Source: an uncultured Halobacteriovorax sp. (GTDB lineage: Bacteria > Bdellovibrionota > Bacteriovoracia > Bacteriovoracales > Bacteriovoracaceae). Taken from it: a stretch of DNA of 64,000 nt. Where the stretch lies: positions 4,659 to 68,658 of the forward strand of contig CAYGRY010000005.1 in the NCBI GenBank assembly GCA_964352405.1, given 5' to 3'. Below the pieces are notes generated by a model. It was not told the DNA's origin. It ran no database searches and was given only the letters and a program-made list of their open reading frames with translations. The position numbers and the translations under genes are program-made. Every line of letters begins with the position of its first letter. Positions within the stretch are counted from its first letter, which is position 1. Of this stretch, positions 1 through 64,000 are shown piece by piece.

Positions 1-3
1 AAA

Positions 4-714
4 GTGGAAGACTTGGAAAGAAGAGCAAACAAGGATTTTATCACCATGACGACTAATATAAGAATTCTAATCTCAAGAGATCACCACTTCTTCCCTATTC
101 TTGAAAGTTCAGGACGATCTGACGTGACTATTTTGTCTCGTGGCGCCGATATAGAAAAGCTAGAGCTTAAAGAAGATCTTATTTTAGATTTAACAGCTTG
201 GGGGCGCGAGAAAAAATCAGATTTACTTGAGCGTCTTTGTGAATCAACAACTAAGCCTGTCATTAGCGATTTAAGTCTTGTTTGGGGCGAAGCTTTCCTA
301 AAGAGATACAGCTTTATTGCAGGTGCTGTAGCAACGGTGTTTCATTCACCAACAGCAACTTATGAGTCATTTGTTCGTCCAGAACACAAACCTCTCTTAG
401 AAAAAGCTTTTGAATCCCTTGGTATTAGCCTTCATCAAGTTGAAGAAGTTGGAATCGGTTTTACCTTTCCAAGAATTAGCTCCATGGTTATTAACGAAGC
501 CTATTTCGCCCTTGAAGATGGTCTAGCTTCTAGTGAAGATATTGATACGGCAATGAAGTTTGGTGTTAACTACCCATTAGGTCCAATCGATTGGGCACAA
601 AGAACTGGTTCTCAGCATATTGCAACTTTATTAGATGAACTCTACAACGTTACGGGCGATCCACGTTATCGTGCCTGCCCTCGTCTAAGACTTGAGCACC
701 CAACATTTTCATAA
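4..714 (+). CDS. 3-hydroxyacyl-CoA dehydrogenase family protein; frame is open to the window edge, so the 5' end may be truncated
   Basis: C-terminal block FPRISSMVINEAYFALEDGLASSEDIDTAMKFGVNYPLGPIDWAQRTG is typical of the 3HCDH C-terminal domain; a thiolase gene follows directly. Confidence 0.6.
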   Translation: MEDLERRANKDFITMTTNIRILISRDHHFFPILESSGRSDVTILSRGADIEKLELKEDLILDLTAWGREKKSDLLERLCESTTKPVISDLSLVWGEAFLKRYSFIAGAVATVFHSPTATYESFVRPEHKPLLEKAFESLGISLHQVEEVGIGFTFPRISSMVINEAYFALEDGLASSEDIDTAMKFGVNYPLGPIDWAQRTGSQHIATLLDELYNVTGDPRYRACPRLRLEHPTFS

Positions 715-723
715 GGATTAAGA

Positions 724-1923
724 TTGAAATCAGTATATATAGTCCATGTTAAAAGAACACCCATTGGCCGCTTAGGTGGTGGGCTTGCTCCAGTAAGATC
801 AGATGATCTTATGGCCTTAGTTTTTGCCAATCATCTTGAGAATCTTTCTTACGATGCCAAAGAAATTGATGATGTTCTTGTCGGTTGTGCCAATCAAGCC
901 GGTGAAGATAACCGAAATGTTGCTAGAATGGCGGCTGTGCTTGCGGGAATACCTTATGAAGTTCCAGCTGTTACATTAAACCGTTTATGCGGAAGTTCTT
1001 TAGATGCGGTAGCGGATGCTTATGCTCGCATTGCAAGTGGAATCGCCGATTGTATTTGGGTTGGCGGCGTTGAGAGTATGACTCGTGGACCTTATGTTTT
1101 GTCTAAAGCTGAAGGACCTTTTGGACGTGATCAAAAAATGTACGACACAACTTTTGGTTGGCGTTTTCCTAATCCAAAAATGGAAGCCATGTTTCCCCTT
1201 TTTTCCATGGGCGAAACAGCAGAAGAAGTCGCAAGAGACTTTAAGGTTTCAAGAGAAGATCAAGATGCCTTTGCCTTAGCTTCACATCAAAAAGCAATTA
1301 AAGCTTGGGAGAATGGATCATTTAACGATGAAGTCATTCCAGTAAAAGTTCAGCTTAAGAAAAAAGAGTATAGTGTTGATCAAGACGAAAATCCGAGAGC
1401 GGATACTTCAATCGAAGCACTCACCAAACTTCGTCCTGTCTTTAGAAAAGATGGATCAGTCACTGCTGGAAATGCCAGCAGTATGAATGATGGTGCGGCG
1501 ATGGCCGTCGTTGTTTCTGAAGAGTTTTTAAAACGACATAATCTAACTCCGATAGCTCGTATCACTGGAGCAGGAGTTAGAGGAGTTCATCCTAACGTCA
1601 TGGGGATTGGTCCCATTGAAGCTGTTAAAACTCTATGTACACGCTTTAACAAAAAAGTTAGTGACTTTGACGTTGTTGAGCTGAATGAAGCTTTTGCGGC
1701 CCAAGCTCTAGCCTGCTTAAGAGAGCTAGAGATTGATCCAGCCATTACAAATAATAATGGTGGAGCCATAGCACTTGGACATCCTCTAGGAGCTTCAGGT
1801 GTTCGTATTCTTGGAACTTTAATTAATCAAATGAAAAATAATTCAAAGCTTAAACAAGGTCTTGCCAGTATGTGTATTGGTGTAGGTCAAGGTGTTGCTT
1901 TGAGTGTAGAAAATTGTAAATAG
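724..1923 (+). CDS. acetyl-CoA C-acetyltransferase (thiolase)
   Basis: Thiolase signatures LNRLCGSSL (active-site Cys), NEAFAAQ, GGAIALGHPLGASG, CIGVGQG; TTG start. Confidence 0.9.
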   Translation: MKSVYIVHVKRTPIGRLGGGLAPVRSDDLMALVFANHLENLSYDAKEIDDVLVGCANQAGEDNRNVARMAAVLAGIPYEVPAVTLNRLCGSSLDAVADAYARIASGIADCIWVGGVESMTRGPYVLSKAEGPFGRDQKMYDTTFGWRFPNPKMEAMFPLFSMGETAEEVARDFKVSREDQDAFALASHQKAIKAWENGSFNDEVIPVKVQLKKKEYSVDQDENPRADTSIEALTKLRPVFRKDGSVTAGNASSMNDGAAMAVVVSEEFLKRHNLTPIARITGAGVRGVHPNVMGIGPIEAVKTLCTRFNKKVSDFDVVELNEAFAAQALACLRELEIDPAITNNNGGAIALGHPLGASGVRILGTLINQMKNNSKLKQGLASMCIGVGQGVALSVENCK

Positions 1924-1931
1924 GATTTAAA

Positions 1932-3422
1932 ATGAAAGAAATTAAGCTTTTTATTGATGGTAAATTTGTTCCTTCAAGTGATGGAAAAACATTTAACTCC
2001 ATTAGCTCTTCAACAGGTGAAGCTATTGCAACTTGCCACTTACCTAGTTCAAAAGATCTTGATATGGCCGTTGATGCTGCTGAAAAGGCTTTTTATAATA
2101 AAGAATGGAGCGAAATGCCCCAATCAAAACGTGCTGAAATACTTTTAACCATTTCAGATAAAATTAAAGAACGTAGCAAAGAACTAGTAGAGCTTGAAGT
2201 ACATGACTCTGGCTCCACTATTAGAAAAGCAAAGGCAGACGTTCATAACACAGCGTCTTTTTTTAAAGTCATGTCAAAAGTTGCAGCAAGTTTTAAGTTT
2301 GAAGAACAAGATGAAGGTGCCACACGAGCCGGTTTTTCTAAAAATTTTAGAAAGTATTCACCTATTGGTGTTTGCGCCCAAATCATTCCATGGAATTTCC
2401 CTCTTGTGATGGCCGGTTGGAAGATTGGACCTGTTTTAGCAACAGGCTGTACCACCGTCTTAAAGTCAGCGATGGAAACTCCTGTGTCAGCTGGAGTTCT
2501 TGCCGAAATTTTAGCCGAGAGCGGTGTACCTGCAGGAGTTATTAATATTGTTACAGGTGGTGCAACTGAAGGTAAACATCTTGTCTCTCATCCAAAAGTT
2601 AATAAGGTCGCCTTTACTGGTTCAACCATGGTTGGCTCACAAATCTTAAAAGACTGCGCACCAACTATTAAAAATACGACAATGGAGCTTGGAGGGAAAT
2701 CTGCCAATATCGTACTCAATGATGCAGACCTAGATATTGCTGTTGACGGTGCTCTATATGCATTTCTTTATCATCAAGGCCAAGCCTGTGACTCAGGCAC
2801 ACGCCTTCTAGTTCAAGAAGGTATCTATGATACATTTCTCGAAAGATTTTTAACAAGAATTAAAGATATCAAAGCAGGAAACCCTGAAGACAAAGCAACT
2901 GGTTACGGACCAGTTATCAATGAAAAGCAATTCAATACCATCATGGCCTTTATTGAAAAATCCAAAAAAGAAAATGCAAAGCTTTTAAGTGGTGGTAATC
3001 GTATTACTGGCGGCGATTTTGATAAAGGTTATTATATTGAACCTACCGCCTTTGAAATTACCCCTGATCATACAATTTTCCATGAAGAAATCTTTGGCCC
3101 AGTTGTAGGCATTACAAAATTCAAGACAGAAGATGAAGCTATTTCTTTAGCGAATAATTCGAAATATGGTCTTGCCGGCGCTGTTTGGAGTAAAGATTCT
3201 GCAAAAGCAAAAACTCTTGCTTCAAAAATTGAAACAGGCACAGTTTGGATTAATGAATACCACTTACTCAATCCAGGAATGCCTTTTGGTGGATTTAAGC
3301 AATCCGGACTTGGACGCGAAATGGGAGTTGAAGGAATGAAAGCCTATTTAGAGGTTCAACACCTTTGGGTTTCCGACTGCGACGCTCGAGATCAAAAACC
3401 ATGGCTCGATGCCATTTTTTAA
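1932..3422 (+). CDS. NAD(P)-dependent aldehyde dehydrogenase
   Basis: ALDH motifs IIPWNFPL, FTGST, MELGGKS, GQACDSGTR, EEIFGPV, PFGGFKQSG. Confidence 0.9.
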   Translation: MKEIKLFIDGKFVPSSDGKTFNSISSSTGEAIATCHLPSSKDLDMAVDAAEKAFYNKEWSEMPQSKRAEILLTISDKIKERSKELVELEVHDSGSTIRKAKADVHNTASFFKVMSKVAASFKFEEQDEGATRAGFSKNFRKYSPIGVCAQIIPWNFPLVMAGWKIGPVLATGCTTVLKSAMETPVSAGVLAEILAESGVPAGVINIVTGGATEGKHLVSHPKVNKVAFTGSTMVGSQILKDCAPTIKNTTMELGGKSANIVLNDADLDIAVDGALYAFLYHQGQACDSGTRLLVQEGIYDTFLERFLTRIKDIKAGNPEDKATGYGPVINEKQFNTIMAFIEKSKKENAKLLSGGNRITGGDFDKGYYIEPTAFEITPDHTIFHEEIFGPVVGITKFKTEDEAISLANNSKYGLAGAVWSKDSAKAKTLASKIETGTVWINEYHLLNPGMPFGGFKQSGLGREMGVEGMKAYLEVQHLWVSDCDARDQKPWLDAIF

Positions 3423-3431
3423 ATCAATCGA

Positions 3432-4970
3432 TTGAAAAAATACCTCAATCAATTTCATTTCTATCTCATCATTGTTTTGGGGGCTTATCTCTTCATAGAG
3501 ATTTATCAAACGGTTCTACCATTTAATCTTATGCATCTTCGCTATGGCGATGATTTAATGTTTCATAATTACTTGTCACAGTTATATGTGAATTTTAAGA
3601 AGCAAGGTATTGTCGACTTCATCTCATCATTGAAACCAGAGTATGCATACTCCTCTTTTTTCTGGATAATAAATTTCTTTTTTTATTATATGTTCTCATT
3701 TTTTCAGTCTGAAAGTATTATTACTTTAGTTCCTTTTATTATTTCACTTACTTTCTTTCTTTTATCCTTATTTAATATATTTAAAATTTACGAGCAATAC
3801 TTTAACAACCAACTGACTTCCCAAATAGCTTTGTTATTGTTTGTTATGTTGCCTATGTCGACACACTCAGCAGTAAGATTTCACAACTATAGCTTAACTC
3901 TTTATCTGAGCTCACTTTTGTTTTATTTAGTAAAGAAGTGGAATACATTAGACAATCGAAGAGTTATCTCTTTATCGCTACTTTGTTCAATGCTTATTTC
4001 GACAAAGCTTAACGGAGCTTTTATTGGGATTGCATGCTTAGGTTTAATATTCTCAAAAAAAGAGTTCTTAAAATGCTTTAATATGTCCAAAGCTCTTACT
4101 TTCTCTGTAATCTTTTTCATTTCATACTTATTATTTATGCAGCCTAATTTACTTTTTCACATTTTGACTTGGAACACTGATGTTGTGACGAGTTCAACCT
4201 TTGAATATATAAGAATGATTAAAGAGGCTTTAAGAGATAATAAGATAAACTACTTTTCAAACGTCTTATCACTAAAAGATCACTATTTATCATTATACTC
4301 ATTCCTTCTTTTTTCACTTGGGTATTTCATTTGGTTTATTAGAGTACAAAAAGAGAGGGTGGAAAGTTTCATGATCGTAGCATGCTTAGGCATTTTTTCT
4401 TCCTATATAGTTTTAGCTGGGCGAATTTGGCATAGTTCAACGTACCTCATTGGAATATCATTTTTATTACCTTTATCAATCAAGGGATTTGAACAAATCA
4501 AGCAAAGATTTATAAAAAATGGACTCTTTGCTATAGTAATATCATTCTCTTTATATCATTTTATCGATAGATATCACATTATGCATGCCAGAGATTTATA
4601 TATATCCAAAGGTTCCCCAAATTATCATTTACTAAAGGCTGATCAAGAGATTTTCCTAAGACTATTTCCTAAACCAGATAATTATCGATCAAGCTTGCGA
4701 ATTAACTGTTTTATTTATAGCTTTTGTCCATGGGTTCAACCTCTTTTACCAATGGACCTTTCTATTGTTTATGAGCCAAGTGAGGATTTCTTAAGAAATA
4801 GTGATTATATTTTTATTAATGATAAACGCTGGCCGGATCAAACAAAGTTTTATCTTGATCAATATGAATTTGAATTTATAGAGAATCTTCTATCTTCACT
4901 TAAAATTGGTGAAGATGAATATAATATGATTTATAAAAGTGAATATATAAAGGTTTTAAAGAAGAAATAA
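3432..4970 (+). CDS. polytopic membrane protein, possibly a GT-C-type glycosyltransferase (function uncertain)
   Basis: 512 aa with more than 10 hydrophobic segments and a GDD in the first predicted loop; very AT-rich with F/I/L/Y-rich codon usage; TTG start. Confidence 0.55.
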   Translation: MKKYLNQFHFYLIIVLGAYLFIEIYQTVLPFNLMHLRYGDDLMFHNYLSQLYVNFKKQGIVDFISSLKPEYAYSSFFWIINFFFYYMFSFFQSESIITLVPFIISLTFFLLSLFNIFKIYEQYFNNQLTSQIALLLFVMLPMSTHSAVRFHNYSLTLYLSSLLFYLVKKWNTLDNRRVISLSLLCSMLISTKLNGAFIGIACLGLIFSKKEFLKCFNMSKALTFSVIFFISYLLFMQPNLLFHILTWNTDVVTSSTFEYIRMIKEALRDNKINYFSNVLSLKDHYLSLYSFLLFSLGYFIWFIRVQKERVESFMIVACLGIFSSYIVLAGRIWHSSTYLIGISFLLPLSIKGFEQIKQRFIKNGLFAIVISFSLYHFIDRYHIMHARDLYISKGSPNYHLLKADQEIFLRLFPKPDNYRSSLRINCFIYSFCPWVQPLLPMDLSIVYEPSEDFLRNSDYIFINDKRWPDQTKFYLDQYEFEFIENLLSSLKIGEDEYNMIYKSEYIKVLKKK

Positions 4971-4995
4971 AAAAGCCCCCCATTCGGGGGGATTT
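4971..4995. terminator. bidirectional rho-independent terminator between the membrane-protein gene and flagellin
   Basis: AAAAAG-CCCCCC-ATTC-GGGGGG-ATTT; on the minus strand the stem is followed by CTTTTTT. Confidence 0.6.
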
Positions 4996-5031
4996 GTATA
5001 CCTATCTCTCTTCTAATTCGAAAGGTCGTTA

Positions 5032-5865
5032 TTAGCCGATAAGCTTAAGAGCCGCTTGGCCTTGAGCATTCGACTGAGCAAGAACTGAAGAACCAGCATT
5101 AGTTAAGATGTTTAACTTAGTGTTCTTAGCAGTTTCTGAAGCATAGTCTGTATCACGGATACGAGAGTTTGCAGCAGACAAGTTCTCTGTAGAAACTTGC
5201 AAGTTACTTACTGTTGATGATAGACGGTTTTGCTTAGCACCTAGTTCAGCGCGCTGACCAGATACTTTTTGGATCGCTTCATCAAGAGTTTCAAGGCTAG
5301 ACTGAGCTCCTTCCTTAGAACTAACAGCGATGCCATCAACTCCTAAATTCCCGATTGAAGAATTTAGAACTGCTGTATCGAATTTAATTCTATCTTGGAA
5401 ATCATCATTATGAATTCCGATTTGGAAGTCATAAGACTCACCGTCACCGTTTAACAGTTTTTTACCGTTAAATTCAGTCACTTGTGAAATACGCTCAATT
5501 TCTTGTTTTAGGTTTTGATATTCAAGATCTGTAAAAGATCTCTCTTTATCACCTACAGTATCAGATGCTGACTGAACTGAAAGTTCTCTCATACGAATCA
5601 AGATATTACCTACTTCTTGCAAGCCACCTTCAGCGACTTGAATCATAGAAATACCGTCATTCGCATTTCGTTCAGCTTGTTGTAAACCGCGTACATTGGC
5701 CTTCAATTTCTCAGAAATTGCGAGACCCGCAGCATCGTCAGATGCTTTCGTAATTCTTGTACCAGATGACAACTTGTTCAGGGTACTAGCCTGTTCCATG
5801 TTGTTCTGGCCGAGAGTACGTTGAGCGGCTAGAGACGTAACGTTAGTGTTAATACGCAAACCCAT
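5032..5865 (-). CDS. fliC: flagellin
   Basis: N-terminus MGLRINTNVTSLAAQRTL and C-terminus NILTNAGSSVLAQSNAQGQAALKLIG are canonical flagellin; AGGAGG lies 6 nt upstream of the ATG at 5865; the longer ORF-track start at 5961 is rejected. Confidence 0.92.
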   Translation of the reverse strand: MGLRINTNVTSLAAQRTLGQNNMEQASTLNKLSSGTRITKASDDAAGLAISEKLKANVRGLQQAERNANDGISMIQVAEGGLQEVGNILIRMRELSVQSASDTVGDKERSFTDLEYQNLKQEIERISQVTEFNGKKLLNGDGESYDFQIGIHNDDFQDRIKFDTAVLNSSIGNLGVDGIAVSSKEGAQSSLETLDEAIQKVSGQRAELGAKQNRLSSTVSNLQVSTENLSAANSRIRDTDYASETAKNTKLNILTNAGSSVLAQSNAQGQAALKLIG

Positions 5866-5986
5866 TGGCTTCCTCCTTGGTTCTACTGTCCCTTCTGAGA
5901 CTAAATCCCCGCCTTGAGGACCAATGAGCATACTGCTCGAGTGGTTTTGTTTTTTGTTCACACTGTTGTGAACCTTTCAATGAATC

Positions 5987-6012
5987 TTCTCGGTGCAATT
6001 TTCTAAACATTA
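5987..6012 (-). promoter_or_regulatory. putative sigma-28 (FliA) promoter of flagellin
   Basis: Minus strand reads TAATGTTT-N10-ACCGAGAA, compared with consensus TAAAGTTT-N11-GCCGATAA; implies a 5' UTR of about 110 nt. Confidence 0.4.
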
Positions 6013-6091
6013 AGAAATATTTTCCTATTATTTCAATGTTTTAGACTGACAAAAACAGTCAGATACCAAAAATAAAACTTCCTATATAAGT

Positions 6092-6118
6092 TAAAAAGAG
6101 TCGCTATAAAGACGATAA
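6092..6118 (+). promoter_or_regulatory. putative sigma-28 (FliA) promoter of the 6125-10293 operon
   Basis: TAAAAAGA-N11-GACGATAA; the -10 box ends 6 nt before the ATG at 6125 and there is no Shine-Dalgarno sequence. Confidence 0.45.
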
Positions 6119-6124
6119 GAATGA

Positions 6125-8782
6125 ATGGACGGCGGTAAACCACTTATATTCATCAAACCTTATTCAAAGACTTTAGAAAAGCTTGTGGAGGTTTTAAAAG
6201 AATCTTCTGAAGATCAAGGTACAGAAATTTATGAAATTGAAGATGTAAAAGAAGCCATTCAGATTATTCCACAACTCGGCCAATCATTAATTATTGCTGC
6301 TCACCCTAGAAAAACAGCGCAAATACTTCAAGCAGCAGGGAAGCTCATAAGAAAAATTCAATCAAAAGTTCTTCTGCTAACTCCAAAGCCAATACCAAGA
6401 AAAACAATTGATAAGTTTATGAAGGTTGGTCTGACAGAGTGTATTATTGAGCCTATCGCACCTAAAACACTTCAATACAAAGTTAATCTTCTTCTAAGAT
6501 CTATTGTTATAAAAAAAGAAGAAAGTGATTACGAACAAAACTTTGATTCAAACAATGAATCAATCAGTGATGATGAGCTTGCTCGAAAACAACTCAGCGC
6601 CAATATAAAAGAAGAAGACAAAAAGGAAGAAGTTGATGGCAGTGACCTATATGCAACTGAGGATAAAGTTGAAAAGAAAAAATCGACCTATAAAGAAGAA
6701 GCAATTGCAGGATATTACAAAGGTGCTTCAAAAAAGAAAGAGAACGCCATTGATGAAGAAGATGATGATGATACAGATAAAAATAACAGCGAAATAATTG
6801 AAAGCTATTATAAAAACAAAGTCGCGAAACGAGAAGAAGATGTTGAGGAAGAGAGCGAAAAGAAGGCTAAGAAGAGAGAGCTAGAACCTGATGATTTTGA
6901 AGAACTTTCAAAGTCTGCCAGTCTGCTTTTAGAAGACGATGAAGTTGAAGATGAAGAAAAAGCTGTAAAGCAAGAAGTAGAAAAAGAGAAAAGAAACTCC
7001 CTTACTTTTTTAGAATTAGAAGAAGAAAAAAAGAAAAAGGAATCAAAGCCAAAAGCTGAAGACATTGATGAAGCAGATGATGTCGCTAGCCATCATCTAG
7101 ACCTAATCAATGATCTTGAAGATAAAAAAGAAGAAGAAACTTCAGAGCAAGAAAAAGCTATCTCAACAAAGAAGCCTACGACAGTTCTTAACCTTGAAGA
7201 AGAACAACTTGAGGATGAAGACGAAACTTTAAATCCTGAAAAAGAAGAAAAAACTAAGAAATCAAAAACTCTGCTCCAGCTTGAAGCTGAAGAGTTAAAG
7301 ACAGAGGAAGCGCCAAAACCCGAGTCAGATAAGAACAAAGAAAAGCGAAGTGATGCAAAAAAATTAAATCTTGAAGATGAAGAGTTGCCTGATGAAGGAC
7401 TTGAAGATGTTGCAGAACAATTAGATGCTTTAAACTTAGCATCTAAGACCATTTTAGAGCTTGAAACAGATGAAGAAGAAGCTAATGAAGATGCTTTTGA
7501 AGAAGACATTAAAAAAGATGAAAAGAAGAAAGCAGCAAAACTAGATCTAGAAGAAGATCTGAAACCTAAAAAAGAAAAAGATGAGATTTTAGAAGAAGAG
7601 CAAATCTACGGCAAGAAGAAATCTAAACAACTAGCCTTGGAAACAGAAGAAGATTTAGATTACGGCAAGAAAAAACGCGAAGAGAAGCAAAAGCATCAAG
7701 TCGAACGTGAAATTCAAGAACGAGATGAAAACAAGCGCAAAGCTGAGCGAGAAAACCAGGGATATACCGAACGGGAAATGAATAATAAAAGCTCTGGTTA
7801 TACAGAGAATATTCAAGATCAGGGTGGCAATAAGGCTGATGTTCATTCAGACAAGCTTAAAACTCACTATGATAGTCGTACAGGCTTAAAACACAATGAC
7901 GAAGAATGGCGCGAAGTTGAGCGAGAAAGACGTGCAGACGAAGAGTTTAAAGCTGAAAAGAAGAACGAATTTGCCATGCCTGAAAAAACAGACTGGGGTG
8001 AGCAGACGATTGACTACTCTGATCTCAAGAAACAATTCGAGGAAACTGGCTATAGCTTAGGTAGTAAAAAAGAAGTTGGTCAATTTGAAGATGGAGAATC
8101 ATCTAAATCTGGAATGAAGTACACACAAGCTGTTGGTGCAAGTCCTGTAGCTGAAGATGAAGTACTTGAAGAGATTGTTGAAGAAGCTAAAGAAGAGGAA
8201 GAGAACCAAATTTTTGAAGCTGACTTAAAATCGAGCATCACACTCATTAAGTCACTAAATATGTATTACCAGTATTCAAAAAATCGTGATGATACAGTTA
8301 AAGCTATCTTAGAGATGGTCAGAAATGATTTTGGAGCATTAGCAGCGATCAAATATGGCAAGGGCCCCAAAGATGGGAAACTAAAAATTGAAACAATAGG
8401 CAATTGGCTTGATGATGCTTCAAAAGATTCAATCATTAACACCTACACCGATGCAGCAAGTTGCCCAATTTTACCGAGCTATTCAGATAAAACGTTTGAA
8501 CAAAAAAGAACAATGTTCTTCTACCCTTTTACCGAGGGCATTACCACTTTTGCTTGGGTTCAATGTTTTCTTCCTAACGGGATCAAAGAAAATGAACTTA
8601 AGGGACTGGAAGCTTCTCTAGAGACAATGCGCGGAGCTCTACTAGACGAGTTTTATGAGCTTGGGGGAACTGGTCCTTATGCTGAGATCAAAAAGAAAAC
8701 AAAAGAGAAAGAACAATCATCTTCTGTTGCAAAGATTGGAAGCTTTTTTGGTGGCCTATTTGGCAAAAAGAAGGCGGGCTAA
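6125..8782 (+). CDS. pseudo-receiver domain protein with a long E/K/D-rich low-complexity centre and a globular C-terminal domain
   Basis: N-terminal 125 aa has receiver-like beta-alpha periodicity, but LIIAAHPRK replaces the acceptor-Asp strand and IIEPI replaces the conserved-Lys strand; residues about 130-700 are polyampholyte (KEE/EED runs); the last 190 aa are non-repetitive. Confidence 0.75.
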   Translation: MDGGKPLIFIKPYSKTLEKLVEVLKESSEDQGTEIYEIEDVKEAIQIIPQLGQSLIIAAHPRKTAQILQAAGKLIRKIQSKVLLLTPKPIPRKTIDKFMKVGLTECIIEPIAPKTLQYKVNLLLRSIVIKKEESDYEQNFDSNNESISDDELARKQLSANIKEEDKKEEVDGSDLYATEDKVEKKKSTYKEEAIAGYYKGASKKKENAIDEEDDDDTDKNNSEIIESYYKNKVAKREEDVEEESEKKAKKRELEPDDFEELSKSASLLLEDDEVEDEEKAVKQEVEKEKRNSLTFLELEEEKKKKESKPKAEDIDEADDVASHHLDLINDLEDKKEEETSEQEKAISTKKPTTVLNLEEEQLEDEDETLNPEKEEKTKKSKTLLQLEAEELKTEEAPKPESDKNKEKRSDAKKLNLEDEELPDEGLEDVAEQLDALNLASKTILELETDEEEANEDAFEEDIKKDEKKKAAKLDLEEDLKPKKEKDEILEEEQIYGKKKSKQLALETEEDLDYGKKKREEKQKHQVEREIQERDENKRKAERENQGYTEREMNNKSSGYTENIQDQGGNKADVHSDKLKTHYDSRTGLKHNDEEWREVERERRADEEFKAEKKNEFAMPEKTDWGEQTIDYSDLKKQFEETGYSLGSKKEVGQFEDGESSKSGMKYTQAVGASPVAEDEVLEEIVEEAKEEEENQIFEADLKSSITLIKSLNMYYQYSKNRDDTVKAILEMVRNDFGALAAIKYGKGPKDGKLKIETIGNWLDDASKDSIINTYTDAASCPILPSYSDKTFEQKRTMFFYPFTEGITTFAWVQCFLPNGIKENELKGLEASLETMRGALLDEFYELGGTGPYAEIKKKTKEKEQSSSVAKIGSFFGGLFGKKKAG

Positions 8783-9880
8783 GTGAATAATAATGATAAG
8801 CAATATTTCTTTGTTGATTTAGATCATCTTGGAGAGACTCAATTATTTCCTTTTCATATCCATATCTTTAATCCAGCAAATGGAAAGTATAATCCCTACC
8901 TTTTTGCAAATAGCCCACTAACATCTGCAAAAAAAGAATTATTAGTTGAAATTGTTTCTCGTGGTGGGAAAATAGCTATTCCAATGAAACAAAAACGCAC
9001 TTTTCTTGTTGAACAAGAGGTTAAAGAGGAAGATATTCCTGATTTAGCTCCACAAAAAGTTCATTCACTTGAAAAGCGAAGACAAGAACTTCTTGAAAAG
9101 AATAATGAAGTAACAGAAAATTCATCAGTTAAGGCAAAAAATAATACTGACAGTGAAACTAGTAATGAAGAAAAGTTCCATTTTAAAGAGCAGCTGGCCA
9201 ATGCCGCTTCAAGCAATGATTATTCAGGTCTTATTAATTTTGTAAGAGAAGAAGTTATAACCTTTAGCCCGCGTATATCGATGATGACGACAATGTCTTC
9301 CCTAATTGCAGAAACTGTTCTCTTTGATGATAATTTTACAAATAGAACTGTCGCCTTAAGCTTCCTTCTGGCAAAAGGTTGTGGCATTACCGATCCAGAA
9401 TCACTTGGTGACCTTGTCTGCGCAGCCTACTTTTTTCATTTAGGATATACGCAACTTCCACATTCCTGTATGAACAGAGCTCAAGTTGAGTATTCAGACT
9501 CAACAAAAAAAGAATGGAAAAAACATCCGGGGCTTAGTCTCCACTTATTAAGAAAAGCTCAAATTGAATTATCACCAAGAACAAGAATTATTATTGAGCA
9601 GCACCATGAGCGTTATGATGGTCAGGGCTTTCCTCAAATGAAAAAAGGTTCTCACATTGAGCCTTTGGCACTTGTATTAGGAGCAGCCTCACATATATTA
9701 GAATACACAAGCGGCAAAGTATCTGGCACTCCCACAACGCTTCCATCATTTATATTAAATCTTAAAAATAAAACTTATCTACCTGGTATGGAAGTGGAAT
9801 TTGGTGGTTTAATAGAAGAAAGTTTAGCTCATTTAGTAGACACAATGAATTCAACTGATCAAAATAAGAAAGTAGCCTAA
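8783..9880 (+). CDS. HD-GYP-like domain protein with degenerate metal-binding motifs
   Basis: EQHHERYDGQGFP matches the HHExxDGxGYP signature; the expected LHDIGK block reads FHLGYT; GTG start abuts the upstream stop. Confidence 0.75.
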   Translation: MNNNDKQYFFVDLDHLGETQLFPFHIHIFNPANGKYNPYLFANSPLTSAKKELLVEIVSRGGKIAIPMKQKRTFLVEQEVKEEDIPDLAPQKVHSLEKRRQELLEKNNEVTENSSVKAKNNTDSETSNEEKFHFKEQLANAASSNDYSGLINFVREEVITFSPRISMMTTMSSLIAETVLFDDNFTNRTVALSFLLAKGCGITDPESLGDLVCAAYFFHLGYTQLPHSCMNRAQVEYSDSTKKEWKKHPGLSLHLLRKAQIELSPRTRIIIEQHHERYDGQGFPQMKKGSHIEPLALVLGAASHILEYTSGKVSGTPTTLPSFILNLKNKTYLPGMEVEFGGLIEESLAHLVDTMNSTDQNKKVA

Positions 9881-9894
9881 ATCGGGGATATTTT

Positions 9895-10293
9895 ATGCCA
9901 TTAAAAGCCAGTATGAACATTCTGGTCATTGACACAAATTCGACTATGAGACAAAACGTAAAAAAACTTTTGTCTGATATTGGCTTTAAAAATATTAAAG
10001 AAGCGGCTAATGGCAAGAAAGCTCTAGAAGTCTTAGAAGAAAGTAATGTAATTGAGCAACCTATTGAGTTTATTATTTCCGAACTTGAGCTTGAAAAGAT
10101 GACTGCTATTGAGCTTCTTGTAACAATTAGAAAAGATCCTAAAAATGCTAAAACTAAGTTTTTGTTGATGACTGGTGATAGTGACCAGCAAAAAATGATG
10201 CAAGCAATTCGTGCTGGTGTTAACAATGTTGTAGTTAAACCTTTTTCAGCAGATATGCTAAAAGAGAAAATTGCAAAGATTTATGGTCAGTAG
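9895..10293 (+). CDS. CheY-like single-domain response regulator with acceptor Asp replaced by Glu
   Basis: Aligns by eye along the whole of E. coli CheY: VIDTNSTMR (DD to DT), FIISELELE (D57 to E), LLMTGDS (Thr kept), VVVKPF (Lys kept). Confidence 0.85.
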   Translation: MPLKASMNILVIDTNSTMRQNVKKLLSDIGFKNIKEAANGKKALEVLEESNVIEQPIEFIISELELEKMTAIELLVTIRKDPKNAKTKFLLMTGDSDQQKMMQAIRAGVNNVVVKPFSADMLKEKIAKIYGQ

Positions 10294-10302
10294 CATCTAC
10301 TG

Positions 10303-11466
10303 CTAGTTACCTTGATACTCTTCATAAGGATACTTGTTCACCCCTTCCCAGTTATTCAAAGCTAGCTCAAGATTGGCAAAAGGTGGAAGCCCTGGTTTTA
10401 CTTTCTCTTTTACATCAATCTGAGCATAAGTTAGCTGTCTAGATTCTCGTCCTCTGGCAAAATCAAGATGATACATATTAGTCCACGTGCCTGTATTGAT
10501 AAAGACCTTACCATCGGCATTACTTCTAAAAATAGGTTCGTGAGTATGGCCAACAATAAGGGCTTTAAGGTCTTCTCTTTTATGTAGCATCTCTTGAGTG
10601 ATTTCTTCGTAGTCTTGAAATAGGTGAAGTTCGTTAACAGCGTAAGCGACCGCATTCTTAATACTTTTGTTTTGTCTAAACAAGAAATTAAATCTAACCA
10701 TGATAAAATAATAACAAGTCTGAAATAAAAATCTTAAAATGAATAAAGTATCGTAAATGAGACCATTGATAATAAACTTTTTAATCGGTCTAACAGCGTT
10801 GATATGACCACGCTCTTCTTTAAACTTATTAATGACACGAATAACGTAATAAGAGCCCCAAGGAGGAATAAAATGTTTAATTCCTTTTCCATCTTCAAAA
10901 ACTGAAGCCTTAGGATCGAATTGGTGAGCAATTTCATATTCATGACCATGTTTAATCGCTACTCCGGCCACTGGCATATATTCTTGAGTATTGTCCGTAA
11001 TAATTCGAACTTTCTCACGATCTTTTTCTTCAAAGCATTCTAAAAATCGCTGTTGTAAGCTTTCAAGAATCATTTCTGCATCATGATTACCGATAATATA
11101 AACGATCGTTTTTTTCTTACCAGCTGCAAAATCACTTAAAGCCTGCATCACTTCTCTGTGAGCTTTTAACATCATCTCTAGCTTCGCTAAAGCCGCTGGC
11201 TCACTCCAATACTCATCATCGTAAAAGGGAACAAAGGGAACTGCGAGATGATCAAAAAAATCACCATTAATAACTAATTCAACTTCTCTTTCTTTATATT
11301 CACCGCTGCAATAGTAATGTAGAAACTCCACCATCTGCTCATCGTAATGAAAGTCTTCTAAATAATTGCGCTGGCCCTTCACAATAGCACCGGCTCCCAG
11401 ATGAATATCCGAGATCACAATAATCGTTTTCTTAATGGGATGCTTACCTCTGCGGAGGAATCTCAT
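10303..11466 (-). CDS. calcineurin-like metallophosphoesterase with a hydrophobic segment
   Basis: Motifs VISDIHLG, INGDFFDH, IGNHD, KHGHE, VGHTHEP; the ATG at 11466 with GAAGG upstream is preferred over the TTG at 11481. Confidence 0.8.
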   Translation of the reverse strand: MRFLRRGKHPIKKTIIVISDIHLGAGAIVKGQRNYLEDFHYDEQMVEFLHYYCSGEYKEREVELVINGDFFDHLAVPFVPFYDDEYWSEPAALAKLEMMLKAHREVMQALSDFAAGKKKTIVYIIGNHDAEMILESLQQRFLECFEEKDREKVRIITDNTQEYMPVAGVAIKHGHEYEIAHQFDPKASVFEDGKGIKHFIPPWGSYYVIRVINKFKEERGHINAVRPIKKFIINGLIYDTLFILRFLFQTCYYFIMVRFNFLFRQNKSIKNAVAYAVNELHLFQDYEEITQEMLHKREDLKALIVGHTHEPIFRSNADGKVFINTGTWTNMYHLDFARGRESRQLTYAQIDVKEKVKPGLPPFANLELALNNWEGVNKYPYEEYQGN

Positions 11467-11809
11467 ATGGCCTTCTTCCAAATTCTAATTGAACTTCTTG
11501 AAATGATGGAGACAAAGGTATCAGTGTAGCGCTCTCGCCTTTTTTAAGCTCAAGATCAACAGAGACAAAGGCTCCAGGTTTAATGCTGAATGAAGTTACT
11601 TTACGCTGCTCTTGACCTGCTCTAATTTCACCATAGATTGTCACTAATGTTTTATTTTGCAAGGTCATATTGGTTCCTTGCTTCCAACCAATAGGACCAA
11701 CGACTTTAAAATGATCATCATTGGCGGTAACAACAAAAGACTCTGAGCTCTCCATGGAGAAAACTGAGTTAAAACCGAGCAAAAATGTCAGAAAGATTAA
11801 TTTCCTCAT
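11444..11809 (-). CDS. small secreted hypothetical protein
   Basis: 121 aa with N-terminal signal peptide MRKLIFLTFLLGFNSVFS; overlaps the downstream gene. Confidence 0.55.
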   Translation of the reverse strand: MRKLIFLTFLLGFNSVFSMESSESFVVTANDDHFKVVGPIGWKQGTNMTLQNKTLVTIYGEIRAGQEQRKVTSFSIKPGAFVSVDLELKKGESATLIPLSPSFQEVQLEFGRRPYEIPPQR

Positions 11810-11873
11810 AAGTTATAGTAACTCAATACCTACTACCTTGGCAGGAAGAACTTTCCGCCGCCTCTTAAAACAA

Positions 11874-11900
11874 CCAAGATAATCCCCATTAAGCCGATAA
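11874..11900 (+). promoter_or_regulatory. possible sigma-28-type promoter (good -10, weak -35)
   Basis: CCAAGATA-N11-GCCGATAA, 17 nt upstream of the ATG at 11918, with AGGGGG as Shine-Dalgarno in between. Confidence 0.3.
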
Positions 11901-11917
11901 GTCACTAGGGGGCTTCT

Positions 11918-12454
11918 ATGCTTGATTTTATTCGCTCATTTAAAAAGAAAAAGACTCTAAACAAAGCTGAGCTGATTACTCGCTTTAGCGAACACCCTGA
12001 ACATGAATGGATAAAAAATGATCCTACGATCTCACGTCTTGTTCGCATTCTTTGCGACTCTTGGACAACCGAAGTCTATGAATTTCTAGCCAATGGCAAT
12101 GAGATCTTAATTATTAAGGCGCAAGGCCAACTTGCTAGCGCCATGTCGTCTATTAATAAGACCAACGTTGTCCTTGCCTACCCTGACCTCGTCGCCATTT
12201 TAAGGTCCGCCTCACCTATGCGAGGCGTAGCCATCTTAGCTCATGAAATTGGCCATATCGTTAAAGAACATTCAAAAAGAAAAATCTCAAATTTAGAAGC
12301 ACAGATAGAAGCTGATCGAGTTGCTTTTGAAATGGGTTTTGGTGAAGATCTTGAGCACGTATTGATTGAACATGAACACTCAATTGATTGTCGTGTAAGA
12401 ATAGCTAAGCTAACTCAATATTATTATTCTAGTAAGAATGAAGTATCAGAGTAA
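11918..12454 (+). CDS. putative zinc metallopeptidase (HEXXH)
   Basis: AILAHEIGHIVKEH followed by EADRVAFEMG, resembling M48 or ImmA/IrrE-type HEXXH peptidases. Confidence 0.6.
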   Translation: MLDFIRSFKKKKTLNKAELITRFSEHPEHEWIKNDPTISRLVRILCDSWTTEVYEFLANGNEILIIKAQGQLASAMSSINKTNVVLAYPDLVAILRSASPMRGVAILAHEIGHIVKEHSKRKISNLEAQIEADRVAFEMGFGEDLEHVLIEHEHSIDCRVRIAKLTQYYYSSKNEVSE

Positions 12455-13415
12455 TCCCGGATTTGAAGCTTATTTTGGCTTAATATTTACCCTTGTTGGA
12501 TTCATTATATTAATTGCTGGTCTTCATCCAGACATTGTGTGGTCTGGACAAAGACCCTCAATTTATTTTTTAATTCCATTTTGCTCTATATTTATTTTCG
12601 TTGGATTCATTCCAGTTCTTTTTCGAAGGAATTTTGAAATTGATGAAGTTCAACAAAAAATTGTCTCTTATAAAAAAATAATTAAAAAGTTTGATGTGAA
12701 AGAGTTTTCGTTTAGAGATATTTCAAGTCTAGAGATTGTAGAAAATCATCAAGAAGGTAAAAACTCATATGAATTATTAATTCTAAACTATGATCAAACT
12801 AAAAGTAGTGTCTTGAAAGCCTATTCCAAGCTTCTTCTTTTTTCCTTGCAAAAAGTTATTGAAAGTAAAGTTTTCAAGAATAGTCAGGACAGCGAACTAG
12901 TTCCAGTCTCTCCATCAACTAAAGCGATTCAGTTATATAGAGAAGGAACAAAAACATATATTGAACTTCCTTCAATTGGACTTATAAACCAGCCTTTATT
13001 TTGGATTGCAACATTACCTTTAGCTGGTTTTACTTTTATCAGTACTCTCTTCGTTAAAACACTTGAAAGTGATCCCCCTCTCATTTTTAATCTGGTCTTT
13101 ATCTTTCCATTGATCGTGGTTTTGATTCTACTTGCTTTAAAATTTTGCGTTAAGACGATGCTCATTTTGGATCATAAAAAGCTAAAAATAATTAAATCCT
13201 TTTTATTCTTAAAAAAATCCACAGAAGTAGAACTAGATCATATTGTCGATTTTTCATCTCCTGAGGACAGCACTCAAAGTCGCCGCTTGTTTCAATCAAA
13301 CTTATATTCGTTAAGTATCATTGTAAAAATGCAGGAGATTCATTGTGGCTATTTTAAAAATATTGATGATGTAAAATATGTCACTTATCTTATAAAATCT
13401 AAAAAACAAGCCTAG
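12438..13415 (+). CDS. membrane protein of unknown function
   Basis: 325 aa with two pairs of TM segments; 17-nt overlap with the upstream HEXXH gene suggests translational coupling. Confidence 0.6.
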
Positions 13416-15402
13416 CTTGAGTCAGCTCTTTAATTTCATCGCGAATTTTCGCAGCATCTTCAAAACGTAACTCTTTAGAAGCTACCTTCATTTCATTTTT
13501 AAGTTCTACAATTCGCTTATCAATAGCTGCAAGATCGACATGTTCAATAACCGTTGCGGCTTTTTTACCTTTCTTGGAATTTTTTACGCCTCGTAGAGTT
13601 TCAATGACTCCCCCACTAACAGATTTAATAATAGTAGTCGGAGTAATACCGTGCTTAGTATTAAAATCCTCTTGAATAGTCCGCCTTCTTTTTGTCTCAC
13701 TTATGGCCTTTGCCATACTTTTTGTTTCTTTATAGGCATAAAGAATGACTCGTCCTTCTGAGTTTCTTGCAGCTCGTCCAATTGTTTGAATCAGTGATCT
13801 TTCGGAGCGAAGAAATCCCTCTTTATCAGCATCAAAAATTCCAACCAAAGCGACTTCTGGTAAATCCAAGCCCTCTCTTAAAAGGTTAATACCAACTAAG
13901 ATATCAAACTCTCCAAGCCTTAGATCTCGTAAGATTTCCATTCGCTCCAATGTATCAATGTCGGAGTGAAGGTAGCGAATTCTCATCCCTACACTTTGAT
14001 AATATGAAGTCAGCTCTTCTGCTAATTTTTTTGTAAGCGTTGTCGCTAGTACTCTAAAGCCTTTCTTTATCGAAGCTTTAGCTTCAACTAAAAAATCATC
14101 AACTTGTCCTGAAGCATCTCTAACATCTATAACTGGATCTAAAAGTCCGGTAGGGCGGATAATTTGCTCAACAAACTCTCCCCCAGTTTTTTCTAGTTCA
14201 TAGTTTCCGGGAGTAGCCGATACAAACATAACCTTAGAATATTTCGACTCGAACTCTTGAAAATTTAAAGGTCTATTATCAAGTGCACTTGGAAGCCTAA
14301 AGCCATAATTGACCAAGTTCTCTTTTCTAGCGCGATCCCCTTTATACATGCCACCAACTTGAGAGCAAGTGATATGGGACTCATCAATAATAAAAAGAAA
14401 GTCGTCACCAAAGAAGTCAATTAATGTCGGAGGTGGCTCTCCAGGCTGTGCTCCAGTCATATGGCGAGAGTAGTTTTCAATACCCGAGCAAAAGCCAATC
14501 TCTTCAAGCATCTCAAGATCAAGCATCGTTCTTTGCTCTAGACGCTGACGCTCGACTAACTTCTCTTGTGCCTGCAAATCTTGAAGCGTATGTCTTAATT
14601 CAATTTTAATAGCCTCGATGGCACTCTTAAGTTTTTCTTCACCGACAACATAGTGAGACTTAGGATAAATCGTCACACTCGTTAATGTATCAATGACTTT
14701 TCCTCGAAGCGGATCGACAATCGTAATATTTTCTAATTCATCATCAAAGAATTCGAGACGAATAACATTAGCGTCTTCGTGCGCTGGAAAAACCTCAACT
14801 AAATCTCCCCTGACTCTAAAACGACCACGAGTAAAATCAATATCATTGCGTTCATATTGAATCGCCACAAGCTTTCTTAAAAAATCATCACGATCGAGTC
14901 TGTCCCCTGTGAACAGCTTAAAACGTTGTTCTTTATATTCGTCAGGAGAACCAATACCGTAAATACAAGAAACCGAAGCAATGACGATAACGTCATCTCG
15001 TTCTAATAGTGATCTGGTGGCGGCATGCCTTAGTTTATCGATTTCATCATTAACAGAGGAGTCTTTTTCAATATAAGTATCGGAACCTGGTACATAGGCC
15101 TCGGGCTGATAATAGTCGTAATAAGAAACAAAATATTCCACAGCGTTATGAGGAAAAAACTCTTTAAACTCTGCATAAAGCTGAGCCGCAAGGGTTTTAT
15201 TATGGGCCAAAATTAAAGTTTTTTTACCTAGTCTTTGAATCATATTGGCCATGGTAAATGTCTTACCAGAGCCAGTGACACCTAGAAGTGTTTGAAACTT
15301 CTTACCCTCTTTAAAGCCTTCTTCAAGCAGAGTTATAGCTTGTCCCTGATCTCCAGCTGGGGAGTATTTAGATTCAAGTTTAAAAGGCGTTTCCATCATC
15401 AT
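13399..15402 (-). CDS. uvrB: excinuclease ABC subunit B
   Basis: [12 protein letters not shown] Walker A, DESH box, [19 protein letters not shown]-terminal UVR motif [11 protein letters not shown]. Confidence 0.95.
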
Positions 15403-15442
15403 CCTAGTTTTCGTTTAACAATTCTAAAGGTAGCATGATGCT

Positions 15443-16678
15443 ATGAAAAAAACTGCCCGCGCCCCATTAGAAATGAAATCGTCTATTCTACATTTTGACG
15501 GCAAATCACTGAGTGAAATTGTCAAAAATATAGAAACTCCCTTTTATTTATATAGCGAGAAGGTACTTACTGAGCAGTACCTTTCATTTATCGGTGCGGC
15601 CAAAGACAATAATATTCCTAATCCCCTAGTCTGCTTTGCTCTTAAGGCTAACCCTAACCCATGGCTCGTTAGCACTCTTGCAAGCCTAGGTTCAGGCGCT
15701 GACACAGTCTCAGGGGGAGAAATGAAGCGCGCTCTTGAAAGTGGTATTGATGCTTCAAAAATTGTCTTTTCAGGTGTGGCCAAAAATGAAAAAGAAATTA
15801 GGGCCGCCCTTCAAGCCGGTATTTTATCGATTAATGTTGAAAGTGTAAGTGAAATGGAGATGATCGCTGAATGTGCCCAGGAACTTGGAGTTAAAGCACA
15901 AGTCGCTTTAAGAATTAATCCAAAAGTAAACGTCATCACCCATAAACATATTTCTACTGGAAATAAATCTCATAAATTTGGAATGCTAACTTCAGATGCT
16001 AGAGCTCTCATTAAAGATATGTCACTTTGGGAGCACGTCGATTTAGTTGGTCTTTCGATTCATATTGGAAGTCAGTTAACCGACTTAACCGCAACTTCTC
16101 AAGCTATTAAAGAAATGGTTGGACTGGCCAACGAAGTTCCTCACCCACTTAAGTTTATTGATGTCGGTGGTGGTCTTGGGATCGACTATTCAATTGAAGA
16201 TGAGGATAAAGTTTCTAGCCCGCAAAAATATATGGCGGTGGTTAGCGAAGCTTTATTAGGACTCAAACAAAAAGATAAAATCATGACAGTCTTTGAACCA
16301 GGACGCTTCATTGCTGCTCGCTGTGGAGTACTTGTTTCAAAAATTGTCAGAACCAAGTCTTCAGAAGATTATAACTTTGCTATTCTTGATGCCGGAATGA
16401 ACGATTTTGCTCGTCCTGCCATTTATGAAGCTCACCATGAAATCTACCCACTAGAAATTAAAAACGATAAGACAATGAAATGGGAAGTCGTTGGACCTAT
16501 ATGCGAAACGACAGATTGTTTTGCTAAGCAACGAGAACTTCCAGAACTGAAGGCTAAGGATTATCTCGTCATCGCTGATGCTGGAGCCTACGGTCGCTCC
16601 ATGGCCAGTCACTATAATCTACGCGATATCGCCAAAGAATACTGCTTGGATAAAAATCAAAAGATTAATCTAGTTTAG
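15443..16678 (+). CDS. lysA: diaminopimelate decarboxylase
   Basis: FALKANPN (PLP lysine), HIGSQ, DVGGGLGI, EPGR, CETTD, GAYG motifs. Confidence 0.9.
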   Translation: MKKTARAPLEMKSSILHFDGKSLSEIVKNIETPFYLYSEKVLTEQYLSFIGAAKDNNIPNPLVCFALKANPNPWLVSTLASLGSGADTVSGGEMKRALESGIDASKIVFSGVAKNEKEIRAALQAGILSINVESVSEMEMIAECAQELGVKAQVALRINPKVNVITHKHISTGNKSHKFGMLTSDARALIKDMSLWEHVDLVGLSIHIGSQLTDLTATSQAIKEMVGLANEVPHPLKFIDVGGGLGIDYSIEDEDKVSSPQKYMAVVSEALLGLKQKDKIMTVFEPGRFIAARCGVLVSKIVRTKSSEDYNFAILDAGMNDFARPAIYEAHHEIYPLEIKNDKTMKWEVVGPICETTDCFAKQRELPELKAKDYLVIADAGAYGRSMASHYNLRDIAKEYCLDKNQKINLV

Positions 16679-16679
16679 C

Positions 16680-18125
16680 TTATTCGTATGACCAGCTAAC
16701 TGTTCCATCTGGATTGTCTTTAAGTACAATGCCGGCTGCTTTAAACTGATCGCGAATTTTATCTGCTGTGGCCCAATCTTTATTGGCACGAGCAATTCCT
16801 CGATCTTTAATCAGTTGTTCAATAGCGGCGTCATCAAGAGTGCCGGCCTTACCAGAAAGCTTTCCCTTAGCGGCGTTAACCTTCTCTAAAACGGCATTTG
16901 CATCTTGATGAATAAGACCAGTCGCTAGAGTAAAAAACTCGATAGTTTCTTTAATAATCTTTAAGACTTTCGCTGATGGCTGTTTGCCTTGATACTCACG
17001 ATTCACTGTTTTCATAAAGCTATAAAAAGCTAGCTGCGCCGTAGGTACGTTAAAATCATTAGCGAGTTCATCACGCATTTTAGGCAGACACGCTTCAAGC
17101 TCGCTTAAACCAGATTCATGTTCGCCTACTTTCATTGACGAAACTTCTAAAGCAAAAATATGCAGGCGCTCGACTTCATCAAGTGCTCTTTTTATCAAAT
17201 CATCACTCCAATCCATTTTAGATCTATAATGAACTGAAGCCAGCATATGGCGAAGGATCTCTCCTCCAAACTCTTGAACGAACTTTCTAATTGTCACCAC
17301 ATTGCCGAGGGACTTTGACATCTTTTCACTGCCAAAATTTAAAAATTCATTATGTACCCAACAGCCAGAAAAATTACAGCCATTAGCAGCTTCACTTTGA
17401 GCGATTTCATTTTCATGGTGAGGGAACATCAGATCAATGCCACCATGGTGTAGATCAAAGCTATCGCCTAAAAATTTCTTCGACATGGCCGAACATTCAA
17501 TATGCCAACCCGGACGGCCTTTGCCCCAAGGAGAATCCCATGAAGGCTCCCCTGGCTTGGCAGGCTTCCATAAAACGAAGTCAGATGGGTGCTTTTTCTT
17601 ACCATCAACCTCAACACGAATTCCATGCTGAAGGCTTTCTAGATTAATTTTGGAAAGTTTGCCGTACTCTTTAAACTTAGGAACGCTATAAAGAACCTCG
17701 CCTTCAACTTCATAGGCATACCCTTTTTCAATAAGAGTTTTAACCATTTCGATAATTTCGGGCATGGTTTCACTTACTTTTGGCGTATGGGTTGCTGGCA
17801 ACATGCCAAGACTATCCATATCAGTCAGTACTTCATCGACATATTTCTGGGCGTGTTCTAAAGCTCCAACTTTTAATTCATTAGCGCGCTCAATAATCTT
17901 GTCATCAACGTCGGTAAAATTTCGAACATAAGTGACTTTATAGTCTAGAGCTAGAAAAATTCTGTGAATGAGATCTGCTACAACGAATGAACGACCATTA
18001 CCAACGTGAACAAAGTCATAAGTCGTGGGTCCGCAAGAGTAGAAGCCGACCTTTCCAGGCTGGATAGGTTTAAATGCTTCTTTTGATCTCGATAAATTAT
18101 TAAAGACTTTGATTTCGTGAGCCAC
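16680..18125 (-). CDS. cysS: cysteine--tRNA ligase
   Basis: CGPTTYDFVHVGNGR (HIGH-type), WHIECS, KMSKS, DALR-like C-terminus. Confidence 0.95.
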   Translation of the reverse strand: MAHEIKVFNNLSRSKEAFKPIQPGKVGFYSCGPTTYDFVHVGNGRSFVVADLIHRIFLALDYKVTYVRNFTDVDDKIIERANELKVGALEHAQKYVDEVLTDMDSLGMLPATHTPKVSETMPEIIEMVKTLIEKGYAYEVEGEVLYSVPKFKEYGKLSKINLESLQHGIRVEVDGKKKHPSDFVLWKPAKPGEPSWDSPWGKGRPGWHIECSAMSKKFLGDSFDLHHGGIDLMFPHHENEIAQSEAANGCNFSGCWVHNEFLNFGSEKMSKSLGNVVTIRKFVQEFGGEILRHMLASVHYRSKMDWSDDLIKRALDEVERLHIFALEVSSMKVGEHESGLSELEACLPKMRDELANDFNVPTAQLAFYSFMKTVNREYQGKQPSAKVLKIIKETIEFFTLATGLIHQDANAVLEKVNAAKGKLSGKAGTLDDAAIEQLIKDRGIARANKDWATADKIRDQFKAAGIVLKDNPDGTVSWSYE

Positions 18126-18275
18126 TGGCGCCTCCCTAAGCCTAGTTATTGTAGCTTAAGAAGGAAGAATCTGCATTAAAAGTCGATTATTATCATTGCT
18201 GCTTGGGCGAAACTGACGTTTCGCCAATCATCAAGGAAGACTACGCATCAAAAGCTTTGCTTTTGCTGCATGTCT

Positions 18276-18752
18276 TTAATTAAAAAATGAATCTATATTC
18301 GATTTAACGTTAGTTTTTTCTTCACCTTTAGAAAGTGAGATTTCTTGAGCGATTAGATCTTTACACTGATCCAGCATTTTCTTTTCACCAAAGCTTAGAT
18401 TCTTACGATTTTTAAGCAAGAAAAGAGCGCGTAGAACATCGGCAATCTCTAAAAGAGAGCCTGTTTTTACTTTAAGCATGTATTCACGATGACGTCTGTT
18501 CCAGGTGGAATTATCGACATCTACTTCATGATCATTCAATAACTTATAGACCAAATCGATCTCGTCGCTACCGACTAATCCTCTAATGCCATCAATAGTG
18601 TCGGTTGGAACCATCACTGTCATGCCATTTGAGATAATCTTCACTGAATAATACGTCTTGATTTCACCACCAAGATCGGTCTCTTTCAGGTCAATAACCT
18701 GTCCAACACCATGACCGGGGCAAACCGCGTAATCACCAATATTAAAAGTCAC
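18276..18752 (-). CDS. CarD/CdnL family transcriptional regulator
   Basis: FNIGDYAVCPGHGVGQVIDL ... YYSVKI ... MVP is a CarD N-terminal (TRCF-RID-like) domain; GGAGG lies 5 nt before the GTG at 18752; the longer ORF-track N-terminus is rejected. Confidence 0.85.
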   Translation of the reverse strand: MTFNIGDYAVCPGHGVGQVIDLKETDLGGEIKTYYSVKIISNGMTVMVPTDTIDGIRGLVGSDEIDLVYKLLNDHEVDVDNSTWNRRHREYMLKVKTGSLLEIADVLRALFLLKNRKNLSFGEKKMLDQCKDLIAQEISLSKGEEKTNVKSNIDSFFN

Positions 18753-19040
18753 ATAAACCTCCAAAGGAGTACAATACCGTGTGATAATAGCGCGAAGTGT
18801 CGTTCCCAACAACGCATGTTGTAATAATGACATGGTTCGTAACTCTTTAGGTTAAGCTTTTTAGGCTAACTTATCTGGGTGAAGCACCCAATGACATAAC
18901 AAGCTTTGAGTAAAAAGCATTAATAGCAGCTAAATATGAAATCTTTACACAGATCATAGAAAAGCATGGCTTTCGCTTGTTGCGCATAGCATAATACCCC
19001 TAATAAACAAATCACAACTACCAACTATGTGGAGTTATCT

Positions 19041-19637
19041 ATGAAATGGACAATGCTAGTTTTCTCATTATTAATCCTACCTAAGGCTAACGCTACTTTA
19101 CCAAGTCCATGTGAAGTAAAATGTGAAGCCGTAAAAGCTTACTACAGCTACAGCAACGTTAAACTGCTCCCGTCTGAAGGATCAGATAATTACTGTAAGA
19201 ATACAGGTCAACTCACCATTGGAAGTCTTGAAACTGGTGCAGATCTTCCAAACACAATCAACTTAGCAAGCGATAAATTTATATCTTGGAATAAAAGTGT
19301 TTCTTATATTGTTGCACCTAACTGTCAGGTTCCATCAGAATTACAAGAATACACAATTTCTCAAGATGACTTAAATCAGGCCATTGATGAATTCACTCGA
19401 AAAGCAAAAAAATGCTCAATTATTAGACACTATGAACACACTCAAACGGGAGAATTAAAGACTGAAGTTATTGCTACTTCGCAAGACGATCTGTTTAAAA
19501 CTAAAAACTTAGACCTAACTTCTGGATCCGATATTAGAAAGATCTCAGTTATCAGTGGTCTAAACTCCAAATTAAACGCCGAAACTAAAATTAGAAAAAA
19601 GCATCAATCACTTGTTGATCTTAATGTTTGTAGATAA
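19041..19637 (+). CDS. secreted hypothetical protein
   Basis: Signal peptide MKWTMLVFSLLILPKANA; Cys-containing mature part; ATG at 19041 with GTGGAG upstream. Confidence 0.6.
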   Translation: MKWTMLVFSLLILPKANATLPSPCEVKCEAVKAYYSYSNVKLLPSEGSDNYCKNTGQLTIGSLETGADLPNTINLASDKFISWNKSVSYIVAPNCQVPSELQEYTISQDDLNQAIDEFTRKAKKCSIIRHYEHTQTGELKTEVIATSQDDLFKTKNLDLTSGSDIRKISVISGLNSKLNAETKIRKKHQSLVDLNVCR

Positions 19638-19666
19638 AAAAAACCCCCTATATAAGGGGGCTTTCT
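19638..19666. terminator. bidirectional rho-independent terminator (19041 gene and ndk)
   Basis: AAAAAAA-CCCCC-TATATAA-GGGGG-CTTTCT; a T-run follows the stem on the minus strand. Confidence 0.65.
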
Positions 19667-19689
19667 ACTAAATGCTTTTTATATAGATA

Positions 19690-20112
19690 TTACCAGCGAC
19701 CAATAACTTCATTCTTATCAAAGAAATAGTTAATCTCGCGCTCAGCAGAAGCTGCTGAGTCAGAACCATGAACAGCGTTAGCTTCGATTGATTTAGCGTA
19801 AAGCTTACGAAGTGTACCTTCTTCAGCGTCAGCTGGGTTAGTTGCACCCATGATCTTACGGTTTTTCTCTACAGCGTTTTCACCTTCAAGAACCATAAGT
19901 AGAACTGGGCCTGAAGTCATGAAGCCAACTAGAGATCCAAAGAATGGACGCTCTTTATGTTCAATATAAAAACCTTCAGCTTTCTCTTTTGAAAGGTGAA
20001 CAAGTTTAGCAGCTGCAATACGAAGGCCTTCTTTTTCAAAACGTCCTACGATATTACCAATATTGTTATCTTCTACTGCGTTTGGCTTGATGATACTAAA
20101 TGTCTTTTCCAT
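19690..20112 (-). CDS. ndk: nucleoside-diphosphate kinase
   Basis: [26 protein letters not shown] (active-site His). Confidence 0.95.
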
Positions 20113-20128
20113 TAGATGCTCCTTTCAA

Positions 20129-21010
20129 TTAACCGTTTTTAGCTTTTAATATTTTTTCCATTGTCTCACCAAGTTCAGCTGGTGATCTCGCAACGTTGAT
20201 TCCACATTGCTCAAGAATTCTAAATTTTGCTTCAGCTGTATCATCTCCACCAGAGATAATCGCTCCAGCATGACCCATACGTTTACCGGCAGGAGCAGAT
20301 GCACCAGCGATAAATGAAACTACAGGCTTAGTCATGTTCTTTTGGATCCAACGAGCAGCATCTGTTTCAGCAGATCCACCGATTTCACCAATCATGATCA
20401 CAGCTTCTGTATCTTTGTCTTTTTCAAACAGCTCAAGCATATCAATGAAGTTTGTTCCATTAACTGGGTCTCCACCAATACCAACACAAGTTGATTGACC
20501 AATTTCTCTTTGAGTTAATTGATAAACCGCTTCGTAAGTTAGTGTTCCTGAACGAGAGATAACACCGACTTTACCTGGCATATGAATATGACCTGGCATA
20601 ATACCGATCTTACACTCACCTGGAGTAATGATGCCTGGGCAGTTTGGTCCAATCAAGCGTGAGTTAGATTCCTTAAGAGCTCCCTTTACTTTGATCATAT
20701 CAACGATTGGAATACCTTCTGTGATCGCAATGATCAAAGGGATATTCGCATCAATACATTCAAGAATTGAATCGGCTGCAAAAGGAGGTGGAACAAAAAT
20801 CATAGCTGCGTTAGCACCTGTTTTTTCCACGGCTTCTTTCATTGTGTTAAAAACTGGAAAACCTTCATGAACTGTTCCGCCCTTACCAGGAGTTACGCCA
20901 CCAACAAAGTTAGTACCGTAATCGCGAGATTGAAGAGAATGGAAAGTTCCCTGTTTACCAGTGAAACCAACTGTTACGAGTTTGGTGTCGCGTCCAACTA
21001 AAATGGCCAT
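20129..21010 (-). CDS. sucD: succinate--CoA ligase subunit alpha
   Basis: [26 protein letters not shown] (phospho-His) motifs. Confidence 0.95.
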
Positions 21011-22185
21011 TATGCCCCCTTACCTTGTACAGCATCGACAACCTTTTTCGCCGCATCGGCAAGATCGTCAGCTGCAATGATCGCTAGACCTGATTCATTA
21101 AGAATTTTTTTACCAAGAGCTACGTTAGTACCTTCAAGGCGAACAACCAGAGGAACTTTAACCCCTAATTCTTTCGCAGCACCAACAACACCTTCAGCGA
21201 TAATGTCACATTTCATGATTCCACCAAAGATGTTCACAAGAATGGCTTTAACTTTTTCATCAGAAAGAATAATTGAGAATGCTTTTTGAACAGTCTCTTT
21301 AGTCGCTCCGCCGCCCACGTCTAGGAAGTTGGCAGGCTCTCCGCCATGAAGCTTAATGATGTCCATTGTACCCATAGCAAGGCCAGCACCATTAACAAGA
21401 CAGCCAATATTGCCATCAAGAGAAATATAAGAAAGGCCGTATTTAGCCGCTTCTAATTCTTTTTCACTTTCTTCAGTTGGATCACGCATCTCTTCAATTT
21501 CAGGATGTCTAAACAACGCATTGTCATCAAAGTTTAGTTTTCCATCAAGAGCGATAACGTCACCGTCTTTCGTTGTCACAAGTGGATTGATTTCAGCAAT
21601 CGTACAATCCTTAGCAACATAAAGATTATAAAGACCTTCAAAGAAAGCCGATGCTTTTTTGATGACTTCTTTATCTTTCATACCGATACCGTAAGCAAGC
21701 TTTCTTCCAACGAATGGAGTGAAGCCAACGGCAGGATCGATAGCAACTTTGATAATTTTTTCAGGTGTTTCTTCAGCAACTTTTTCGATTTCTACGCCAC
21801 CTTCAGAAGATGCCATAAAAGTGATCTTGCCAGTTGCACGATCAAGAACAAGTCCTGCGTAGTACTCGTGATCGATGTCACAACCTTCTTCGATAAAAAG
21901 TGTTAATACTTTTTTACCTTCAGGTCCTGTTTGGTGAGTGACTAGAGTTTTACCAAGGATGTCTGTTGCGTGAGTCTTAACTTCATCAAGACTTTTTGCA
22001 AGCTTAACTCCTCCAGCTTTACCTCTTCCACCCGCATGGATTTGTGCTTTCACAACCCATACTTTTGTTTTTAAAGTTCCAGCAACTTTGACTGCTTCAT
22101 CTACAGTCTTAGCAACTTTACCGGCTAGAACCTTGATGCCGAATTGGCGCATAAGTTCTTTGGCTTGGTATTCGTGCACGTTCAT
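21010..22185 (-). CDS. sucC: succinate--CoA ligase subunit beta
   Basis: [43 protein letters not shown] motifs; 1-nt overlap with sucD. Confidence 0.95.
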
Positions 22186-22372
22186 GAATTTCTCCTCGGA
22201 AAATTTCCGTTTGGCAGTTGCACTCAGCGTGTCAGTTTAGATGGGCTCATATTAAGGGGTGGCATCGCATCCTGAAAGGAGCAATGCGCCCAAAACCGTT
22301 GATTTTTATGAGATCTTTGCAGACAAAATGCTTTTTTGCGAGAATGATTGTGGATAACTTGGAGATAACATC

Positions 22373-23260
22373 ATGAGTGTAAAATACCATACTTTAGAGC
22401 CTGCCTATTTTCGTCTCGATGGAGGCGCGATGTATGGGATTATTCCAAAACCTTTGTGGAATAAAGTTCATGAAGCCAACGAATCTAATCGGGTTGATAT
22501 GGCGCTACGTGTTTTAGCGATTGAAACTAAGACGCGCTTCATTATTATTGATACTGGAATTGGCGATTATCACGGCGATAAGTTTGATAGTCGCTTTGAT
22601 GTACGCGGAGAAAAAAATCCTTTAGCCAAAGCTATCGAAGCGATGGGAAGAAAAGCATCCGAAGTGACTGATCTGGTGATCTCTCACCTGCACTTCGATC
22701 ATGTTGGTGGCATTGGCGTCAAGAACGAGCAAGACGAGCTCGAAGCCGTCTTTAAAAATGCAAATCTTCATCTTCACCGTGATCATTGGGCTTATGCTCA
22801 CACACCTACAGAGCGTGATAGCGGCTCTTTTCATGCGCATAACTTTGATCCTATTGTCGATTTTTACCGCACAGGAAATAAGATCGTTTGGCATGAGGGA
22901 GAAAGCGGAACACTTTTAACTTATGATGATGGACAAGAACTTAACTTCAAATGTTCACACGGGCATACACCTTTTTTAATGCACCCGTATGACAATAAAT
23001 TTATTTACCTGGCTGATTTGATTCCTACTTCAAATCACGTTCATATCCCTTGGGTTATGGGTTACGACATTTCTCCAGGTGTTACGACCAAAGATAAGCG
23101 TCAATTTTTAGATTTTATTATCGAGAAAGATCTCACCATTATTTATGAGCACGATCCTAAATATTGGGGTTCTAAGGTTGTCACGGATATAAAAACTGGC
23201 TTCGCCGTAAACCAACCACAAGCAACCACTAAGTCTACGATTCAAAGACTTGAATTATAA
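22373..23260 (+). CDS. MBL-fold metallo-hydrolase
   Basis: ISHLHFDHVGG (HxHxDH) plus downstream His and Asp residues. Confidence 0.8.
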   Translation: MSVKYHTLEPAYFRLDGGAMYGIIPKPLWNKVHEANESNRVDMALRVLAIETKTRFIIIDTGIGDYHGDKFDSRFDVRGEKNPLAKAIEAMGRKASEVTDLVISHLHFDHVGGIGVKNEQDELEAVFKNANLHLHRDHWAYAHTPTERDSGSFHAHNFDPIVDFYRTGNKIVWHEGESGTLLTYDDGQELNFKCSHGHTPFLMHPYDNKFIYLADLIPTSNHVHIPWVMGYDISPGVTTKDKRQFLDFIIEKDLTIIYEHDPKYWGSKVVTDIKTGFAVNQPQATTKSTIQRLEL

Positions 23261-24795
23261 TTGGTTTTAAGTTCTTCAATATCTTTTTTAAGACTAGTTA
23301 GTCGCTGATCAATTTTTAATTTTAGAGGCTCATAAAGTTCTTTAAAGCGTGCTTTCATTTTTGTTTTATCTGCTTTTCTATACTGTTTGATCGCTTTTGA
23401 TTCAGCTGATAATAAGCTTGCCACTTCTCCAAGTTGTTTAGCACTCTCTTCTATCTCACGATATAGCCTTGAAAGCATCGGGCTTTGCTCTTCAAGCTTA
23501 GTCGCCTGATCCATTGAATCTAGAATTAAAGATTGAAGAACCGGTGCAATGTCTTTGGCGTATCCTTGATCATATCTTTTAAAAGCTCGCCAAGTAACAG
23601 CGACATCAAGACGTTGGTGCCATAATTCATCAAGCTTACTGGCCATCTGAGAAAGTGTTTCATATTTTTCAAGTCGATACTGCAACGGCTTTGAAAGTGA
23701 GTCCCAAATCTTTTCTCTAAACTCTTGAAGATCACCGTTAAACTTATTGGCCGAACCTTCATAGAAACTTAATCGTCCTTGAAAGACATAACCACGAGAA
23801 TTAAATTGAACCCAGTCCATTGACTTAAACCATGGGTATGCTGACAGTATTGATGCCAGTCTTGCAGTCGTTCCCTTCGGTTTAACAGCAAGCTCATAAG
23901 TATACTCACCGCGAATCCAGTTCGTAGTTTGAACAAATTCAAATCGCTTAAACGGCACGAGTCCTTGAACCAGCTCCCCTTGAGACATAATTTCGACGGT
24001 GTCTGTTGATAAGATACGTCCAGGTATACTAGCGAGTTTTAAAAAGGCTTCACCTTCTAAGACTCCTGGAACTGCGGCCCAAATGACGTTTGAGTCTTTT
24101 GTCATGCGAACAATATGAGCAGATTTATGATCAATAATGACTTGATTAAATTGCTCGATATCGGCAGCCTCAAGACCAATCAAATCATAAGTTTGCAATC
24201 TGAATTGAGTAAACCAAACAACAGTAGCAAGAAGTGCAAATCCAGCAGCGATACCAGCACCAATTTTAAGCCATGGTCTTGATGTATCATTATCTTCAAT
24301 TATTGAAGATTCAAAATTTATATTGGGGGACGTCTTATCTTCATCAGTATTTATATCATGTTGGTGTTGACGCGGAAGATCTGGTACCTGGGCTTGATGA
24401 GAGGTCTCATCTAGGGACGACTCTAACTGTGAATCGTGGATGGCAACATGATCAATGGCCATTGAAACTTCGTCAGGCAGTGGCGGCAACTCAATATCTA
24501 CATCACTTGCGCTACGCAAAAGAAGATTGTGATCTTGGTCTGTTTCAATTGTTTCTGGAGATGATATTGGAGGCTTTTCTTCTATCTCAGCTTGTTCTTT
24601 GAAAATTAGATCTTTAAAAATTGTTTGATCAGCAAATGGAAGCCACGTTCCACCACCCTCTTTCCACACCAAATCTTTATGACCAATTACCCCAAGCGCG
24701 AAAAGATTAACCATCTCATCGGTTTGGTAAGGTCCACGGTGTTGATCACCTTTAAAAATGAACCACTGTCCATCATGATCTGAATGCTGTTTCAT
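23242..24795 (-). CDS. GYF_2 (DUF4339)-domain single-pass membrane protein
   Basis: N-terminus DGQWFIFKGDQHRGPYQTDEMVNLFALGVIGHKDLVWKEGGGTWLPF, acidic linker, TM segment IGAGIAAGFALLATVVWF, large C-terminal domain; start taken at the ATG at 24795. Confidence 0.65.
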   Translation of the reverse strand: MKQHSDHDGQWFIFKGDQHRGPYQTDEMVNLFALGVIGHKDLVWKEGGGTWLPFADQTIFKDLIFKEQAEIEEKPPISSPETIETDQDHNLLLRSASDVDIELPPLPDEVSMAIDHVAIHDSQLESSLDETSHQAQVPDLPRQHQHDINTDEDKTSPNINFESSIIEDNDTSRPWLKIGAGIAAGFALLATVVWFTQFRLQTYDLIGLEAADIEQFNQVIIDHKSAHIVRMTKDSNVIWAAVPGVLEGEAFLKLASIPGRILSTDTVEIMSQGELVQGLVPFKRFEFVQTTNWIRGEYTYELAVKPKGTTARLASILSAYPWFKSMDWVQFNSRGYVFQGRLSFYEGSANKFNGDLQEFREKIWDSLSKPLQYRLEKYETLSQMASKLDELWHQRLDVAVTWRAFKRYDQGYAKDIAPVLQSLILDSMDQATKLEEQSPMLSRLYREIEESAKQLGEVASLLSAESKAIKQYRKADKTKMKARFKELYEPLKLKIDQRLTSLKKDIEELKTNYNSSL

Positions 24796-24819
24796 AATAA
24801 CTATGTTATCCTGCCATGC

Positions 24820-25737
24820 ATGAAACCCCAAGATAAAAGTCACAAAGAGATTCAAAAGATTTTAAGCCGTCGTGGTGAAGATCAAATCAAATCGTTCATA
24901 AGTGATGATCAATGTGAAAAGATTATTCTCACAGCTGCCAACGATATAGGAGTAATTCGCAATGGTGGTCGGCGTGGAGCGGCTTTTGGCCCAAGCTGTA
25001 TCATCAATGCTTTTAAGAAATTTGCCTCACATTCAAAAGATAATAAAAAAATTCAAATCGTGGAAGTCGCTGGCGGTGAATTAGACTTCAATCAAATGCA
25101 ATCACTAGAAATTAAGAATATTAAAAGTTCTCTCGATCTCTTTAAAAGAACCCACATATGTCACCTTGGTGGAGGTCATGACCATATTTATCCATTAGTC
25201 ATGGCCATGGCACAACATTTCGACAAGAAAATACATATCATCAATATTGATGCTCATCTCGATACTCGTCTCGATGATTTTTTTCATTCAGGCACTCCAT
25301 TTAGACAACTCAAAAATAATTTAAAAAATAATCTTCGAGTGACTCAATTAGGCATTCAAGAAATTTCCAATGTTGAATCAAACTGGAATTCAATTGAAAT
25401 GAATGTTCACCTTCTTAGTAAACTCGAAGAAGAACTTGATTATTTTAATAATCTCGATGCTAATCTGGTTGATAAAATATTAGATATAAAGAACGAAGAG
25501 CTCACCGTTTTTAGTCTCGATCTTGATGCCATCAAAGGTTATGAGTTCAGTGCAGTAAGTGCAGTCAATCCACTTGGACTGCCACTAAACTTCATTCATA
25601 GGCTCTTAAGTCGTTATCTTTCGAAAGTTGATATCAAACTCGTAGGTCTCTATGAGTACAATCCAATGTTTGACGACCTTGCTGCTAAAGATGCAAAGGT
25701 TTGCGCCGAGCTTGTTAAGCAATCACTTCAAGTTTAA
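24820..25737 (+). CDS. arginase-family hydrolase (formimidoylglutamase/agmatinase-like)
   Basis: GGGHDHIYP, INIDAHLDTR and SLDLDA Mn-binding motifs of the ureohydrolase family; start could be 24784 or 24820. Confidence 0.75.
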   Translation: MKPQDKSHKEIQKILSRRGEDQIKSFISDDQCEKIILTAANDIGVIRNGGRRGAAFGPSCIINAFKKFASHSKDNKKIQIVEVAGGELDFNQMQSLEIKNIKSSLDLFKRTHICHLGGGHDHIYPLVMAMAQHFDKKIHIINIDAHLDTRLDDFFHSGTPFRQLKNNLKNNLRVTQLGIQEISNVESNWNSIEMNVHLLSKLEEELDYFNNLDANLVDKILDIKNEELTVFSLDLDAIKGYEFSAVSAVNPLGLPLNFIHRLLSRYLSKVDIKLVGLYEYNPMFDDLAAKDAKVCAELVKQSLQV

Positions 25738-25775
25738 ATATTAAATGAAATTTTTTGGAGCCTAAAAACAAAAAA

Positions 25776-25798
25776 CCCTAGCTTTCACTAGGGTTTTT
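25776..25798 (+). terminator. rho-independent terminator
   Basis: CCCTAG-CTTTCA-CTAGGG followed by TTTTTC. Confidence 0.65.
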
Positions 25799-26003
25799 CG
25801 AGAGACATTTGATGGAGTTTTGAATCAATCCTAGATTCTAGGCTCCTACACACACACACTAATACCTATTGCATAGAGTGTGCCAACTTTTAAAAGTCCT
25901 AATTCTGGAACTAACTATATGATTTTATATAAATCGAACGTTCAAAGGCAGTCATATTTTTGACGAAAGCCAGTTTTTCGCGACGAGCATCTGACGATCT
26001 TAT

Positions 26004-26246
26004 CTAACCTCGGCCAGCTAAAAACTGAGAGAGTCTTTGAACTGCAGTTTGAAGTGCGTCATCAGCCTGCTCTAGTTTGTAGAGCGTGTCTACATGATGC
26101 CAAATCTTTCGAGACTCTTTTTGCACAATATCAATTTCGACGACGAAGCCATCTGAGTGTAAATTAAGCGTAATCCTACCAAGACGATGTTGGTCGCTAT
26201 CGATATTAACAAAAAAGTCTTGTGGGTATTCTGTTTTACTATTCAT
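26004..26246 (-). CDS. 80-aa hypothetical protein (intact copy of a duplicated small gene)
   Basis: Uninterrupted ORF; a degraded paralogue at 26983-27118 shows the sequence was under selection as coding. Confidence 0.55.
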   Translation of the reverse strand: MNSKTEYPQDFFVNIDSDQHRLGRITLNLHSDGFVVEIDIVQKESRKIWHHVDTLYKLEQADDALQTAVQRLSQFLAGRG

Positions 26247-26264
26247 TTTTTAAAGGATTAACAA

Positions 26265-26819
26265 ATGCGCTACTTACTGACTATGCTTTTTATTCTTCCG
26301 CTCACAACTCACGCCTGCCTAGAGCTTCAAAAGGATTCCGTTAAGGTTCAATGGACTGGCTATAAAACCGCTGCAAAAGTTGGAGTGAGTGGCGTTTTCA
26401 CTGATATAAAGCATGAAGGAAAGACAAAGGCTGAAACAATTGACGATTTGATTCATGGAGCTAGCCTAACCATAAATCTTTTAACTCCAAGCAGTGGAAA
26501 TACTGCAAGGGATGCAAACTTAAAGGATAAATTTTTTAAACTCATAGGAAAAGAAGCCTCTGCAAAAGTAAATAAAATAGAAAAAGGTTTGGCTCGTGTA
26601 AGTTTAAAGATGGGAAAAAAATCAGTAGATGTTTCTTTAGTTCCAGATCTTAAAGATGATGTTCTAACTTTGTCAGGTACACTCGATATTTTTGACTTTG
26701 CTATTGAAAGTGCTTTTGCCTCCATTTCAAAAACCTGTCGTGCTCTTCATGAAGGCAAAACTTGGAATGACGTTGCAATAAAAGTTATAGCGAACGTCAC
26801 CCCTTGTAAGGCTCAGTGA
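26265..26819 (+). CDS. YceI-like periplasmic protein
   Basis: Signal peptide; VQWTGYKTAAKVGVSGVF and SSGNTARDANLKDKFF resemble YceI-family motifs. Confidence 0.7.
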   Translation: MRYLLTMLFILPLTTHACLELQKDSVKVQWTGYKTAAKVGVSGVFTDIKHEGKTKAETIDDLIHGASLTINLLTPSSGNTARDANLKDKFFKLIGKEASAKVNKIEKGLARVSLKMGKKSVDVSLVPDLKDDVLTLSGTLDIFDFAIESAFASISKTCRALHEGKTWNDVAIKVIANVTPCKAQ

Positions 26820-26953
26820 TCTAAACCAGATTTTCTGATATGTACTTTTGGCTTAGCCTCACTCTCAAAAACGTTTGAGACTAAGACTTCAGCAGTTGTT
26901 ACAATAAAAAGACCTGATGAAATATGTCCAACTGCTGCTGCGATATCGCTCAT
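26813..26953 (-). pseudogene. internally deleted (in-frame) remnant of a flavin-reductase-like gene, paralogous to 29991-30455
   Basis: The 46-codon ORF MSDIAAAVGHISSGLFIVTT+AEVLVSNVFESEAKPKVHIRKSGLDH matches the first 20 aa and last 26 aa of the 154-aa protein MSDKAQAVGHIPSGLFIVTT...AEVIASDVNETEAKPKVHIRKSGLDY. Confidence 0.75.
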
Positions 26954-26982
26954 AATTTTTTATCTTTGGAAAAATCTCAGTC

Positions 26983-27118
26983 TTACCAAATTTTACGCGA
27001 CTCTTTTTGAACAATATCGATTTCGACTTTGAAAGTTTCACCGTGAAGATTTAGCGTAATTCTTCTGGTTTTCAATATTAACAAAATAGTCTTGAGGATA
27101 TTCAATTCGATGGCTAAT
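26983..27118 (-). pseudogene. frameshifted, start-less remnant of the 80-aa gene (paralogue of 26004-26246)
   Basis: One frame gives EYPQDYFVNIENQ and another gives ITLNLHGETFKVEIDIVQKESRKIW*, against intact EYPQDFFVNIDSDQHRLGRITLNLHSDGFVVEIDIVQKESRKIWHH; the codon aligned to the ATG is ATT. Confidence 0.75.
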
Positions 27119-27162
27119 GATTAACAAATACACATCATGATGACTACGAATATCAATCAAAA

Positions 27163-29829
27163 CTATTGCAGACCACAATTTTTAAGATCTGATAGCTGCA
27201 AGTGAATATTTGAAGAAGCTGCTTCGCCGTAAAGAACATTATCATGATAATCAAAATATGATACTTCATGCATTCTTCTAAAACTCTCAGCAAAATGCTT
27301 ACCAGCATCATATGTATCATCGAACATAGTTTTTGGTTTATAAGGATTTTTATACTCTTGATAAGGAGTTGATTCATAATCCAGTAACTGTTCTAGTTCA
27401 TACTTACTTTTTAATGCTTTTTCACCAACTTCCGCACAAGCACTGAACAAGTTCTTCTTAGTATCAATCTGAGCACAGTCATTATTATAGCCGGCAGCAG
27501 CTAATGAATTACCAATTCCATTTCCAATACCAAAAGTTAAGACACCACAAAGTGTATTTTTACCATTCAGTTCAACATCAAACACATTCACATACTCAGT
27601 ATAGGTTTTTGATAAATTCGGAGTAAATGGAGGTGCCCCCCCCGGCAAGCTTGCACCAACAGAAGCACCAATCGTAAAGCCATGACATTTACCTAGAAAC
27701 CCACCACCTAATCTTCCATTTTCATCTTTTAACATCTGATCCATAAAGACTTTTAATCTGTCATATTGTTCTTCATCGCCTCCGACGGTCTGAACATACT
27801 CGTCAAAAAGTTCATTTAATGGTTGGTGAAAAAATTTGGTCGTTTCACCATCACTTAGAGGAGAATCGTTAATGAGAATACTGTCTAGATTATTTTCTTT
27901 TACTTCTGGATTAAGTTCTTCAATTTGCTTGTTAACTTGTGACTGAAACAACAAAGAACCAATACCTTTAATTCCACGAATCACTTCTTGTTCTGATATA
28001 TATGAAGTTAATGCAACTGCACCTAAAGCATATTTTCTATCTTTGCTTGTTCTATTAATTGCAAACTGAAAAAACTTTTCCATTTGCTCTTTGAATTTTA
28101 CTGAATTTTGACCATTGCCACCAAACTTAGCTTCTCTAAGAGCAATGTTGCCACGGCCTTGATCAATACCAATACCAATGGTAGCACTTAAGGCAGTATC
28201 AACTCCAAGTACTGACCCGCCAAAACCAACCCCAGTATTTTGAAATCCCCCCTCATAATCACCGGCTTGACGACAATCTCCGAAGGTTTGAATTTTTCCT
28301 ACATTTAATGATGCCGAAGCACCAACTCCAAGTCCATAACTCGCGCCCCCGCCTGCGGCACAATAACAGTTCAACTTTAAACTACTCTCATCTATTGCCG
28401 CTTGAATTGGATCTTGTTGTGACAAACACTCAATTCCACCTTCAATCTGTAGAAATTTTCCAGCACCAGCAGTAAGAGCTCCACTAATACCAATGCCGTG
28501 TCTTGAACCACTATGATCACAGCTCTCTGGCGATAATGCTCCCTCTTTACCAGCGGCTAATACTTTCGAGTAACTACTTGGGTCCATGAGTAATTCTGAT
28601 TGCCCTCGCTCACTTCTTCTTTCTTTTAAAACCTCGAGCATTTGAAGTCTTTCTCGATCACGAATATTCTGAATTTCTCTTAATAGAGCATCTCTTGGCA
28701 TGCCATTTGTTAGAGCATTAATGTATTCTTGCTTATTTTCTTCCCAAATCTTTGGATCAACTTCACCTGCGATTGCCTCAATTGAGTCTTTATATTTTTT
28801 ATCACAAAGAGATTTTTGTTCTTTTAAAAGATTTTTATCAGCTTCATCAAAAAATCTTAATGCTTCAAGATGCATGCCTCTTAATGAGTTTGAACATGAA
28901 GATGGATCACTAAGTGGACTGGCCTTGAAGGCTTCAGAAACTGTCTGGTGACCAGTCATTATATTAGCTTTTGCTTGATTATAAATTTGAGATGAAGTTG
29001 GTGCATTACCTCTATCTAAACCTGCTGATTCTTTCCTAAATAATTGCTCTGTCTGAGTCCGTGTCAATCCCAAATTTGGTTGATTAGCTACCAGTTTTGG
29101 TTGTTCAACTTCAACTGTATTTTGTTTCATTTGCGCTCTAAGCTGACTTTGATAAGGTGTTTTATCATTAGCTAATTCATTGTTTAAATGACTACACCAT
29201 CTAGGAATAAACTTGGCCGTTTCAGCTTGAAAATCTGTTTCAGCTCCAAGATTTGCAAATATATTACTCTCATCATTTACTTTTTTACTTTCGGCCTCAT
29301 CTGCAATCGCAATATATGCACCAATGTTATTAACAGTGCTTCTTGCGTTGTTACAGTAATTCTTATTGGAGTAGTAATTGTGAGAATTAGAGCAATGTTT
29401 TTTGTACCAATTCGTAATTTTATCAATAACTGCTTGTTTCGCATAAAAGCGACAAAAACTTGAAGAGCCGCTTTCTTTCATTGCTTGTTCTAATTGGTAC
29501 AGGCCAGTATTATTGTACCAAGAAGAAATATTTCTTTTTACTGGTACCATGACGTTAGGACTGGCTTTATATTCAACATCTCTATTTTCATAACCTTTGC
29601 CACCAGAAGTGTGAATATATTCAAACTTAGTACAATTTTCTTTTCCTTGATTACTACCAATACCAAGAGCACAGTGACTTAGATCATTCTGAAGGTGACT
29701 CTCTTTAAAAAAATTTGGATCAGCTTTACTAATTTCCTCATCACAATTTTTTGCACGCGCAATTTCATAGATATTACCGCTTGCAATATTTGCACTTAGA
29801 GAAAATATGAAAAGAAAGATGATTCTCAT
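27163..29829 (-). CDS. large secreted Cys-rich protein with Gly/Ala/Ser-rich segments, function unknown
   Basis: 888 aa with signal peptide MRIIFLFIFSLSANIASG; about 19 Cys; segments such as GIGISGALTAGAG, AAGGGASYGLGVGASAS, GVGFGGSVLGVDTALSATIGIGIDQG, FGIGNGIGNSLAAAG. Confidence 0.8.
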   Translation of the reverse strand: MRIIFLFIFSLSANIASGNIYEIARAKNCDEEISKADPNFFKESHLQNDLSHCALGIGSNQGKENCTKFEYIHTSGGKGYENRDVEYKASPNVMVPVKRNISSWYNNTGLYQLEQAMKESGSSSFCRFYAKQAVIDKITNWYKKHCSNSHNYYSNKNYCNNARSTVNNIGAYIAIADEAESKKVNDESNIFANLGAETDFQAETAKFIPRWCSHLNNELANDKTPYQSQLRAQMKQNTVEVEQPKLVANQPNLGLTRTQTEQLFRKESAGLDRGNAPTSSQIYNQAKANIMTGHQTVSEAFKASPLSDPSSCSNSLRGMHLEALRFFDEADKNLLKEQKSLCDKKYKDSIEAIAGEVDPKIWEENKQEYINALTNGMPRDALLREIQNIRDRERLQMLEVLKERRSERGQSELLMDPSSYSKVLAAGKEGALSPESCDHSGSRHGIGISGALTAGAGKFLQIEGGIECLSQQDPIQAAIDESSLKLNCYCAAGGGASYGLGVGASASLNVGKIQTFGDCRQAGDYEGGFQNTGVGFGGSVLGVDTALSATIGIGIDQGRGNIALREAKFGGNGQNSVKFKEQMEKFFQFAINRTSKDRKYALGAVALTSYISEQEVIRGIKGIGSLLFQSQVNKQIEELNPEVKENNLDSILINDSPLSDGETTKFFHQPLNELFDEYVQTVGGDEEQYDRLKVFMDQMLKDENGRLGGGFLGKCHGFTIGASVGASLPGGAPPFTPNLSKTYTEYVNVFDVELNGKNTLCGVLTFGIGNGIGNSLAAAGYNNDCAQIDTKKNLFSACAEVGEKALKSKYELEQLLDYESTPYQEYKNPYKPKTMFDDTYDAGKHFAESFRRMHEVSYFDYHDNVLYGEAASSNIHLQLSDLKNCGLQ

Positions 29830-29838
29830 AGACTATTC

Positions 29839-29866
29839 TTATCGGCTAATTTTCTTATAGACTAAA
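29839..29866 (-). promoter_or_regulatory. possible sigma-28-type promoter of the 888-aa gene
   Basis: Minus strand reads TTTAGTCT-N12-GCCGATAA; the -10 ends 9 nt before the ATG at 29829 and there is no Shine-Dalgarno sequence. Confidence 0.35.
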
Positions 29867-29990
29867 GAATACTTAATGAGTCTCAAATCATATAATTTCC
29901 CAGACGTCACCACCTAAGCTATTGAAATCACATAAATTAATAAACTCAATATTTTGGCATTAAGAATAATGCATTCATCAGACAATTATT

Positions 29991-30455
29991 CTAATAATCA
30001 AGACCTGATTTGCGGATATGAACCTTAGGCTTTGCTTCTGTCTCATTCACATCTGAAGCAATTACTTCAGCGAAGACTACTTCATGATCTCCTGGATGAC
30101 TTTTACTGATCATTTTACAAGTAATTGTTGATTTCGCACCTTTGATGACAAGTCCACCTTGGGCATTTATGACGTGATCGATTTCTCCAAAAGGACTAAC
30201 TTCATAACTTTTCCAGAAATGGCGCATATATTGAGTTTCATGCTCACCTACAATATTAATCGCAAACGGTTTACCGGCCATAATATGTTCATAGCCAGGG
30301 CGACCTGCGCGAATTCCAAGTGCAACCACAAGTGGTTTGAAAGAAACTTGCTGAACCCAACTGGCTAGATAGCCATCCTTCTTTTCGCCGTCGGTGGTGG
30401 TTACAATAAAAAGTCCTGATGGAATATGACCAACAGCCTGAGCTTTATCTGACAT
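29991..30455 (-). CDS. flavin reductase-like (FMN-binding split-barrel) domain protein
   Basis: GLFIVTT...GYLASWVQQVSFKPLVVALGI pattern of the Flavin_Reduct family; AAGGAG Shine-Dalgarno sequence. Confidence 0.8.
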   Translation of the reverse strand: MSDKAQAVGHIPSGLFIVTTTDGEKKDGYLASWVQQVSFKPLVVALGIRAGRPGYEHIMAGKPFAINIVGEHETQYMRHFWKSYEVSPFGEIDHVINAQGGLVIKGAKSTITCKMISKSHPGDHEVVFAEVIASDVNETEAKPKVHIRKSGLDY

Positions 30456-30561
30456 CTTTTACTCCTTATTTTAATATTTAAGTTTTTCCAACTACTGGTA
30501 GAATCAAAATGATAACTTTCATTTTGCTATTGTGAAGACTTCACCAAATATTGAAAAGGTT

Positions 30562-31251
30562 TTATTGAAGAGTTTGACTGAACAATTGCTCTAACAGCTC
30601 AGCTGCTTGGCGTTGTGAGCGAGTTAGATTTGTTCTTTGCAAATAAGACTCAATGCTTAAAACACTTCCATCAAGTTTTTTCCTACGAAGAACTAATTGT
30701 TCGAAAAATGCTGGTTTATTATTTTTCCACAGATCTAATAACTTAGATAATGAAAGCATTTGATCACGAGCATAATTAAATCTTGGATGATTGGCGTAAT
30801 CAATATCTCCACCTGTCGCAAAACCAATCTCTTGGTAATATTCCATGGCCGCAGAAAAAACAAAAAGATCCATTTCAATAAAGCGAGGAAGAGATGTTTT
30901 AAAGTCTTTAACGATAATGGCTTGAATATTGTAATCAACAAGTCCGGCCATCACAATCCAAGATAAGTATTCAAATGAAGCTGCACCTAAATTCAGATTA
31001 AAACTAAGTTCTAAATTTCCACCAACCTGGCGAGTAAAAAATGGAGCTGGGGTATTATCGAAAGTCATTAAAGCGTTATTGGTTCGCTCTTCGTATGTTT
31101 GAGCCGCATCTAAACCAATTGACGTTTTTTTGACGGCGTTTTCTTTTGCGATCGTGAGCTTGTGATTCGGGTTTCTATTTTGTGCTTCAACAGGTGAAGA
31201 TAATAAAAGAATTGTTAAAGGGGCTAGCACTCTAATCAATGACATCAACAT
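30562..31251 (-). CDS. secreted hypothetical protein
   Basis: 229 aa with signal peptide LIRVLAPLTILLLSSPVEA; possible TTGACG-N17-CATAAG promoter upstream. Confidence 0.6.
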   Translation of the reverse strand: MLMSLIRVLAPLTILLLSSPVEAQNRNPNHKLTIAKENAVKKTSIGLDAAQTYEERTNNALMTFDNTPAPFFTRQVGGNLELSFNLNLGAASFEYLSWIVMAGLVDYNIQAIIVKDFKTSLPRFIEMDLFVFSAAMEYYQEIGFATGGDIDYANHPRFNYARDQMLSLSKLLDLWKNNKPAFFEQLVLRRKKLDGSVLSIESYLQRTNLTRSQRQAAELLEQLFSQTLQ

Positions 31252-31461
31252 AATAGTTCTCCAATGAGGTTCTTATGCCTTGTGCGCTATGCGCCGTCAA
31301 GAGAAGTTAGATATTTTTAAAACGCGAAGCAAAATAGCTTAGACATACTCTCACTTAACTTAAGAAAATCCTTAACCTACGATATTCTATCGGCTAAGAT
31401 GTTTCTTGTTATCCCTTATGATTTCAAGACTTTCAGACTCTAAGCAAGGAGAGCCTCGCCC

Positions 31462-32154
31462 ATGTCGTCGTCAACGCAAAGCATCTCGCATAACTATTTC
31501 CTATCATCCGTGGTTAAAAAACAAATCATGGCCGTGACTGGACTATTATTATGTGGGTTCTTACTCGGCCACTTAGCCGGAAACACACTTATTATTATTA
31601 GCCCTGATGCCTTTAATCAGTACGGCCATGCACTAGTGAGCAACAAACCATTGTTGTACACAGCTGAAGCAGGACTGATTGTTTTATTTCTTGTGCATCT
31701 CACGATGGCGGCAAAGCTAACGGTAGAAAATAATACAGCAAGACCTGAAAAATATTATATCAAGCAGAAAACTGGTCGAGGCTCAACCTTTGCTTCTTCA
31801 ACGATGCCTTATACTGGAATGATCATTCTTATTTTCTTGGTCACTCACTTAATCAACTTCAAGTATGGCACTGTCTACATGACAACCATTAATGGCGTTG
31901 AGATGAGAGATCTTTATAAAACAGTCATGGAATTTTTCGCTCAACCAATCGGTGCAGCATGGTATGCGTTTGCGATGGTGGCCATGGCGATTCACGTCTC
32001 TCACGGTTTTTGGTCTGCCTTTCATTCTATTGGTATTTTCCATAATCGCTACACCCCACTTCTACGTAAAGCGGGCATTACTTATGCCATTTTTGTCGGC
32101 GCTGGATTTGCGTCACTTGCACTGTATGGTTATATCCAAGGAGTTCAAGCATGA
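31462..32154 (+). CDS. sdhC: succinate dehydrogenase/fumarate reductase cytochrome b subunit (single large 5-TM anchor)
   Basis: 230 aa with five hydrophobic helices carrying conserved His residues; overlaps sdhA by 4 nt; no separate sdhD gene. Confidence 0.8.
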
Positions 32155-34091
32155 GTTCTGAACAACAAGTAAAAAAATTAGACGGTAAAGTTCCTCAAGG
32201 TGATATCAAAACTCTTTGGGAGAATTACAAGTTCGACATGAAACTTGTGAACCCTTCAAATAAAAGAAAGTTTAAAGTCATCGTGGTTGGTACAGGTCTT
32301 GCTGGAGCATCGGCTTCAGCGACACTAGCTGAACTTGGTTATGAAGTTGAAGCTTTCTGTATTTCAGATTCACCAAGACGTGCTCACTCTATTGCTGCTC
32401 AAGGTGGAATTAACGCTGCTAAAAACTATCCAAACGATGGTGACTCTGTTTGGCGTTTATTTTATGACACCGTAAAAGGTGGAGACTTTAGAGCGCGTGA
32501 AGCAAACGTTTATCGTCTAGCTCAAGTTTCAAATAATATTATCGACCAATGTGCTGCTCAAGGTGTGCCTTTTGCCCGTGAATACGGCGGAACACTTTCT
32601 AACAGATCGTTCGGTGGAGCTCAGGTTTCTAGAACTTTCTATGCTAGAGGACAAACAGGTCAGCAACTTTTACTAGGTGCTTATTCTGCGTTGATGAAAG
32701 AGTCTTCAAAAGGCAAAGTTAAAATCCATACACGTAGTGAAATGGTTGAACTTGTGATGGTTAACGGTAAAGCTCGTGGGATTATCACAAGAAATATCGT
32801 CACTGGTGAGTTCGCTAAACATAGCGCCGATGCGGTTCTTCTTTGTACAGGTGGTTACGGTAACGTTTTCTTCCTTTCAACAAATGCCATGAACTCAAAT
32901 GGTTCAGCGGCATGGAAGGCTTATAAGAAAGGCGCATACTTCGCTAATCCTTGTTACACACAAATTCACCCAACATGTATTCCAGTTCACGGCGAGAATC
33001 AGTCGAAGCTAACACTTATGTCTGAGTCTTTAAGAAACGATGGACGAGTTTGGGCACCAAAAAAACAAGGCGACAAACGTCCTGCCAATGAAATTCCAGA
33101 AGATGAAAGAGATTACTACCTAGAAAGAGTTTATCCTTCGTTTGGTAACCTAGCTCCTCGTGACGTTTCATCAAGACAAGCCAAGTACAGAGTTGATGAA
33201 GGCAAGGGCGTTGGTAAAACAGGTGTTGCCGTTTATCTAGATTTTCGTGATGCGATTAAGCGTGATGGTTACGAAGTCATTAAAGATCGTTACGGTAACC
33301 TCTTTGATATGTACCAACGTATTACTGATGAAAACCCGTATGAAGTTCCAATGCGCATCTACCCTGCAGTTCACTATACTATGGGTGGATTATGGGTTGA
33401 TTACAATCTTATGACTGGTGCTAAGGGTTGTTTTGCTCTTGGTGAAGCCAACTTCTCTGACCACGGCGCTAACCGTCTTGGAGCTTCTGCTCTTATGCAA
33501 GGTTTAGCTGATGGCTATTTCGTGATTCCATATACACTTGGAAATTACTTAGCCAGCGAAAAGCCAAATGAAGAAAAAGTAACTGTCGATAACCCTGAGT
33601 TCGATCAAGCCTTGAAAGATGCTAAAGGTCGCTTCTCAAAACTTCTAAGCATTAATGGCAAACGCTCAGTGGATTCATTCCATAAAGCCCTTGGTCACAT
33701 TATGTGGGAAAACGTCGGTATGGGTCGTACAGAGAAAGGACTCAATAGCGCAATCAAAGAAATCCAAGCCCTAAGAAAAGAATTTTGGAAGGATGTTAAA
33801 GTCACTGGTAGTGATTCTGGGATTAATGTTGAGCTTGAAAAAGCCAACCGCGTTGCTGACTTTATTGAACTTGGCGAGCTCATGGCACGTGACGCTCTTA
33901 CCAGACATGAAAGTTGCGGCGGACATTTTAGAGAAGAAATGCAAACTGCTGATGGTGAAGCAAAACGTGACGATGAGAATTTCTGTCATGTTGCTGCTTG
34001 GGAATGGACCGGTGAAGACGGCGAGCCGATTCGAAATATCGAAGAGCTAAGCTTTGAAAATGTTCACCTTGCAACTAGATCATACAAATAA
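32151..34091 (+). CDS. sdhA: succinate dehydrogenase flavoprotein subunit
   Basis: [15 protein letters not shown] fold, [14 protein letters not shown] (FAD-linking His), [14 protein letters not shown]. Confidence 0.95.
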
Positions 34092-34100
34092 GAGGTAGAG

Positions 34101-34871
34101 ATGAGTGATTCAAATAATATGACCCTCAATCTGAAAATTTGGCGTCAATCAACAACAAAAGATAAAGGCCAAATCGTCGATTACGTTCTTGAAGGTGTAT
34201 CTCCTGATATGTCATTTCTTGAAATGATCGACATGCTTAATGAGCAGCTTGTTGCTAAAAATGACGACCCAATTGCTTTTGATCACGATTGCCGCGAAGG
34301 AATTTGTGGCATGTGTTCAATGATGATTAACGGTCAAGCTCATGGACCAGAAAAAGCAACGACGACTTGTCAGCTTCATATGAGAAGCTTCAAAGACGGA
34401 GACACAATTGTCATCGAGCCATGGCGTGCTAGAGCATTCCCCGTCCTAAAGGACTTAATGGTTGATCGCTCTGCCTTTGACAGGATTATAGAAGCTGGTG
34501 GTTTTGTTAACGTTAATACTGGTAACGCCGGTGACGCTAACGAAATTCTTATTCCAAAAGAAGCCGCTGACCTTGCCATGGATGCAGCCGCTTGTATTGG
34601 TTGTGGAGCTTGTGTAGCTAGCTGTAAAAATGCTTCTGCTATGCTTTTTGTTTCAGCTAAAATTTCTCAACTTGCTCTTCTTCCACAAGGTGAAGTTGAA
34701 GCTGATCAGCGTGCTCTTGCTATGGTTGAGAAGATGGATGAACTTGGCTTTGGTAACTGTACTAACGAAGCAGAATGTGAAGCCAGCTGTCCAAAAGACA
34801 TTAGCATCAGCAATATCGCCCGTATGAATAGAGGCTTTTTAAAAGCAGCTATTACATCTAAAACGAAATAA
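34101..34871 (+). CDS. sdhB: succinate dehydrogenase iron-sulfur subunit
   Basis: [22 protein letters not shown] and CEASCP cluster motifs. Confidence 0.95.
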
Positions 34872-34873
34872 CA

Positions 34874-35965
34874 TTGGAAGTTTTTGGCCCAACGATTGAG
34901 ATTTTCCTGCGTCGTGTACGAACCATGGCAAGGGAAATTTTATCTCAGGAAGTGGGCCTTAAACTTCATCGCACTCGCTTTGAGTGGAATCAAAAACTCT
35001 ACCCTCTTCATCTTGTTATTTTCGATCACTCTTCTAAACTTGGGGAGTATGATCCTAGTCAATGGCGTCTTGGATTATCTTCACGTTTGATGAAAGAGGC
35101 CAAGGACGCCGTTATCCGTGACATTCTTCGCCACGAAATCGCCCATATGATGACTCATCTTCACTTCGGTGAAAATATCCAAGCCCACGGCAGTGAGTTT
35201 AAAAATATCTGCTCTCGCTATGGCTTCGATCATGAGATTTCTAAAGCGACCCTTGATCTGGCTATGGCCAATGATCATTATGAAGGCGATCTTCAAACTG
35301 AAAAACTTTTATCTCGCTTAAAAAAATTAATGGCCTTAAGTGAATCCGATAATACTCACGAAGCCGAACTTGCCATGAGTAAGGCTAATGAACTTTTAAT
35401 CAAACATAATCTTGATCGCCTCGAAATAGATCATGATGATGAACTGGTTTATGTCCTACCGGTCATGTTTAGCCCAAAATCAAATGCTAAGATGCACGCG
35501 GTGTATGAAATTTTAAAAACATTTTTTGTCGCTCCTGTTTTTACCAAACGCCAAGGTCAAGTAGCCCTTGATGTGGTCGGTGATCAGGCCAGTGTTAAAA
35601 TAGCAGAATATGTTAGTGCATTTTTACAAGATGAATTAGAGCGTCTTTGGGGCAAGGCAAAAAAAACCAACAATCTCAAAGGGCTTCGCGCCAAGAATTC
35701 ATTCTTCTCCGGTGTTGCTCGTGGTTACGTTGAAAAAATTCAAACGACTCAAAAAGAATTCCACCAAAGTGCTCTTATGAAAGTGCAAAGTTCTTCCCAG
35801 AAGATGTTGGCAAGAGTTTACGGCAGACTTTCTTCAACCAGTTCAAGCTCTAAGGCTGATAGCAATGCTTTACATGCAGGAAGCTTGGCCGGAAAACAGA
35901 TGAACATAAGAACTGGAATCGAGAAAAGTGGTAATCAAGGGAGACTTTTAAGTTATGACTCCTAA
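34874..35965 (+). CDS. SprT-like zinc-peptidase motif protein with a DUF2786-like segment
   Basis: ILRHEIAHMMTHLHFG...HGSEFK (SprT-like HExxH) and LKKLMALSESDNTHEAELAMSKANELLIKHNL (DUF2786-like); start uncertain (TTG 34874 or ATG 34925). Confidence 0.6.
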   Translation: MEVFGPTIEIFLRRVRTMAREILSQEVGLKLHRTRFEWNQKLYPLHLVIFDHSSKLGEYDPSQWRLGLSSRLMKEAKDAVIRDILRHEIAHMMTHLHFGENIQAHGSEFKNICSRYGFDHEISKATLDLAMANDHYEGDLQTEKLLSRLKKLMALSESDNTHEAELAMSKANELLIKHNLDRLEIDHDDELVYVLPVMFSPKSNAKMHAVYEILKTFFVAPVFTKRQGQVALDVVGDQASVKIAEYVSAFLQDELERLWGKAKKTNNLKGLRAKNSFFSGVARGYVEKIQTTQKEFHQSALMKVQSSSQKMLARVYGRLSSTSSSSKADSNALHAGSLAGKQMNIRTGIEKSGNQGRLLSYDS

Positions 35966-36395
35966 AGAATTAGAAATTGTTTTTAGAAAAATCTGTCGCT
36001 TCGATAAAACTCTCGCTATAGATTTTACCGTACCGAAGCCTGGAACTTCTCATTACAAGTTCACTGTTGATGAAAGACACCTTGCTAGTCCAACACAATG
36101 TCACGGTGGCGTTTTGGCCGCTGTCATGGATGCGACCATGGGTGTAGCAGTTCTAACTGAAGCTGTTCAAAGTGGAAATCTATGTTCGACTGTTGAATTT
36201 AAAATTAATTATCTTAATCGCGCCATCCTCGGTGATCATTTAGATGCCTACGGTGAAGTTGAATTTATTGGTAATCGCTTGATTGTTGCCAATGCTGTTA
36301 TTAAATGTGGTGAAAAACTCATTGCTAAGGCGATGGGTACATTCTCATTATACCCTGCGGATAAAACGCAAATTGCCAATTGGGCCAAAGGATAA
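35955..36395 (+). CDS. PaaI-family hotdog-fold thioesterase
   Basis: CHGGVLAAVMDATMG motif and 146 aa length. Confidence 0.8.
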   Translation: MTPKELEIVFRKICRFDKTLAIDFTVPKPGTSHYKFTVDERHLASPTQCHGGVLAAVMDATMGVAVLTEAVQSGNLCSTVEFKINYLNRAILGDHLDAYGEVEFIGNRLIVANAVIKCGEKLIAKAMGTFSLYPADKTQIANWAKG

Positions 36396-36398
36396 ATC

Positions 36399-36791
36399 AT
36401 GCCTGAAAATGTGAAGTTTACTCTTTTAGGATTCACTGCCTTAATGGCCGCAGTAGGATTTGGAGCTTTTGGAGCCCATGGACTAGAACAATCTTTGTCG
36501 GCTAAACAACTCGCTACTTATCAAACCGGTATTGAATATCTTTTCTACCATGGTCTTGGAGCCCTCGCCTTAGCCAGTCTGAGCCAAAACCTAAACTTAG
36601 AGTTTAAGCGATCTAGATGGGCCATGACTCTAGGAATGCTGATTTTTAGCGGCGGCTGTATGCTTTACGCCGTAACTAGCCAAAAGTTCATCGCCATGGC
36701 GATTCCTCTAGGCGGACTTGGCTATCTTTTTTGTTGGGCCCTCGCCATCAAGGACTTAGCAGCTAAATTTAAAAACCCTTTAAAGTCCTAA
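36399..36791 (+). CDS. DUF423 (YgdD-like) small membrane protein
   Basis: 130 aa, four TM segments, FGAFGAHGL motif. Confidence 0.75.
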   Translation: MPENVKFTLLGFTALMAAVGFGAFGAHGLEQSLSAKQLATYQTGIEYLFYHGLGALALASLSQNLNLEFKRSRWAMTLGMLIFSGGCMLYAVTSQKFIAMAIPLGGLGYLFCWALAIKDLAAKFKNPLKS

Positions 36792-36842
36792 AAACCTGCA
36801 CTTTTAGACTCTTAAAAAAATCTAATTAATCGCAAGATTTAC

Positions 36843-36869
36843 TCAAGTTTTAAAGCAAAGAGCCGATAA
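36843..36869 (+). promoter_or_regulatory. sigma-28 (FliA)-type promoter, best consensus match in the window
   Basis: TCAAGTTT-N11-GCCGATAA (7/8 plus 8/8 against TAAAGTTT-N11-GCCGATAA), 32 nt upstream of the ATG at 36902. Confidence 0.55.
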
Positions 36870-36901
36870 AGAAATATCATTGATTACGGGTGAGGTTAGC
36901 C

Positions 36902-37279
36902 ATGTCTAATTTGGTCAAAAATTTTGTTACTTCATGTACTTTAACGTTTAAAGCGTTTGAGCATGAAGTGATTATTTCGAAGAACCAAAGTACGATGTGG
37001 AACTTTATGGCCGTCAATAAAAGACGCGATAAGGTCTACGCTGTTTACTGTGCTCCAAGACTTAACTCTGCCAAAGCACTTATTAAAGTTGCGCTTAAAA
37101 AAGTCCCTGCCGATACAAGACTCGTTGTTGTAACTTCCTCATATACAGATGAAGAATATGAACAAGCCAACAAAGATGGTTACTCTTTAGTAACGCTCTC
37201 GATGCTATCTAAGTACGGAACGGAAATGTTAGAGATTAAGCAAAAAGAAGAAGCTAACTCACTTTCAAAAGCCGCCTAA
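36902..37279 (+). CDS. hypothetical cytoplasmic protein
   Basis: 125 aa; GGTGAGG lies 6 nt upstream of the ATG at 36902, preferred over the GTG at 36890. Confidence 0.6.
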   Translation: MSNLVKNFVTSCTLTFKAFEHEVIISKNQSTMWNFMAVNKRRDKVYAVYCAPRLNSAKALIKVALKKVPADTRLVVVTSSYTDEEYEQANKDGYSLVTLSMLSKYGTEMLEIKQKEEANSLSKAA

Positions 37280-37996
37280 TTAAACTTTTTTCTTTTCAGA
37301 ACCATGCAAGATTTTATGTTGCTGAGTGATCACGCGAAAGCCTTGTGCTTCGTCTTCATTCCAAGCAATAACATCTAAGACTCTCTCAAACGGCATTGAC
37401 TCTCCAAGATTAAAGGCAGGAGTTAAAACCCAAGGAAATGTTGTATCGACACTAGAATGAGCGAGCATTGAATGAAGTTCATTCTTAGCTTGGACGACAT
37501 CATCAAAATCAATACGTGATTCGATTACACTTTTTATTTGAAATTTATTTGGAAACTGAGTTGCAAGCTTTGCAACAAGAGACAAGTTCGTCTTTACTTT
37601 GGTGCATGGAGTTTTGTAATCAAAGCTTACAAAGTCGATAGCATCAAAGAGCTCACTCACAACTCTTGTCCCAGCTGCCTCAACGTTAACCCAATAGCCT
37701 TTTTTCTTTAAGACGGACACAAGCTCTAAAACTTGTGGCAAAATTTTTGGATGAAGTGGATCACCACCAGTAATTGAAACTCGCTTAAACTTATCTCCAC
37801 CTTGCTCGATGACCTGAGCTAGGACTTGATCTAGAGTTAATCTTTCTCCAGCGTTAAAATCCCAAGTATCGATTGAATCGCAGTTTACACAGCCGATATT
37901 ACAGCCTTGAAAACGCACAAAAACCTGAGGTGTTCCAATATGAACGCCTTCACCCTCTGAGGCCTTATAAATGGCATTAATCGCAAATAAAGACAA
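37280..37996 (-). CDS. queE: 7-carboxy-7-deazaguanine synthase (radical SAM)
   Basis: VFVRFQGCNIGCVNCDS cluster motif and ITGGDPL; TTG start. Confidence 0.85.
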   Translation of the reverse strand: MSLFAINAIYKASEGEGVHIGTPQVFVRFQGCNIGCVNCDSIDTWDFNAGERLTLDQVLAQVIEQGGDKFKRVSITGGDPLHPKILPQVLELVSVLKKKGYWVNVEAAGTRVVSELFDAIDFVSFDYKTPCTKVKTNLSLVAKLATQFPNKFQIKSVIESRIDFDDVVQAKNELHSMLAHSSVDTTFPWVLTPAFNLGESMPFERVLDVIAWNEDEAQGFRVITQQHKILHGSEKKKV

Positions 37997-38077
37997 AGCT
38001 ACCCCGGATTAGTCTTAAAACGGGGTTGTAACATGCCAGAGGGGTCTATGCCAGTATGAATACGTAATTATTACAGG

Positions 38078-38809
38078 TTAGAAGCTAGCGATGAGGCCAG
38101 TTGTGTAAGTGTAATCGAATTTTCGGGCACCTGTGACGGCAGGTAGATTTCTATACTCTCCCTTAAAACCAACCTTTAATGAAAAAATTGAAGAAAGAGT
38201 TGAACTCACTGAAGGGCCAAAGTTGAATTCCCAAGCGTCTCCGATCTCAATATCTTTTAGGTATTCCGAGAAGAACTTGAAAGAGACGTTTTTATTTAGC
38301 TTCTGATCATAATCCCCATAAAGTCTTAATTGATTATTATGAGAGTATGAATGATCTGTTTTTTCCTCGACCACATAACGATAACCAGCTTCAATATTAG
38401 ATTTCTTGTCGTCTAGATTGAAAAGTTTGTAGACGCTACCAATATCTGTGAAATAGCGTTTTTCATAACCTTTAAAACGATCCCCTGCAATTTTTTGTGC
38501 GACAAAAACCGCCCAATGTTCAGCATATGTGTATTCATCTTTTAATCTTGCCGACCAATTTCTTGCATCAATCGTGCTATCTGCTTCGCCTAAAGTGTAG
38601 TGACCATCAAGGCTGACTGCATGCTTACCCAAATCAACACTCGTTTCAGATTTTACGTTGTAAACTGAGACATCAGTATTTCCACCAGACTTTAAAATAT
38701 TCACTTCAGAAGTATTTTTCCAATCGGCTAGAGAAGACAAAGAAATTCCCATAAGGGAGACAATAAGAACTAAGTTGATTTTTTTCATGGGTGAAACTAT
38801 AAGCCGCAA
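38078..38809 (-). CDS. outer-membrane beta-barrel protein (DUF481-like)
   Basis: Signal peptide, alternating-hydrophobicity strands, C-terminal aromatic ...GLIASF. Confidence 0.55.
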   Translation of the reverse strand: MRLIVSPMKKINLVLIVSLMGISLSSLADWKNTSEVNILKSGGNTDVSVYNVKSETSVDLGKHAVSLDGHYTLGEADSTIDARNWSARLKDEYTYAEHWAVFVAQKIAGDRFKGYEKRYFTDIGSVYKLFNLDDKKSNIEAGYRYVVEEKTDHSYSHNNQLRLYGDYDQKLNKNVSFKFFSEYLKDIEIGDAWEFNFGPSVSSTLSSIFSLKVGFKGEYRNLPAVTGARKFDYTYTTGLIASF

Positions 38810-39201
38810 AATTCAATTAGCAAAGAATATTTTCGCTGCAAAGCTTCAATAGGTGCGTCAGGATCAGCTTTTTGCAATAAGCCAGCAATCATAATTTTTT
38901 CTTCATCGCTGGCATCAAATTCTTTTAATACGAAAAAATCTCTCCACTCTGGAGAATCATAAATCTTTGAAAATTCATCAGGCGAGAGCTTGTCACTTTC
39001 TATAAGACGATTCAAATCGATAACCTCATCAACAAAAGCTTGAGGCGAGGAGCTCTGATTAGATCTCGAATAAATCTCTCGCATGGCCAAGTGGCAAGGG
39101 TCTTCACTGCTAATTGAAGCTGGGGCACGAACAATTCGCTTCGAGGATGATGTATATCCTATGGCTAGAACTAAAATAAATATATTGAGAAACCTCATCA
39201 T
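38797..39201 (-). CDS. small secreted hypothetical protein
   Basis: Signal peptide MMRFLNIFILVLAIGYTSS; 13-nt overlap with the downstream OMP gene. Confidence 0.6.
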   Translation of the reverse strand: MMRFLNIFILVLAIGYTSSSKRIVRAPASISSEDPCHLAMREIYSRSNQSSSPQAFVDEVIDLNRLIESDKLSPDEFSKIYDSPEWRDFFVLKEFDASDEEKIMIAGLLQKADPDAPIEALQRKYSLLIEFCGL

Positions 39202-39207
39202 ACAGCT

Positions 39208-39235
39208 TTATCGGTTCGTAATACTGGACACTTAA
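39208..39235 (-). promoter_or_regulatory. possible sigma-28-type promoter (leaderless geometry)
   Basis: Minus strand reads TTAAGTGT-N12-ACCGATAA; the -10 ends 6 nt before the ATG at 39201 and there is no Shine-Dalgarno sequence. Confidence 0.4.
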
Positions 39236-39257
39236 GTCTTTTAGATGATTTTTCTGA

Positions 39258-39285
39258 TCAAGTTTTCTCTCAGTATTTACGATAA
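39258..39285 (+). promoter_or_regulatory. possible sigma-28-type promoter (leaderless geometry)
   Basis: TCAAGTTT-N12-TACGATAA; the -10 ends 8 nt before the ATG at 39294 and there is no Shine-Dalgarno sequence. Confidence 0.45.
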
Positions 39286-39293
39286 GTTAGTTC

Positions 39294-40658
39294 ATGAATC
39301 ATGTGATCATGGGGCTCGTTGTCCTACTCCATTCCTTCTTTATCTATGCGCAAGATCTTAGTGACCTCGCGGCTCGTGAACAGCTTATTGGTACTGCTCA
39401 ACTTGAGCGAGAGCTTATTTCTGATATGGAGCTTCGACTAAAACTCAATTCACTAATCTTAGAAGTCGCAACACAAATTGATCGAGACCATCCAGGTCTT
39501 AGTCCTTGGAATGATGGTGGCCAATTAACAAAAATTTTCAAAGAAAAGAGCGAACGCTTTTCAGAATTTTATCTCGAACGAATGGATTCTCTTGGCCCAG
39601 AACAAAAATCATTATTTAAAAAAGCGTGGCAACTTATTCAATGGGAAAATCTAGTTGATGTCTTTAAAAGGTCTAGTCTTGGTATCCAAACAATGTTTAA
39701 GCGTAAAGGCTTTGGTATTGTGATTGCGATTTTCATGGGCTTTGTTTCTGATTATACAATCCCAATTATTTTATCGAATTTAGGTCTACCTTGGTTGATT
39801 CCCATTTCAGCAGTCACCCCGTATCAAGTGATTTATTCAACTTTACCTCAAAAAATAACTGACCTTAAAATTCGTTTAAAAGTAAAAAAGAGTCTTGGTG
39901 GAGACCAGGCTTATCAGGCTTATATGCGACAAGAACAAGTTACTCGTGAGGCATTAAAAGCCATGCGTGATGACAATATTCTAATTCCACTTGTCGATGA
40001 AGGTTCTTCTCAGGTTAGTGCATTAAGTTTAAGGCAGAATAATTGGTTTAAAAGCTTTCTGACTAGAATGGGATTTCATAAAGACGCTTTTTCATTTACA
40101 ACACTTCGAAAGTTTATCGAAAAAGAAAATCTTAGTGATGACTATATTGCAAAGATTATGAATCACCCAAGACTTAAGCGTTGGCAGAAAGCTTCACTAA
40201 TGGCGACACATCTTCATGAAACGATGAGTGAAGACAATCGTATTTTATTCAAGCAACGATTTGATAAGAACTTCATTCAGATTCACTCTTTTAATCCTTG
40301 GGATGGTTTTGAGGATTGGACAAAAAAGTTACTGAAGGCAAAATCGGTCGAAGAGATCAACTCTTTAATGTTTGAAGTGCCAAGAGGAACACCTACTCGT
40401 CTTGTTCTCGAAATTTGGCAAGATATTATACTTCCGCATTACTCAACTAAGACAAATTTAAATTACTTCAATTACAGAAAGCTCATTGAAGAGTTCGCTA
40501 GTACTCGTGCAACTCTATTAGCCAATTCTCAAGAAGCATGGTCACTAGGTACTCATCAAGTTCTTATTCGATATGTTTCTGAGTCTCTTGGAAATAAGGC
40601 GTTTTCGAACTGTGAAAATTCTGGTCAGACAATTTTAAGATTTCTTTTATCAAACTAA
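39294..40658 (+). CDS. hypothetical membrane-associated protein
   Basis: 454 aa with an N-terminal signal/anchor and internal hydrophobic pair GFGIVIAIFMGFVSDYTIPIILSNLGLPWLIPI. Confidence 0.65.
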   Translation: MNHVIMGLVVLLHSFFIYAQDLSDLAAREQLIGTAQLERELISDMELRLKLNSLILEVATQIDRDHPGLSPWNDGGQLTKIFKEKSERFSEFYLERMDSLGPEQKSLFKKAWQLIQWENLVDVFKRSSLGIQTMFKRKGFGIVIAIFMGFVSDYTIPIILSNLGLPWLIPISAVTPYQVIYSTLPQKITDLKIRLKVKKSLGGDQAYQAYMRQEQVTREALKAMRDDNILIPLVDEGSSQVSALSLRQNNWFKSFLTRMGFHKDAFSFTTLRKFIEKENLSDDYIAKIMNHPRLKRWQKASLMATHLHETMSEDNRILFKQRFDKNFIQIHSFNPWDGFEDWTKKLLKAKSVEEINSLMFEVPRGTPTRLVLEIWQDIILPHYSTKTNLNYFNYRKLIEEFASTRATLLANSQEAWSLGTHQVLIRYVSESLGNKAFSNCENSGQTILRFLLSN

Positions 40659-41078
40659 TTATTTTTTAGCTTTTTTAAGCTCAGCAATTTGATCTTTTGA
40701 TAACTGAAGAAGCTGAGTCACGCGTACTTCTTCAGTATCTTCGTCAGTTGACTCCTTGGCCTTCTCCTCTTCATTTCTTAAACGTTCAATTTCTTCAACG
40801 TCGATTTCTAATTGAACGTCGGAGACTGACAATTCTGGAGAGCTAAAGTCATCATTGGAGTTAGACTCTTGACCATGACCCGAAATCTGGGGCTTTGCTT
40901 TGGGAGCTGAACTTTTTGCTCGCATTTGTGCTAATTCTTGAGGAGTAAAAAGCTCTGCCCCAGGTTCTCCCCTAGCTCTTCTTTTATCTCGCTCTTTGTG
41001 CAACTGCTCTAGAATCTTATTATATTTTTGAATCTGCTTGAGTAGCTGAATATTTGTAATTTCACTTACCTTAACCAT
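40659..41078 (-). CDS. hypothetical acidic coiled-coil protein
   Basis: 139 aa, K/E-rich, no signal peptide; stop abuts the convergent gene's stop. Confidence 0.55.
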   Translation of the reverse strand: MVKVSEITNIQLLKQIQKYNKILEQLHKERDKRRARGEPGAELFTPQELAQMRAKSSAPKAKPQISGHGQESNSNDDFSSPELSVSDVQLEIDVEEIERLRNEEEKAKESTDEDTEEVRVTQLLQLSKDQIAELKKAKK

Positions 41079-41084
41079 GCAGAT

Positions 41085-41113
41085 ATTATACGAGATTTAG
41101 TCTAATGCCCCAA
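41085..41113 (-). promoter_or_regulatory. possible sigma-70 promoter with leaderless geometry
   Basis: Minus strand reads TTGGGG-N17-TATAAT, then 6 nt, then the ATG at 41078; no Shine-Dalgarno sequence. Confidence 0.4.
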
Positions 41114-41130
41114 CTCTTTATTGATAGACT

Positions 41131-41703
41131 TTGAAATGGCATAATAAACCTATGATTGAATCAAAAGAATTTGATAAAATTTATGGGGAATTAATCAATC
41201 GTCTAGAAAAAGACGAGAGACCTCATCTCGAGCTTTCTGAAGGTGTTTTGAATCAAATAAAAACTCTTTGGACACATTCTTTAGAATCTCTTGATAACCA
41301 ACGAATAAACTCCATCATGTGTGTTTTAGATCATACACGTCATTGCTATGATCTATTTGACGATCATTTTTATCAAAGCTTAGAGTCAAATCTCGAAGAC
41401 ACAACCTTGGTTTTTACGCTTGGGGCTTCGTGGAAACATATGCTCGGCAGATGGTCTCGCTCAGGTGATCGAATCACAACTCGGTATATTGAAATCTTAC
41501 GAAAATTTTTGAACTCAAAAAATCATGAGCTTGTTGAATGGTCACTTAGAACGATTGACCAAATTGGCCCCCAAGGCAGGCTCTTACAAAAAGAAATCTC
41601 TCAAAATAAAATGAAGTTAAAATCTTTTATTAATCCAAGAGCAAAAGCCATTACTCAATTGGTAGAGATGTTCGAAAAAAGATGGAGTCATCATGGCCGG
41701 TGA
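41131..41703 (+). CDS. hypothetical protein
   Basis: 190-aa ORF (TTG 41131; alternative ATG 41152); helical composition. Confidence 0.55.
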   Translation: MKWHNKPMIESKEFDKIYGELINRLEKDERPHLELSEGVLNQIKTLWTHSLESLDNQRINSIMCVLDHTRHCYDLFDDHFYQSLESNLEDTTLVFTLGASWKHMLGRWSRSGDRITTRYIEILRKFLNSKNHELVEWSLRTIDQIGPQGRLLQKEISQNKMKLKSFINPRAKAITQLVEMFEKRWSHHGR

Positions 41704-42058
41704 TTTTAATTTTAAAGATCAAGAAGAGCTTGAAAGAAGGCTACTACAGTTGAAGTTAGCCACCAATGCTGGTGGCAAAGAGCATTTTAATGCTCAGCAA
41801 GCCGTCGATATAAAAGTGAATTTGAGACCAGATAAAAACGTTAAACCTGCAATGTTTATCCCTGACCCGCTTTTACCTGGTTGTTATAAGGCGCACCCCA
41901 TCACAATCGCAGCGCTACGCAAAAATATTTTCGCAGCAGGTAATGAATTATTTGAAGACCTAGAAGATTTAGTAACTTGTGATGGTTGCCAACAACAAAT
42001 TGATCGTCAATTTTGGTATTTCTGTCCTTTTTGTGAAGCTAAATTCAAGAATTTATGA
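41693..42058 (+). CDS. hypothetical protein with C-terminal zinc-ribbon
   Basis: CDGCQQQIDRQFWYFCPFCEAKF (CxxC-N12-CxxC); 11-nt overlap with the upstream ORF. Confidence 0.55.
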   Translation: MAGDFNFKDQEELERRLLQLKLATNAGGKEHFNAQQAVDIKVNLRPDKNVKPAMFIPDPLLPGCYKAHPITIAALRKNIFAAGNELFEDLEDLVTCDGCQQQIDRQFWYFCPFCEAKFKNL

Positions 42059-42254
42059 GTTTTTAAGCGCTTAGAAGTCACCAATTGTAAGACTTTATCC
42101 TTTGTCTATTATCCGCCTAAAATCGTATCTTACCTCTGTCCATAGTTTTGAATTTTTTACACACCCGCATGATGCGGTCACAGAGAGTTCAAAGTTTGTT
42201 GGTAAGGCTTGAGACACGGACGCACACACCGTCCTCTTAACAGGAGTAGACTCG

Positions 42255-42683
42255 ATGGCCAGAGAAAATGCATATTTGATTGAGAAACAGATTGTTCAAC
42301 TTAAAGACTTATTAATGTCTGAAAAAGAGAACATTCTTAACGACCGCAAAGATGTCGAGAATTATTCTCTCGATAAGAATGAACTTGCTGATCCTTTAGA
42401 TGAAGCAAGTGTAAACATTCAAACATCTCAAGAGCTTCGCTTTAGAAATCGTAAAATGTTTTATTTGAAAAAAATCAATAAAGCGCTACGTAAAGTTGAA
42501 GAAGGCATCTATGGTCTTTGCCAAGACTGTGATGTTGAAATTGGTTTTGAGCGTCTTATGGCCCGTCCTACAGCTGATCTTTGTATCGGATGTAAAGAAG
42601 AGTCTGAGATGAATGAGCGTAATAACTTCCATATGAAGCGCTCTAAGTCTCTTGGTCAATCGCTACAAGATCTTTCAAAATAA
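42255..42683 (+). CDS. dksA: DksA/TraR-family RNA polymerase-binding zinc-finger protein
   Basis: Coiled-coil N-terminus with DPLDEAS and C4 finger CQDCDVEIGFERLMARPTADLCIGCK. Confidence 0.9.
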   Translation: MARENAYLIEKQIVQLKDLLMSEKENILNDRKDVENYSLDKNELADPLDEASVNIQTSQELRFRNRKMFYLKKINKALRKVEEGIYGLCQDCDVEIGFERLMARPTADLCIGCKEESEMNERNNFHMKRSKSLGQSLQDLSK

Positions 42684-42696
42684 TTAAGTTAAAATT

Positions 42697-42723
42697 GAGC
42701 CTCACGAATGAGGCTCTTTTTTT
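42697..42723 (+). terminator. rho-independent terminator of dksA
   Basis: GAGCCTC-ACGAAT-GAGGCTC followed by TTTTTTT; the T-run abuts the next ATG at 42724. Confidence 0.7.
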
Positions 42724-43110
42724 ATGAATCCAACAATTGAAAAAATCGTTACAGATTTTTACACTTTAGCTACGACTGATGTCATGATCGGTTATCACTT
42801 TAGAAAAATCGCAACATCAGAGGGTATTCATCCTCTCAAACCGCCAATTGATGCTTTTGCTAGTCATATACCAAGAATTGTTAACTTTTGGGAAATCCAG
42901 CTCGAAGCCAAGCCGATTCAAGCTGATTCGTTTGATTTGATCAAGGTCCATAAAGCGCTTGGTATCTTACCTGGAGAGCTAGGTCGTTGGATCAAGTTGT
43001 TTAAAGATATCTTAAACAATTATGATCAGAGCCATGAATTGATAATAAAGTGGAATGAAAAAATTAATCTCTTTGAAAAAATCTTTAAAAAAAGCTTATT
43101 CAGCAATTAA
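42724..43110 (+). CDS. possible truncated-haemoglobin-like (group III) globin-fold protein
   Basis: Length and pattern IEKIVTDFYTLATTDVMIGYHF...VNFWEIQL...HKALGILPGELGRWIKLF resemble Ctb-type trHb layout by eye; weak. Confidence 0.4.
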   Translation: MNPTIEKIVTDFYTLATTDVMIGYHFRKIATSEGIHPLKPPIDAFASHIPRIVNFWEIQLEAKPIQADSFDLIKVHKALGILPGELGRWIKLFKDILNNYDQSHELIIKWNEKINLFEKIFKKSLFSN

Positions 43111-43497
43111 AGCCGGTCTTTTTGCTTCAAAGACTTTTTGCACAAAGCTCTCTAAGACTGGTTCATTAGTTACATCATCAAAAATCCAGTCTCCCGCATA
43201 CCATTGATCAAGCTGAAAAGCTGCAGCTCTCGCCTGCTGGACGGTTTCATATTGCATTGTAATGAGTTCAACCTTGGAAACAAGAATCCTTTTTCCACTG
43301 CCTTGAATACATCCATCTGTCGGATAATTTTCACATAGAACTCTTTTTTCAGGATCTGTAATAGGAACTAAAATAATAGTTGGATCAGCCTTTTGAGCAA
43401 TAAACCACATTTCTGTTGGGGAGTAGGTTCTCTCCTCTTTTGAGCAAGAACAACCAGTTACGATGACAAGGACGATAAAACATAAAAATATTTTCAT
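43096..43497 (-). CDS. lipoprotein, unknown function
   Basis: Lipobox VIVTGCS after a signal peptide. Confidence 0.6.
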   Translation of the reverse strand: MKIFLCFIVLVIVTGCSCSKEERTYSPTEMWFIAQKADPTIILVPITDPEKRVLCENYPTDGCIQGSGKRILVSKVELITMQYETVQQARAAAFQLDQWYAGDWIFDDVTNEPVLESFVQKVFEAKRPALIAE

Positions 43498-43608
43498 AGC
43501 TTTATTCTAGCATGGAGTTTTTATGGGATGTAAGTCTTTCATGGTGTAGGGCCAAAGAATTTTTTATTTAATATATGTAGCCCACTATCAATAACTTTGG
43601 GGGAATCC

Positions 43609-44286
43609 ATGAAGATGATGACTTTTCTTGCACTACTAATGAGCTTTTCTGTAATGGCTCAGCCAGTTCAAAACCGCGCCAATCTTGAAGCTGAAGCTAA
43701 AAAGCTTTCTCTTCAAATGAAAATCTTGGTTGATCGTAATGTTGATCGTCTTGATGAGCGTGACCTGACTCAACTTGTGAGGTCTCTAGAGCGTTCAAAA
43801 GATATCTTATTAGGTCAAAGACCAGGACCAGGACCAGGCCCAATTCCACCAATTCCTGCTCCAAGATATACATGTGATCGTGCGAGTGCATCTGAATATC
43901 AATCAACTTTTGTTAAAGTTAAAAACTTTGCTTATTCAAGCTCAGGTTTAGATATGAGCAGTGCTGCAGCTACTAATTTTGCTCAAGATTGGTCAACAAG
44001 ATACGCTTGCGCTGATGCTGATCAATTCATCTCAATTTTTGGTCGTCTAAAGAATTTTGCTTATTCAACTTCAGGATTAGATATGAGCGCTGCTGCTTCA
44101 ATCGATTTTGCTCAACAAGGTGTTAATAGCCTTTGTGAAAACTATAATTTTGAAGCTGAGTTTAAAAACCTTTATAACTTTGCTTACTCAACTTCAGGAT
44201 TAGATCTTTCAGCTCCTGCAGCGAAAGATTATGCAAGACAAAGAGTTGAACCACAAATGTTCCAGTGTCGTCCGTTTAATTTCTAA
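43609..44286 (+). CDS. secreted protein with PGPGPGPIPPIP linker and three tandem 41-43-aa repeats
   Basis: Signal peptide MKMMTFLALLMSFSVMA; GGGGGA Shine-Dalgarno 4 nt upstream; repeat core NFAYS(S/T)SGLD(M/L)S..AA..(F/Y)A(Q/R). Confidence 0.7.
   Translation: MKMMTFLALLMSFSVMAQPVQNRANLEAEAKKLSLQMKILVDRNVDRLDERDLTQLVRSLERSKDILLGQRPGPGPGPIPPIPAPRYTCDRASASEYQSTFVKVKNFAYSSSGLDMSSAAATNFAQDWSTRYACADADQFISIFGRLKNFAYSTSGLDMSAAASIDFAQQGVNSLCENYNFEAEFKNLYNFAYSTSGLDLSAPAAKDYARQRVEPQMFQCRPFNF
43924..44250 (+). repeat. three in-frame tandem coding repeats (cores start at 43924, 44053 and 44176)
   Basis: aactttgcttattcaagctcaggtttagatatgagc / aattttgcttattcaacttcaggattagatatgagc / aactttgcttactcaacttcaggattagatctttca; spacings 129 and 123 nt. 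Confidence 0.8.
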
Positions 44287-44312
44287 TTTAAATCGATACA
44301 GATAGAAAAAAT

Positions 44313-44339
44313 GAAGCCCCGAATATCGGGGCTTTTTTT
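44313..44339. terminator. bidirectional rho-independent terminator
   Basis: AAGCCCCG-AATAT-CGGGGCTT followed by TTTTTT; an A-run upstream serves the minus strand. Confidence 0.7.
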
Positions 44340-45642
44340 ATTTCTTTTTTTGCTGCTGTTTTTTGTATCTGGGCGTTTTCTTTGTAGTTTTTACGACATA
44401 TTTCTTTTTTTCTGGAACCTTTTTAGCATCAGCTTTCTTTTTAATCTGAGTTGCTTTCTTTTTTACTGCAATCTTCGCTCTAGTCTTGTCACCCGCAATA
44501 GGGTCAAGTTGTAGTAGAGTTTGTTCACTAATTGATTTATTAATTTTTGAAATCAGGCCTTGATCTCTTGAATTCACAAAGTTGAAAACACGACCAGGAA
44601 CCCCTGAGCGACCAGTACGACCACAACGGTGTAGATAATAGACTGATTCAAACGGAAGGTCGTAGTTTAAAACCCAGACCACGCCTTTAACATCAATACC
44701 TCGGGCCGCAATATCACTGGCAACAAGAGTAACGTTCTTATCTCTAAACTCAGCATTTTGCTTTTCACGATCCTTTTTATCCATATCACCATGAAGCTTG
44801 GCAAAAGCGCGCTTAGGAAATTTTTCAATAAGAAGGTTATGAACTTCTTCTACTGATTCTTTGCGATTGACGAAGATAATTCCTTTCATCCCACCTTGCT
44901 CTTTTAAAAAGAGCTCAAGCATATAAGGTTTCTCTCCTTGAGAGCAGGTAATATTAAAGGTTTCGATATTAAGTTTTACCCCGTGGGCGCCTTCGATAAC
45001 TAAATCAACCAACGGAGCCCCGTCAAAGACATCCATCGCAATCTGATTAAGATCGGCCGGTCTTGTTGCTGTAAAGAGTGCTAGCTGGCAAGGTCCTTCA
45101 ATTTTTTCGTAGATTTTTTTAAGCTCTTTAGCAAAACCAAGATCAAGCATTTGATCGGCTTCATCGATATAAAGCATTTTAACTTGCTTCATATTAAGGT
45201 CACCCTTATCGATAGCCTGTCTGACTCGTGAAGGAGCTGCAACTAGCACATCAAGGCCAGTTCTCATTTGAGTGGTCTTGGCAGATGAGTCTCCTCCAGA
45301 TAGAAGCCTGACTCTAAATTTTGCAAAGTGAGAAATCCTTTTAAGAATACCAAAAACTTGGGAAGCAAGTTCACGAGTAGGACAAAGAATAATCGCAGCA
45401 GGTGCTGAGGCCAAAGACGGATCAAATGTTTTGTCCGCTTCTGCTTTTTTTAAAAGTTGAACTAGAGGAAGAACGTAAGCGAGAGTCTTGCCGGTCCCTG
45501 TTTGGGCGGTACAGACAATCGACTCTCCTTTAAGAAGTTCAGGGATCGCTTTATTTTGAACATCAGTAGGCTCTTTAAAACCTTCTTCTTTTATATATTC
45601 TTGTAAGGCTTTTAATTGAATAAGTTGATCAAAGCGTGCCAT
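44338..45642 (-). CDS. DEAD-box ATP-dependent RNA helicase with Lys-rich C-terminal tail
   Basis: Q motif, AQTGTGKT, PTRELA, DEAD, SAT, HRCGRTGR; the tail is KKKATQIKKKADAKK... Confidence 0.9.
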   Translation of the reverse strand: MARFDQLIQLKALQEYIKEEGFKEPTDVQNKAIPELLKGESIVCTAQTGTGKTLAYVLPLVQLLKKAEADKTFDPSLASAPAAIILCPTRELASQVFGILKRISHFAKFRVRLLSGGDSSAKTTQMRTGLDVLVAAPSRVRQAIDKGDLNMKQVKMLYIDEADQMLDLGFAKELKKIYEKIEGPCQLALFTATRPADLNQIAMDVFDGAPLVDLVIEGAHGVKLNIETFNITCSQGEKPYMLELFLKEQGGMKGIIFVNRKESVEEVHNLLIEKFPKRAFAKLHGDMDKKDREKQNAEFRDKNVTLVASDIAARGIDVKGVVWVLNYDLPFESVYYLHRCGRTGRSGVPGRVFNFVNSRDQGLISKINKSISEQTLLQLDPIAGDKTRAKIAVKKKATQIKKKADAKKVPEKKKYVVKTTKKTPRYKKQQQKKK

Positions 45643-45663
45643 CAGGCGGTCTCCACGAAATAG

Positions 45664-45689
45664 GAAAAAAAAAGGGGGCCATTGCCCCC
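45664..45689 (-). terminator. rho-independent terminator of the 45713-46990 gene
   Basis: Minus strand reads GGGGGC-AATG-GCCCCC followed by TTTTTTTTT. Confidence 0.7.
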
Positions 45690-45712
45690 GCTTCTAACTA
45701 TCACGCTTTGAG

Positions 45713-46990
45713 TTAAAAGAACAATCTGAAGTTTAACGAATGCAGTGTAGAGACCTTAGTATCATTAATTTTAGACTTAAGTGGCTGCTTAAGGCTGTAC
45801 TCGAGCTGCATTAACCATAGTTTTACACGAGGAGCCAAAGTTAAATGCTCTTCATCGACCATACCTCGCACCTGAACCCCAATTCTATCGTCCCAGACAA
45901 ACGTCCCAAATTCGACCCCACCGTAGGGCTGAGCATCTTGTCCATAGCCTGATCTTTTATAAGCTCCGGCAAACGGTCTTAAAGTGAAGACCGAAAAATC
46001 ATATTTATAATCTGCATGGAGTCTAATTAGTGGCTTGATAGCGTATCTTAAGTCTCCTGCTTTTTCTTTATTATCTGAAATGGTAGCAAGTTTTAATTCT
46101 TCGACTGATGCCATTCCTCGAAGATTTCCATTTTTATAACCAAGCTCGTAGTCGGCGACGGCCGCGATATTGGTATTGAGTTCTTCACCAAAATCGATGG
46201 CATCAGAGCCTTTTGATAGGGAGTCTGCAGTGACAATAACTTGTGTATCAGCTCTACCCATTGCATAGAGATTAAAGCTACCAAAAAAATGGTCATCAAC
46301 TTCATATAGGTTATAAAAACCGACTTTAGCATCGGCCTTAGCGTAAGTCAGAACGTCTGGAGTTGATGTATCACTAGGATAGAAATATTTATTAAGATAT
46401 GGAACTGCCTCAGCTTGAACTGCGGGTGATTCACCAGCAATTGCTTTCGCGATAATATCGTCTCCACCAGTCATTGAGGCAAACTTAGAAACAATAAGGT
46501 TTTTAAGTTCAGTAGAGAGATCCTGACCAACATAATCAAGAATTGTTTGAGCTGATAAATTAGTCGCTCTAACACCAATATTGACCATTAAATTGACGCC
46601 TACTCTCAAGTTGGGAACAAATTTAACATCAAAAGCACTAAAGCTAGGAAGTGGGGCTCCCAAATTCAAACCGAAACGAATAGTTTGTTCTGTATCACGA
46701 TATTTTCTTAAGAATGCTTGTCCTGCCGCCAGTTTTTCCGAGTCAGAACCTTGAGTCTTAGAAACATCATTCGCATCGTTATAGAAATCTAGAGCATTGG
46801 TATTTAAGCCTGCAGTAATATCTATGATGAAGTCATGCCCATAAGGTCTCAGGAGTTCTTCTGTTTTAAATCGATCATCAAGAGTGATCGCTCTTTCTTT
46901 GACGTCGTAGGCTGCTTGAGCCTTTGCAAGAAAAGCCACTGCCATGACTAGTGCCGATAATTTAACAAATGAACTGAGCTTGTGTTTCAT
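45713..46990 (-). CDS. outer-membrane beta-barrel protein, unknown family
   Basis: Signal peptide ...AFLAKAQA, amphipathic strands, C-terminal ...LNFRLFF. Confidence 0.65.
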   Translation of the reverse strand: MKHKLSSFVKLSALVMAVAFLAKAQAAYDVKERAITLDDRFKTEELLRPYGHDFIIDITAGLNTNALDFYNDANDVSKTQGSDSEKLAAGQAFLRKYRDTEQTIRFGLNLGAPLPSFSAFDVKFVPNLRVGVNLMVNIGVRATNLSAQTILDYVGQDLSTELKNLIVSKFASMTGGDDIIAKAIAGESPAVQAEAVPYLNKYFYPSDTSTPDVLTYAKADAKVGFYNLYEVDDHFFGSFNLYAMGRADTQVIVTADSLSKGSDAIDFGEELNTNIAAVADYELGYKNGNLRGMASVEELKLATISDNKEKAGDLRYAIKPLIRLHADYKYDFSVFTLRPFAGAYKRSGYGQDAQPYGGVEFGTFVWDDRIGVQVRGMVDEEHLTLAPRVKLWLMQLEYSLKQPLKSKINDTKVSTLHSLNFRLFF

Positions 46991-47155
46991 CTTTCCCTCT
47001 CAACAACATCAATAGAAATAAATTTTGATTGATTAAAGAATAACCGCAGATAAAAAATTCGCAATAGCATCGCAAAGATTGCCAAAAACGACATAGAAAG
47101 GGACAATACTAGTAGGATTTCAATAGATTACGATTAAGTTTGGGAGTGACTACAC

Positions 47156-49414
47156 TTGAGCGAAAAAGTCAGCGTTTATTATCTAGAACTGCACCATCCT
47201 CGAGATGGTAAAAATAGATACAAGATAGATGGTCAAATCACTGTTGGAAGTGCTTCAAGCAACAATGTATATCTCACTGATTTAGATCTTGCCCCAAGAC
47301 ATTGTATCTTTCGAGTCCATCAAGAAATTCTCACCATTTTCCAAGTTGCTGAAACAGGCACTTCTAAAATTGGCTCTCAAGCACTAGAAAATAGTCGGAT
47401 GTATATTCTTGAAAAAGGCGACAAGGTTTTTTTACAAGATATTAAGTGCATCATCCGTGTTGAAAAAGAAGTTGTAGAGGAAGATGAAGAAGACGATGAA
47501 GTTGAAGAACTAGAAGAACAGACAATTGATGAAGACAAAACTGATGAAGGTTTTGAAGTTCCAAACCTTGACGAAGAATTCGATGATGATGAAGAAGCTG
47601 AAAAGGTTTCCTTCTTTTCAAAGTTAAAATCTAAGTTATTTAGAAAGAAAGTAATCATCGTAGATGATGATGATGACGACGAAGACAATGAAGAAGAGGA
47701 GGCTGAAGAAGAGGTCTCCCAAGAAGAGAAGATGAAAAGCTCAATCTATATTCCAAAAGCTACCGTCGACACTGAAGACGAGAAGCCAGAAAAAAAGAAA
47801 AAGAAGAAAAAAGAAAAGATCGATAGAAGCTCTATGCCTGCCTTTTTTGCAAGAGTTCTGGCATTTGTTTGTGAAATTATCATCGCCTTTGCTTTTGTTT
47901 CAAATGTTGTTCCTATCTTGGACCTCTCCTCTATTTATGAGCAATTATTTTTAGATGTCTCCCCACTTATAACTCGAGGGCTAGATTATATCTCTCCCTA
48001 CCTTGAAGATAAAATTTCTCTTTTATCTTTTATCAATACATTTAACTTCATTGCTATTTTTTCAACTTGGTTAGTACTTAACTTAATGAGCAATCTCATA
48101 CTAAGTGTTAATTACGGACTGGCTTTAGTTTTTGTCAGAACAGAGGGAAGCTTTGTAACAGCTAGAATCAAGGGACTGGCTCGTTTTATTTTAAGTTTAA
48201 TCACATCTCCACTCCTTATTTTTGATGCACCAGCATTGATCAAAAAAAGAACACTTAAAGAAGTTTTAACCGGTAGTGAGTTATCTTACCGTCATGGGCT
48301 ACTTAAAATTTTTGGCAATCTCATTGTCTTACCGGCTTTTACCATCGCGATCGTTTTATTACCTGTAGTGATTGAGCCTCAACTCTTAGAAGGTCCGATT
48401 CTTAATCAAGACCTAGCGATCAAAGAACAAAAATCTGATATGGTCCTTCAGACTCATCCCCTTCGCAGTCTACATGTAGCTATTAGTTACGATCAAAACA
48501 TTAAGAATGATTGGGCGTACTCTCCTTTCATCAATGGCAAAAAGAATCAACTTATTAGTGGAATGAGATTTATCAGATCTGTAGGTGAACGTGTAGATGT
48601 AGTTTCGATTGGACCGCTTTCGAAAGTCCTTTTACCAACGAATCTGATTAAAACGATTGCAAAACTTGACCCATTTTTTAAGAATAAATATCCATCTCTT
48701 ATAGAGAATATTGATAAACCAGAATTTAATAAAGAAAAAGATAGTGATTCGATAGCGCTTTTCATTGATACCTTAGGTTTAAATCAAGATACTTTGCCTC
48801 GTTTTTTAAGTGAGCGTGGGCCGACATTAACTCCCTACTTTGAGTTGAAAAAGTATTTAATGAGCCAATTAAATATACAAAGTACTAATGAAGTTAGCGC
48901 TAAATTCTTTGGCAATAAAAAAGTGATCGTGATTTATCCATCGAATATTCGATCTACGATGACTTTTATTCGCGCAGGAGAGCTCGTCACTTTAACAATC
49001 TCATCAAGACAAGGGGCTAGGCCTGCTATAGAAAAGTTTGTACGAACATTCTTTTCAAATGTCTCTCCACTTCTTGATAATGCCTCCATAAGCCCAGACC
49101 AAGCAGGCAAGTGGACGGCTTTTGACTTCTATGATTATTTCAACTCAAAAAGCCCAAAGCCCTTGAGTCCTAACTCAGAAGCTGCATTAAGGAATTTTAT
49201 GAACGATATCCTTTTACAGCGTCAAAATCACCTTTGGGCTACGCAAACCATTGAGCTTGACTACAGAAAATCAATGGAAACTTTACAAGAAATAGTCCAG
49301 CCAGGCCAAGACCCATGGGCAAGTACTATCTTTAATGCTATGAACGTGGACCAAGCTTTATGGCAAACACCTCCGAGCACAGAGACTCCTGATGCTCAAA
49401 ATGAATCTAACTAA
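47156..49414 (+). CDS. FHA-domain membrane protein with acidic and poly-Lys low-complexity linker
   Basis: N-terminal FHA pattern (ITVGSASSNNVYLTD...RHC...GTSKIGSQAL...L.KGDKVFL), D/E runs, KKKKKKKEK, then several TM helices and a roughly 350-aa C-terminal domain; TTG start with GGGAG Shine-Dalgarno. Confidence 0.75.
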   Translation: MSEKVSVYYLELHHPRDGKNRYKIDGQITVGSASSNNVYLTDLDLAPRHCIFRVHQEILTIFQVAETGTSKIGSQALENSRMYILEKGDKVFLQDIKCIIRVEKEVVEEDEEDDEVEELEEQTIDEDKTDEGFEVPNLDEEFDDDEEAEKVSFFSKLKSKLFRKKVIIVDDDDDDEDNEEEEAEEEVSQEEKMKSSIYIPKATVDTEDEKPEKKKKKKKEKIDRSSMPAFFARVLAFVCEIIIAFAFVSNVVPILDLSSIYEQLFLDVSPLITRGLDYISPYLEDKISLLSFINTFNFIAIFSTWLVLNLMSNLILSVNYGLALVFVRTEGSFVTARIKGLARFILSLITSPLLIFDAPALIKKRTLKEVLTGSELSYRHGLLKIFGNLIVLPAFTIAIVLLPVVIEPQLLEGPILNQDLAIKEQKSDMVLQTHPLRSLHVAISYDQNIKNDWAYSPFINGKKNQLISGMRFIRSVGERVDVVSIGPLSKVLLPTNLIKTIAKLDPFFKNKYPSLIENIDKPEFNKEKDSDSIALFIDTLGLNQDTLPRFLSERGPTLTPYFELKKYLMSQLNIQSTNEVSAKFFGNKKVIVIYPSNIRSTMTFIRAGELVTLTISSRQGARPAIEKFVRTFFSNVSPLLDNASISPDQAGKWTAFDFYDYFNSKSPKPLSPNSEAALRNFMNDILLQRQNHLWATQTIELDYRKSMETLQEIVQPGQDPWASTIFNAMNVDQALWQTPPSTETPDAQNESN

Positions 49415-49423
49415 AGAAAACTT

Positions 49424-50563
49424 ATGAAAATTCAAGATCAGGTCAAAGAACATTTTAAATTTAAAGTCGTCCATGAGGATAAGAACTCAGGCGCCAGAGC
49501 CGGTGTAATATCGACTCCTCATGGAGATATTCCAACTCCAGTCTTTATGCCTGTTGGTACCCACGGTGCAATTAAAGCTCTACAAATGAAAGAAATGGTA
49601 GAGATGGACGTCAAAGTCCTACTCTCTAATACATACCATCTTCATTTAACTCCAGGATCAGATCTTGTTGCTAAGGCTGGTGGCCTTCACAAATGGATGG
49701 CTTGGGATCGCCCGATCCTTACTGACTCAGGCGGATTTCAAGTTTTCAGTCTACAAAAAAAGAGTATCAAAGAAGAGGGAGCAGAGTTTCGTGATCAAGA
49801 TGGAAAAACAGTCTTGCTCACTCCAGAAACCTCAATTGGAATTCAACAAAATTTAGGCTCAGATATCATGATGGCTTTTGACGAGTGCATCCCTTATCCA
49901 GCAACTCGTCAGTACGTTAAAACTTCCATTGATAGGACTCACCGTTGGCTTGATCGTTGTATCAATGCCTGGACCAACCCAAAGCAAGCCCTGTTTGGTA
50001 TTATCCAAGGCTCCGAATTTGATGATTACCGTAAAGAATGCCTAGAAGAGCTTGTGGCCCGTGATCTTCCTGGTTACGCCATTGGTGGAGTATCTGTTGG
50101 CGAAGGCCCTGAGGTCATGGAGAAGGTTGTAAAGTACACCGCTCCACTCATGCCAAAGGATAAACCTCGCTATGTTATGGGCGTTGGTAATCCTGAAGAT
50201 TTATTTATGCTATGGGAACACGGCGTAGATATGAGTGACTGTATCATTCCGACCAAGTTTGCTCGTGGTGGAACACTATTCACTAACCGCGGCAAGATCA
50301 GAATTAAACACAGAAATTACCGCCGTGACTTCTATCCAGTTGAGCCAAATTGCTCATGCTATGGATGTCAAAACTTAACTCGCAGTTATATTAAACATCT
50401 CTTTGATTCAAACGAGATTTTAGGCGCCATTCTAGCAACAGCTCACAATATTGCTTTTTACAAATCCCTTGCCGATCGTGCTCGTGAAGCCATTTTGCAA
50501 GATCGCTATTTAGATTTTAAAAAGGAATTTCTTGAGCAGTACTTAAAAGAAGGGCATAACTAA
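49424..50563 (+). CDS. tgt: tRNA-guanine transglycosylase
   Basis: TPVFMPVGT, LTDSGGFQV, MAFDEC, zinc site CSCYGC...H. Confidence 0.95.
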   Translation: MKIQDQVKEHFKFKVVHEDKNSGARAGVISTPHGDIPTPVFMPVGTHGAIKALQMKEMVEMDVKVLLSNTYHLHLTPGSDLVAKAGGLHKWMAWDRPILTDSGGFQVFSLQKKSIKEEGAEFRDQDGKTVLLTPETSIGIQQNLGSDIMMAFDECIPYPATRQYVKTSIDRTHRWLDRCINAWTNPKQALFGIIQGSEFDDYRKECLEELVARDLPGYAIGGVSVGEGPEVMEKVVKYTAPLMPKDKPRYVMGVGNPEDLFMLWEHGVDMSDCIIPTKFARGGTLFTNRGKIRIKHRNYRRDFYPVEPNCSCYGCQNLTRSYIKHLFDSNEILGAILATAHNIAFYKSLADRAREAILQDRYLDFKKEFLEQYLKEGHN

Positions 50564-50583
50564 TTTAGTTATGCCCGGAAATC

Positions 50584-51702
50584 TTAGAGTTTTGATTCGA
50601 TAGCGAGAGATAAGATCTTCGTTAACTTTTCCAAATCATTTTTCGAAATATTATGAAAAAGTGCAATTCTAAATTGGTTACGGCCAAGCTTTCTGTAAGC
50701 ATCAATTCCGTACACAATCTTATCTTTTTCTAATTTATCAATAAGTGGATTGACATCAACTTTATCGTCAACATCAATAGTTGCGACTGCAGTTGAGCGA
50801 TATTTCTCTTCTTGAATAAAGCATGAAAGATAAGACTTCTCACTCGCCCAACCGTACAAGAGGTCGGCTTTTTCTTGAGCTTGTTTTTGAACAGTTTCAT
50901 AACCTAGCTTATTCATGAGCTTAACTTGCTCGTTAAGAATAAAGATCGTGCTAATCGCAGGTGTATTATAAGTTTGGGCCTTGTCAGAGTTATCAATGCA
51001 AAGATCCCATCTCATAATGTCTGGAATATAGCGTGACTTATCTGCAGCAATTTTTAAGGCGCGCGCTCTAGCTTTTGGGGAAAGGATCGCAACAAAGAAT
51101 CCGCCATCGCTGGCAAAAACTTTTTGAGGTGAAAAGAAGTACACATCTGTTTTAGAGACATCACATGGAACTTGTCCACCACCTGAAGTCGCATCAACCA
51201 TTAAGAGTTGATCTGCTCCGACAGTTGGAAAACTATCAATCTGTACACCTGTAGAAGTCTCATTAAGAGTACAAGCGATAACATCGGCACCGGCCACTGC
51301 TGTTGGAGTGATCCCCTGTCCTGCAGCGACTTCGACTTTTTCAGTTTCAATCCATGGAACTTTTTTAGAGGCTTTAAACCATTTATCTGAAAACTCACCA
51401 CATACAAAATGAACTGCTTTCTTTTCAACCATTCCAAGAGCTAGCATATCAAAAAGAAAAGTTGCTCCGCCATTACCAATGGCAACGGTAAAGTCTTTTG
51501 GTAATTTGAAGTACTGGCGAAGTCCTTCTTGCATCTCGCCAACAACATCTCTTACGGCTTTTTTACGGTGACTGGTCCCCATAAGATGAGCACCAGTTTT
51601 TGCCAAAGACTCCAAAAACTCCACAGGTACAAGAGATGGACCTGAGCCGAAACGTGGGTCAGATGGAATGAGATCACTTGGAACTTTGAAATCTTCAAAC
51701 AT
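50584..51702 (-). CDS. serC: phosphoserine aminotransferase (about 370-aa type)
   Basis: Class-V aminotransferase layout; FFSPQKVFASDGG carries the PLP lysine. Confidence 0.85.
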   Translation of the reverse strand: MFEDFKVPSDLIPSDPRFGSGPSLVPVEFLESLAKTGAHLMGTSHRKKAVRDVVGEMQEGLRQYFKLPKDFTVAIGNGGATFLFDMLALGMVEKKAVHFVCGEFSDKWFKASKKVPWIETEKVEVAAGQGITPTAVAGADVIACTLNETSTGVQIDSFPTVGADQLLMVDATSGGGQVPCDVSKTDVYFFSPQKVFASDGGFFVAILSPKARARALKIAADKSRYIPDIMRWDLCIDNSDKAQTYNTPAISTIFILNEQVKLMNKLGYETVQKQAQEKADLLYGWASEKSYLSCFIQEEKYRSTAVATIDVDDKVDVNPLIDKLEKDKIVYGIDAYRKLGRNQFRIALFHNISKNDLEKLTKILSLAIESKL

Positions 51703-51855
51703 GGCATTTCCTTTAAAGCGTTATGAAGTGTCGGTTGCCAATATCGTAACTCTTCAAAAAGAAACCGTACACAGGCAATCTCGTGCGTTTTGTGCTCGAC
51801 ACCTGCATTTATGCTTGTTTCAATAGATTTTTGAAAGACAATTCAAAGGATAATT

Positions 51856-52449
51856 ATGAATGCCCGATTATTTTGCACAGTTATCGGCTTATTTTTTTGC
51901 ACCTCGCTTCATGCTTTTGTCCAAGGCTGGTCGGATTTTGTCATGGGTGCGGGTAACTTAACTCACCAAGCTGGAAAGTATGCAAGTGATGTTGGAAGTG
52001 TAAGTTACTTTGAATTTAGACCGCTTTTAACGGCCAGTTATCGCTATGAGTTCTCCCCAGAATTAAGTTTTATACCTGAAGTTGGTATTACGCTTCCTGA
52101 AACGAGTGATGATGAAACATCATCTACTTTGTATTCTTTTCTCAATGCACCTATTGCTTATCATTACGGCGATTGGACCTTTCGTTTTGGTCCGGGTTTT
52201 TTCTTTACCCGTATTAGTGGAAACGGCGGAACCCTTCGCCTTCAAAATGGTAACTCAACAGACGAGTTTCCTGTTCCAAATGGATCTGCAACCACAAGAA
52301 ATTTAACTTGGAACTTAGGTGCACAGACGAATTTCGATAAGGACTGGAGTGCAAGGTTTGATATCTCTATTTTAAAATTATTTGATAGTGAAAAAAGAGC
52401 AATGAATCACGTTCTGACGTTGAATTATCATTTTGGGTCAATCTTATGA
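51856..52449 (+). CDS. small outer-membrane beta-barrel protein
   Basis: Signal peptide ...CTSLHA, alternating strands, C-terminal aromatic region NYHFGSIL. Confidence 0.55.
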
Positions 52450-53225
52450 AAAAATTTCTTTTTGCATTTCTTTTTTTAAGTCTCTCAGCATATTCATTCA
52501 CCTTGAATAATGGTGCTGGTGCCGCCTTTAAAAAAGATGTGATCAAAGTCAACGTTGCTGCCCACACTTGCACGAATATTGGTGTCACAAATAGTGAACT
52601 TCTCTCTATTGCCGAAGAAGCTGTTAATTTATTTTGGAACCGTGTTGCGACTTCAAAACTTGAAATGGCTGGCGGATCTATCGTTACAGTGGCGTCTGAT
52701 TTTCAAACTGGTCAAGTTTGTACCGGTTCAACGTCAAACTGCTCTCCTACTCCTGCCTTAGTTGTATCTAGTGATATTTTAATTTCATGTAATACAAATG
52801 CAACAAACTATTCTGGATCGAATGAAGTGCTTGGAGTAACAGTTCCAAATAATATTTCTGGCGCTGAAATCAAAGGAGCATTGGTGCTCGTTAATGATCA
52901 GGCCGGAAATAATTTTCAAAACAAATCTCATGCGGCCAAGGTTTCAATTATCGCGCACGAAATTGGTCACGCCTTGGGACTAGGTCACTCACCCTTTAGA
53001 GAGGCCTTAATGTACGCGCAATTTGTAGAAGGTCGTGATCGTCTTGCAAGGGATGACATGAATGGTATTACCTGGCTCTATCCTGAGGAAGAACCAGATT
53101 TAGGAATATGTGGAACAGTTGATCTGCATGGTCATGGACAAGGTTCACCCTTATCAATGTTAACAGGTCTTTTTATTGGCTTTGTTCTTATTGTTTATGG
53201 ACGAAAGCTTCTACCACGCTTTTGA
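52446..53225 (+). CDS. matrixin-like (M10) zinc metalloprotease with C-terminal TM anchor
   Basis: [12 protein letters not shown] with Met-turn [14 protein letters not shown]; signal peptide; C-terminal [14 protein letters not shown]. Confidence 0.8.
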
Positions 53226-54877
53226 CATTCAGCTTCGTATTCCATGAACCATTGAATCTCCTCTTGGTTCATAAGCGTCTTCTCAATTAAGTCGAGATCA
53301 AAACCTATCCATACTAGTGGTCTAAATCTTAGCATTCCCTTAAACGTTGGATGCTTTTCTACGACGGCGATATTTTCAAGTCGTACTCCACCAAAACCAG
53401 GAATATAAATACCAGGCTCAATAGAACCTACACGACCGGCATAGAGTGGAACTTGTGATAATGGAGTCACTGAATAACCGGCTTCGTGAACATTAATTCC
53501 AACGCCGTGACCAGTTCCATGAGCAAAGTCGTATCCCATTCTTCTCATTGGTGCACGGGCCAAAGAATCGATAGCTTGTCCTCTAGTTCCTTCTGGAAAG
53601 ACAGCATTTTGAGCTTGAAGAAGTCCCTTTAAAACTAAAGTATAAACTTCTTTATGCTTGGCTGTTGTCTGACCCATAGGAAGTATCGTTCGAGTCGTAT
53701 CTGTAGCTAGTCCACCTTCAAAAAAAGCTCCTGAATCTAAAAGAGCGAACTCTCCTTCTTCCCAATTTTTTTCTTTTGATGGAGTTCCATAGTGCATAAT
53801 TGATGAATTCGCACCAAAGCCTGAAATTGTTCTAAAACTTTGAGAGATGGCTCCCATTTCATTATAAAAAGTCGATGTTTGATCATTCCATTCTTTTTCT
53901 GTGACTTGGCGTTGTTTGACCGTATCTTTTAGCCAGCACAAAGTTTTGAAAATCGCTTGATCACCTAGATCAAAGGACTTCTCCATCACTTTGATTTCAG
54001 TATCGTTTTTCTTCGCTTGCTCTAAGATTAAACTTCCCTCGCGTTCTACTATCTCAAGGTTAAAGCTTAGAATCGTTTCATAATCTGCAACGTTGGTAAC
54101 ACTTGGGTAAATAATTACTTTTCTAATAATTGATGAATCAACACCTGTTAAATCTTTTAAAACAGTAAACTTCTTTTTAACTTGATCACTCAATTTAGCA
54201 TCACGATCAGGGATAAGATTGAGGTGAGTATGAGTAGCAAAAGCTTGAACTCTTGAAGTCGATTGGAATGGAAGTTGGTAGCCTCTTGTATTTGAAATCC
54301 AAGAAACACTATCAAGAGTAGAAATGAAGAGTCCTTCACCTGGCTTACAAAGACGTTGAAGCTTACTTTGAACACTTTCACCGCATAGTTTATCATCGAT
54401 GAGGTTCATCTCTCCCATCACTGGAGCACTTCCGAATTCAACTTCTTTTAAATCGGCTGCGCTTAAAACTGTAACATCACAAATTTTTTGTAGCTCTCTC
54501 CAAGGACCAACGCCGAAACGCTCCCCTTCGATCGCTATCTTTTTAAAACCACTTTGAACGATGAAATCTTTTAAGGCTTGAAAATTTGAGACGCCATAGG
54601 GACATTTTTCGACATCGACGATATCAAGATGGCATTGCTTGTCGGCTTGTTCGTGATAGCGCCCATCGACAAATAATCTAGCTTTTCCCTTAAGAGGTAA
54701 AATGGAGTCTGCAACTGAACCTTTAAATCCAGTGATGTCGTGACGATGGCAATCTTCTAAAGGAACATACTCATTGAGGTGACGATCAAAGGAAGTCACA
54801 ACAATGGCCTCAAGCTGTTTTTGCTCTAATACGCGACGTAATTGGGACTGAATTTTTTCAACTTGAGCCTTTTCCAT
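53195..54877 (-). CDS. pepP: Xaa-Pro aminopeptidase (M24B)
   Basis: [13 protein letters not shown] and VRLEN motifs; start taken at MEKAQVEK (54877) rather than the ORF-track start at 54997. Confidence 0.85.
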
Positions 54878-54980
54878 ACTGAACCTCAATTTATTTTCGT
54901 GAAATGTACCAAAATCCTCAAGTCTTAGGCAAAAGTATCCGATATTAGGTTGCGGTATCAATAAAAAGGAGTCTAGAGAC

Positions 54981-55112
54981 ATGAAAATCAGTCTCAAAGT
55001 GGTTGTTTTTGCAATTTTAGCTGTTTTTGTGGTGAAAATCTCTGTGGCAGACTCATGGAATGCTAAAAAGCCGGGGAAATCAACTCAACGAAGTCTATCG
55101 AGCATCTACTAG
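54981..55112 (+). CDS. candidate 43-aa small membrane/secreted peptide (unverified)
   Basis: AAGGAG lies 9 nt upstream of the ATG; MKISLKVVVFAILAVFVVKISVA hydrophobic N-terminus; its 3' end overlaps the convergent murD stop region. Confidence 0.25.
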   Translation: MKISLKVVVFAILAVFVVKISVADSWNAKKPGKSTQRSLSSIY

Positions 55113-56450
55113 TTTTTTGAATCGATCCCCTCGTTCACTATAGCTTTTAAAGCTATCAAAAGACGGGAACGCTGGCGAAAACAGAAGAACACCTTCTGCA
55201 TCCCAAGCTTTCAGTATCAAGTCGAAGTTTTCAGCCACCCTCAAGTTTGAAAAAATCTCTGTCATTGGTTCCTTGAACTTTACTGCAAATTCTCCAAACA
55301 AAATTATTTCAACTTTATAATGCTTAAGCCTATCAATCGTATCTGTATCTGGCAGATCATTTTCACCACGACACTTACCACCAGCAACGAGAGTAATTTT
55401 TTTTGTCGACCACTTCTCATCACTACGCACCGATTTAATCGCCATCAATGTACTGGCCCAGTTCGTACTTTTCGAATCATTTAAAATTAAGCTCGATTCA
55501 TCTTCGAAGATTTTCTCAAGGCGGTGGTGAACTCCTTCGAACGATTCAATGACTTTTTGTATGGCCGCAGTTTCTACACCTGCCGCATGAGCTAGACGAG
55601 TGGCAAAAGCTAAGTTGACTAAGTTATGGTGACCAAAAGGCTTAAAATTAGAAATAATTAAATCGTCAAAGTGTAGGCTATCAGGATCAATTCTCTCCCA
55701 AAACCATGCTCCCTTCTTCACGACTTTTTCTGTCCATGTATCATTTTCTAAGCTTAAGAAAAGATCGCCAGCACCAAGTCGATTAACAATATTTCCCTTT
55801 GCTTGGGCGTAATCACGGATCTTCATATAGCGCTCACCATGGCTTGGGCTAATATTTAAAATAGCACATGCATGGGGTCTAAATTGCTCTAAACTTTCAA
55901 GCTGAAAACTAGAGAGTTCTAATATAATTGTTTTTGGAAAAGACTCGTTGCTAAAGCGTCCCTTAACAAAATCAAGGGCCAAATCACTTAAGGGTGTTCC
56001 TATATTGCCACCAACAAAATAAGGACGCCCGTCGCTTTCAAGCATTTGAGCAACCATAGTCACAGTAGTTGTTTTTCCATTCGTTCCAGTAATGGCCAAC
56101 CATTTGGTAGAAACAAAAACGCGACTTAAAAGTCTAAAACTCAGCTCTATTTCATTCCATATTGGAGTTTGATTTTGATTGGCCTGTAATAAAACTTGAT
56201 GATCCCTAGGAATACCTGGGCTTAATAAAATGAGATCACACCCAGCTAATGCACTTGACGCGCTTACGTCTGACTGTTCGAAGAAGACGTAATCTCCTTC
56301 AAGTTCTTCCTTCGCTTGATTAACAACACAGATCTTACAACCCAAAGCCTGGGCCAATTTAAAGGCAGAACGCCCTGATACTCCAAGACCAAAAATTCCA
56401 ATTTTTGCTCCTCTTAGACTATCTAGACTGGCGAAATCGATGCCCTTCAC
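55095..56450 (-). CDS. murD: UDP-N-acetylmuramoyl-L-alanine--D-glutamate ligase
   Basis: GLGVSGRS Rossmann fold, ITGTNGKTTT P-loop, Mur ligase middle and C-terminal domains. Confidence 0.9.
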   Translation of the reverse strand: MKGIDFASLDSLRGAKIGIFGLGVSGRSAFKLAQALGCKICVVNQAKEELEGDYVFFEQSDVSASSALAGCDLILLSPGIPRDHQVLLQANQNQTPIWNEIELSFRLLSRVFVSTKWLAITGTNGKTTTVTMVAQMLESDGRPYFVGGNIGTPLSDLALDFVKGRFSNESFPKTIILELSSFQLESLEQFRPHACAILNISPSHGERYMKIRDYAQAKGNIVNRLGAGDLFLSLENDTWTEKVVKKGAWFWERIDPDSLHFDDLIISNFKPFGHHNLVNLAFATRLAHAAGVETAAIQKVIESFEGVHHRLEKIFEDESSLILNDSKSTNWASTLMAIKSVRSDEKWSTKKITLVAGGKCRGENDLPDTDTIDRLKHYKVEIILFGEFAVKFKEPMTEIFSNLRVAENFDLILKAWDAEGVLLFSPAFPSFDSFKSYSERGDRFKKLVDAR

Positions 56451-57702
56451 TTATAAACTCCCCATGGCAATAAGCTTACAAGACCATTATAACGAATTAT
56501 TAGAGATTTTGCGCGACAATCGTCACTGTTGGGAGCAAGAAGTCTTAAATTTCTACCCTGCTTCTATTGAATCCGCTCCTATGGAATGGATGGAAGCCCT
56601 ATCTGGATTGAGTCTTGATCAATTATGGCTCATGGACTCTAAACAGGATTTTAGTTTTTTAACAGTTACAAAAATGCGTCAATGCTTTGAAAAACTAGAA
56701 CTCTTAACCGCCCTACCTTCAAAAGTAATTCCTTTTTCACCTGAGTTTAACCAGGCCGATGCTTTTTTTGGTGTTAAAGAAAAAAAACGTCATGAAATTC
56801 AACGAATAGCTCCAGTGATCAAAGATTTAAAAAATCAAATTAAGTTCAAGCGCATGATTGATATTGGTGGAGGTCAGGGACACCTTGGTAGAGTTGTATC
56901 AAAACATTTCGGTGTCGAAACGTTGAGTGTCGATCGTGACCCACAGCTTTTACAGCAGGGTCGAAAAAATGTCGATCGCTTAAAACATAGAATCATGCCA
57001 GCTGATGCAGCTTCTATGGAGTTTGCGCAAATCAATATTCAAGAGAATGAACCTGCTCCTGACTGCTTTAATCATGAATCTTTTATTCTAGGCCTTCATA
57101 CATGCGGCGATTTGGCTTGGCATCTTATGGACTACACTGATCAAGCAAAATCAAGAGGACTTTTAAGTTTTGGCTGTTGTTATAACAAAATGAAAGTTTC
57201 AAAAGATGGATTCGCTCATTTTGGTCCGGCTGAGCTTCCGCTAGACCAACATACTTTAACACTTGCAACTCGCGGTCATAGAAGTGCTTCAAGAAGTGCT
57301 TTTGATCTTAAACTTCAAGTCAAACGCCACCGCTATGCTCTTCATTTATTTCACTATCATGAAAGGAATATAAAAAGATTTTATCCCATGGGTGAAACTC
57401 ATCCCAGAGAGTATCAAGGTGCCTTTAGTGAATATGCTTTGCCACGATTAGAAGCCTATCAAATAAATGCGACTAAAGATGAACTTGAAGAGTTTTATGA
57501 AAAAGATTGGGTGGTCGCTCTTTATAAGAAGATGCTTTGTGCGAATCTTATACGTTGGCAGTTTGGTCGAGCGTTAGAAATGTTTATCCTCTTAGATAGA
57601 GCAATCAAACTGTCCCAAATGGGTTTAGAAGTTGAGCTAGCAACCTATTTTGATGAAAATCTGTCTCCAAGAAATATTGGTATTCTTGCCATTCGAAAAT
57701 AA
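56440..57702 (+). CDS. SAM-dependent methyltransferase-domain protein
   Basis: MIDIGGGQGHLGR (motif I) and LHTCGDL; start could be 56440 or 56464. Confidence 0.7.
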   Translation: MPFTYKLPMAISLQDHYNELLEILRDNRHCWEQEVLNFYPASIESAPMEWMEALSGLSLDQLWLMDSKQDFSFLTVTKMRQCFEKLELLTALPSKVIPFSPEFNQADAFFGVKEKKRHEIQRIAPVIKDLKNQIKFKRMIDIGGGQGHLGRVVSKHFGVETLSVDRDPQLLQQGRKNVDRLKHRIMPADAASMEFAQINIQENEPAPDCFNHESFILGLHTCGDLAWHLMDYTDQAKSRGLLSFGCCYNKMKVSKDGFAHFGPAELPLDQHTLTLATRGHRSASRSAFDLKLQVKRHRYALHLFHYHERNIKRFYPMGETHPREYQGAFSEYALPRLEAYQINATKDELEEFYEKDWVVALYKKMLCANLIRWQFGRALEMFILLDRAIKLSQMGLEVELATYFDENLSPRNIGILAIRK

Positions 57703-57892
57703 TTTGCCGTGATGCTTCCTCAGTGCTCAAGCAGTGTCAGGCTGACACTAAGAAACAGCTATTTAGCGCCAATTTCTTAAAAGACAATACAATCCCCGCC
57801 AATTTCACTCACCGTGAATTATTTATAATGCCATTGTCAGATTGTTTAGGCATTCATAGATTGCTGCAATCAATCTTAAGGGGATAGGAACA

Positions 57893-58942
57893 ATGAAAAT
57901 TTCTGCACTGGTATTTGGAATAATGACTTTGGCTGGTTCATCAGCGTATGCACAGACTTGTGCCGTTGATATGGTACGCTATGGTAGCGTTATCGAAACC
58001 TTTTATGCTCAACTTGATCAAAACGGCCGTTGTCGTGATGCTTTAAGAGACTGCGCAAGAGCACGTACTCAACAAGGTGCTGGCACTGAAACAATTTGTG
58101 AGCCATCTACTGTTAGACCAAATCCTAACCCGAATCCAAATCCATACCCACCAAATCCGAATCCTCAACCACAGCCACCAAGATATGATGTATATAGACC
58201 TCTTCCAGGTCCATCAATTCGCGTTGGTGAGTTAGTGATGGAATCTTATAATACTCGTTCAATTCAAACTGTTCGTGCTAAGGCTGATGGCAAATTCTTA
58301 CTTGAAGATGGTCAGTGGTACAGCGCAAGCTATGTTAACAAATTACAAGAATTCTCTAACGGCCTTACTCTTGGTGAAGACGTTATGGAAGACTACAACA
58401 CAAGAAGTATCGTCTACATCAAAGCGATGGCAGCTGATCTTTTCCTTCTTTCAGATGAGCAGTGGTATAGCGCGAGTTATGTGAATCGTTTAGAAAGATC
58501 ATATAATGGTATCAGTGTTGGTGAGCGAGTGATGGAGTCATACAACACAAGAAGCATTGCTGTTGTAAAAGCAATTGCTGGTGGTCTTTTCCTTTTAGAT
58601 GACGATCAATGGTATAGCGCAAGTTATATTACTAGAATCGACAATAGCTCAAACGGCATCTTTATCGGTGACCAAGTGATGGAAGACTACAACACACGTT
58701 CAATCTCACGTGTTGTTGCGATCAGCGGTGGTCTATTCCTTCTTGATGACGGTCAGTGGTATAGCGCTAGCTATATAAATGCACTGGTTGAATCACAAAA
58801 TGGTTTTCGTGTAGGTCAAAGAGTAATGGAAGCTTACAATACTCGCTCGATCCAAAGAATCGTCGCGATGGCAGGTGGATTATTCCTACTTGAAGACGGA
58901 CAATGGTATAGCTCAGGCTATATCAATAGATTACAAAACTAA
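57893..58942 (+). CDS. secreted protein with 4-Cys N-domain, PNPNPNPNPYPPNPNPQPQPP linker and five 49-aa tandem repeats
   Basis: Signal peptide MKISALVFGIMTLAGSSAYA; repeat consensus VG(E/D).VME.YNTRSI..V.A.AGGLFLL.D.QWYSASY.N.L. Confidence 0.75.
   Translation: MKISALVFGIMTLAGSSAYAQTCAVDMVRYGSVIETFYAQLDQNGRCRDALRDCARARTQQGAGTETICEPSTVRPNPNPNPNPYPPNPNPQPQPPRYDVYRPLPGPSIRVGELVMESYNTRSIQTVRAKADGKFLLEDGQWYSASYVNKLQEFSNGLTLGEDVMEDYNTRSIVYIKAMAADLFLLSDEQWYSASYVNRLERSYNGISVGERVMESYNTRSIAVVKAIAGGLFLLDDDQWYSASYITRIDNSSNGIFIGDQVMEDYNTRSISRVVAISGGLFLLDDGQWYSASYINALVESQNGFRVGQRVMEAYNTRSIQRIVAMAGGLFLLEDGQWYSSGYINRLQN
58223..58939 (+). repeat. five in-frame 147-bp tandem coding repeats (last one shortened)
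   Basis: Recurring gtgatggaa...tacaacac(a/t)cg(t/c)tc...cagtggtatagcgc(a/g)ag(c/t)tat blocks at 147-nt period. Confidence 0.85.
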
Positions 58943-58950
58943 TAAAACTT

Positions 58951-58975
58951 GGGCCTTTCGGGGCCCTTTTTTTTT
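58951..58975 (+). terminator. rho-independent terminator
   Basis: GGGCC-TTTCG-GGGCCC followed by a T9 run. Confidence 0.7.
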
Positions 58976-59130
58976 GGAGTTGCAGGGGATCTTTGCGGTG
59001 TGAAAGAAAAGACCCGCTCCAAAACTTAAATGTTCTTGAAGATATTCATCCCCAATTACTATTAAATTCTAAAACGGGTCTTCTTCTTTACTGTCAAAAA
59101 ATTGTTAAGTGATAGTTAAAGCTTATTAAC

Positions 59131-59814
59131 TTAACCGTTAAATCTTAAACGATATCCAACGCCGCGCACCGTTTCGATAAGATCATCTCTTGTTTTTTGG
59201 CGTAGTTGAAGCACATGGGTATCAACAGTTCTAGTGGTTGGGTAGTGCTCATATCCCCAGACTTTATTTAAAATTTCATCACGAGAAAAGGCGCGATTTG
59301 GATGCTCTGCTAATAATGTAATGAAATCAAATTCCATCTTCGTCATCTCTACAGCTTTACCACCAAAGAAAACTTCACGTTGATTTTTATCAATCATCAG
59401 TTCTGCTACTTCAACTTTACCATCACTTTCTTTTTCACCGCCGCCACTGGCATTTGATAAACGGAGTTGCGCTCTTATTCTAGCGACAAGTTCACGTGGC
59501 TCAAATGGTTTCGTGACATAGTCATTGGCACCACTTTCAAGCCCGATCACTTTATCGATCAGTTCTGTTCTAGCGGTTAACATAATAACAGGAATAGCAT
59601 TAGTTTTTGCTCTTACTTCTTTTAGGTAATCAACGCCCTGACCATCTGGTAGCATCCAATCAAGAATCATAAGATCGTAATCATCGATTTTCTTTGTTCT
59701 CGCCTCTTCTAGATTTTTGGCAAGGTCGACTTGGTATCCTTCATCCTGAATAAACTTTTTAAGTGACGTTCCAAGATTCTCGTCATCTTCTAAAAGCATG
59801 ATTTTTTCACTCAT
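59131..59814 (-). CDS. OmpR-family DNA-binding response regulator (canonical acceptor Asp)
   Basis: LLEDD, LMILDWMLPDG, MLTA and KPF motifs, winged-helix C-terminus VGYRL; GAGGAG lies 6 nt upstream of the ATG at 59814. Confidence 0.9.
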   Translation of the reverse strand: MSEKIMLLEDDENLGTSLKKFIQDEGYQVDLAKNLEEARTKKIDDYDLMILDWMLPDGQGVDYLKEVRAKTNAIPVIMLTARTELIDKVIGLESGANDYVTKPFEPRELVARIRAQLRLSNASGGGEKESDGKVEVAELMIDKNQREVFFGGKAVEMTKMEFDFITLLAEHPNRAFSRDEILNKVWGYEHYPTTRTVDTHVLQLRQKTRDDLIETVRGVGYRLRFNG

Positions 59815-59828
59815 CCTATTCTCCTCGA

Positions 59829-61418
59829 TCAAGCCTGAACTGATTTCAAATCCAAAGCTATGGTAAATGTCGTTGGTTTTTTACTTAAGATTAACTCGCC
59901 TTTCATTTCATCGATGACTTTTCTAACAATATTTAAGCCAAGACCAGAGCCTTGCGACTTAGTTCCTTTAACAAACTCGCTGGTCAGATGATCTAAAGTA
60001 ATATCATCCGCTAACTCGCCTTTATCACTTATTTCTAGGGAAAGTTTTTTCTCATTTAAAGAAACGTTAACCTGAACCGGAAATACACCATGAAAACACG
60101 CGTTCTCGATGAGATTCTTTAAACAGATTCCTAGCCAATAGGTATCTATTTTGGCGGCAATATCATTGGGTAACAGATTGATAATAAGATTTTCTTCGCC
60201 GTACATTTCAATATAGGTATCTGCAATTTGCATGACAAAATCATTAATAGACTCACAGCCTTCATTTTTAAGTTCGATCAAATTATTGCTGTTTTTAACT
60301 TTAAGATAGTTTCTCGACATTTCAGTTAAACGCTGTAAACGGTAAACATCAGCAGAGAGTCTTAAAATATCATCTTGCTCGTCTTCCTGGAATTTATGTA
60401 GGCGCTTAGAAAGACTTTCAATAATTAAAAGCATGGAAGCAATTGGAGTTCTAAATTCATGAGAGAGAACTTTTAAAGCCAGACGTCTTCTTTCATCTTC
60501 TTGTCGATCACTTTTAAGACGACCAATTAAAGAGAAAATAAGACTTCCAACAACGGCTAAAAGTCCTAAGAAAAAGACTACTGTTGATTTATTAGCAATA
60601 CTAAAAATATGGCGAAAACTATAATTCCAACACAACTCTCCATCGCGGTAAAAACAGCTTCGACCTTCCTTATAATTTTGTAATGTATAAGAAGAATCTT
60701 TTAAGAATTCTTCCAGCGCATCCCTAGCATAAATTCTGTACTCTAAAATACTCAGCATGCGCGGATATTTTAATCTGGCAAAAAGGTAGTCATTGGTGAG
60801 TACGGTTCCTACACCTTGAATAATACCTGTGAGTGTTTTCTCATCGAGATTGGCCAAGATACTAAAGACTCCACCAAGCTCTCCTACTTCCCTTCTAACA
60901 GAATGAAGCTCTTTAACGTGAAAATATTGAAGATGAGATAAAACCCAAGACTTAGCTTGAAAACCTCTGGCCGAAGAAAAAGCTAGGTAAGCGTAACTAA
61001 AACCAGATGGATGAACATAAGGAGGTTCGACAAAAAACCCTCTGGGAAGACTCGTTCGTTTATTACATCTAAATTCTTCCCAAATAAGAATCTTTTCATA
61101 GTTGGCGGCATTGACGACCGTTTTTAAATTTTTAAAACAGCCTTCATCTGAGCTATAGCGGATATCGGTATCAGTTCCCGATTCAGGAATTGAAAATAAT
61201 GGATTTAATAATTGAAATTGATCTCTTGAAAAGTACAAACTATTAAAGTTTACAATCGATAGAGGCTTAACCTTGTATTGAAAGTCATTCTTGAGATCGT
61301 TAATTTCTAAAATATCACCTTGGGAGGCGGTAAAAGGACGCTGTAGTAACAAAGAAACATAGCCCGTCGCAAAAGCCATGGTTACAACGGTAAATATTAG
61401 AATCAAGTTAAGACGCAT
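59829..61418 (-). CDS. sensor histidine kinase with a large periplasmic domain
   Basis: Two TM segments flank a roughly 250-aa domain; H-box LSHEFRTPIASM, N-box NLIENACFH, G-box GSGLGLNIV. Confidence 0.85.
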   Translation of the reverse strand: MRLNLILIFTVVTMAFATGYVSLLLQRPFTASQGDILEINDLKNDFQYKVKPLSIVNFNSLYFSRDQFQLLNPLFSIPESGTDTDIRYSSDEGCFKNLKTVVNAANYEKILIWEEFRCNKRTSLPRGFFVEPPYVHPSGFSYAYLAFSSARGFQAKSWVLSHLQYFHVKELHSVRREVGELGGVFSILANLDEKTLTGIIQGVGTVLTNDYLFARLKYPRMLSILEYRIYARDALEEFLKDSSYTLQNYKEGRSCFYRDGELCWNYSFRHIFSIANKSTVVFFLGLLAVVGSLIFSLIGRLKSDRQEDERRRLALKVLSHEFRTPIASMLLIIESLSKRLHKFQEDEQDDILRLSADVYRLQRLTEMSRNYLKVKNSNNLIELKNEGCESINDFVMQIADTYIEMYGEENLIINLLPNDIAAKIDTYWLGICLKNLIENACFHGVFPVQVNVSLNEKKLSLEISDKGELADDITLDHLTSEFVKGTKSQGSGLGLNIVRKVIDEMKGELILSKKPTTFTIALDLKSVQA

Positions 61419-61523
61419 AAATTATCCTACTCGAAAGTGTCATTGTTTCGAGTCAGGCCGTTGTCAAAACAAGGCCAAATCTGTACACCAATATAACCTT
61501 TGAATAACATCCCAGGAAACGCT

Positions 61524-62357
61524 ATGCGCAATGATCTCAAGGCTTTACAAGGTGATAACACCAAAAAAGAGAACAAAACTTCTCGTTTTGTTTTAGGTCT
61601 AGATCTCGAAGGGATCAATGAAAATTTAGTTGAAAACGGAGTCAACCTCGATCTCGACCGCGTTACAGAGATTGGTGCTGTTTTATGGGACGTTCAGCGC
61701 TGCCAACCTATTAAAATCCTATCTGAACTTATTGATGAACCCGATCATCTTCCGTTAGACGAAGACACTACTGAACTCACAGGCATAGATGATGCAATGC
61801 TAGAGCAATGGGGAGCTAAGGGTAAAGATATTAAAATCATTTTAGAAAAATTAGTTTCAATGATTGGTCAGGCTGAAGCGATTGTGGCGCATAATGGTGG
61901 AAACTACGACCGCCCGATGATTGAGGCCATGGCCCAACGCTTTGGGGTTCAATTTCCTGATAAGCTTTGGATTGATACTGGTCGTGACATTGAATTTCCA
62001 AAGAAAATGCATATGCGTTCTATGGCGGCTCTTGAGCATGCCCACGGATTTGTTAACCCGTTTCCTCATCGCGCCGTCACTGATGTTCTTTCGATGATGA
62101 AGATTTTTTCAACCTACCCATATGAAAGAATTCACGCGTTGGCGAGCTCTCCCGTTGTCAAAATTGTGGCCGACTTAAAAGCTCCTAATTGGAAAGATCA
62201 ATCCGCCGTGTCTGAATTTAACCGTGTTAAAAATAAAGTCGCCAAAGCTCGTTTTCGTTGGAACCCATCTGACAAAACTTGGTCAAAAGATATTCACCAA
62301 ATTCTCATCGATGAGGGTAAGATTAACTTCGAATTTGACTGGTCAGTAAGGGCATAA
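61524..62357 (+). CDS. DEDDh-type 3'-5' exonuclease domain protein
   Basis: LGLDLEG (Exo I), VAHNGGNYDRPM (Exo II), HRAVTDV (Exo III); AGGAAA Shine-Dalgarno before the ATG at 61524. Confidence 0.75.
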   Translation: MRNDLKALQGDNTKKENKTSRFVLGLDLEGINENLVENGVNLDLDRVTEIGAVLWDVQRCQPIKILSELIDEPDHLPLDEDTTELTGIDDAMLEQWGAKGKDIKIILEKLVSMIGQAEAIVAHNGGNYDRPMIEAMAQRFGVQFPDKLWIDTGRDIEFPKKMHMRSMAALEHAHGFVNPFPHRAVTDVLSMMKIFSTYPYERIHALASSPVVKIVADLKAPNWKDQSAVSEFNRVKNKVAKARFRWNPSDKTWSKDIHQILIDEGKINFEFDWSVRA

Positions 62358-62366
62358 ACGGCGGCT

Positions 62367-63050
62367 ATGGAAAAGAAGAAGAAAAAAGACAACGCTCTCA
62401 TCAACATTCTAGTGAACGTGGTTATTCCATCGGTCATTATGTCTAAATACTCGACTCCAGAAACACTTGGAGAAGTTAAAGGCCTTATCGTCGCTTTGGC
62501 CTTCCCATTATTTTACGGTATTTGGGATTTTATCCGTCAAAGAAAACTCAATCTCTTTTCTGCACTTGGACTTATTAGTGTCCTTTTAACTGGTGGGATT
62601 GGTTTATTACAACTTGATCGTCGCTGGATGATTGCCAAAGAAACAGCGATTCCATTACTTATGGGTATCTTTGTTCTTTCAACTCTAAAAGCTAAGAAGC
62701 CTTTGCTATCAGCTTTTTTTGGAGAAGTGCTTGATCTTGAAAAACTTGAGGCTGCTTACAGTGAAACTGGTCATACAGGTGAATTTGAATTGCAAATAAG
62801 ATCAAGTTCTAAACTTTTGGGCTTTAGTTTCTTTTTCTCTGCTCTTTTGAATTTTGTTTTGGCCGTCGTTGTTTTAGAGGGTGAACCTGGCTCACAAGCT
62901 TTCACAGAAAGTCTTGGTCGCATGACGGCGCTTAGTTTTCCGGCCATCACCGTGCCGATGATGTTAGTTGTTGGTTATATTTTATGGAAGCTCTTTCACC
63001 AAATTAAGTTAAGAACAAATCAAGATATCGAAGAATTTATTCGTAAATAA
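62367..63050 (+). CDS. inner-membrane protein, unknown function
   Basis: 227 aa with a Lys-rich N-terminus and 5-6 TM segments. Confidence 0.6.
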   Translation: MEKKKKKDNALINILVNVVIPSVIMSKYSTPETLGEVKGLIVALAFPLFYGIWDFIRQRKLNLFSALGLISVLLTGGIGLLQLDRRWMIAKETAIPLLMGIFVLSTLKAKKPLLSAFFGEVLDLEKLEAAYSETGHTGEFELQIRSSSKLLGFSFFFSALLNFVLAVVVLEGEPGSQAFTESLGRMTALSFPAITVPMMLVVGYILWKLFHQIKLRTNQDIEEFIRK

Positions 63051-63064
63051 TATCTGAGGTCTGC

Positions 63065-64000
63065 ATGGAACTTCGTCCACTTGGTCACAGTGACATTAAG
63101 GTAAGTAAGATTTGTCTTGGAACCATGACTTGGGGTGAACAAAACACTCAAGAAGAGGCTCATGACCAACTCGATTTAGCTCTTGATTTTGGTATTAACT
63201 TTATTGATACAGCAGAAATGTATCCCGTCCCTCCAATGAAAGAGACCTGTCATGCGACAGAACAAATTATTGGTCTATGGAAAACACTTCACTCTAAGCG
63301 CGATCAAATTATTCTTGCCACTAAAGTTGTTGGACCTGGATTCGAATGGATTCGTGGTGGCCCAAGACTTACTCGTGGCCAAGTTCGAAAAGCTTTAGAG
63401 GATTCTCTAAAAAGACTACAAACTGATTATATCGATCTCTATCAGGTTCATTGGCCAGATCGCCATACTAATTTTTTTGGTTCACGTGGATTTACTCCTC
63501 CTGAAGGTGAAGAGCAATCAACTCCGATTCAAGAAACTTTAAGTGAGTTAGCAGCTCTTCAAAAAGAAGGAAAGATCAGAGAATTTGGTCTTTCCAATGA
63601 AACAGCTTGGGGGGTGCACGAATGGTTGAGACTCGCAGATAATGGCGTTGGCCCAAGACCCGTCTCGATTCAAAATCCTTACTCACTGTTAAATCGTCTT
63701 TTTGAAGTTGGACTTGCTGAGTTTAGTTACCGAGAAAAAATTGGTCTACTGGCTTACTCACCTCTAGCTTTTGGTATGTTAACTGGAAAATATGACAACG
63801 GTGCAAAACCAAAAAACGCTAGGCTAACTCTATTTGATCGCTTCACTCGTTATAATAATGAAAAAGCGAAAGAGGCTGCTAAGTCCTATAATGATCTAGC
63901 AAAATCTGTAAGTTTAACACCGGCTCAGATGGCTTTGGCCTTTGTGACGTCGAGGCATTTCACCACTTCAAATATCATCGGTGCGACGACGATGGCCCAG
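63065..64000 (+). CDS. aldo-keto reductase (Tas-like), 3' end beyond the window
   Basis: MELRPLGHSDIKVSKICLGTMTWG, INFIDTAEMYPVP, DLYQVHWPD; the frame stays open to position 64000; absent from the ORF track because no stop codon lies in the window. Confidence 0.85.
   Translation, partial: MELRPLGHSDIKVSKICLGTMTWGEQNTQEEAHDQLDLALDFGINFIDTAEMYPVPPMKETCHATEQIIGLWKTLHSKRDQIILATKVVGPGFEWIRGGPRLTRGQVRKALEDSLKRLQTDYIDLYQVHWPDRHTNFFGSRGFTPPEGEEQSTPIQETLSELAALQKEGKIREFGLSNETAWGVHEWLRLADNGVGPRPVSIQNPYSLLNRLFEVGLAEFSYREKIGLLAYSPLAFGMLTGKYDNGAKPKNARLTLFDRFTRYNNEKAKEAAKSYNDLAKSVSLTPAQMALAFVTSRHFTTSNIIGATTMAQ

Follow-up and report, generated by a model that had tools for sequence, protein, structure and literature searches.

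The stretch of DNA analysed here (64,000 nucleotides from an uncultured Halobacteriovorax sp., hereafter the window) carries a flagellin gene and several uncharacterised genes preceded by similar sequence elements. This raises the question whether these elements are promoters of the flagellar sigma factor FliA (sigma-28) and whether the genes behind them belong to one regulon. A sequence-only reading had described seven matches to TAAAGTTT-N11-GCCGATAA. All seven sites are present, positions and strands included, and both divergent promoter pairs are real; their description as matches to this pattern is overstated, since only the site at 36843-36869(+) fits it closely and the other six have spacers of 10-12 nt and match 11-13 of the 16 consensus positions. 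Search of the window with the strict pattern, at up to three mismatches, likewise returned only 36843-36869(+), where 1.1 matches are expected by chance. A weight matrix was trained on the whole 2.99 Mb genome, with cross-validation on held-out contigs, and the bit scores given below for the sites come from this genome-trained matrix.

The site at 36843-36869(+) is a near-consensus sigma-28 promoter (TCAAGTTT-N11-GCCGATAA, 15/16) and its score of 21.4 bits ranks first among all sites of the genome. Its leader contains the Shine-Dalgarno sequence GGTGAGG and ends at the ATG at 36902, the start of a conserved 125-aa cytoplasmic protein (36902-37279, +) with orthologs in four same-genus and two other-genus genomes. 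The AF2 model of this protein (pLDDT 80) weakly resembles the PD-(D/E)xK nuclease fold (EndoMS 5gkj, E = 8e-4, TM 0.51). The divergent sites 39208-39235(-) (TTAAGTGT-N12-ACCGATAA, 13/16) and 39258-39285(+) (TCAAGTTT-N12-TACGATAA, 13/16) score 17.0 bits each; the -35 variant TCAAGTTT thus occurs twice, as had been reported. The former is separated by 6 nt from the ATG at 39201, a leaderless geometry, and precedes the gene for a 134-aa secreted protein (N-terminus MMRFLNIFILVLAIGYTSSS) that overlaps a gene for an outer-membrane-type DUF481 protein (4.3e-29; both within 38078-39201, -). The latter lies 8 nt from the ATG at 39294, so the predicted mRNA is leaderless or has a leader of 1 nt; the gene (39294-40658, +) encodes a 454-aa signal-peptide or TM protein (N-terminus MNHVIMGLVVLLHSFFIYAQD) with no match in Pfam or NCBIfam.

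A perfect -10 and a poor -35 are combined at 11874-11900(+) (CCAAGATA-N11-GCCGATAA, 12/16, 16.1 bits), followed by a leader of about 10 nt with the Shine-Dalgarno sequence AGGGGG and the ATG at 11918. There, a cytoplasmic-looking 178-aa HEXXH (HEIGH) mini-peptidase with a weak Pfam match to Peptidase_M48 (2.7e-4) overlaps a 325-aa multi-TM protein (11918-13415, +). The site at 29839-29866(-) (TTTAGTCT-N12-GCCGATAA, 13/16, 15.6 bits) lies 9 nt from the ATG at 29829, and the predicted mRNA is leaderless or has a leader of 1-2 nt. Its gene (27163-29829, -) encodes a lineage-specific 888-aa secreted protein with the signal-peptide-like N-terminus MRIIFLFIFSLSANIASG; no match was found in Pfam or NCBIfam and none in four same-genus genomes, and comparison with 30 related genomes gave one weak partial match only (E = 6e-9, residues 464-615).

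The two weakest sites form the other divergent pair. The flagellin promoter at 5987-6012(-) (TAATGTTT-N10-ACCGAGAA, 13/16, 13.6 bits) has a predicted transcription start site (TSS) at about 5979-5980, which gives a 5'UTR of about 114 nt. The 277-aa flagellin (5032-5865, -; Pfam Flagellin_N 3.7e-40 and Flagellin_C 8.5e-22) starts as MGLRINTN at the ATG at 5865 and not at the GTG at 5961 of the longest ORF, in which the Flagellin_N domain begins at residue 37. The weak site at 6091-6118(+) (TTAAAAAG-N12-GACGATAA, about 11/16 in the N11 register, 12.4 bits) stops 6 nt short of the ATG at 6125, again a leaderless geometry. It precedes a probable operon (6125-10293, +; intergene gaps of 0 to 14 nt) for an acidic or lysine-rich, cytoplasmic-looking 885-aa protein with no match in Pfam or NCBIfam, an HD-domain protein (8783-9880, +; Pfam HD_5 2.6e-15) and a CheY-like receiver (9895-10293, +; Response_reg 7.7e-19). 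The earlier description of the unknown targets as secreted or membrane genes fits half of the six non-flagellin cases: the 888-, 134- and 454-aa proteins are signal-peptide-like, and the 885-, 178- and 125-aa proteins look cytoplasmic.

Analysis of the 34 upstream regions of the window revealed seven sites of at least 12 bits against 0.57 expected from shuffles (Poisson p = 2e-6). By score alone the two weakest sites are near background; what rescues them is that related genomes have kept them. Orthologs, also across genera, retain six of the seven window promoters; the remaining one, 29839-29866(-), belongs to the orphan 888-aa gene. The flagellin promoter is found in each of the four same-genus genomes at an unchanged position, nearer to consensus (TAAAGTTT-N10-TCCGATGA or TCCGATTA). 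At the 6091-6118 site, GACGAT is unchanged across five same-genus genomes, where ATG follows after 6-8 nt, and homologs of the 885-aa gene in two other genera have stronger sites (15.8 and 16.6 bits) of equal geometry. The CCGATAA box of the 11874-11900 site is kept before orthologs in same-genus genomes, and in three other genera it stands 6 nt before the ATG. Orthologs of the gene behind 36843-36869 have sites of 19.5, 17.4 and 18.4 bits. The leaderless spacing of 39208-39235 is kept in three same-genus genomes, as GCCGATAA-N6-ATG (19.8 bits) or GCCGAATA-N6-GTG, and the geometry of 39258-39285 is kept upstream of three orthologs (94%, 79% and 74% identity) and of two other-genus homologs (22-24% identity).

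The motif obtained from the whole genome was T[A/T/C]AAGTT-N11/12-nCCGATAA, which is the attack-phase motif of Bdellovibrio bacteriovorus. The scan of the genome against shuffles, which the sequence-only reading had proposed as a check, revealed clear enrichment: cross-validated counts of upstream regions were 109 against 13.3 in shuffles at 13 bits or more, 91 against 6.4 at 14 bits or more and 46 against 1.5 at 16 bits or more, with nearly equal counts in the 12-13 bit bin. About 96 sites stand above shuffle level genome-wide. In tandem intergenic regions, 41 sites of at least 14 bits were in sense and four in antisense orientation. The intergenic share of CCGATAA copies was 86/395 (22%), compared with 3-5% for control 7-mers; 69 of these 86 copies aim at a gene within 200 nt, and the -35 signal (T-N-A-A-G) was found at intergenic copies only. 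These results mark the motif as a genuine promoter class, with strong enrichment across the genome and a bias to the sense orientation. That the seven window sites match a degenerate, AT-rich pattern by accident is scarcely credible: the strict pattern gives one site where 1.1 are expected, six sites match at only 11-13 positions, and scores of 12-13 bits are equally common in shuffles and real upstream DNA, but five sites reach at least 15.6 bits, where shuffles yield about 1-3% of the real count, and together with the window excess, orientation bias and ortholog conservation this largely refutes such a reading.

The genome encodes one FliA (TIGR02479, 274.8 bits, cut-off 189.6), in an flhF-flhG-fliA cluster, and its best relatives among solved structures (PDB) are WhiG and FliA. 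It is 96-99% identical to FliA of MAGs titled Halobacteriovorax sp. or Bdellovibrionales and 79-87% identical to that of Bacteriovoracaceae, Bacteriovorax and H. marinus. Judged from near-identical FliA loci, the host is a Bacteriovoracaceae/Halobacteriovorax-like member of the Bdellovibrio-and-like group. FlgM is also encoded (PF04316, 56.5 bits), as are further sigma-70-family genes. All five flagellin paralogs have a motif site 50-122 nt upstream, and fliD is among the top 100 motif targets. A site of 15.9 bits lies 30 nt upstream of a Flp-like prepilin gene (C36:2186-2380; G-xxxx-EY motif; Pfam match below cut-off). No upstream site of 10 bits or more was found with the genome-trained matrix for flgM, fliA and both MCP genes. 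Presence of the motif before flgM and chemotaxis receptor genes is not universal in the family.

The alternative that the promoter class is real but served by a different sigma factor, or dependent on an extra activator, is very improbable. In its favour, the identity of the motif is what links these promoters to FliA in this host. Both the -35 (T-N-AAG) and the spacer of 12 nt deviate a little from the consensus of enterobacteria, the motif is lacking before flgM, fliA and the MCP genes, and other sigma-70-family genes exist. However, only one gene passes the cut-off of the FliA/WhiG model, the CCGATAA -10 is a hallmark of sigma-28 and stands before all flagellin genes, and Bdellovibrio FliA activates promoters with the same motif variant in E. 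coli lacking fliA (PMC5430801). The targets are predicted to be FliA-dependent. The claim of a flagellar promoter form holds, as the motif corresponds both to the sigma-28 consensus and to the B. bacteriovorus attack-phase motif, and Bdellovibrio transcriptomics had indeed tied a FliA-type motif to the attack phase (PMC3627812).

Comparison with B. bacteriovorus HD100 revealed an equivalent motif, TTAAG-N16-CCGATA there and T-N-AAGTT-N11/12-nCCGATAA here (Karunker et al. 2013, PMC3627812; Avidan et al. 2017, PMC5430801), and a similar scale, with 92 of 140 mapped attack-phase promoters (PMC3627812) and about 100 predicted sites in the host. In both, targets are mostly non-flagellar and uncharacterised, Flp pilin, ClpP and HD-domain genes are included, many promoters abut the start codon, and the flagellin 5'UTR is long (164 nt in HD100, about 114 nt predicted here). 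A FliA promoter of the Flp/TAD pilin gene had also been predicted for BALOs (PMC5430801). The host differs in being an uncultured MAG of the Bacteriovoracaceae with 38% GC, known from sequence alone, and both its MCP genes are without the motif, which two MCP genes have in HD100. Like the host, E. coli and Salmonella have class 3 promoters (TAAAGTTT-N11-GCCGATAA) with a CCGATAA -10 core and an A-rich, AAG-containing -35; they too have the components of the FliA/FlgM partner switch and place flagellin and fliD under this control. Their regulon is small, motility-centred and normally leadered (about 1% of the genome in E. coli; PMC12622784), whereas that of the host exceeds it several-fold, consists mostly of non-flagellar genes and is often leaderless by geometry; unlike in these species, neither flgM nor the chemoreceptor genes could be detected as part of it.

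These comparisons bear on the reading that the sites form an ordinary late-gene regulon for flagella or chemotaxis, unconnected with a predatory attack phase, which is unlikely. It draws on the fact that the predatory lifestyle and phase-specific expression of the uncultured MAG are assumed from taxonomy labels. Against it, a classical FliA regulon is several times smaller than this set of about 100 promoters, and flagellar annotation is absent for most targets: those of the top 100 are scattered over 55 Pfam families, with two flagellar families among the 25 listed. The make-up, with Flp pilin, ClpP, HD-domain and surface or secreted proteins among the targets, parallels the B. bacteriovorus set. 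Housekeeping genes (tRNA synthetase, Mur ligase) are also among the top 100 and may be false positives. The assignment of the unknown genes to a motile or attack-phase regulon is supported by the promoter class, by FliA and FlgM and by the motif before all five flagellin genes, fliD and the Flp pilin gene; by analogy with B. bacteriovorus, the targets may be expressed in the attack phase.

The distance from promoter to start codon sets part of this regulon apart. Four window sites (6091, 29839, 39208 and 39258) end 4-9 nt before a start codon, and genome-wide this is the case for 32-43% of strong sites; of the 67 gene-proximal sites of at least 16 bits, 29 have this geometry. Start codons that open an ORF peak sharply 6-7 nt after CCGATAA, and the peak is absent for control 7-mers. 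In B. bacteriovorus, the TSS is the seventh or eighth nucleotide after the -10 box at 70 of 74 scorable FliA promoters, with 6 or 7 nt separating it from CCGAxAA, and in 21 of 93 FliA promoters it coincides with the first nucleotide of the start codon (published TSS data, Table S2). By analogy, transcription in the host would start 7-8 nt after the -10 box. The site-to-start distance equals this -10-to-TSS distance, which points to leaderless mRNAs; the placing of the TSS on the start codon is predicted here from geometry. The leaderless share seems higher in the host, at 32-43% by geometry, than in HD100, at 23% by TSS. The leaderless spacing pattern exceeded reversed-pattern and shifted-spacing controls in 31-32 of 32 family genomes. 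Genes of this type have no Shine-Dalgarno sequence, and the -10 box occupies its position.

By home-made heuristics for gene calls and signal peptides, signal-peptide-like N-termini were found for 74% of leaderless-type targets, compared with 30% of leadered targets and 32-41% of background genes. A third or more of the sites abut the start codon, and their mRNAs are probably leaderless and mostly encode secreted proteins. Sigma-70-like -10 boxes also give leaderless candidates, so leaderlessness is not exclusive to sigma-28; these candidates are 34% signal-peptide-like in this genome, i.e. with no tie to secretion. Among the B. bacteriovorus leaderless FliA promoters are those of six of seven 'cell wall surface anchor' genes (published TSS data, Table S2).

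It is doubtful, though a reading of some weight, that the FliA promoters are real and the leaderless starts are artefacts, with translation from downstream codons or transcription from further upstream. Start codons in the host were picked by a simple rule, and of the 60 leaderless-type starts 46 are ATG, 11 GTG and three TTG (14/60, 23% non-ATG); GTG and TTG initiate poorly on leaderless mRNAs in E. coli. On the other side, the sharp 6-7 nt peak, lacking for control 7-mers, matches the measured TSS distance, and 21 of 93 FliA transcripts of B. bacteriovorus are exactly leaderless. At a 6-nt spacer an upstream start is impossible because TAA in the -10 box then acts as a stop codon in frame. 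The predicted leaderless ATGs are precisely where signal-peptide-like N-termini start, and the geometry is kept across genera while sequence diverges.

The reading that we prefer, and hold to be very probable, is that the seven sites are FliA promoters within a regulon of about 100 promoters, expanded as in B. bacteriovorus and leaderless at a third to two fifths of them. RNA polymerase with FliA would read the seven window sites, in a regulon that would have grown from a flagellar late-gene set and would drive flagellins, FliD and Flp pilin, and mostly lineage-specific uncharacterised genes. When FliA is active, in a motile, attack-type state and presumably released from FlgM, all promoters would fire together. 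At a third to two fifths of them, with the -10 box ending 6-9 nt upstream, transcription would start on the A of the start codon and produce leaderless mRNAs with no Shine-Dalgarno sequence, mainly for proteins with signal-peptide-like N-termini.

The FliA regulon itself is already known for Bdellovibrio, and the leaderless, secreted-protein subclass is its less-described part. The word leaderless is absent from the published papers on the B. bacteriovorus FliA regulon (PMC3627812, PMC5430801), and no description of a sigma-28 leaderless class as such was found in the searchable literature. Leaderless mRNAs are known from Actinobacteria, Deinococcus-Thermus and archaea, usually at housekeeping-sigma promoters. 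Those predicted here resemble them in having a -10 element 6-8 nt before the ATG, no Shine-Dalgarno sequence and a predicted 5' end at the start codon; they differ in being over-represented at alternative sigma promoters and tied to secreted proteins. We tentatively propose, as possible rather than probable, that sigma-28 leaderless mRNAs form a distinct conserved class across Bdellovibrionota, mainly for secreted or surface proteins of the motile or attack state, in which the sigma switch is coupled to Shine-Dalgarno-independent initiation. If this is true, translation of these mRNAs would be privileged or differently regulated, and direct loading of 70S ribosomes in non-growing attack-phase cells is one possibility.

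Analysis of the window with a two-block matrix trained on the genome supported the positions of all seven predicted sigma-28 (FliA)-type promoters proposed by the sequence-only reading. These precede the genes for flagellin (5987-6012(-), 13.6 bits), an 885-aa protein (6091-6118(+), 12.4 bits), a 178-aa HEXXH protein (11874-11900(+), 16.1 bits), an 888-aa protein (29839-29866(-), 15.6 bits), a 125-aa protein (36843-36869(+), 21.4 bits, the top-scoring site of the genome), a 134-aa protein (39208-39235(-), 17.0 bits) and a 454-aa protein (39258-39285(+), 17.0 bits). The two divergent promoter pairs and the double occurrence of TCAAGTTT among the sites were also confirmed. The description of all seven as good matches to TAAAGTTT-N11-GCCGATAA did not hold: a search at N11 spacing that allowed as many as three mismatches found 36843-36869(+) alone, where 1.1 hits are expected by chance. 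In the remaining six sites the spacer is 10-12 nt long and 11-13 of 16 positions match; the -10 boxes are for the most part good (GCCGATAA twice, ACCGATAA, GACGATAA, TACGATAA and ACCGAGAA) and the -35 boxes poor to fair. Since the strict consensus search recovered only one site, this pattern was unusable as stated and the genome-trained matrix was used instead.

The genome searched comprises 2.99 Mb in 168 contigs (38% GC), the window spanning positions 4659-68658 of contig C5, with genes called heuristically by a simple coding-potential script. A total of 395 copies of the -10 core CCGATAA were found, of which 86 (22%) are intergenic, compared with 3-5% for control 7-mers of similar composition, and 69 of these 86 face a gene no more than 200 nt away. 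Only at the intergenic copies was there a -35-like signal, T-N-A-A-G, with its centre 18-21 nt upstream; it was not seen at the 308 coding copies. Iterative training of the matrix converged on T[A/T/C]AAGTT-N11/12-nCCGATAA. Cross-validation, with half of the contigs for training, the other half for testing and dinucleotide shuffles as background, gave 109 upstream regions scoring at least 13 bits (13.3 in shuffles); the corresponding numbers were 91 and 6.4 at 14 bits or more, and 46 and 1.5 at 16 bits or more. Among the 34 upstream regions of the window, seven sites of at least 12 bits were observed where shuffles predicted 0.57 (p = 2e-6). The explanation that the motif is no commoner upstream of genes than expected is decisively contradicted by these window and genome counts, though the flagellin and 885-aa promoters, the two weakest, are near background on score alone. 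The antisense strand of all upstream regions is a misleading control because divergent regions are counted twice, and the orientation control was restricted to tandem-only intergenic regions in its place. These same-direction regions contain 41 sense and 4 antisense sites scoring at least 14 bits, and 22 sense and no antisense sites scoring at least 16 bits. Enrichment over shuffles and sense bias therefore indicate that about 100 sites are real.

Three further window sites scoring 15.7-16.0 bits (23744-23772(-), 54918-54945(+) and 57990-58017(-)) lie inside or antisense to ORFs, with no plausible downstream gene. A scan for terminators and promoters near two orphan high-scoring sites gave no signal above chance, and an Rfam search of the window found no RNA family. 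These three sites, set aside in the analysis as chance or unexplained hits, could be chance matches, or internal, antisense or sRNA promoters.

A single gene in the genome passes the FliA/WhiG model (274.8 bits; cut-off 189.6). It is placed in an flhF-flhG-fliA cluster, its product has WhiG and E. coli FliA as nearest solved structures, and FlgM is also encoded in the genome. FliA loci with 96-99% identity are found in Halobacteriovorax sp. and Bdellovibrionales MAGs, and those with 79-87% identity in Bacteriovoracaceae, Bacteriovorax and H. marinus, which places this uncultured genome among the Bdellovibrio and like organisms (BALOs). A sigma-28-like site lies 50-122 nt upstream of each of the five flagellin paralogs, usually with a CCGAAA or CCGAGA -10 box, the type found at the B. 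bacteriovorus flagellin Bd0606. A Flp-type prepilin (G-xxxx-EY motif; MKDVIAFLNDENGQTSTEYILLVAVVAL...; contig C36:2127-2380) lies 30 nt downstream of a 15.9-bit site, a promoter of the type that Avidan et al. (PMC5430801) foresaw in BALOs, and a second Flp-like ORF comes next, at C36:2472-2579. No sigma-28 site was found upstream of flgM (C54:3107-3484), fliA (C47:2686-3471) or either of the two MCP genes of the genome (C6:28045-29613 and C41:20812-22050). The regulon therefore departs from the enterobacterial class 3 set, of which these genes are canonical members. The top-100 targets match 55 Pfam families, none of them dominant, and include flagellin, FliD, two T2SSE ATPases, ClpP, an HD domain and a protein kinase; some of these targets are probably false positives.

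Four of the seven window sites have a leaderless geometry, with the -10 box ending 4-9 nt before the start codon: the distance to the ATG is 6 nt for 6091-6118(+), 9 nt for 29839-29866(-), 6 nt for 39208-39235(-) and 8 nt for 39258-39285(+). Across the genome, start codons that open an ORF show a sharp peak 6-7 nt after CCGATAA, one not seen with control 7-mers. A start codon lies 4-9 nt downstream in 29 of the 67 gene-proximal sites of at least 16 bits and in 43 of the 133 target genes at 14 bits or more. In the supplementary TSS table of Karunker et al. for B. bacteriovorus, CCGAxAA and the TSS base are separated by 6 or 7 nt in 70 of 74 scorable FliA promoters (PMC3627812), so that the TSS is the seventh or eighth nucleotide after the box. 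The TSS in that species coincides with the opening nucleotide of the annotated start codon in 21 of 93 FliA promoters compared with 4 of 47 non-FliA promoters (PMC3627812). The word 'leaderless' is absent from PMC3627812, and a search of the accessible literature on leaderless mRNAs with Bdellovibrio, sigma-28 or FliA returned nothing relevant. Judged by their geometry, the close-set sigma-28 promoters are likely to yield leaderless mRNAs.

The pattern TNAA-N16-18-CCGAWA-N7-8-ATG was found 546 times in 32 other genomes of the family, compared with 177 for the reversed pattern and 224 for the same pattern at N13-14 spacing. The numbers for 23 genomes from other families of the phylum were 252, 91 and 162, respectively, a weaker excess than in the family. 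A sigma-70-type leaderless signal is also present, TAnnnT occurring 6 nt before the start codon in 171 genes compared with about 70 at adjacent spacings, so that leaderlessness is a general feature of the genome, though over-represented at sigma-28 promoters. Sigma-70-type candidates in the window lie at 41078(-), 43497(-) and 15443(+), with TATAAT, TAGAAT or TAGCAT, 6 nt and ATG.

Comparison with related genomes revealed conservation at most of the window promoters. Pfam confirmed flagellin, whose true start codon, the ATG at 5865 (MGLRINTN), lies 32 codons into the longest ORF; this places the promoter about 120 nt upstream of the start. This promoter is kept at the same position in all four same-genus genomes and is nearer consensus there (TAAAGTTT-N10-TCCGATGA). 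The predicted flagellin 5'UTR (about 114 nt; 5865-5980(-)) has a perfect 7-bp hairpin, GTTCACA/TGTGAAC, near its 5' end (5956-5973), and a longer pairing spans the AAGGAGG Shine-Dalgarno sequence (MFE -33.5 kcal/mol, z = -3.0 compared with shuffles). The region between the flagellin and 885-aa promoters (6013-6090, especially 6040-6063) is highly conserved in five same-genus genomes and contains the palindrome GACTGAC-N6-GTCAGA, with a compensatory CCGAC/GTCGG form in one relative. This palindrome may be an operator for a regulator of both divergent promoters. The GACGAT of the 885-aa promoter does not vary across five genomes, with 6-8 nt between it and the ATG, and homologs in two other genera have stronger sites (15.8 and 16.6 bits). 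The genes for the acidic 885-aa protein, an HD-domain (HD_5) protein and a single-domain CheY-like receiver occupy 6125-10293(+) with no gaps between them, in what looks like a signalling operon under a conserved sigma-28 promoter of leaderless geometry.

The HEXXH protein is encoded on the forward strand with a membrane partner; the CCGATAA box of its promoter is kept across the genus and is present in three other genera too, with leaderless spacing. The secreted, Cys-containing 888-aa protein (27163-29829(-)) has no homolog in four same-genus species, and across the 30 related genomes searched its only match is weak and partial (E = 6e-9). Its promoter therefore could not be footprinted and was judged by score; the gene, an orphan at the species level, has a good sigma-28 promoter. 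The 125-aa protein (36902-37279(+)) is cytoplasmic and family-conserved, and its promoter is kept in three of five orthologs examined, at 17.4 bits or more. Its AF2 model (pLDDT 80) has a weak likeness to PD-(D/E)xK nucleases (EndoMS 5gkj, E = 8e-4, TM 0.51; MspJI and HindIII), which was left out of the main argument. The secreted 134-aa protein, encoded on the reverse strand with a DUF481 protein, and the forward-strand 454-aa signal-peptide or TM protein form a divergent pair kept in three same-genus genomes (protein identity 94%, 79% and 74%), where the boxes are preserved or swapped for equivalents and the start-codon distance is unchanged. In two other genera, a sigma-28 box again precedes the start of homologs with 22-24% identity, at a distance of 5-9 nt. 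Pfam and NCBIfam searches of the unknown window targets gave no match.

A simple hydrophobic-N-terminus test, a heuristic, classed 74% of leaderless-type sigma-28 targets as exported or membrane-like, compared with 30% of leadered sigma-28 targets. By the same test, background genes reach 32-41%, and the sigma-70-type leaderless candidates, which are not signal-peptide-enriched, reach 34%. Exactly leaderless FliA transcripts in B. bacteriovorus include six of seven 'cell wall surface anchor' genes, an RTX exoprotein, YapH and a lipoprotein (PMC3627812).

The analysis directly established the motif with its enrichment, orientation bias and conservation, together with the promoter-to-start geometry and the occurrence of FliA and FlgM in the genome. 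The seven sites are very probably FliA-dependent promoters of an expanded, attack-type regulon, with FliA dependence, timing and transcription start sites being inferred. The concept of a FliA attack regulon is already published for B. bacteriovorus (PMC3627812, PMC5430801, PMC12622784), and for Bacteriovoracaceae the TAD/flp promoter alone was suggested before (PMC5430801). The less-described part is the leaderless subclass biased to secreted proteins, which is latent in the published Bdellovibrio data too. This subclass points to a link, open to testing, between the choice of sigma factor and how translation is initiated, and has a practical bearing on start-codon annotation and on promoter and RBS design in such organisms. 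The analysis also offers a cheap, sequence-only route to nominating attack-phase genes in uncultured predators, with about 100 candidates here, mostly unannotated secreted proteins. Overall, the picture in which FliA is the master regulator of the attack programme is carried from Bdellovibrio to Bacteriovoracaceae, the other main predatory family, which supports the view that the expansion of the sigma-28 regulon in the phylum is ancient.

What the first reader, a model, noticed from the sequence alone, without database searches (positions are those of the whole stretch)
6092..10293. Flagellin-adjacent operon encoding three degenerate signalling proteins: candidate undescribed motility or second-messenger module
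Seen: three same-strand ORFs are packed tightly (stop 8782 and GTG 8783 abut; there is a 14-nt gap before 9895) and diverge from the flagellin gene. Each has a recognisable signalling fold with its key residues substituted. The first is a receiver-like N-domain reading LIIAAHPRK at the acceptor strand and IIEPI where the conserved Lys sits. The second is an HD-GYP domain that keeps HHERYDGQGFP but reads FHLGYT where LHDIGK is expected. The third is a CheY homologue with the acceptor Asp changed to Glu. A TAAAAAGA-N11-GACGATAA element ends 6 nt before the first ATG. Inference: a phosphorylation-independent, possibly c-di-GMP-sensing adaptor set co-expressed with the filament. I do not recognise this three-gene composition as a described system, but I cannot search.
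Basis: partly seen in the sequence, partly recalled or inferred. Interest (0 to 1): 0.78.

Follow-up and report, generated by a model that had tools for sequence, protein, structure and literature searches.

The report
Flagellin-linked operon of three pseudo-signalling proteins
Next to the flagellin gene of a Halobacteriovorax-like predatory bacterium lies a conserved, uncharacterised operon whose three signalling-type proteins have all lost their catalytic or phospho-acceptor residues; relatives show that its CheY degenerated exactly where its two partner genes were lost.

Summary
ORF1 (6125-8782), ORF2 (8783-9880) and ORF3 (9895-10293) are tightly packed and diverge from a flagellin gene.

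- **ORF1:**
- **ORF2:** a degenerate HD-GYP. The correct register is FFHLGY = LHDIGK, so HD becomes F-H. Four of the eight PmGH metal-ligand positions and the c-di-GMP-specific Lys are replaced across the family.
- **ORF3:** a CheY with D13T and D57E, under purifying selection.

The gene set is conserved in about 40 Bacteriovoracaceae loci, always beside flagellin. A sigma-28-type promoter usually ends 6-11 nt before the ORF1 ATG, with no Shine-Dalgarno sequence, so the mRNA is probably leaderless.

The three-gene form is derived. All 17 loci that also encode a His-less CheA-P1-like protein and CheX have a canonical CheY. All 15 without them have a degenerate CheY, and two have none.

c-di-GMP sensing is not supported. 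I read this as a new variant of known kinds (pseudo-receivers, inactive HD-GYPs) containing an undescribed ORF1 family. Its function is inferred only. Interest is moderate.

The parts
5032..5865 (-). Flagellin gene. The ORF as listed runs to 5961; the conserved start MGLRINTN with an AGGAGG Shine-Dalgarno sequence is at about 5865.
   Evidence: Flagellin_N E=3.7e-40 and Flagellin_C E=8.5e-22. It is divergently adjacent to ORF1 in every locus where upstream DNA is available.
5986..6014 (-). Sigma-28-type promoter of the flagellin gene (TAATGTTT-N10-ACCGAGAA on the - strand), followed by a conserved ~125-nt 5' UTR (5866-5985).
   Evidence: Alignment of eight loci: CCGA is invariant, TAAAGTTT is exact in L087, and the conserved block AGCAGTAtGCTcATTGG lies in the UTR.
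6092..6118 (+). Sigma-28-type promoter of the operon: TAAAAAGA (-35), 11 nt, GACGATAA (-10). It ends 6 nt before the ATG and no Shine-Dalgarno sequence is present, so a leaderless or near-leaderless mRNA is inferred.
   Evidence: Exact and unique in the window. A [N]NCGA[TA][AT][AG] element at the same place occurs in 8 of 11 first loci, with the ACGAAAAG variant in the other three. It ends 6-11 nt before the ATG in 22 of 29 further loci, with near variants in the rest. The TSS was not mapped.
6125..6508 (+). ORF1 aa 1-128: pseudo-receiver domain. DD->K-P, acceptor Asp->Ala (Ser in most relatives), Thr kept, Lys->Glu.
   Evidence: AF2 pLDDT 92.7 with (beta-alpha)5 topology. Top 50 Foldseek hits are all receivers. 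Profile vs the YycF receiver gives E=0.0017. The family has 247 clusters at E<=1e-10; all but a few shifted or N-truncated proteins carry the domain at the N-terminus, and most are about 850-1150 aa long. dN/dS is <=0.1.
6509..8209 (+). ORF1 aa 129-695: acidic disordered linker (32% D+E, 18.5% K+R, net charge -78). It carries eight 'LxLE' motifs at about 30-aa spacing (aa 267-510, nt 6923-7654) and a conserved GEQTIDY motif (aa 625-631, nt 7997-8017).
   Evidence: Composition and motif count: 8 observed vs 0.3-1.0 expected, 0 of 2000 shuffles reach 8. Motif spacing peaks at 29-31 aa and its multiples across the family. The region is variable in alignment and has low pLDDT.
8210..8674 (+). ORF1 aa ~696-850: GAF-like domain.
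   Evidence: AF2 core pLDDT >90. Foldseek PDB hits are CodY GAF, Nlh1/2 GAF, 3cit GAF, PDE and phytochrome GAFs, with E 1e-4 to 6e-3 and TM (target-normalised) up to 0.65. No Pfam hit.
8733..8779 (+). ORF1 C-terminal tail KIGSFFGGLFGKKKAG, conserved as FFGxLFGKKA in the family. It may be a membrane-targeting tail.
   Evidence: Conserved in 64 homologues. One relative has a weak FtsA_C hit, E=0.018. The resemblance to the MinD tail is from memory. The hydrophobic moment is not significant, so this is a hypothesis only.
8783..9277 (+). ORF2 aa 1-165: conserved N-terminal domain of unknown fold (FPFH[LI]..NP, ANSPLT, GG..AI..QKRTFL).
   Evidence: Invariant or near-invariant columns in 33 sequences. 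No Pfam hit (including DUF3391) or PDB sequence hit.
9278..9880 (+). ORF2 aa 166-365: degenerate HD-GYP domain. H248, H274, H275, E276, R277, D279, G280, G282 and P284 are kept. Replaced positions: first His (F185), HD (F218-H219), last Asp (S303), GYP Tyr (F283), RxY[KR] Lys (G315).
   Evidence: HD_5 57 bits. Alignments to 3tm8, 4mcw and 5z7c. Column statistics over 90 family members. Residue roles from the HD-GYP survey.
9895..10293 (+). ORF3: CheY-type pseudo-receiver with D13T, D57E, WNMP->LELE, A88G and Y/F106V; T87 and K109 are kept.
   Evidence: Response_reg 68 bits. Alignments. pN 0.07-0.22 against saturated pS 0.72-0.85.
10303..11481 (-). Convergent calcineurin-like phosphoesterase gene. 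It is a conserved neighbour; membership of the system is not shown.
   Evidence: Metallophos E=1e-8. Present downstream in nearly all loci.

Best explanation
This is a late-flagellar-class (sigma-28-type promoter) operon conserved in Bacteriovoracaceae/Halobacteriovorax-like bacteria. It encodes a signalling and adaptor module built from pseudo-enzymes.

**Core pair.** ORF1 and ORF2 are always present and translationally coupled.
- ORF1 is a ~900-aa scaffold: an N-terminal pseudo-receiver, a long acidic repeat-bearing disordered linker, a GAF-like putative ligand-binding domain and a conserved basic-hydrophobic tail.
- ORF2 is an HD-GYP-fold protein whose canonical metal centre is dismantled, but which keeps the HHExxDGxG[YF]P loop and has its own invariant His/Glu/Asn set. 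It most likely acts by binding a partner or ligand, not by hydrolysing c-di-GMP.

**CheY paralogue as add-on.**
- In most lineages the CheY is canonical. It comes with two CheY-directed proteins: a CheA-P1-like protein with the phospho-His replaced by Asp and a CheZ-like C-terminal peptide, and the phosphatase CheX. The module is then coupled to CheY phosphorylation.
- In the window's lineage both partners were lost. The CheY became a constitutive, phosphorylation-independent form (D13T, D57E, aromatic switch residue lost) that is still under selection.

**Shown:** folds, residue states, synteny, the correlation between partner loss and CheY degeneration, purifying selection, and conservation of the promoter motif.

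**Inferred:** sigma-28 dependence and leaderless translation, loss of ORF2 catalysis, physical interaction among the three proteins, and a role in motility.
For: - **Folds and residues:**
- **Family-wide conservation of the degenerate ORF2 site:** N187, H219, G221, H248, H274, H275 and G300 are invariant or nearly so in 90 sequences.
- **Synteny:** flagellin(-)|ORF1|ORF2|CheY(|P1-like|CheX) in 13 loci and 30 more. ORF1 stop and ORF2 start overlap or abut.
- **Correlation:** 17/17 loci with P1-like+CheX have a canonical CheY quintet. 15/15 without them carry quintet substitutions. Two loci have no CheY.
- **Independent transitions:** the partner-less loci fall in three separate groups on an NJ tree of ORF2, consistent with several independent losses.
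- **Selection:** CheY* pN is 0.07-0.22 against saturated pS, so dN/dS is about <=0.1.
- **Partner proteins in relatives:** the P1-like protein matches T. maritima CheA P1 at E=2.9e-6, with the phospho-His aligned to an invariant Asp. CheX scores 74.7 bits.
- **Promoter:**
- **Literature:** Glu at the acceptor position is the commonest state in pseudo-receivers and can mimic phosphorylation (PMC12632262). The GYP region is a surface-exposed partner-binding loop (PMC3188283). PA2572, a degenerate YN-GYP, is inactive but still influences swarming (PMC3774798).
Against: - There are no expression data. The promoter is a motif match, and the region's gene order is conserved well beyond the operon (thiolase, aldehyde dehydrogenase, UvrB, ornithine decarboxylase). 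Flagellin adjacency alone could therefore be inherited synteny.
- ORF2 keeps three metal-ligand His residues and gains invariant H219, H254, H304 and E307. A remodelled metal site with some catalytic activity cannot be excluded.
- As far as I recall, D57E in E. coli CheY itself is not activating.
- The membrane-tail idea failed a hydrophobic-moment test.
Confidence: 0.55

Rival explanations
1. c-di-GMP (or cGAMP) receptor module. ORF2 is an inactive HD-GYP that still binds the cyclic dinucleotide and passes the signal to ORF1 and CheY* to control the motor.
For: [quoted passage not shown] ORF2 keeps HHExxDGxG[YF]P and three metal His residues.
Against: In PmGH the phosphates are held by the metal ions, and four of the eight metal-ligand positions are replaced here. 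The Gua1-specific RxY[K/R] Lys is Gly in 84 of 90 relatives, and KPG is KPQ in the family and RAQ in the window. No PilZ domain, I-site or Arg-rich extension is encoded in the operon.
Confidence: 0.15
2. ORF2 is an active hydrolase with a remodelled (mononuclear or His-rich) metal site acting on a different substrate. The operon would then be an enzymatic signalling unit rather than a set of adaptors.
For: Invariant H219 (in place of the HD Asp), H248, H254, H274, H275, H304, E307 and N187 could form a new metal site. The HD superfamily includes hydratases, oxygenases and lyases.
Against: No HD-domain enzyme lacking the HD dyad has been characterised, as far as I know. PA2572, which has YN in place of HD, is inactive.
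Confidence: 0.15
3. Flagellin adjacency is coincidental. The genes form a polarity or predation-related scaffold (a RomR-like receiver + disordered region + C-terminal domain hub) unrelated to the flagellum, and the CGATAA motif is not a sigma-28 promoter.
For: Gene order is conserved over more than 15 kb around the operon. The ORF1 architecture (receiver-like domain + long disordered region + C-terminal domain) resembles polar hub proteins such as RomR (from memory; the Bdellovibrio hub paper PMC11025332 was read).
Against: The motif sits at a fixed distance from the ATG in about 40 otherwise diverged intergenic regions and has TAAA at the consensus spacing in the loci examined. In L003 it moves with the first gene of the operon. 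The accessory genes are chemotaxis-type (CheY, CheA-P1-like, CheX).
Confidence: 0.15

Closest known systems
RpfG-type REC-HD-GYP response regulators (Xanthomonas RpfG; Pseudomonas PA4108/PA4781)
   Same: A receiver-fold module is paired with an HD-GYP-fold module. The HHExxDGxGYP loop is conserved; in RpfG it mediates binding to GGDEF partners and controls motility.
   Different: Here the receiver-like domain (ORF1) and the HD-GYP domain (ORF2) are on separate polypeptides. The receiver lacks DD, D and K. The HD dyad and two further metal ligands are replaced. ORF1 also carries a 570-aa disordered linker and a GAF-like domain.
PA2572 (Pseudomonas aeruginosa YN-GYP protein) and Bd1817 (Bdellovibrio, PDB 3TM8)
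   Same: They are naturally degenerate or unconventional HD-GYP proteins. PA2572 has YN instead of HD, is inactive on c-di-GMP and still influences swarming (PMC3774798). Bd1817 lacks the GYP Tyr (PMC3188283) and is the best single-sequence PDB hit of ORF2.
   Different: ORF2 is only about 25-30 bits from either. It has [ASCF]-H instead of HD, lacks a REC or DUF3391 N-domain, and forms its own clade of about 90 clusters restricted to Bacteriovoracaceae-like genomes.
Aspartate-less / pseudo-receiver domains (ALR, PsR; e.g. FrzS, plant PRRs, Rim15p)
   Same: ORF1-N and ORF3 have the receiver fold without a complete catalytic quintet. ORF3 has Glu at the acceptor position, the commonest state in PsRs and a frequent phosphomimetic (PMC12632262, PMC4395418).
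   Different: ORF3 is a single-domain CheY paralogue. Its degeneration can be traced among close relatives and coincides with loss of its CheX and P1-like partners. ORF1-N is too diverged for Pfam Response_reg (E=0.14).
CheY / CheX / CheZ / CheA-P1 chemotaxis components
   Same: In the five-gene relatives the CheY is 38-45% identical to E. coli CheY, with an identical SDWNMP motif. CheX is a bona fide Pfam CheX. The third protein has the CheA P1 four-helix fold signature and a CheZ-like C-terminal peptide.
   Different: The P1-like protein has Asp instead of the phospho-His. None of these genes lies in a che cluster. The window keeps only the degenerate CheY.
RomR-type polar hub proteins (receiver + disordered linker + C-terminal domain)
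   Same: The overall layout is shared: an N-terminal receiver fold, a long low-complexity linker and a conserved C-terminal module.
   Different: No sequence similarity was detected (no NCBIfam or Pfam hit). The linker is acidic and Lys-rich rather than Pro-rich, and the C-terminal domain is GAF-like. This is a resemblance from memory, not a test.

Membership tests
Phosphorylatable response-regulator receiver (CheY-type), for ORF3 | Receiver fold / Pfam Response_reg above the gathering score | tested here: met
   68.4 bits against a cut-off of 30.2.
Phosphorylatable response-regulator receiver (CheY-type), for ORF3 | Acidic pair DD (CheY D12, D13) for Mg2+ binding | tested here: not met
   D-T in the window and D-[TS] in its clade.
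Phosphorylatable response-regulator receiver (CheY-type), for ORF3 | Phospho-acceptor Asp (CheY D57) | tested here: not met
   Glu. The following WNMP motif is replaced by LELE.
Phosphorylatable response-regulator receiver (CheY-type), for ORF3 | Conserved Thr/Ser (T87) and Lys (K109) | tested here: met
   T and K are present. The aromatic switch residue Y106 is Val.
CheY equivalog (NCBIfam NF007901), for ORF3 | Score above the curated cut-off | tested here: not met
   87.7 bits against a cut-off of 189.
HD-GYP c-di-GMP phosphodiesterase, for ORF2 | HD-GYP-type domain recognised by profile | tested here: met
   HD_5 57 bits against a cut-off of 27.2. The profile hits PmGH (E=2e-10), V-cGAP3 and Bd1817.
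HD-GYP c-di-GMP phosphodiesterase, for ORF2 | HD dyad (PmGH H221, D222) | tested here: not met
   F218-H219 in the window and [ASCHF]-H in 87 of 90 relatives.
HD-GYP c-di-GMP phosphodiesterase, for ORF2 | Other metal ligands (first His; H250; H276/H277; last Asp) | tested here: not met
   H248, H274 and H275 are kept. The first His is F185 and the last Asp is S303. Ligand numbering beyond E185 and the HD dyad is from memory of the PmGH paper.
HD-GYP c-di-GMP phosphodiesterase, for ORF2 | GYP motif with Tyr | tested here: inconclusive
   GFP in the window. The family has Y in 59 and F in 28 of 90.
HD-GYP c-di-GMP phosphodiesterase, for ORF2 | c-di-GMP contacts KPG and RxY[K/R] | tested here: not met
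   RAQ in the window (KPQ in the family). [KR]x[TNS]G with Gly in 84 of 90. The RxY[K/R] columns rest on the MAFFT alignment only.
HD-GYP c-di-GMP phosphodiesterase, for ORF2 | Hydrolysis of c-di-GMP | not testable with these tools
   Needs an enzyme assay.
Pseudo-receiver (PsR/ALR), for ORF1 aa 1-128 | Receiver fold | tested here: met
   AF2 pLDDT 92.7. The top 50 Foldseek hits are all receivers, with TM 0.6-0.7.
Pseudo-receiver (PsR/ALR), for ORF1 aa 1-128 | One or more catalytic quintet residues missing | tested here: met
   DD->K-P, D->A/S and K->E from the profile alignment to the YycF receiver and the family alignment.
GAF domain, for ORF1 aa ~696-850 | GAF fold | tested here: met
   Foldseek hits are almost exclusively GAF domains, with E 1e-4 to 6e-3 and core pLDDT >90. 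TM is modest (0.4-0.65).
GAF domain, for ORF1 aa ~696-850 | Sequence-profile membership (Pfam GAF families) | tested here: not met
   No GAF hit in any of 26 members at E<=1.
Sigma-28 (FliA) dependent promoter | TAAA(GTTT)-N11-GCCGATAA consensus at a conserved position | tested here: met
   TAAAAAGA-N11-GACGATAA in the window. The -10-like element is found in about 40 loci, including variants and three set further upstream.
Sigma-28 (FliA) dependent promoter | FliA-dependent transcription start | not testable with these tools
   Needs 5'-RACE or dRNA-seq and a fliA mutant.
RpfG family (REC fused to HD-GYP) | REC and HD-GYP in one polypeptide | tested here: not met
   They are separate, abutting genes. 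Only L003 carries an extra fused REC-HD-GYP gene upstream.

The most novel reading that the evidence does not exclude
ORF1 and ORF2 are the core of a previously undescribed flagellum-associated control system of predatory Bacteriovoracaceae. ORF1 would be a membrane- or pole-anchored protein whose ~30-aa LxLE repeats act as multivalent docking sites, for example for CheY, since acidic Leu-rich peptides bind CheY in FliM and CheZ. Its GAF-like domain would sense a small molecule. The remodelled HD-GYP would be a receptor for an unknown ligand. Lineages such as the window's would then have hard-wired the CheY input into a constitutive phosphomimetic form, all expressed from a leaderless sigma-28 transcript.
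Probability: 0.15. Interest if true: 0.8.

Novelty: new variant of a known kind. Interest (0 to 1): 0.55.

Why it matters
**An uncharacterised family.** The pseudo-receiver of ORF1 defines 247 sequence clusters (50% identity, E<=1e-10). They have a fixed and unusual architecture (pseudo-receiver, long acidic repeat linker, GAF-like domain) and no annotation anywhere. ORF1 is always coupled to a distinctive dead-looking HD-GYP and to the flagellin locus of predatory bacteria, whose motility control is poorly understood.

**A natural experiment on pseudo-receivers.** Among close relatives, a canonical CheY sits next to a phosphatase and a P1-like protein. Wherever those two genes are gone, the CheY has lost its Mg2+ ligand, its acceptor Asp or its Lys, often with Asp->Glu arising apparently more than once, yet it stays under purifying selection. 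This gives matched protein pairs for testing what makes a pseudo-receiver constitutively active, a question the field calls open (PMC12632262).

**A testable transcript prediction.** The sigma-28 promoter abutting the start codon predicts a leaderless late-flagellar mRNA. This is easy to test.

Tried and rejected
- **Viral contigs:** a scan for ORF2 relatives found nothing.
- **Genome-contig scan with the ORF2 profile:** the generic HHERxDGxGY pattern swamped it. Only four true family loci were recovered among 80. The metagenome scan with the ORF1 N-domain profile worked better.
- **ORF2 N-terminal domain:** Pfam (including DUF3391) gave no hit in any of 33 members, and there was no PDB sequence hit. 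The fold is unassigned.
- **'Hpt' gene of relatives as phosphodonor:** rejected, because the phospho-His position is an invariant Asp.
- **Same protein as a CheZ homologue:** only two short local matches, the C-terminal peptide (E=0.043) and GQVI[KD]R[MI]M (E=0.14). The CheA-P1 match is stronger, so I keep only 'CheZ-like C-terminal peptide'.
- **Amphipathic membrane-targeting helix in the ORF1 tail:** the hydrophobic moment is no better than in shuffles.
- **Rfam scan of 5700-10500:** nothing credible.
- **Sigma-70 promoter and terminator scan:** no enrichment and no internal + strand terminator.
- **DNA tandem-repeat search in the linker:** only short low-complexity arrays, so the 30-aa periodicity is visible at protein level only.
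- **Hpt or CheX elsewhere in the window:** none by tblastn.

Full report
**1. What is in the sequence**

The window has 38.6% G+C. It carries a flagellin gene on the minus strand: the ORF runs 5032-5961, with the conserved start near 5865, and matches Flagellin_N at E=4e-40.

Three ORFs diverge from it on the plus strand:
- ORF1, 6125-8782, 885 aa
- ORF2, 8783-9880, 365 aa
- ORF3, 9895-10293, 132 aa

The ORF1 stop (TAA, 8780-8782) abuts the ORF2 GTG start. Fourteen nt with a GGGGA ribosome-binding site separate ORF2 from ORF3. A convergent calcineurin-like phosphoesterase gene starts 9 nt after ORF3.

**2. ORF1**

Neither Pfam nor NCBIfam recognises any part of ORF1.

*N-terminal pseudo-receiver.*
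- A profile of the first 134 residues, built from 33 homologues, hits the YycF/WalR receiver (E=0.0017), ArcA and other receivers.
- AlphaFold2 gives a (beta-alpha)5 model at pLDDT 92.7. All 50 best Foldseek PDB matches are receiver domains.
- In the profile alignment the acceptor Asp aligns with Ala (Ser in most relatives). The beta4 Thr is kept, and the beta5 Lys is Glu.
- The DD pair is K-P by position in the family alignment.
- This is a pseudo-receiver too diverged for Pfam (Response_reg E=0.14). Its best-conserved stretch is beta5-alpha5 (GLTEC..EP..PKTL.YKV).

*Disordered linker.* Residues 129-695 are 32% Asp+Glu and 18.5% Lys+Arg, with a net charge of -78.
- The linker holds eight copies of a basic stretch followed by LxLE and acidic residues, spaced 29-30 aa apart, with one double spacing of 59 aa.
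- Shuffles give 0.3-1.0 copies, and none of 2000 reaches eight.
- Across the family the spacing again peaks at 29-31 aa and its multiples, although copy number varies.

*C-terminal region.*
- A GEQTIDY motif (aa 625-631) is conserved, as are a ~150-aa domain and the tail FFGxLFGKKA.
- The domain models with core pLDDT >90. It matches GAF domains (CodY, Nlh1/2, 3cit, PDE and phytochrome GAFs) at Foldseek E from 1e-4. No Pfam GAF model hits it.
- The tail resembles MinD and FtsA membrane-targeting tails (from memory; one weak FtsA_C hit). Its hydrophobic moment is not significant.

*Family size.* An exhaustive profile search finds 247 representative clusters at E<=1e-10. Most are 850-1150 aa long, the shorter ones being likely fragments. 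All but a few shifted or N-truncated proteins carry the domain at the N-terminus. Every database name is 'hypothetical protein', from Halobacteriovorax, Bacteriovorax, Bacteriovoracaceae or Oligoflexia.

**3. ORF2**

HD_5 scores 57 bits. The best single-sequence PDB hit is Bd1817 of Bdellovibrio. With the family profile the best hit is PmGH (E=2e-10), followed by V-cGAP3 and Bd1817.

All of these alignments, and a MAFFT alignment with canonical REC-HD-GYP proteins, place FFHLGY opposite LHDIGK. The HD His is therefore Phe218 (Ala, Ser or Cys in relatives). The HD Asp is His219, found in 87 of 90 relatives.

| Position | State in ORF2 |
|---|---|
| First metal His | F185 (replaced) |
| HD dyad | F218-H219 (replaced) |
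| Last metal Asp | S303 (replaced) |
| H248, H274, H275, E276, R277, D279, G280, G282, P284 | kept |
| GYP Tyr | Phe in the window; Tyr in 59 and Phe in 28 of 90 relatives |
| RxY[K/R] | [KR]x[TNS]G, Gly in 84 of 90 |
| KPG | RAQ in the window |

Residue roles are taken from the HD-GYP survey (bioRxiv 10.1101/2021.11.05.467447).

The family has its own invariant set: N187, R188, H219, G221, T223, Q224, H254, G300, H304 and E307. This is a conserved, remodelled site, not random decay.

About 94 full-length clusters (32-100% identity) form a sharply bounded family. Scores then drop from 189 to 45 bits for generic HD-GYPs. The N-terminal 165 residues are conserved but match nothing.

**4. ORF3**

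ORF3 is a clear receiver (68 bits) and CheY-like, but it scores below the CheY equivalog cut-off. Relative to E. coli CheY:
- D12 is kept and D13 is Thr.
- D57 is Glu, and W58-N59-M60-P61 reads LELE.
- T87 is kept and A88 is Gly.
- Y106 is Val, and K109 is kept.

**5. Comparative genomics**

Exact-protein look-ups and two collection scans gave 43 related loci. Wherever upstream DNA is present, flagellin lies divergently next to ORF1. ORF1 and ORF2 are always adjacent, with overlapping or abutting stop and start codons.

*Five-gene form.* Seventeen loci continue with CheY, a 165-177-aa protein and CheX (74.7 bits).
- The middle protein passes the Pfam Hpt threshold (27.1 bits). Its profile matches the CheA P1 domain of Thermotoga (E=2.9e-6).
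- The phospho-His position is an invariant Asp.
- Its C-terminus (QxSIDxLMxSLGL) resembles the CheY-binding peptide of CheZ (the CheZ sequence is from memory).

*Correlation with CheY state.*
- In all 17 five-gene loci the CheY is canonical: DD, D57 within SDWNMP, T87-A88, F106 and K109.
- Fifteen loci have CheY but neither partner. Every one has at least one quintet substitution.
- In those fifteen, D13 is replaced in 14, D57 is Glu in 11 and Asn in 1, and K109 is Arg in 6.
- All fifteen also have A88->G/S and F106->V/I/L.
- Two loci lack CheY altogether.
- A sixteenth partner-less locus (L095) is truncated after CheY and was not counted.

*Tree and selection.*
- A rough NJ tree of ORF2 places the window's clade and a sister clade inside the canonical groups. 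At least two further deep lineages are degenerate or CheY-less.
- D57E appears in separate sub-clades.
- Within the window's clade, CheY* has pN of 0.07-0.22 against saturated pS of 0.72-0.85.
- It is therefore a maintained protein, not a pseudogene.

**6. Promoters**

- The element TAAAAAGA-N11-GACGATAA (6092-6118) matches the enterobacterial sigma-28 consensus TAAAGTTT-N11-GCCGATAA (consensus from memory). It is the only exact TAAA-N17-CGATAA match in the window.
- The -10-like element recurs at the same place in 8 of 11 first loci. A variant, ACGAAAAG, occupies that place in the other three.
- In 22 of 29 further loci it ends 6-11 nt before the ATG. Four others carry near variants at a similar distance, and three carry the element about 23-25 nt upstream.
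- TAAA lies about 19-20 nt upstream of the -10-like element in the loci I examined by eye.
- In L003 an extra REC-HD-GYP gene precedes ORF1. There the element sits before that first gene, followed by a normal Shine-Dalgarno leader.
- No Shine-Dalgarno sequence fits between the element and the ORF1 ATG. The conserved N-terminus (M..KPLIF) fixes the start codon.
- I therefore infer a leaderless or near-leaderless sigma-28 transcript. This inference rests on typical -10-to-TSS spacing and needs TSS mapping.
- The flagellin gene has its own sigma-28-type promoter on the other strand (TAAAGTTT exact in L087; CCGA invariant) and a conserved ~125-nt leader.

**7. Interpretation**

The window's three genes are a reduced form of a lineage-wide module.
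- The invariant core is ORF1+ORF2.
- The CheY branch is accessory. It exists in a phosphorylation-coupled state with P1-like and CheX partners, or in a phosphorylation-independent state as in the window.
- Pseudo-receivers with Glu at the acceptor are common, and Glu can mimic phosphorylation (PMC12632262, PMC4395418).
- Degenerate HD-GYPs are known: PA2572 has YN-GYP, is inactive and still influences swarming (PMC3774798).
- The GYP region is a surface-exposed partner-binding loop (PMC3188283).

I therefore favour a non-catalytic adaptor and sensor module expressed with late flagellar genes. c-di-GMP sensing is not supported by residue conservation but is not excluded. A remodelled active site in ORF2 is a live alternative.

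No paper describing the operon or the ORF1 family was found.

**8. Verdict**

The system is a new variant of known kinds and contains an undescribed protein family. The comparative pattern of CheY degeneration is clean. Interest is moderate (0.55). The function and the physical links among the proteins remain inferred.

Noticed in passing
window 5866-5985 (- strand); same region in L001, L003, L004, L008, L087, L088, L090: The flagellin 5' UTR (~125 nt) is strongly conserved. It has an invariant AGCAGTAtGCTcATTGG block forming a small hairpin and several A(N)GGA-type motifs (CAAGG, GGGGA, AGGGA, AAGGAGG at the Shine-Dalgarno sequence). This is reminiscent of CsrA/FliW control of flagellin translation. 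No Rfam family matched.
   Followed up: partly
L005:9499-10008, L001:11469-11972 and 15 other loci (gene absent from the window): This is a CheA-P1/Hpt-like protein whose phospho-accepting His is an invariant Asp. Its C-terminus (QxSIDxLMxSLGL) resembles the CheY-binding peptide of CheZ. It is always followed by CheX. It may be an undescribed CheY-P-binding or phosphatase-adaptor protein.
   Followed up: partly
L091:12068-14207 and L092, against window 10293-10303: Relatives 99% identical in the ORF1 N-domain carry a 2-kb insertion between CheY* and the phosphoesterase gene. It encodes a ~160-aa secreted Cys-rich protein (also present in L087) and a 527-aa multi-pass membrane protein. In the window the two flanking genes are only 9 nt apart.
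   Followed up: partly
window 36843-36869 (+), upstream of ORF 36890-37279: This is a second good sigma-28-like element, TCAAGTTT-N11-GCCGATAA, with an exact -10. It lies 20 nt upstream of a 129-aa ORF of unknown function, a possible further late-flagellar-class gene.
   Followed up: no
L003:3346-4797: One deep lineage has an extra REC-HD-GYP gene (HD_5 73 bits, HD 33 bits, weak Response_reg) inserted between the promoter and ORF1, and it has no CheY. This suggests that a fused REC-HD-GYP can take part in the same operon.
   Followed up: partly
window 3432-4970 (+): A 512-aa multi-pass membrane protein with no Pfam hit lies between the aldehyde dehydrogenase and flagellin genes. Relatives have other genes at this position (trypsin-like protease, MCP, SBP_bac_3), so this flank is variable.
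   Followed up: no
window 59476-59805 (- strand): There is a second receiver-domain match (27% identity to the canonical CheY seed, tblastn E=5e-12) within ORF 59131-59832. It is unrelated to the operon.
   Followed up: no

What the first reader, a model, noticed from the sequence alone, without database searches (positions are those of the whole stretch)
9895..10293. CheY homologue with phospho-acceptor Asp replaced by Glu (and D13 by Thr)
Seen: by-eye alignment to E. coli CheY holds over the full length. VVDDFSTMRR aligns with VIDTNSTMRQ, FVISDWNMPNMDGLELL with FIISELELEKMTAIELL, LMVTAEA with LLMTGDS, and YVVKPF with VVVKPF. Thr87 and Lys109 equivalents are kept, while the acceptor is Glu and one Mg-binding Asp is Thr. 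Established: Asp-to-Glu at this site cannot be phosphorylated normally and in several receivers partly mimics the active state. Inference: a constitutively 'on' or ligand/partner-regulated CheY.
Basis: partly seen in the sequence, partly recalled or inferred. Interest (0 to 1): 0.6.

Follow-up and report, generated by a model that had tools for sequence, protein, structure and literature searches.

The report
CheY copy that lost its phosphorylation site
This small gene is a real, well-conserved copy of the chemotaxis switch protein CheY that has lost the chemistry needed to be phosphorylated, and relatives catch it at every stage of that loss; it is a new member of a known class (pseudo-receivers), not a new kind of system.

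Summary
Window 9895-10293(+) encodes a 132-aa single-domain receiver, closest to CheY. HMMER alignments place Glu63 at CheY Asp57 and Thr14 at Asp13. Thr87 and Lys109 are kept, and Tyr106 is Val.

The Glu is not a strain mutation. It is invariant in 21 orthologues (64-98% identity) and in a 50%-identical syntenic one. The gene is under strong purifying selection (dN/dS 0.02-0.07).

- **Operon:** it is the last gene of a three-gene operon next to flagellin, found only in this family of predatory bacteria (Halobacteriovorax relatives). The other genes encode a pseudo-receiver / 520-aa polyampholyte / GAF-like protein and an HD-GYP protein lacking metal ligands.
- **Ancestral state:** in other genera the same slot holds a fully canonical CheY, followed by an Hpt-like gene and the phosphatase gene cheX.
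- **Derived state:** one clade lost the second Mg-binding Asp, Ala88 and Phe106. The Hpt-like and cheX genes are gone in the five such loci examined. Nearly all its genomes carry a second canonical CheY, beside cheA wherever its flank was examined.
- **Acceptor residue:** inside that clade it is Glu, Asp or Ala.

It is therefore a phosphorylation-independent pseudo-receiver. A required "phosphomimetic on-state" is not shown. The scan has not found this on other DNA. Partners remain untested.

The parts
9895..10293 (+). CheY-derived single-domain pseudo-receiver (REC*), 132 aa. Key residues: D13 (GAC, 9931-9933), T14 (ACA, 9934-9936; CheY D13), E63 (GAA, 10081-10083; CheY D57), T93/G94 (CheY T87/A88), V112 (GTT, 10228-10230; CheY Y106), K115 (AAA, 10237-10239; CheY K109). 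Stop codon TAG at 10291-10293.
9884..9888 (+). GGGGA ribosome-binding site, 6 nt before the ATG at 9895.
   Evidence: Read directly from the sequence.
8783..9880 (+). Middle gene of the operon: a 365-aa HD-GYP-family protein with substituted metal ligands. The first His is Asn187, and HD is H219-L220. HHERYDGQGFP is kept, with Phe in place of Tyr. It has an uncharacterised ~180-aa N-terminal domain.
   Evidence: Pfam HD_5 at 57 bits. Weak matches to Bd1817 and to PmGH 4mcw, whose HD aligns with HL here. The same substitutions occur in all 25 orthologues.
6125..8782 (+). First gene of the operon, 885 aa. It has four parts: an N-terminal pseudo-receiver (~1-130; no DD pair, acceptor position Ala, Lys position Glu); a ~520-aa Glu/Asp/Lys-rich polyampholyte; a GAF-like C-terminal domain (~700-860); and a short amphipathic tail, FFGGLFGKKKAG.
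   Evidence: No Pfam or NCBIfam family. Weak receiver similarity. Orthologue alignments. AlphaFold2 pLDDT 67, with Foldseek hits that are all GAF domains.
6092..6118 (+). Sigma-28 (FliA)-like promoter, TAAA-N15-GACGATAA, ending 6 nt before the ATG at 6125.
   Evidence: Sequence read. A CGATAA-type box lies 6-15 nt upstream of the start codon in nearly all 13 orthologous loci inspected. GCCGATAA occurs 6 times in the window against 1.26 expected. Promoter activity is inferred, not shown.
5032..5961 (-). Divergently transcribed flagellin gene. This is the conserved left neighbour of the operon. The true start is probably Met33, near 5865.
   Evidence: Pfam Flagellin_N and Flagellin_C. Synteny. 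The alignment begins at residue 33.

Best explanation
The gene encodes a pseudo-receiver: a CheY-fold protein that is no longer switched by aspartyl phosphorylation.

**Likely history**
- Ancestrally, in this family of predatory bacteria (Halobacteriovorax relatives), a canonical CheY was the third gene of a likely sigma-28-driven operon next to flagellin.
- That operon read: BIG pseudo-receiver/polyampholyte/GAF-like protein, then ligand-deficient HD-GYP protein, then CheY, then an Hpt-like protein, then CheX.
- In the lineage leading to this genome, a canonical CheY of the same type came to lie beside cheA, with cheX next to it in this genus, and took over CheA-to-motor signalling.
- The operon-resident copy lost the second Mg-binding Asp, then Ala88 and Phe106, and then the acceptor Asp, which became Glu. 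The now useless Hpt-like and cheX genes were deleted.

**Likely present role**
The protein has been kept under strong purifying selection. I infer that it keeps the second job of the ancestral CheY: acting as a subunit or adaptor of the module formed with the two co-transcribed proteins. It would do this through its remodelled active-site loops and alpha4 face. Any regulation would now come from those partners (GAF-like or HD-GYP ligand binding) or from expression, not from phosphorylation. Glu63, with D13, T93 and K115, most likely fills and stabilises the former phosphorylation pocket.

**Shown:** the residue substitutions, their conservation, the operon, the graded series of loss, the correlated gene losses and gains, and purifying selection.
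**Inferred:** absence of phosphorylation, the binding partners, flagellum-related output, and promoter type.
For: **Alignment and fold**
- Searches give the alignment register and the CheY fold.

**Conservation of the Glu**
- Glu63 is invariant in 21 orthologues at 64-98% identity.
- It is also present in P0026, which is 50% identical and sits in the same synteny.

**Operon conservation**
- The operon BIG / HD-GYP* / REC is found in 26 of 30 loci from a 151-genome sample of the order.
- Of those 26, 10 are fully canonical (DD, D, T, A, F, K, WNMP loop), 6 are degenerate but keep Asp, 9 have Glu and 1 has Ala.
- The HD-GYP partner and the BIG N-domain are degenerate in all lineages.

**Locus states**
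- State A (four loci) has canonical CheY plus Hpt-like plus CheX.
- State B (the window and four other loci) has REC* directly followed by the metallophosphatase gene.
- State C (L010, L064) has CheY plus Hpt-like plus CheX without BIG and HD-GYP*.

**Second CheY in genomes with the degenerate copy**
- Nearly every genome carrying a degenerate operon copy has a second, canonical CheY. In the own genome and in the 11 others whose flank was examined it lies beside cheA. G079's second copy lies next to cheX. G015 and G125 gave no second match at the threshold used.
- In four state-A genomes the operon CheY is itself the best match to that canonical CheY, at 47-50% identity.

**Trees**
- On the CheY tree all degenerate copies form one clade (98/90) with long branches. 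The canonical operon copies and the cheA-adjacent copies form a short-branched group.
- The partner-protein tree gives the same 13-member degenerate clade and at least 4 changes at the acceptor position.

**Selection and divergence**
- dN/dS is 0.018-0.066, against 0.026-0.028 for the canonical CheY of the same genomes.
- Fixed differences from canonical CheY cluster in the beta3-alpha3 loop, the beta4-alpha4 loop and alpha4.

**Literature**
- Glu is the commonest replacement of the acceptor Asp in aspartate-less receivers (26%). Acidic-triad residue 1 and the Lys are usually kept, as here (PMC4395418, PMC12632262).
Against: - No biochemical data exist. Absence of phosphorylation is inferred from residues and gene content only.
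- Ser62 occupies the position of CheY Ser56. From my own knowledge, Ser56 can be phosphorylated in CheY D57N.
- Binding to the operon partners has no direct support here.
- The branching order among canonical CheYs is poorly resolved. 'Duplication then degeneration' cannot be told apart from 'relocation of cheY-cheX plus retention of a copy'.
- G126 carries a partly degenerate copy (DD2 = Asn, T = Ala, acceptor Asp). It showed no second CheY at the threshold used.
- G015, of the window's own genus and about 99% complete, carries a Glu-type degenerate copy yet gave only that one match at E <= 1e-20. G125 (89% complete) likewise gave only one.
- The strict invariance of Glu in the window's own subclade shows some specific role for Glu there. 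I cannot define that role.
Confidence: 0.6

Rival explanations
1. Constitutively active CheY. Glu63 would mimic aspartyl phosphate, so the protein binds the FliM N-terminal peptide all the time. It would set a basal reversal bias of the flagellar motor, independent of CheA.
For: - The protein belongs to the CheY lineage, lies next to flagellin, and sits behind a sigma-28-like box.
- FliM of this genome carries the LSQDEVDALL docking peptide.
- K125 and K128, the equivalents of CheY K119 and K122, are kept.
- Glu at the acceptor activates some receivers (PMC12632262, PMC4395418).
Against: - The sister subclade has Asp or Ala at this position in the same degenerate pocket.
- FliM-contact positions are changed and then fixed: Tyr106 to Val, Ala90 to Ser, Ile95 to Met.
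- Asp-to-Glu alone is reported as insufficient in CheY (PMC4395418).
- A permanently active motor-binding CheY would compete with the canonical CheY that the same genome keeps, together with CheX.
Confidence: 0.17
2. Still a phospho-switch. The protein would be phosphorylated at Glu63, at the neighbouring Ser62, or through another modification such as Glu methylation, and would remain under kinase control.
For: - D13, T93 and K115 are retained.
- Ser62 occupies the position of CheY Ser56.
- PMC4395418 notes that Glu can in principle be modified.
Against: - The second Mg-binding Asp is gone in the whole clade, replaced by T/S/P/A/E/G.
- The Hpt-like and CheX genes that flank the canonical version are deleted in all five state-B loci (the window and four others).
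- The acceptor position tolerates Ala in L019.
- Per PMC4395418, no bacterial signalling example of acyl-phosphate on Glu is known.
Confidence: 0.06
3. A decaying relic of a duplicated cheY with no remaining function.
For: Catalytic residues were lost stepwise, and branches are long on the tree.
Against: - dN/dS is 0.02-0.07, with synonymous sites near saturation.
- There are no frameshifts or stops in more than 40 copies, and length and start are conserved.
- 56 columns are invariant among the 21 orthologues, including a fully fixed TGDSDQQK block.
Confidence: 0.03

Closest known systems
CheY (E. coli, V. cholerae CheY3; NCBIfam NF007901)
   Same: Single-domain (beta-alpha)5 receiver of the CheY lineage. 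It is 35-38% identical, with TM 0.87. D12, T87, K109, K119 and K122 equivalents are kept. Its ancestors in the same operon are canonical CheYs.
   Different: Acceptor Asp57 is Glu, Asp13 is Thr, Ala88 is Gly, Tyr106 is Val, and the WNMP loop is LELE. It scores 87.7 bits against an equivalog cut-off of 189. It is not linked to cheA or cheX.
Aspartate-less receivers / pseudo-receivers with Glu at the acceptor (e.g. Chlamydia ChxR; plant PRRs; fungal Rim15p), as reviewed in PMC4395418 and PMC12632262
   Same: It is recognised as PF00072 but lacks the phosphorylatable Asp. Glu is the commonest replacement in this class. Acidic-triad residue 1 and the pocket Lys are kept, and the second acidic residue is lost.
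   Different: Those examples are fused to output domains (ChxR is an OmpR-type DNA binder). This one is a stand-alone CheY-type protein in a flagellin-linked operon. Its canonical-to-degenerate series is preserved among living relatives.
FrzS pseudo-receiver of Myxococcus xanthus (PMC1974792)
   Same: A motility-associated receiver that lacks the acceptor Asp, does not bind Mg or phosphoryl analogues, and acts through protein-protein contacts.
   Different: FrzS has Ala at the site and carries a long coiled coil. It serves type IV pilus motility, not a flagellar locus. There is no sequence relationship beyond the receiver fold.
Cle proteins of Caulobacter (CheY-like c-di-GMP effectors; PMC5677366)
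   Same: CheY-like single-domain proteins. Localisation of CleA and CleD at the flagellated pole did not depend on their phosphoryl-acceptor residue.
   Different: Cle proteins bind c-di-GMP through a C-terminal Arg-rich extension. This protein ends right after alpha5 and has no such extension.
RpfG-type REC-HD-GYP response regulators
   Same: A receiver domain is associated with an HD-GYP domain. Here they are adjacent genes, and NosR-type REC-HD-GYP is the best NCBIfam match of the neighbour.
   Different: In RpfG the two domains are fused, the receiver is phosphorylated and the HD-GYP is an active phosphodiesterase. Here they are separate proteins. The HD-GYP lacks metal ligands in every lineage, and the receiver is degenerate in this one.

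Membership tests
Receiver domain superfamily (Pfam PF00072) | Profile match above the curated cut-off, and the (beta-alpha)5 fold | tested here: met
   68.4 bits against a cut-off of 30.2, over profile positions 1-110 of 111. The AlphaFold2 model has the strand and helix order of a receiver and superposes on CheY at TM 0.87.
Canonical phospho-accepting receiver / CheY | Phospho-acceptor Asp at the end of beta3 (CheY D57) | tested here: not met
   The residue is Glu63 in the HMMER alignments to CheY3, to E. coli CheY and to the genome's own CheY. It is invariant in the close orthologues.
Canonical phospho-accepting receiver / CheY | Acidic pair that binds Mg2+ (CheY D12 and D13) | tested here: not met
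   D13 is kept, but the second position is Thr14. Across the degenerate clade it is T/S/P/A/E/G.
Canonical phospho-accepting receiver / CheY | Conserved Thr/Ser (T87) and Lys (K109) | tested here: met
   T93 and K115 are invariant in A1. The sister subclade has Arg at the Lys position.
Canonical phospho-accepting receiver / CheY | Aromatic switch residue (Y/F106) coupled to T87 | tested here: not met
   The residue is Val112. Canonical operon orthologues have Phe or Tyr.
CheY equivalog (NCBIfam NF007901) | Score above the curated equivalog cut-off | tested here: not met
   87.7 bits against a cut-off of 189. It is still the best family by more than 45 bits.
CheY (functional definition) | Phosphotransfer from CheA, and phosphorylation-dependent binding to FliM | not testable with these tools
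   Context only. The gene is unlinked to cheA, and the genome has a separate canonical cheY-cheX beside cheA. FliM carries the docking peptide.
Aspartate-less receiver / pseudo-receiver | Recognised as a receiver domain but lacking residues needed for phosphotransfer | tested here: met
   See the rows above. The pattern of acidic residue 1 and Lys kept, with acidic residue 2 lost, matches the ALR census in PMC4395418.
Aspartate-less receiver / pseudo-receiver | Activity independent of phosphorylation | not testable with these tools
   Indirect support only. The adjacent Hpt-like and CheX genes are lost in all five loci examined that hold a degenerate copy (the window and L046-L049).
Cle-type c-di-GMP-binding CheY-like proteins | C-terminal Arg-rich c-di-GMP-binding extension | tested here: not met
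   The protein ends ...KIAKIYGQ directly after alpha5. No orthologue has an extension. The feature is as defined in PMC5677366.
Active HD-GYP phosphodiesterase (the neighbouring gene) | Complete set of His/Asp metal ligands, including the HD dyad | tested here: not met
   The HD of PmGH aligns with H219-L220, and the first His is Asn187. This holds in all 25 orthologues.

The most novel reading that the evidence does not exclude
The three co-transcribed proteins form an undescribed accessory complex of the flagellum or chemotaxis system, specific to this bacterial family. The three are: the pseudo-receiver / polyampholyte / GAF-like protein with its amphipathic tail, the ligand-deficient HD-GYP protein, and the CheY or its pseudo-receiver descendant. 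Ancestrally the complex would have been driven by CheY phosphorylation. In this lineage the phospho-input would have been replaced by a fixed or ligand-controlled state. That would make it a natural, stepwise rewiring of a two-component output, visible in living genomes.
Probability: 0.3. Interest if true: 0.65.

Novelty: new member of a known kind. Interest (0 to 1): 0.45.

Why it matters
Pseudo-receivers make up several percent of all receiver domains. A 2025 review (PMC12632262) states that how bacterial ones are switched remains largely unknown.

This family offers an unusually clean comparative series within one conserved operon. It runs from fully canonical CheY, through partly degenerate copies, to Glu, Asp or Ala pseudo-receivers. 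The phosphatase and Hpt-like genes are lost in the degenerate loci examined, and nearly all genomes with a degenerate copy carry a replacement CheY.

The series gives direct test material for three questions:
- whether Glu at the acceptor site is a phosphomimic or merely a tolerated filler;
- which surface a CheY keeps when it stops being a switch;
- what the flagellin-linked HD-GYP/GAF module of these predatory bacteria does.

It does not change any general principle.

Tried and rejected
- **Complex prediction.** I ran the HD-GYP protein (alignment A2) with the pseudo-receiver (A3). The job returned no verdict and is not used either way.
- **Other motifs or families.** I looked for a Cle-like Arg-rich tail and found none. 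Pfam and NCBIfam gave no family for the 885-aa protein. Its only PDB sequence hit is a non-significant receiver match (E 0.47).
- **Origin of the operon partners.** I asked whether the Hpt-like 167-aa protein of state-A and state-C loci is related to either operon partner. It shows no similarity.
- **Strain-specific mutation or assembly error.** Rejected.
- **Pseudogene.** Rejected.
- **Distribution outside the family.** The HD-GYP partner was not found at E <= 1e-25 in 200 genomes of other families of the phylum. It was found in 31 of 51 sampled genomes of the own family. This is 'not found in those searched', not proof of absence.
- **Literature.** Searches for Bdellovibrio or Halobacteriovorax with CheY and HD-GYP returned nothing on this module.
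- **Distant Glu-type relatives.** P0029 (E-type, 138 aa) lies in an unrelated context on a 2-kb contig and was not pursued.

Full report
**1. What is at 9895-10293**

The plus-strand ORF is open and encodes 132 residues. A GGGGA box lies 6 nt upstream of the ATG. The N-terminus M-[PA]-L-K-A-S-M is shared by all orthologues, so the start is right.

The protein matches Pfam Response_reg over the whole profile at 68.4 bits, E 7.7e-19. Its nearest solved relatives are all CheY: V. cholerae CheY3 at E 3.9e-22 and E. coli CheY at about 3e-19. The best NCBIfam model is the CheY equivalog, but at 87.7 bits against a cut-off of 189.

The HMMER alignments give this register:

| This protein | E. coli CheY |
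|---|---|
| D13 | D12 |
| T14 | D13 |
| E63 | D57 |
| L64-E65-L66-E67 | W58-N59-M60-P61 |
| T93 | T87 |
| G94 | A88 |
| V112 | Y106 |
| K115 | K109 |

The same register comes from the alignment to the genome's own canonical CheY (41% identity). An AlphaFold2 model built on 33 sequences (pLDDT 84.7) has the receiver strand and helix order, with E63 ending beta3.

**2. Is the Glu conserved?**

A search of 5.8 billion proteins returned 21 orthologues at 64-98% identity. They come from Bdellovibrionales and Halobacteriovorax metagenome-assembled genomes. Glu63 is invariant in all of them, as are D13, T93-G94-D95-S96-D97-Q98-Q99-K100 and K115-P116-F117.

A profile search of 1.84 billion cluster representatives found the family as one 50% cluster, followed by a sharp drop in score. 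The next single-domain hits include further degenerate CheY-like proteins. One of them, P0026, is 50% identical, has Glu, and lies in the same synteny.

Nei-Gojobori dN/dS among four genomes of the genus is 0.018-0.066, with synonymous sites near saturation. For the canonical CheY of the same genomes it is 0.026-0.028. The gene is functional, and the Glu is old.

**3. Genomic setting**

The gene is the last of three tightly packed genes:
- 6125-8782
- 8783-9880, whose start abuts the previous stop
- 9895-10293

They are transcribed divergently from a flagellin gene (5032-5961, minus strand) and run into a convergent metallophosphatase gene.

*First gene (885 aa).* It has no family match. Orthologue alignments show four parts:
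- an N-terminal pseudo-receiver with no acidic pair, Ala/Ser/Asn/Gly at the acceptor position, and Glu where the Lys should be;
- about 520 residues that are 30-38% Glu+Asp and 17-23% Lys+Arg;
- a conserved C-terminal domain;
- a short FFGxLFGKK tail.

A modest model of the C-terminal domain (pLDDT 67) hits only GAF domains: CodY, Nlh1 and PDE5/6, at E about 1e-4. I treat that assignment as tentative.

*Second gene.* It encodes an HD-GYP-family protein (Pfam HD_5, 57 bits). The HD dyad reads His-Leu and the first His is Asn, while HHERYDGQGFP is kept. These substitutions are present in all 25 orthologues aligned.

*Promoter.* Just upstream of the first gene lies TAAA-N15-GACGATAA, ending 6 nt before the ATG. 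A CGATAA-type box sits 6-15 nt before the start in nearly all 13 orthologous loci. GCCGATAA itself is over-represented in the window, at 6 occurrences against 1.26 expected. By the established sigma-28 consensus (TAAA-N15-GCCGATAA) this suggests FliA-dependent transcription. That is inference.

**4. The comparative series**

A search of 151 genomes of the order gave 30 loci. In 26 of them the CheY-like gene is preceded by orthologues of the HD-GYP protein, and usually also of the large protein. The state of the third gene varies:

| State of the third gene | Loci |
|---|---|
| Fully canonical (DD, D, WNMP, T, A, F, K) | 10 |
| Degenerate, acceptor Asp kept (second acidic residue is A/N/G; often T-G-V-R) | 6 |
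| Degenerate, acceptor Glu | 9 |
| Degenerate, acceptor Ala | 1 |

Twenty-kilobase contexts show three locus states:
- **State A** (four genomes): flagellin | BIG | HD-GYP* | canonical CheY | a 167-aa Hpt-like protein | CheX | metallophosphatase.
- **State B** (the window and four others): flagellin | BIG | HD-GYP* | degenerate receiver | metallophosphatase. The Hpt-like and CheX genes are gone.
- **State C** (L010 and L064): flagellin | CheY | Hpt-like | CheX | metallophosphatase.

The flanking genes are orthologous: flagellin 71-97%, metallophosphatase 52-88%, and the HExxH protein 30-66% identical.

Genomes with a degenerate copy almost always also carry a second, canonical CheY:
- Eleven genomes whose flank was examined have it next to cheA.
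- In the window's genome the cluster on contig 6 reads CheX-CheY, then divergently CheA-REC, CheW, MCP, CheB, CheR.
- G079's second copy lies next to cheX instead.
- G015 and G125 gave only one match at E <= 1e-20.

In four state-A genomes, the best match to that canonical CheY is the operon copy itself (47-50% identity), and the next matches are 40% or lower.

**5. Trees**

On a tree of 53 CheY-type proteins, all degenerate operon copies form one clade with long internal branches (support 98/90). Two partly degenerate copies, L022 and L024, branch at its base. The canonical operon copies and the cheA-adjacent copies form a short-branched, poorly resolved group.

The tree of the longer HD-GYP partner recovers a 13-member clade that holds the degenerate receivers, apart from L022 and L024, which it leaves unresolved outside. 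It needs at least four changes at the acceptor position.

The order of events read from these trees is as follows:
- First the second Mg-binding Asp is lost and Ala88 becomes Gly.
- Then Phe106 becomes Val.
- Then the acceptor changes.

The most parsimonious reading is one Asp-to-Glu change at the base of the 15-member clade. After that, the Lys-to-Arg subclade reverts to Asp twice and changes to Ala once. The window's subclade (own genus, L016, L017) keeps Glu and Lys throughout.

The module is confined to this family in the sample. The HD-GYP partner was found in 31 of 51 family genomes and in 0 of 200 genomes from other families of the phylum at E <= 1e-25.

**6. Interpretation**

Four observations make loss of aspartyl-phosphate signalling the best-supported reading. 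I put this sub-claim at about 0.85.
- A metal ligand has been lost.
- The acceptor position tolerates Glu, Asp or Ala.
- The adjacent phosphatase and Hpt-like genes have been deleted.
- A replacement CheY is present.

The protein therefore fits the aspartate-less receiver / pseudo-receiver class. In that class Glu is the commonest replacement (26%), and the first acidic residue and the Lys are typically kept (PMC4395418; PMC12632262).

What the protein still does is inferred. The fixed differences from canonical CheY lie at positions 20, 63, 66, 67, 88, 94-97, 100, 101 and 105, plus 14 and 112. They fall on the active-site loops and alpha4. In CheY this surface changes on activation and contacts FliM, CheZ and CheX. 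It has been remodelled and then frozen.

Together with the unbroken operon linkage across the family, this points to a retained protein-protein role within the BIG / HD-GYP* module. Overall confidence in this explanation is 0.6.

The 'constitutively on CheY acting on FliM' idea is not excluded, and FliM has its LSQDEVDALL peptide. It is weakened by two things: the Asp and Ala variants in the sister subclade, and the changes at FliM-contact positions. A complex prediction for the HD-GYP protein and the receiver gave no verdict and is not counted.

**7. Novelty**

Pseudo-receivers with Glu at the acceptor are well known as a class. A stand-alone CheY-type member in a flagellin-linked operon is a new member of that class, not a new kind of system.

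The unusual value lies in the preserved stepwise series and the correlated gene losses and gains. These make the question 'phosphomimic or filler?' directly testable. The surrounding three-gene module is undescribed as far as the searched literature shows.

Noticed in passing
window 5035, 11893, 29839(-), 36862, 46953, 51881(-); also 6111-6118 (one mismatch): The sigma-28 -10 consensus GCCGATAA occurs 6 times against 1.26 expected (0 of 100 shuffles reach 6). Several copies lie only 6-25 nt upstream of start codons. This suggests many FliA-type promoters with very short or absent leaders in this genome.
   Followed up: partly
window 8690-8782 (C-terminus of the 885-aa protein) and orthologues in L003-L006, L042-L049: The large protein ends in a conserved amphipathic tail, FFGxLFGKK(A/G). 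From memory it resembles the MinD/FtsA type of membrane-targeting helix. The domain before it folds GAF-like, at low confidence.
   Followed up: partly
L010:5628-6131; L042-L045 between cheY and cheX; own genome C113:2603-2980: A 167-aa Hpt-like protein (Pfam Hpt 24.1 bits, just under the cut-off) always sits between the canonical operon CheY and CheX. The usual His-containing motif appears to read D-R-V-M-G. The window's genome has only a 32%-identical relative elsewhere, on contig 113.
   Followed up: partly
L053:3-1508, L054:1979-3499, L058:1-1509, L061:2-1537: In several genomes with the degenerate receiver, the second (canonical) CheY beside cheA is itself flanked by a ~500-aa protein with an HD-GYP region, 24-27% identical to the operon HD-GYP protein. 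CheY / HD-GYP adjacency therefore recurs in this family.
   Followed up: no
own genome contig 6 (L001:10554-13571): The only CheA of this genome is a 1005-aa fusion. It has two Hpt stretches, two CheW-like domains and a C-terminal receiver domain. A Kir-type potassium channel gene lies next to cheX.
   Followed up: no
window 5032-5961 (-): The listed flagellin ORF starts at a GTG at 5961. Orthologues align only from its Met33 (MGLRINTN...), so the real start is probably near 5865.
   Followed up: partly
L048:10232-10570 (-): One state-B genome (G043) has an extra small receiver gene inserted between the degenerate receiver and the metallophosphatase gene.
   Followed up: no
L022 (G126:C9:17140-17532): This is a possible intermediate: the operon copy has DD2 = Asn and T87 = Ala but keeps the acceptor Asp, Phe106 and Lys. 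No second CheY was found in that 94%-complete genome at E <= 1e-20.
   Followed up: no
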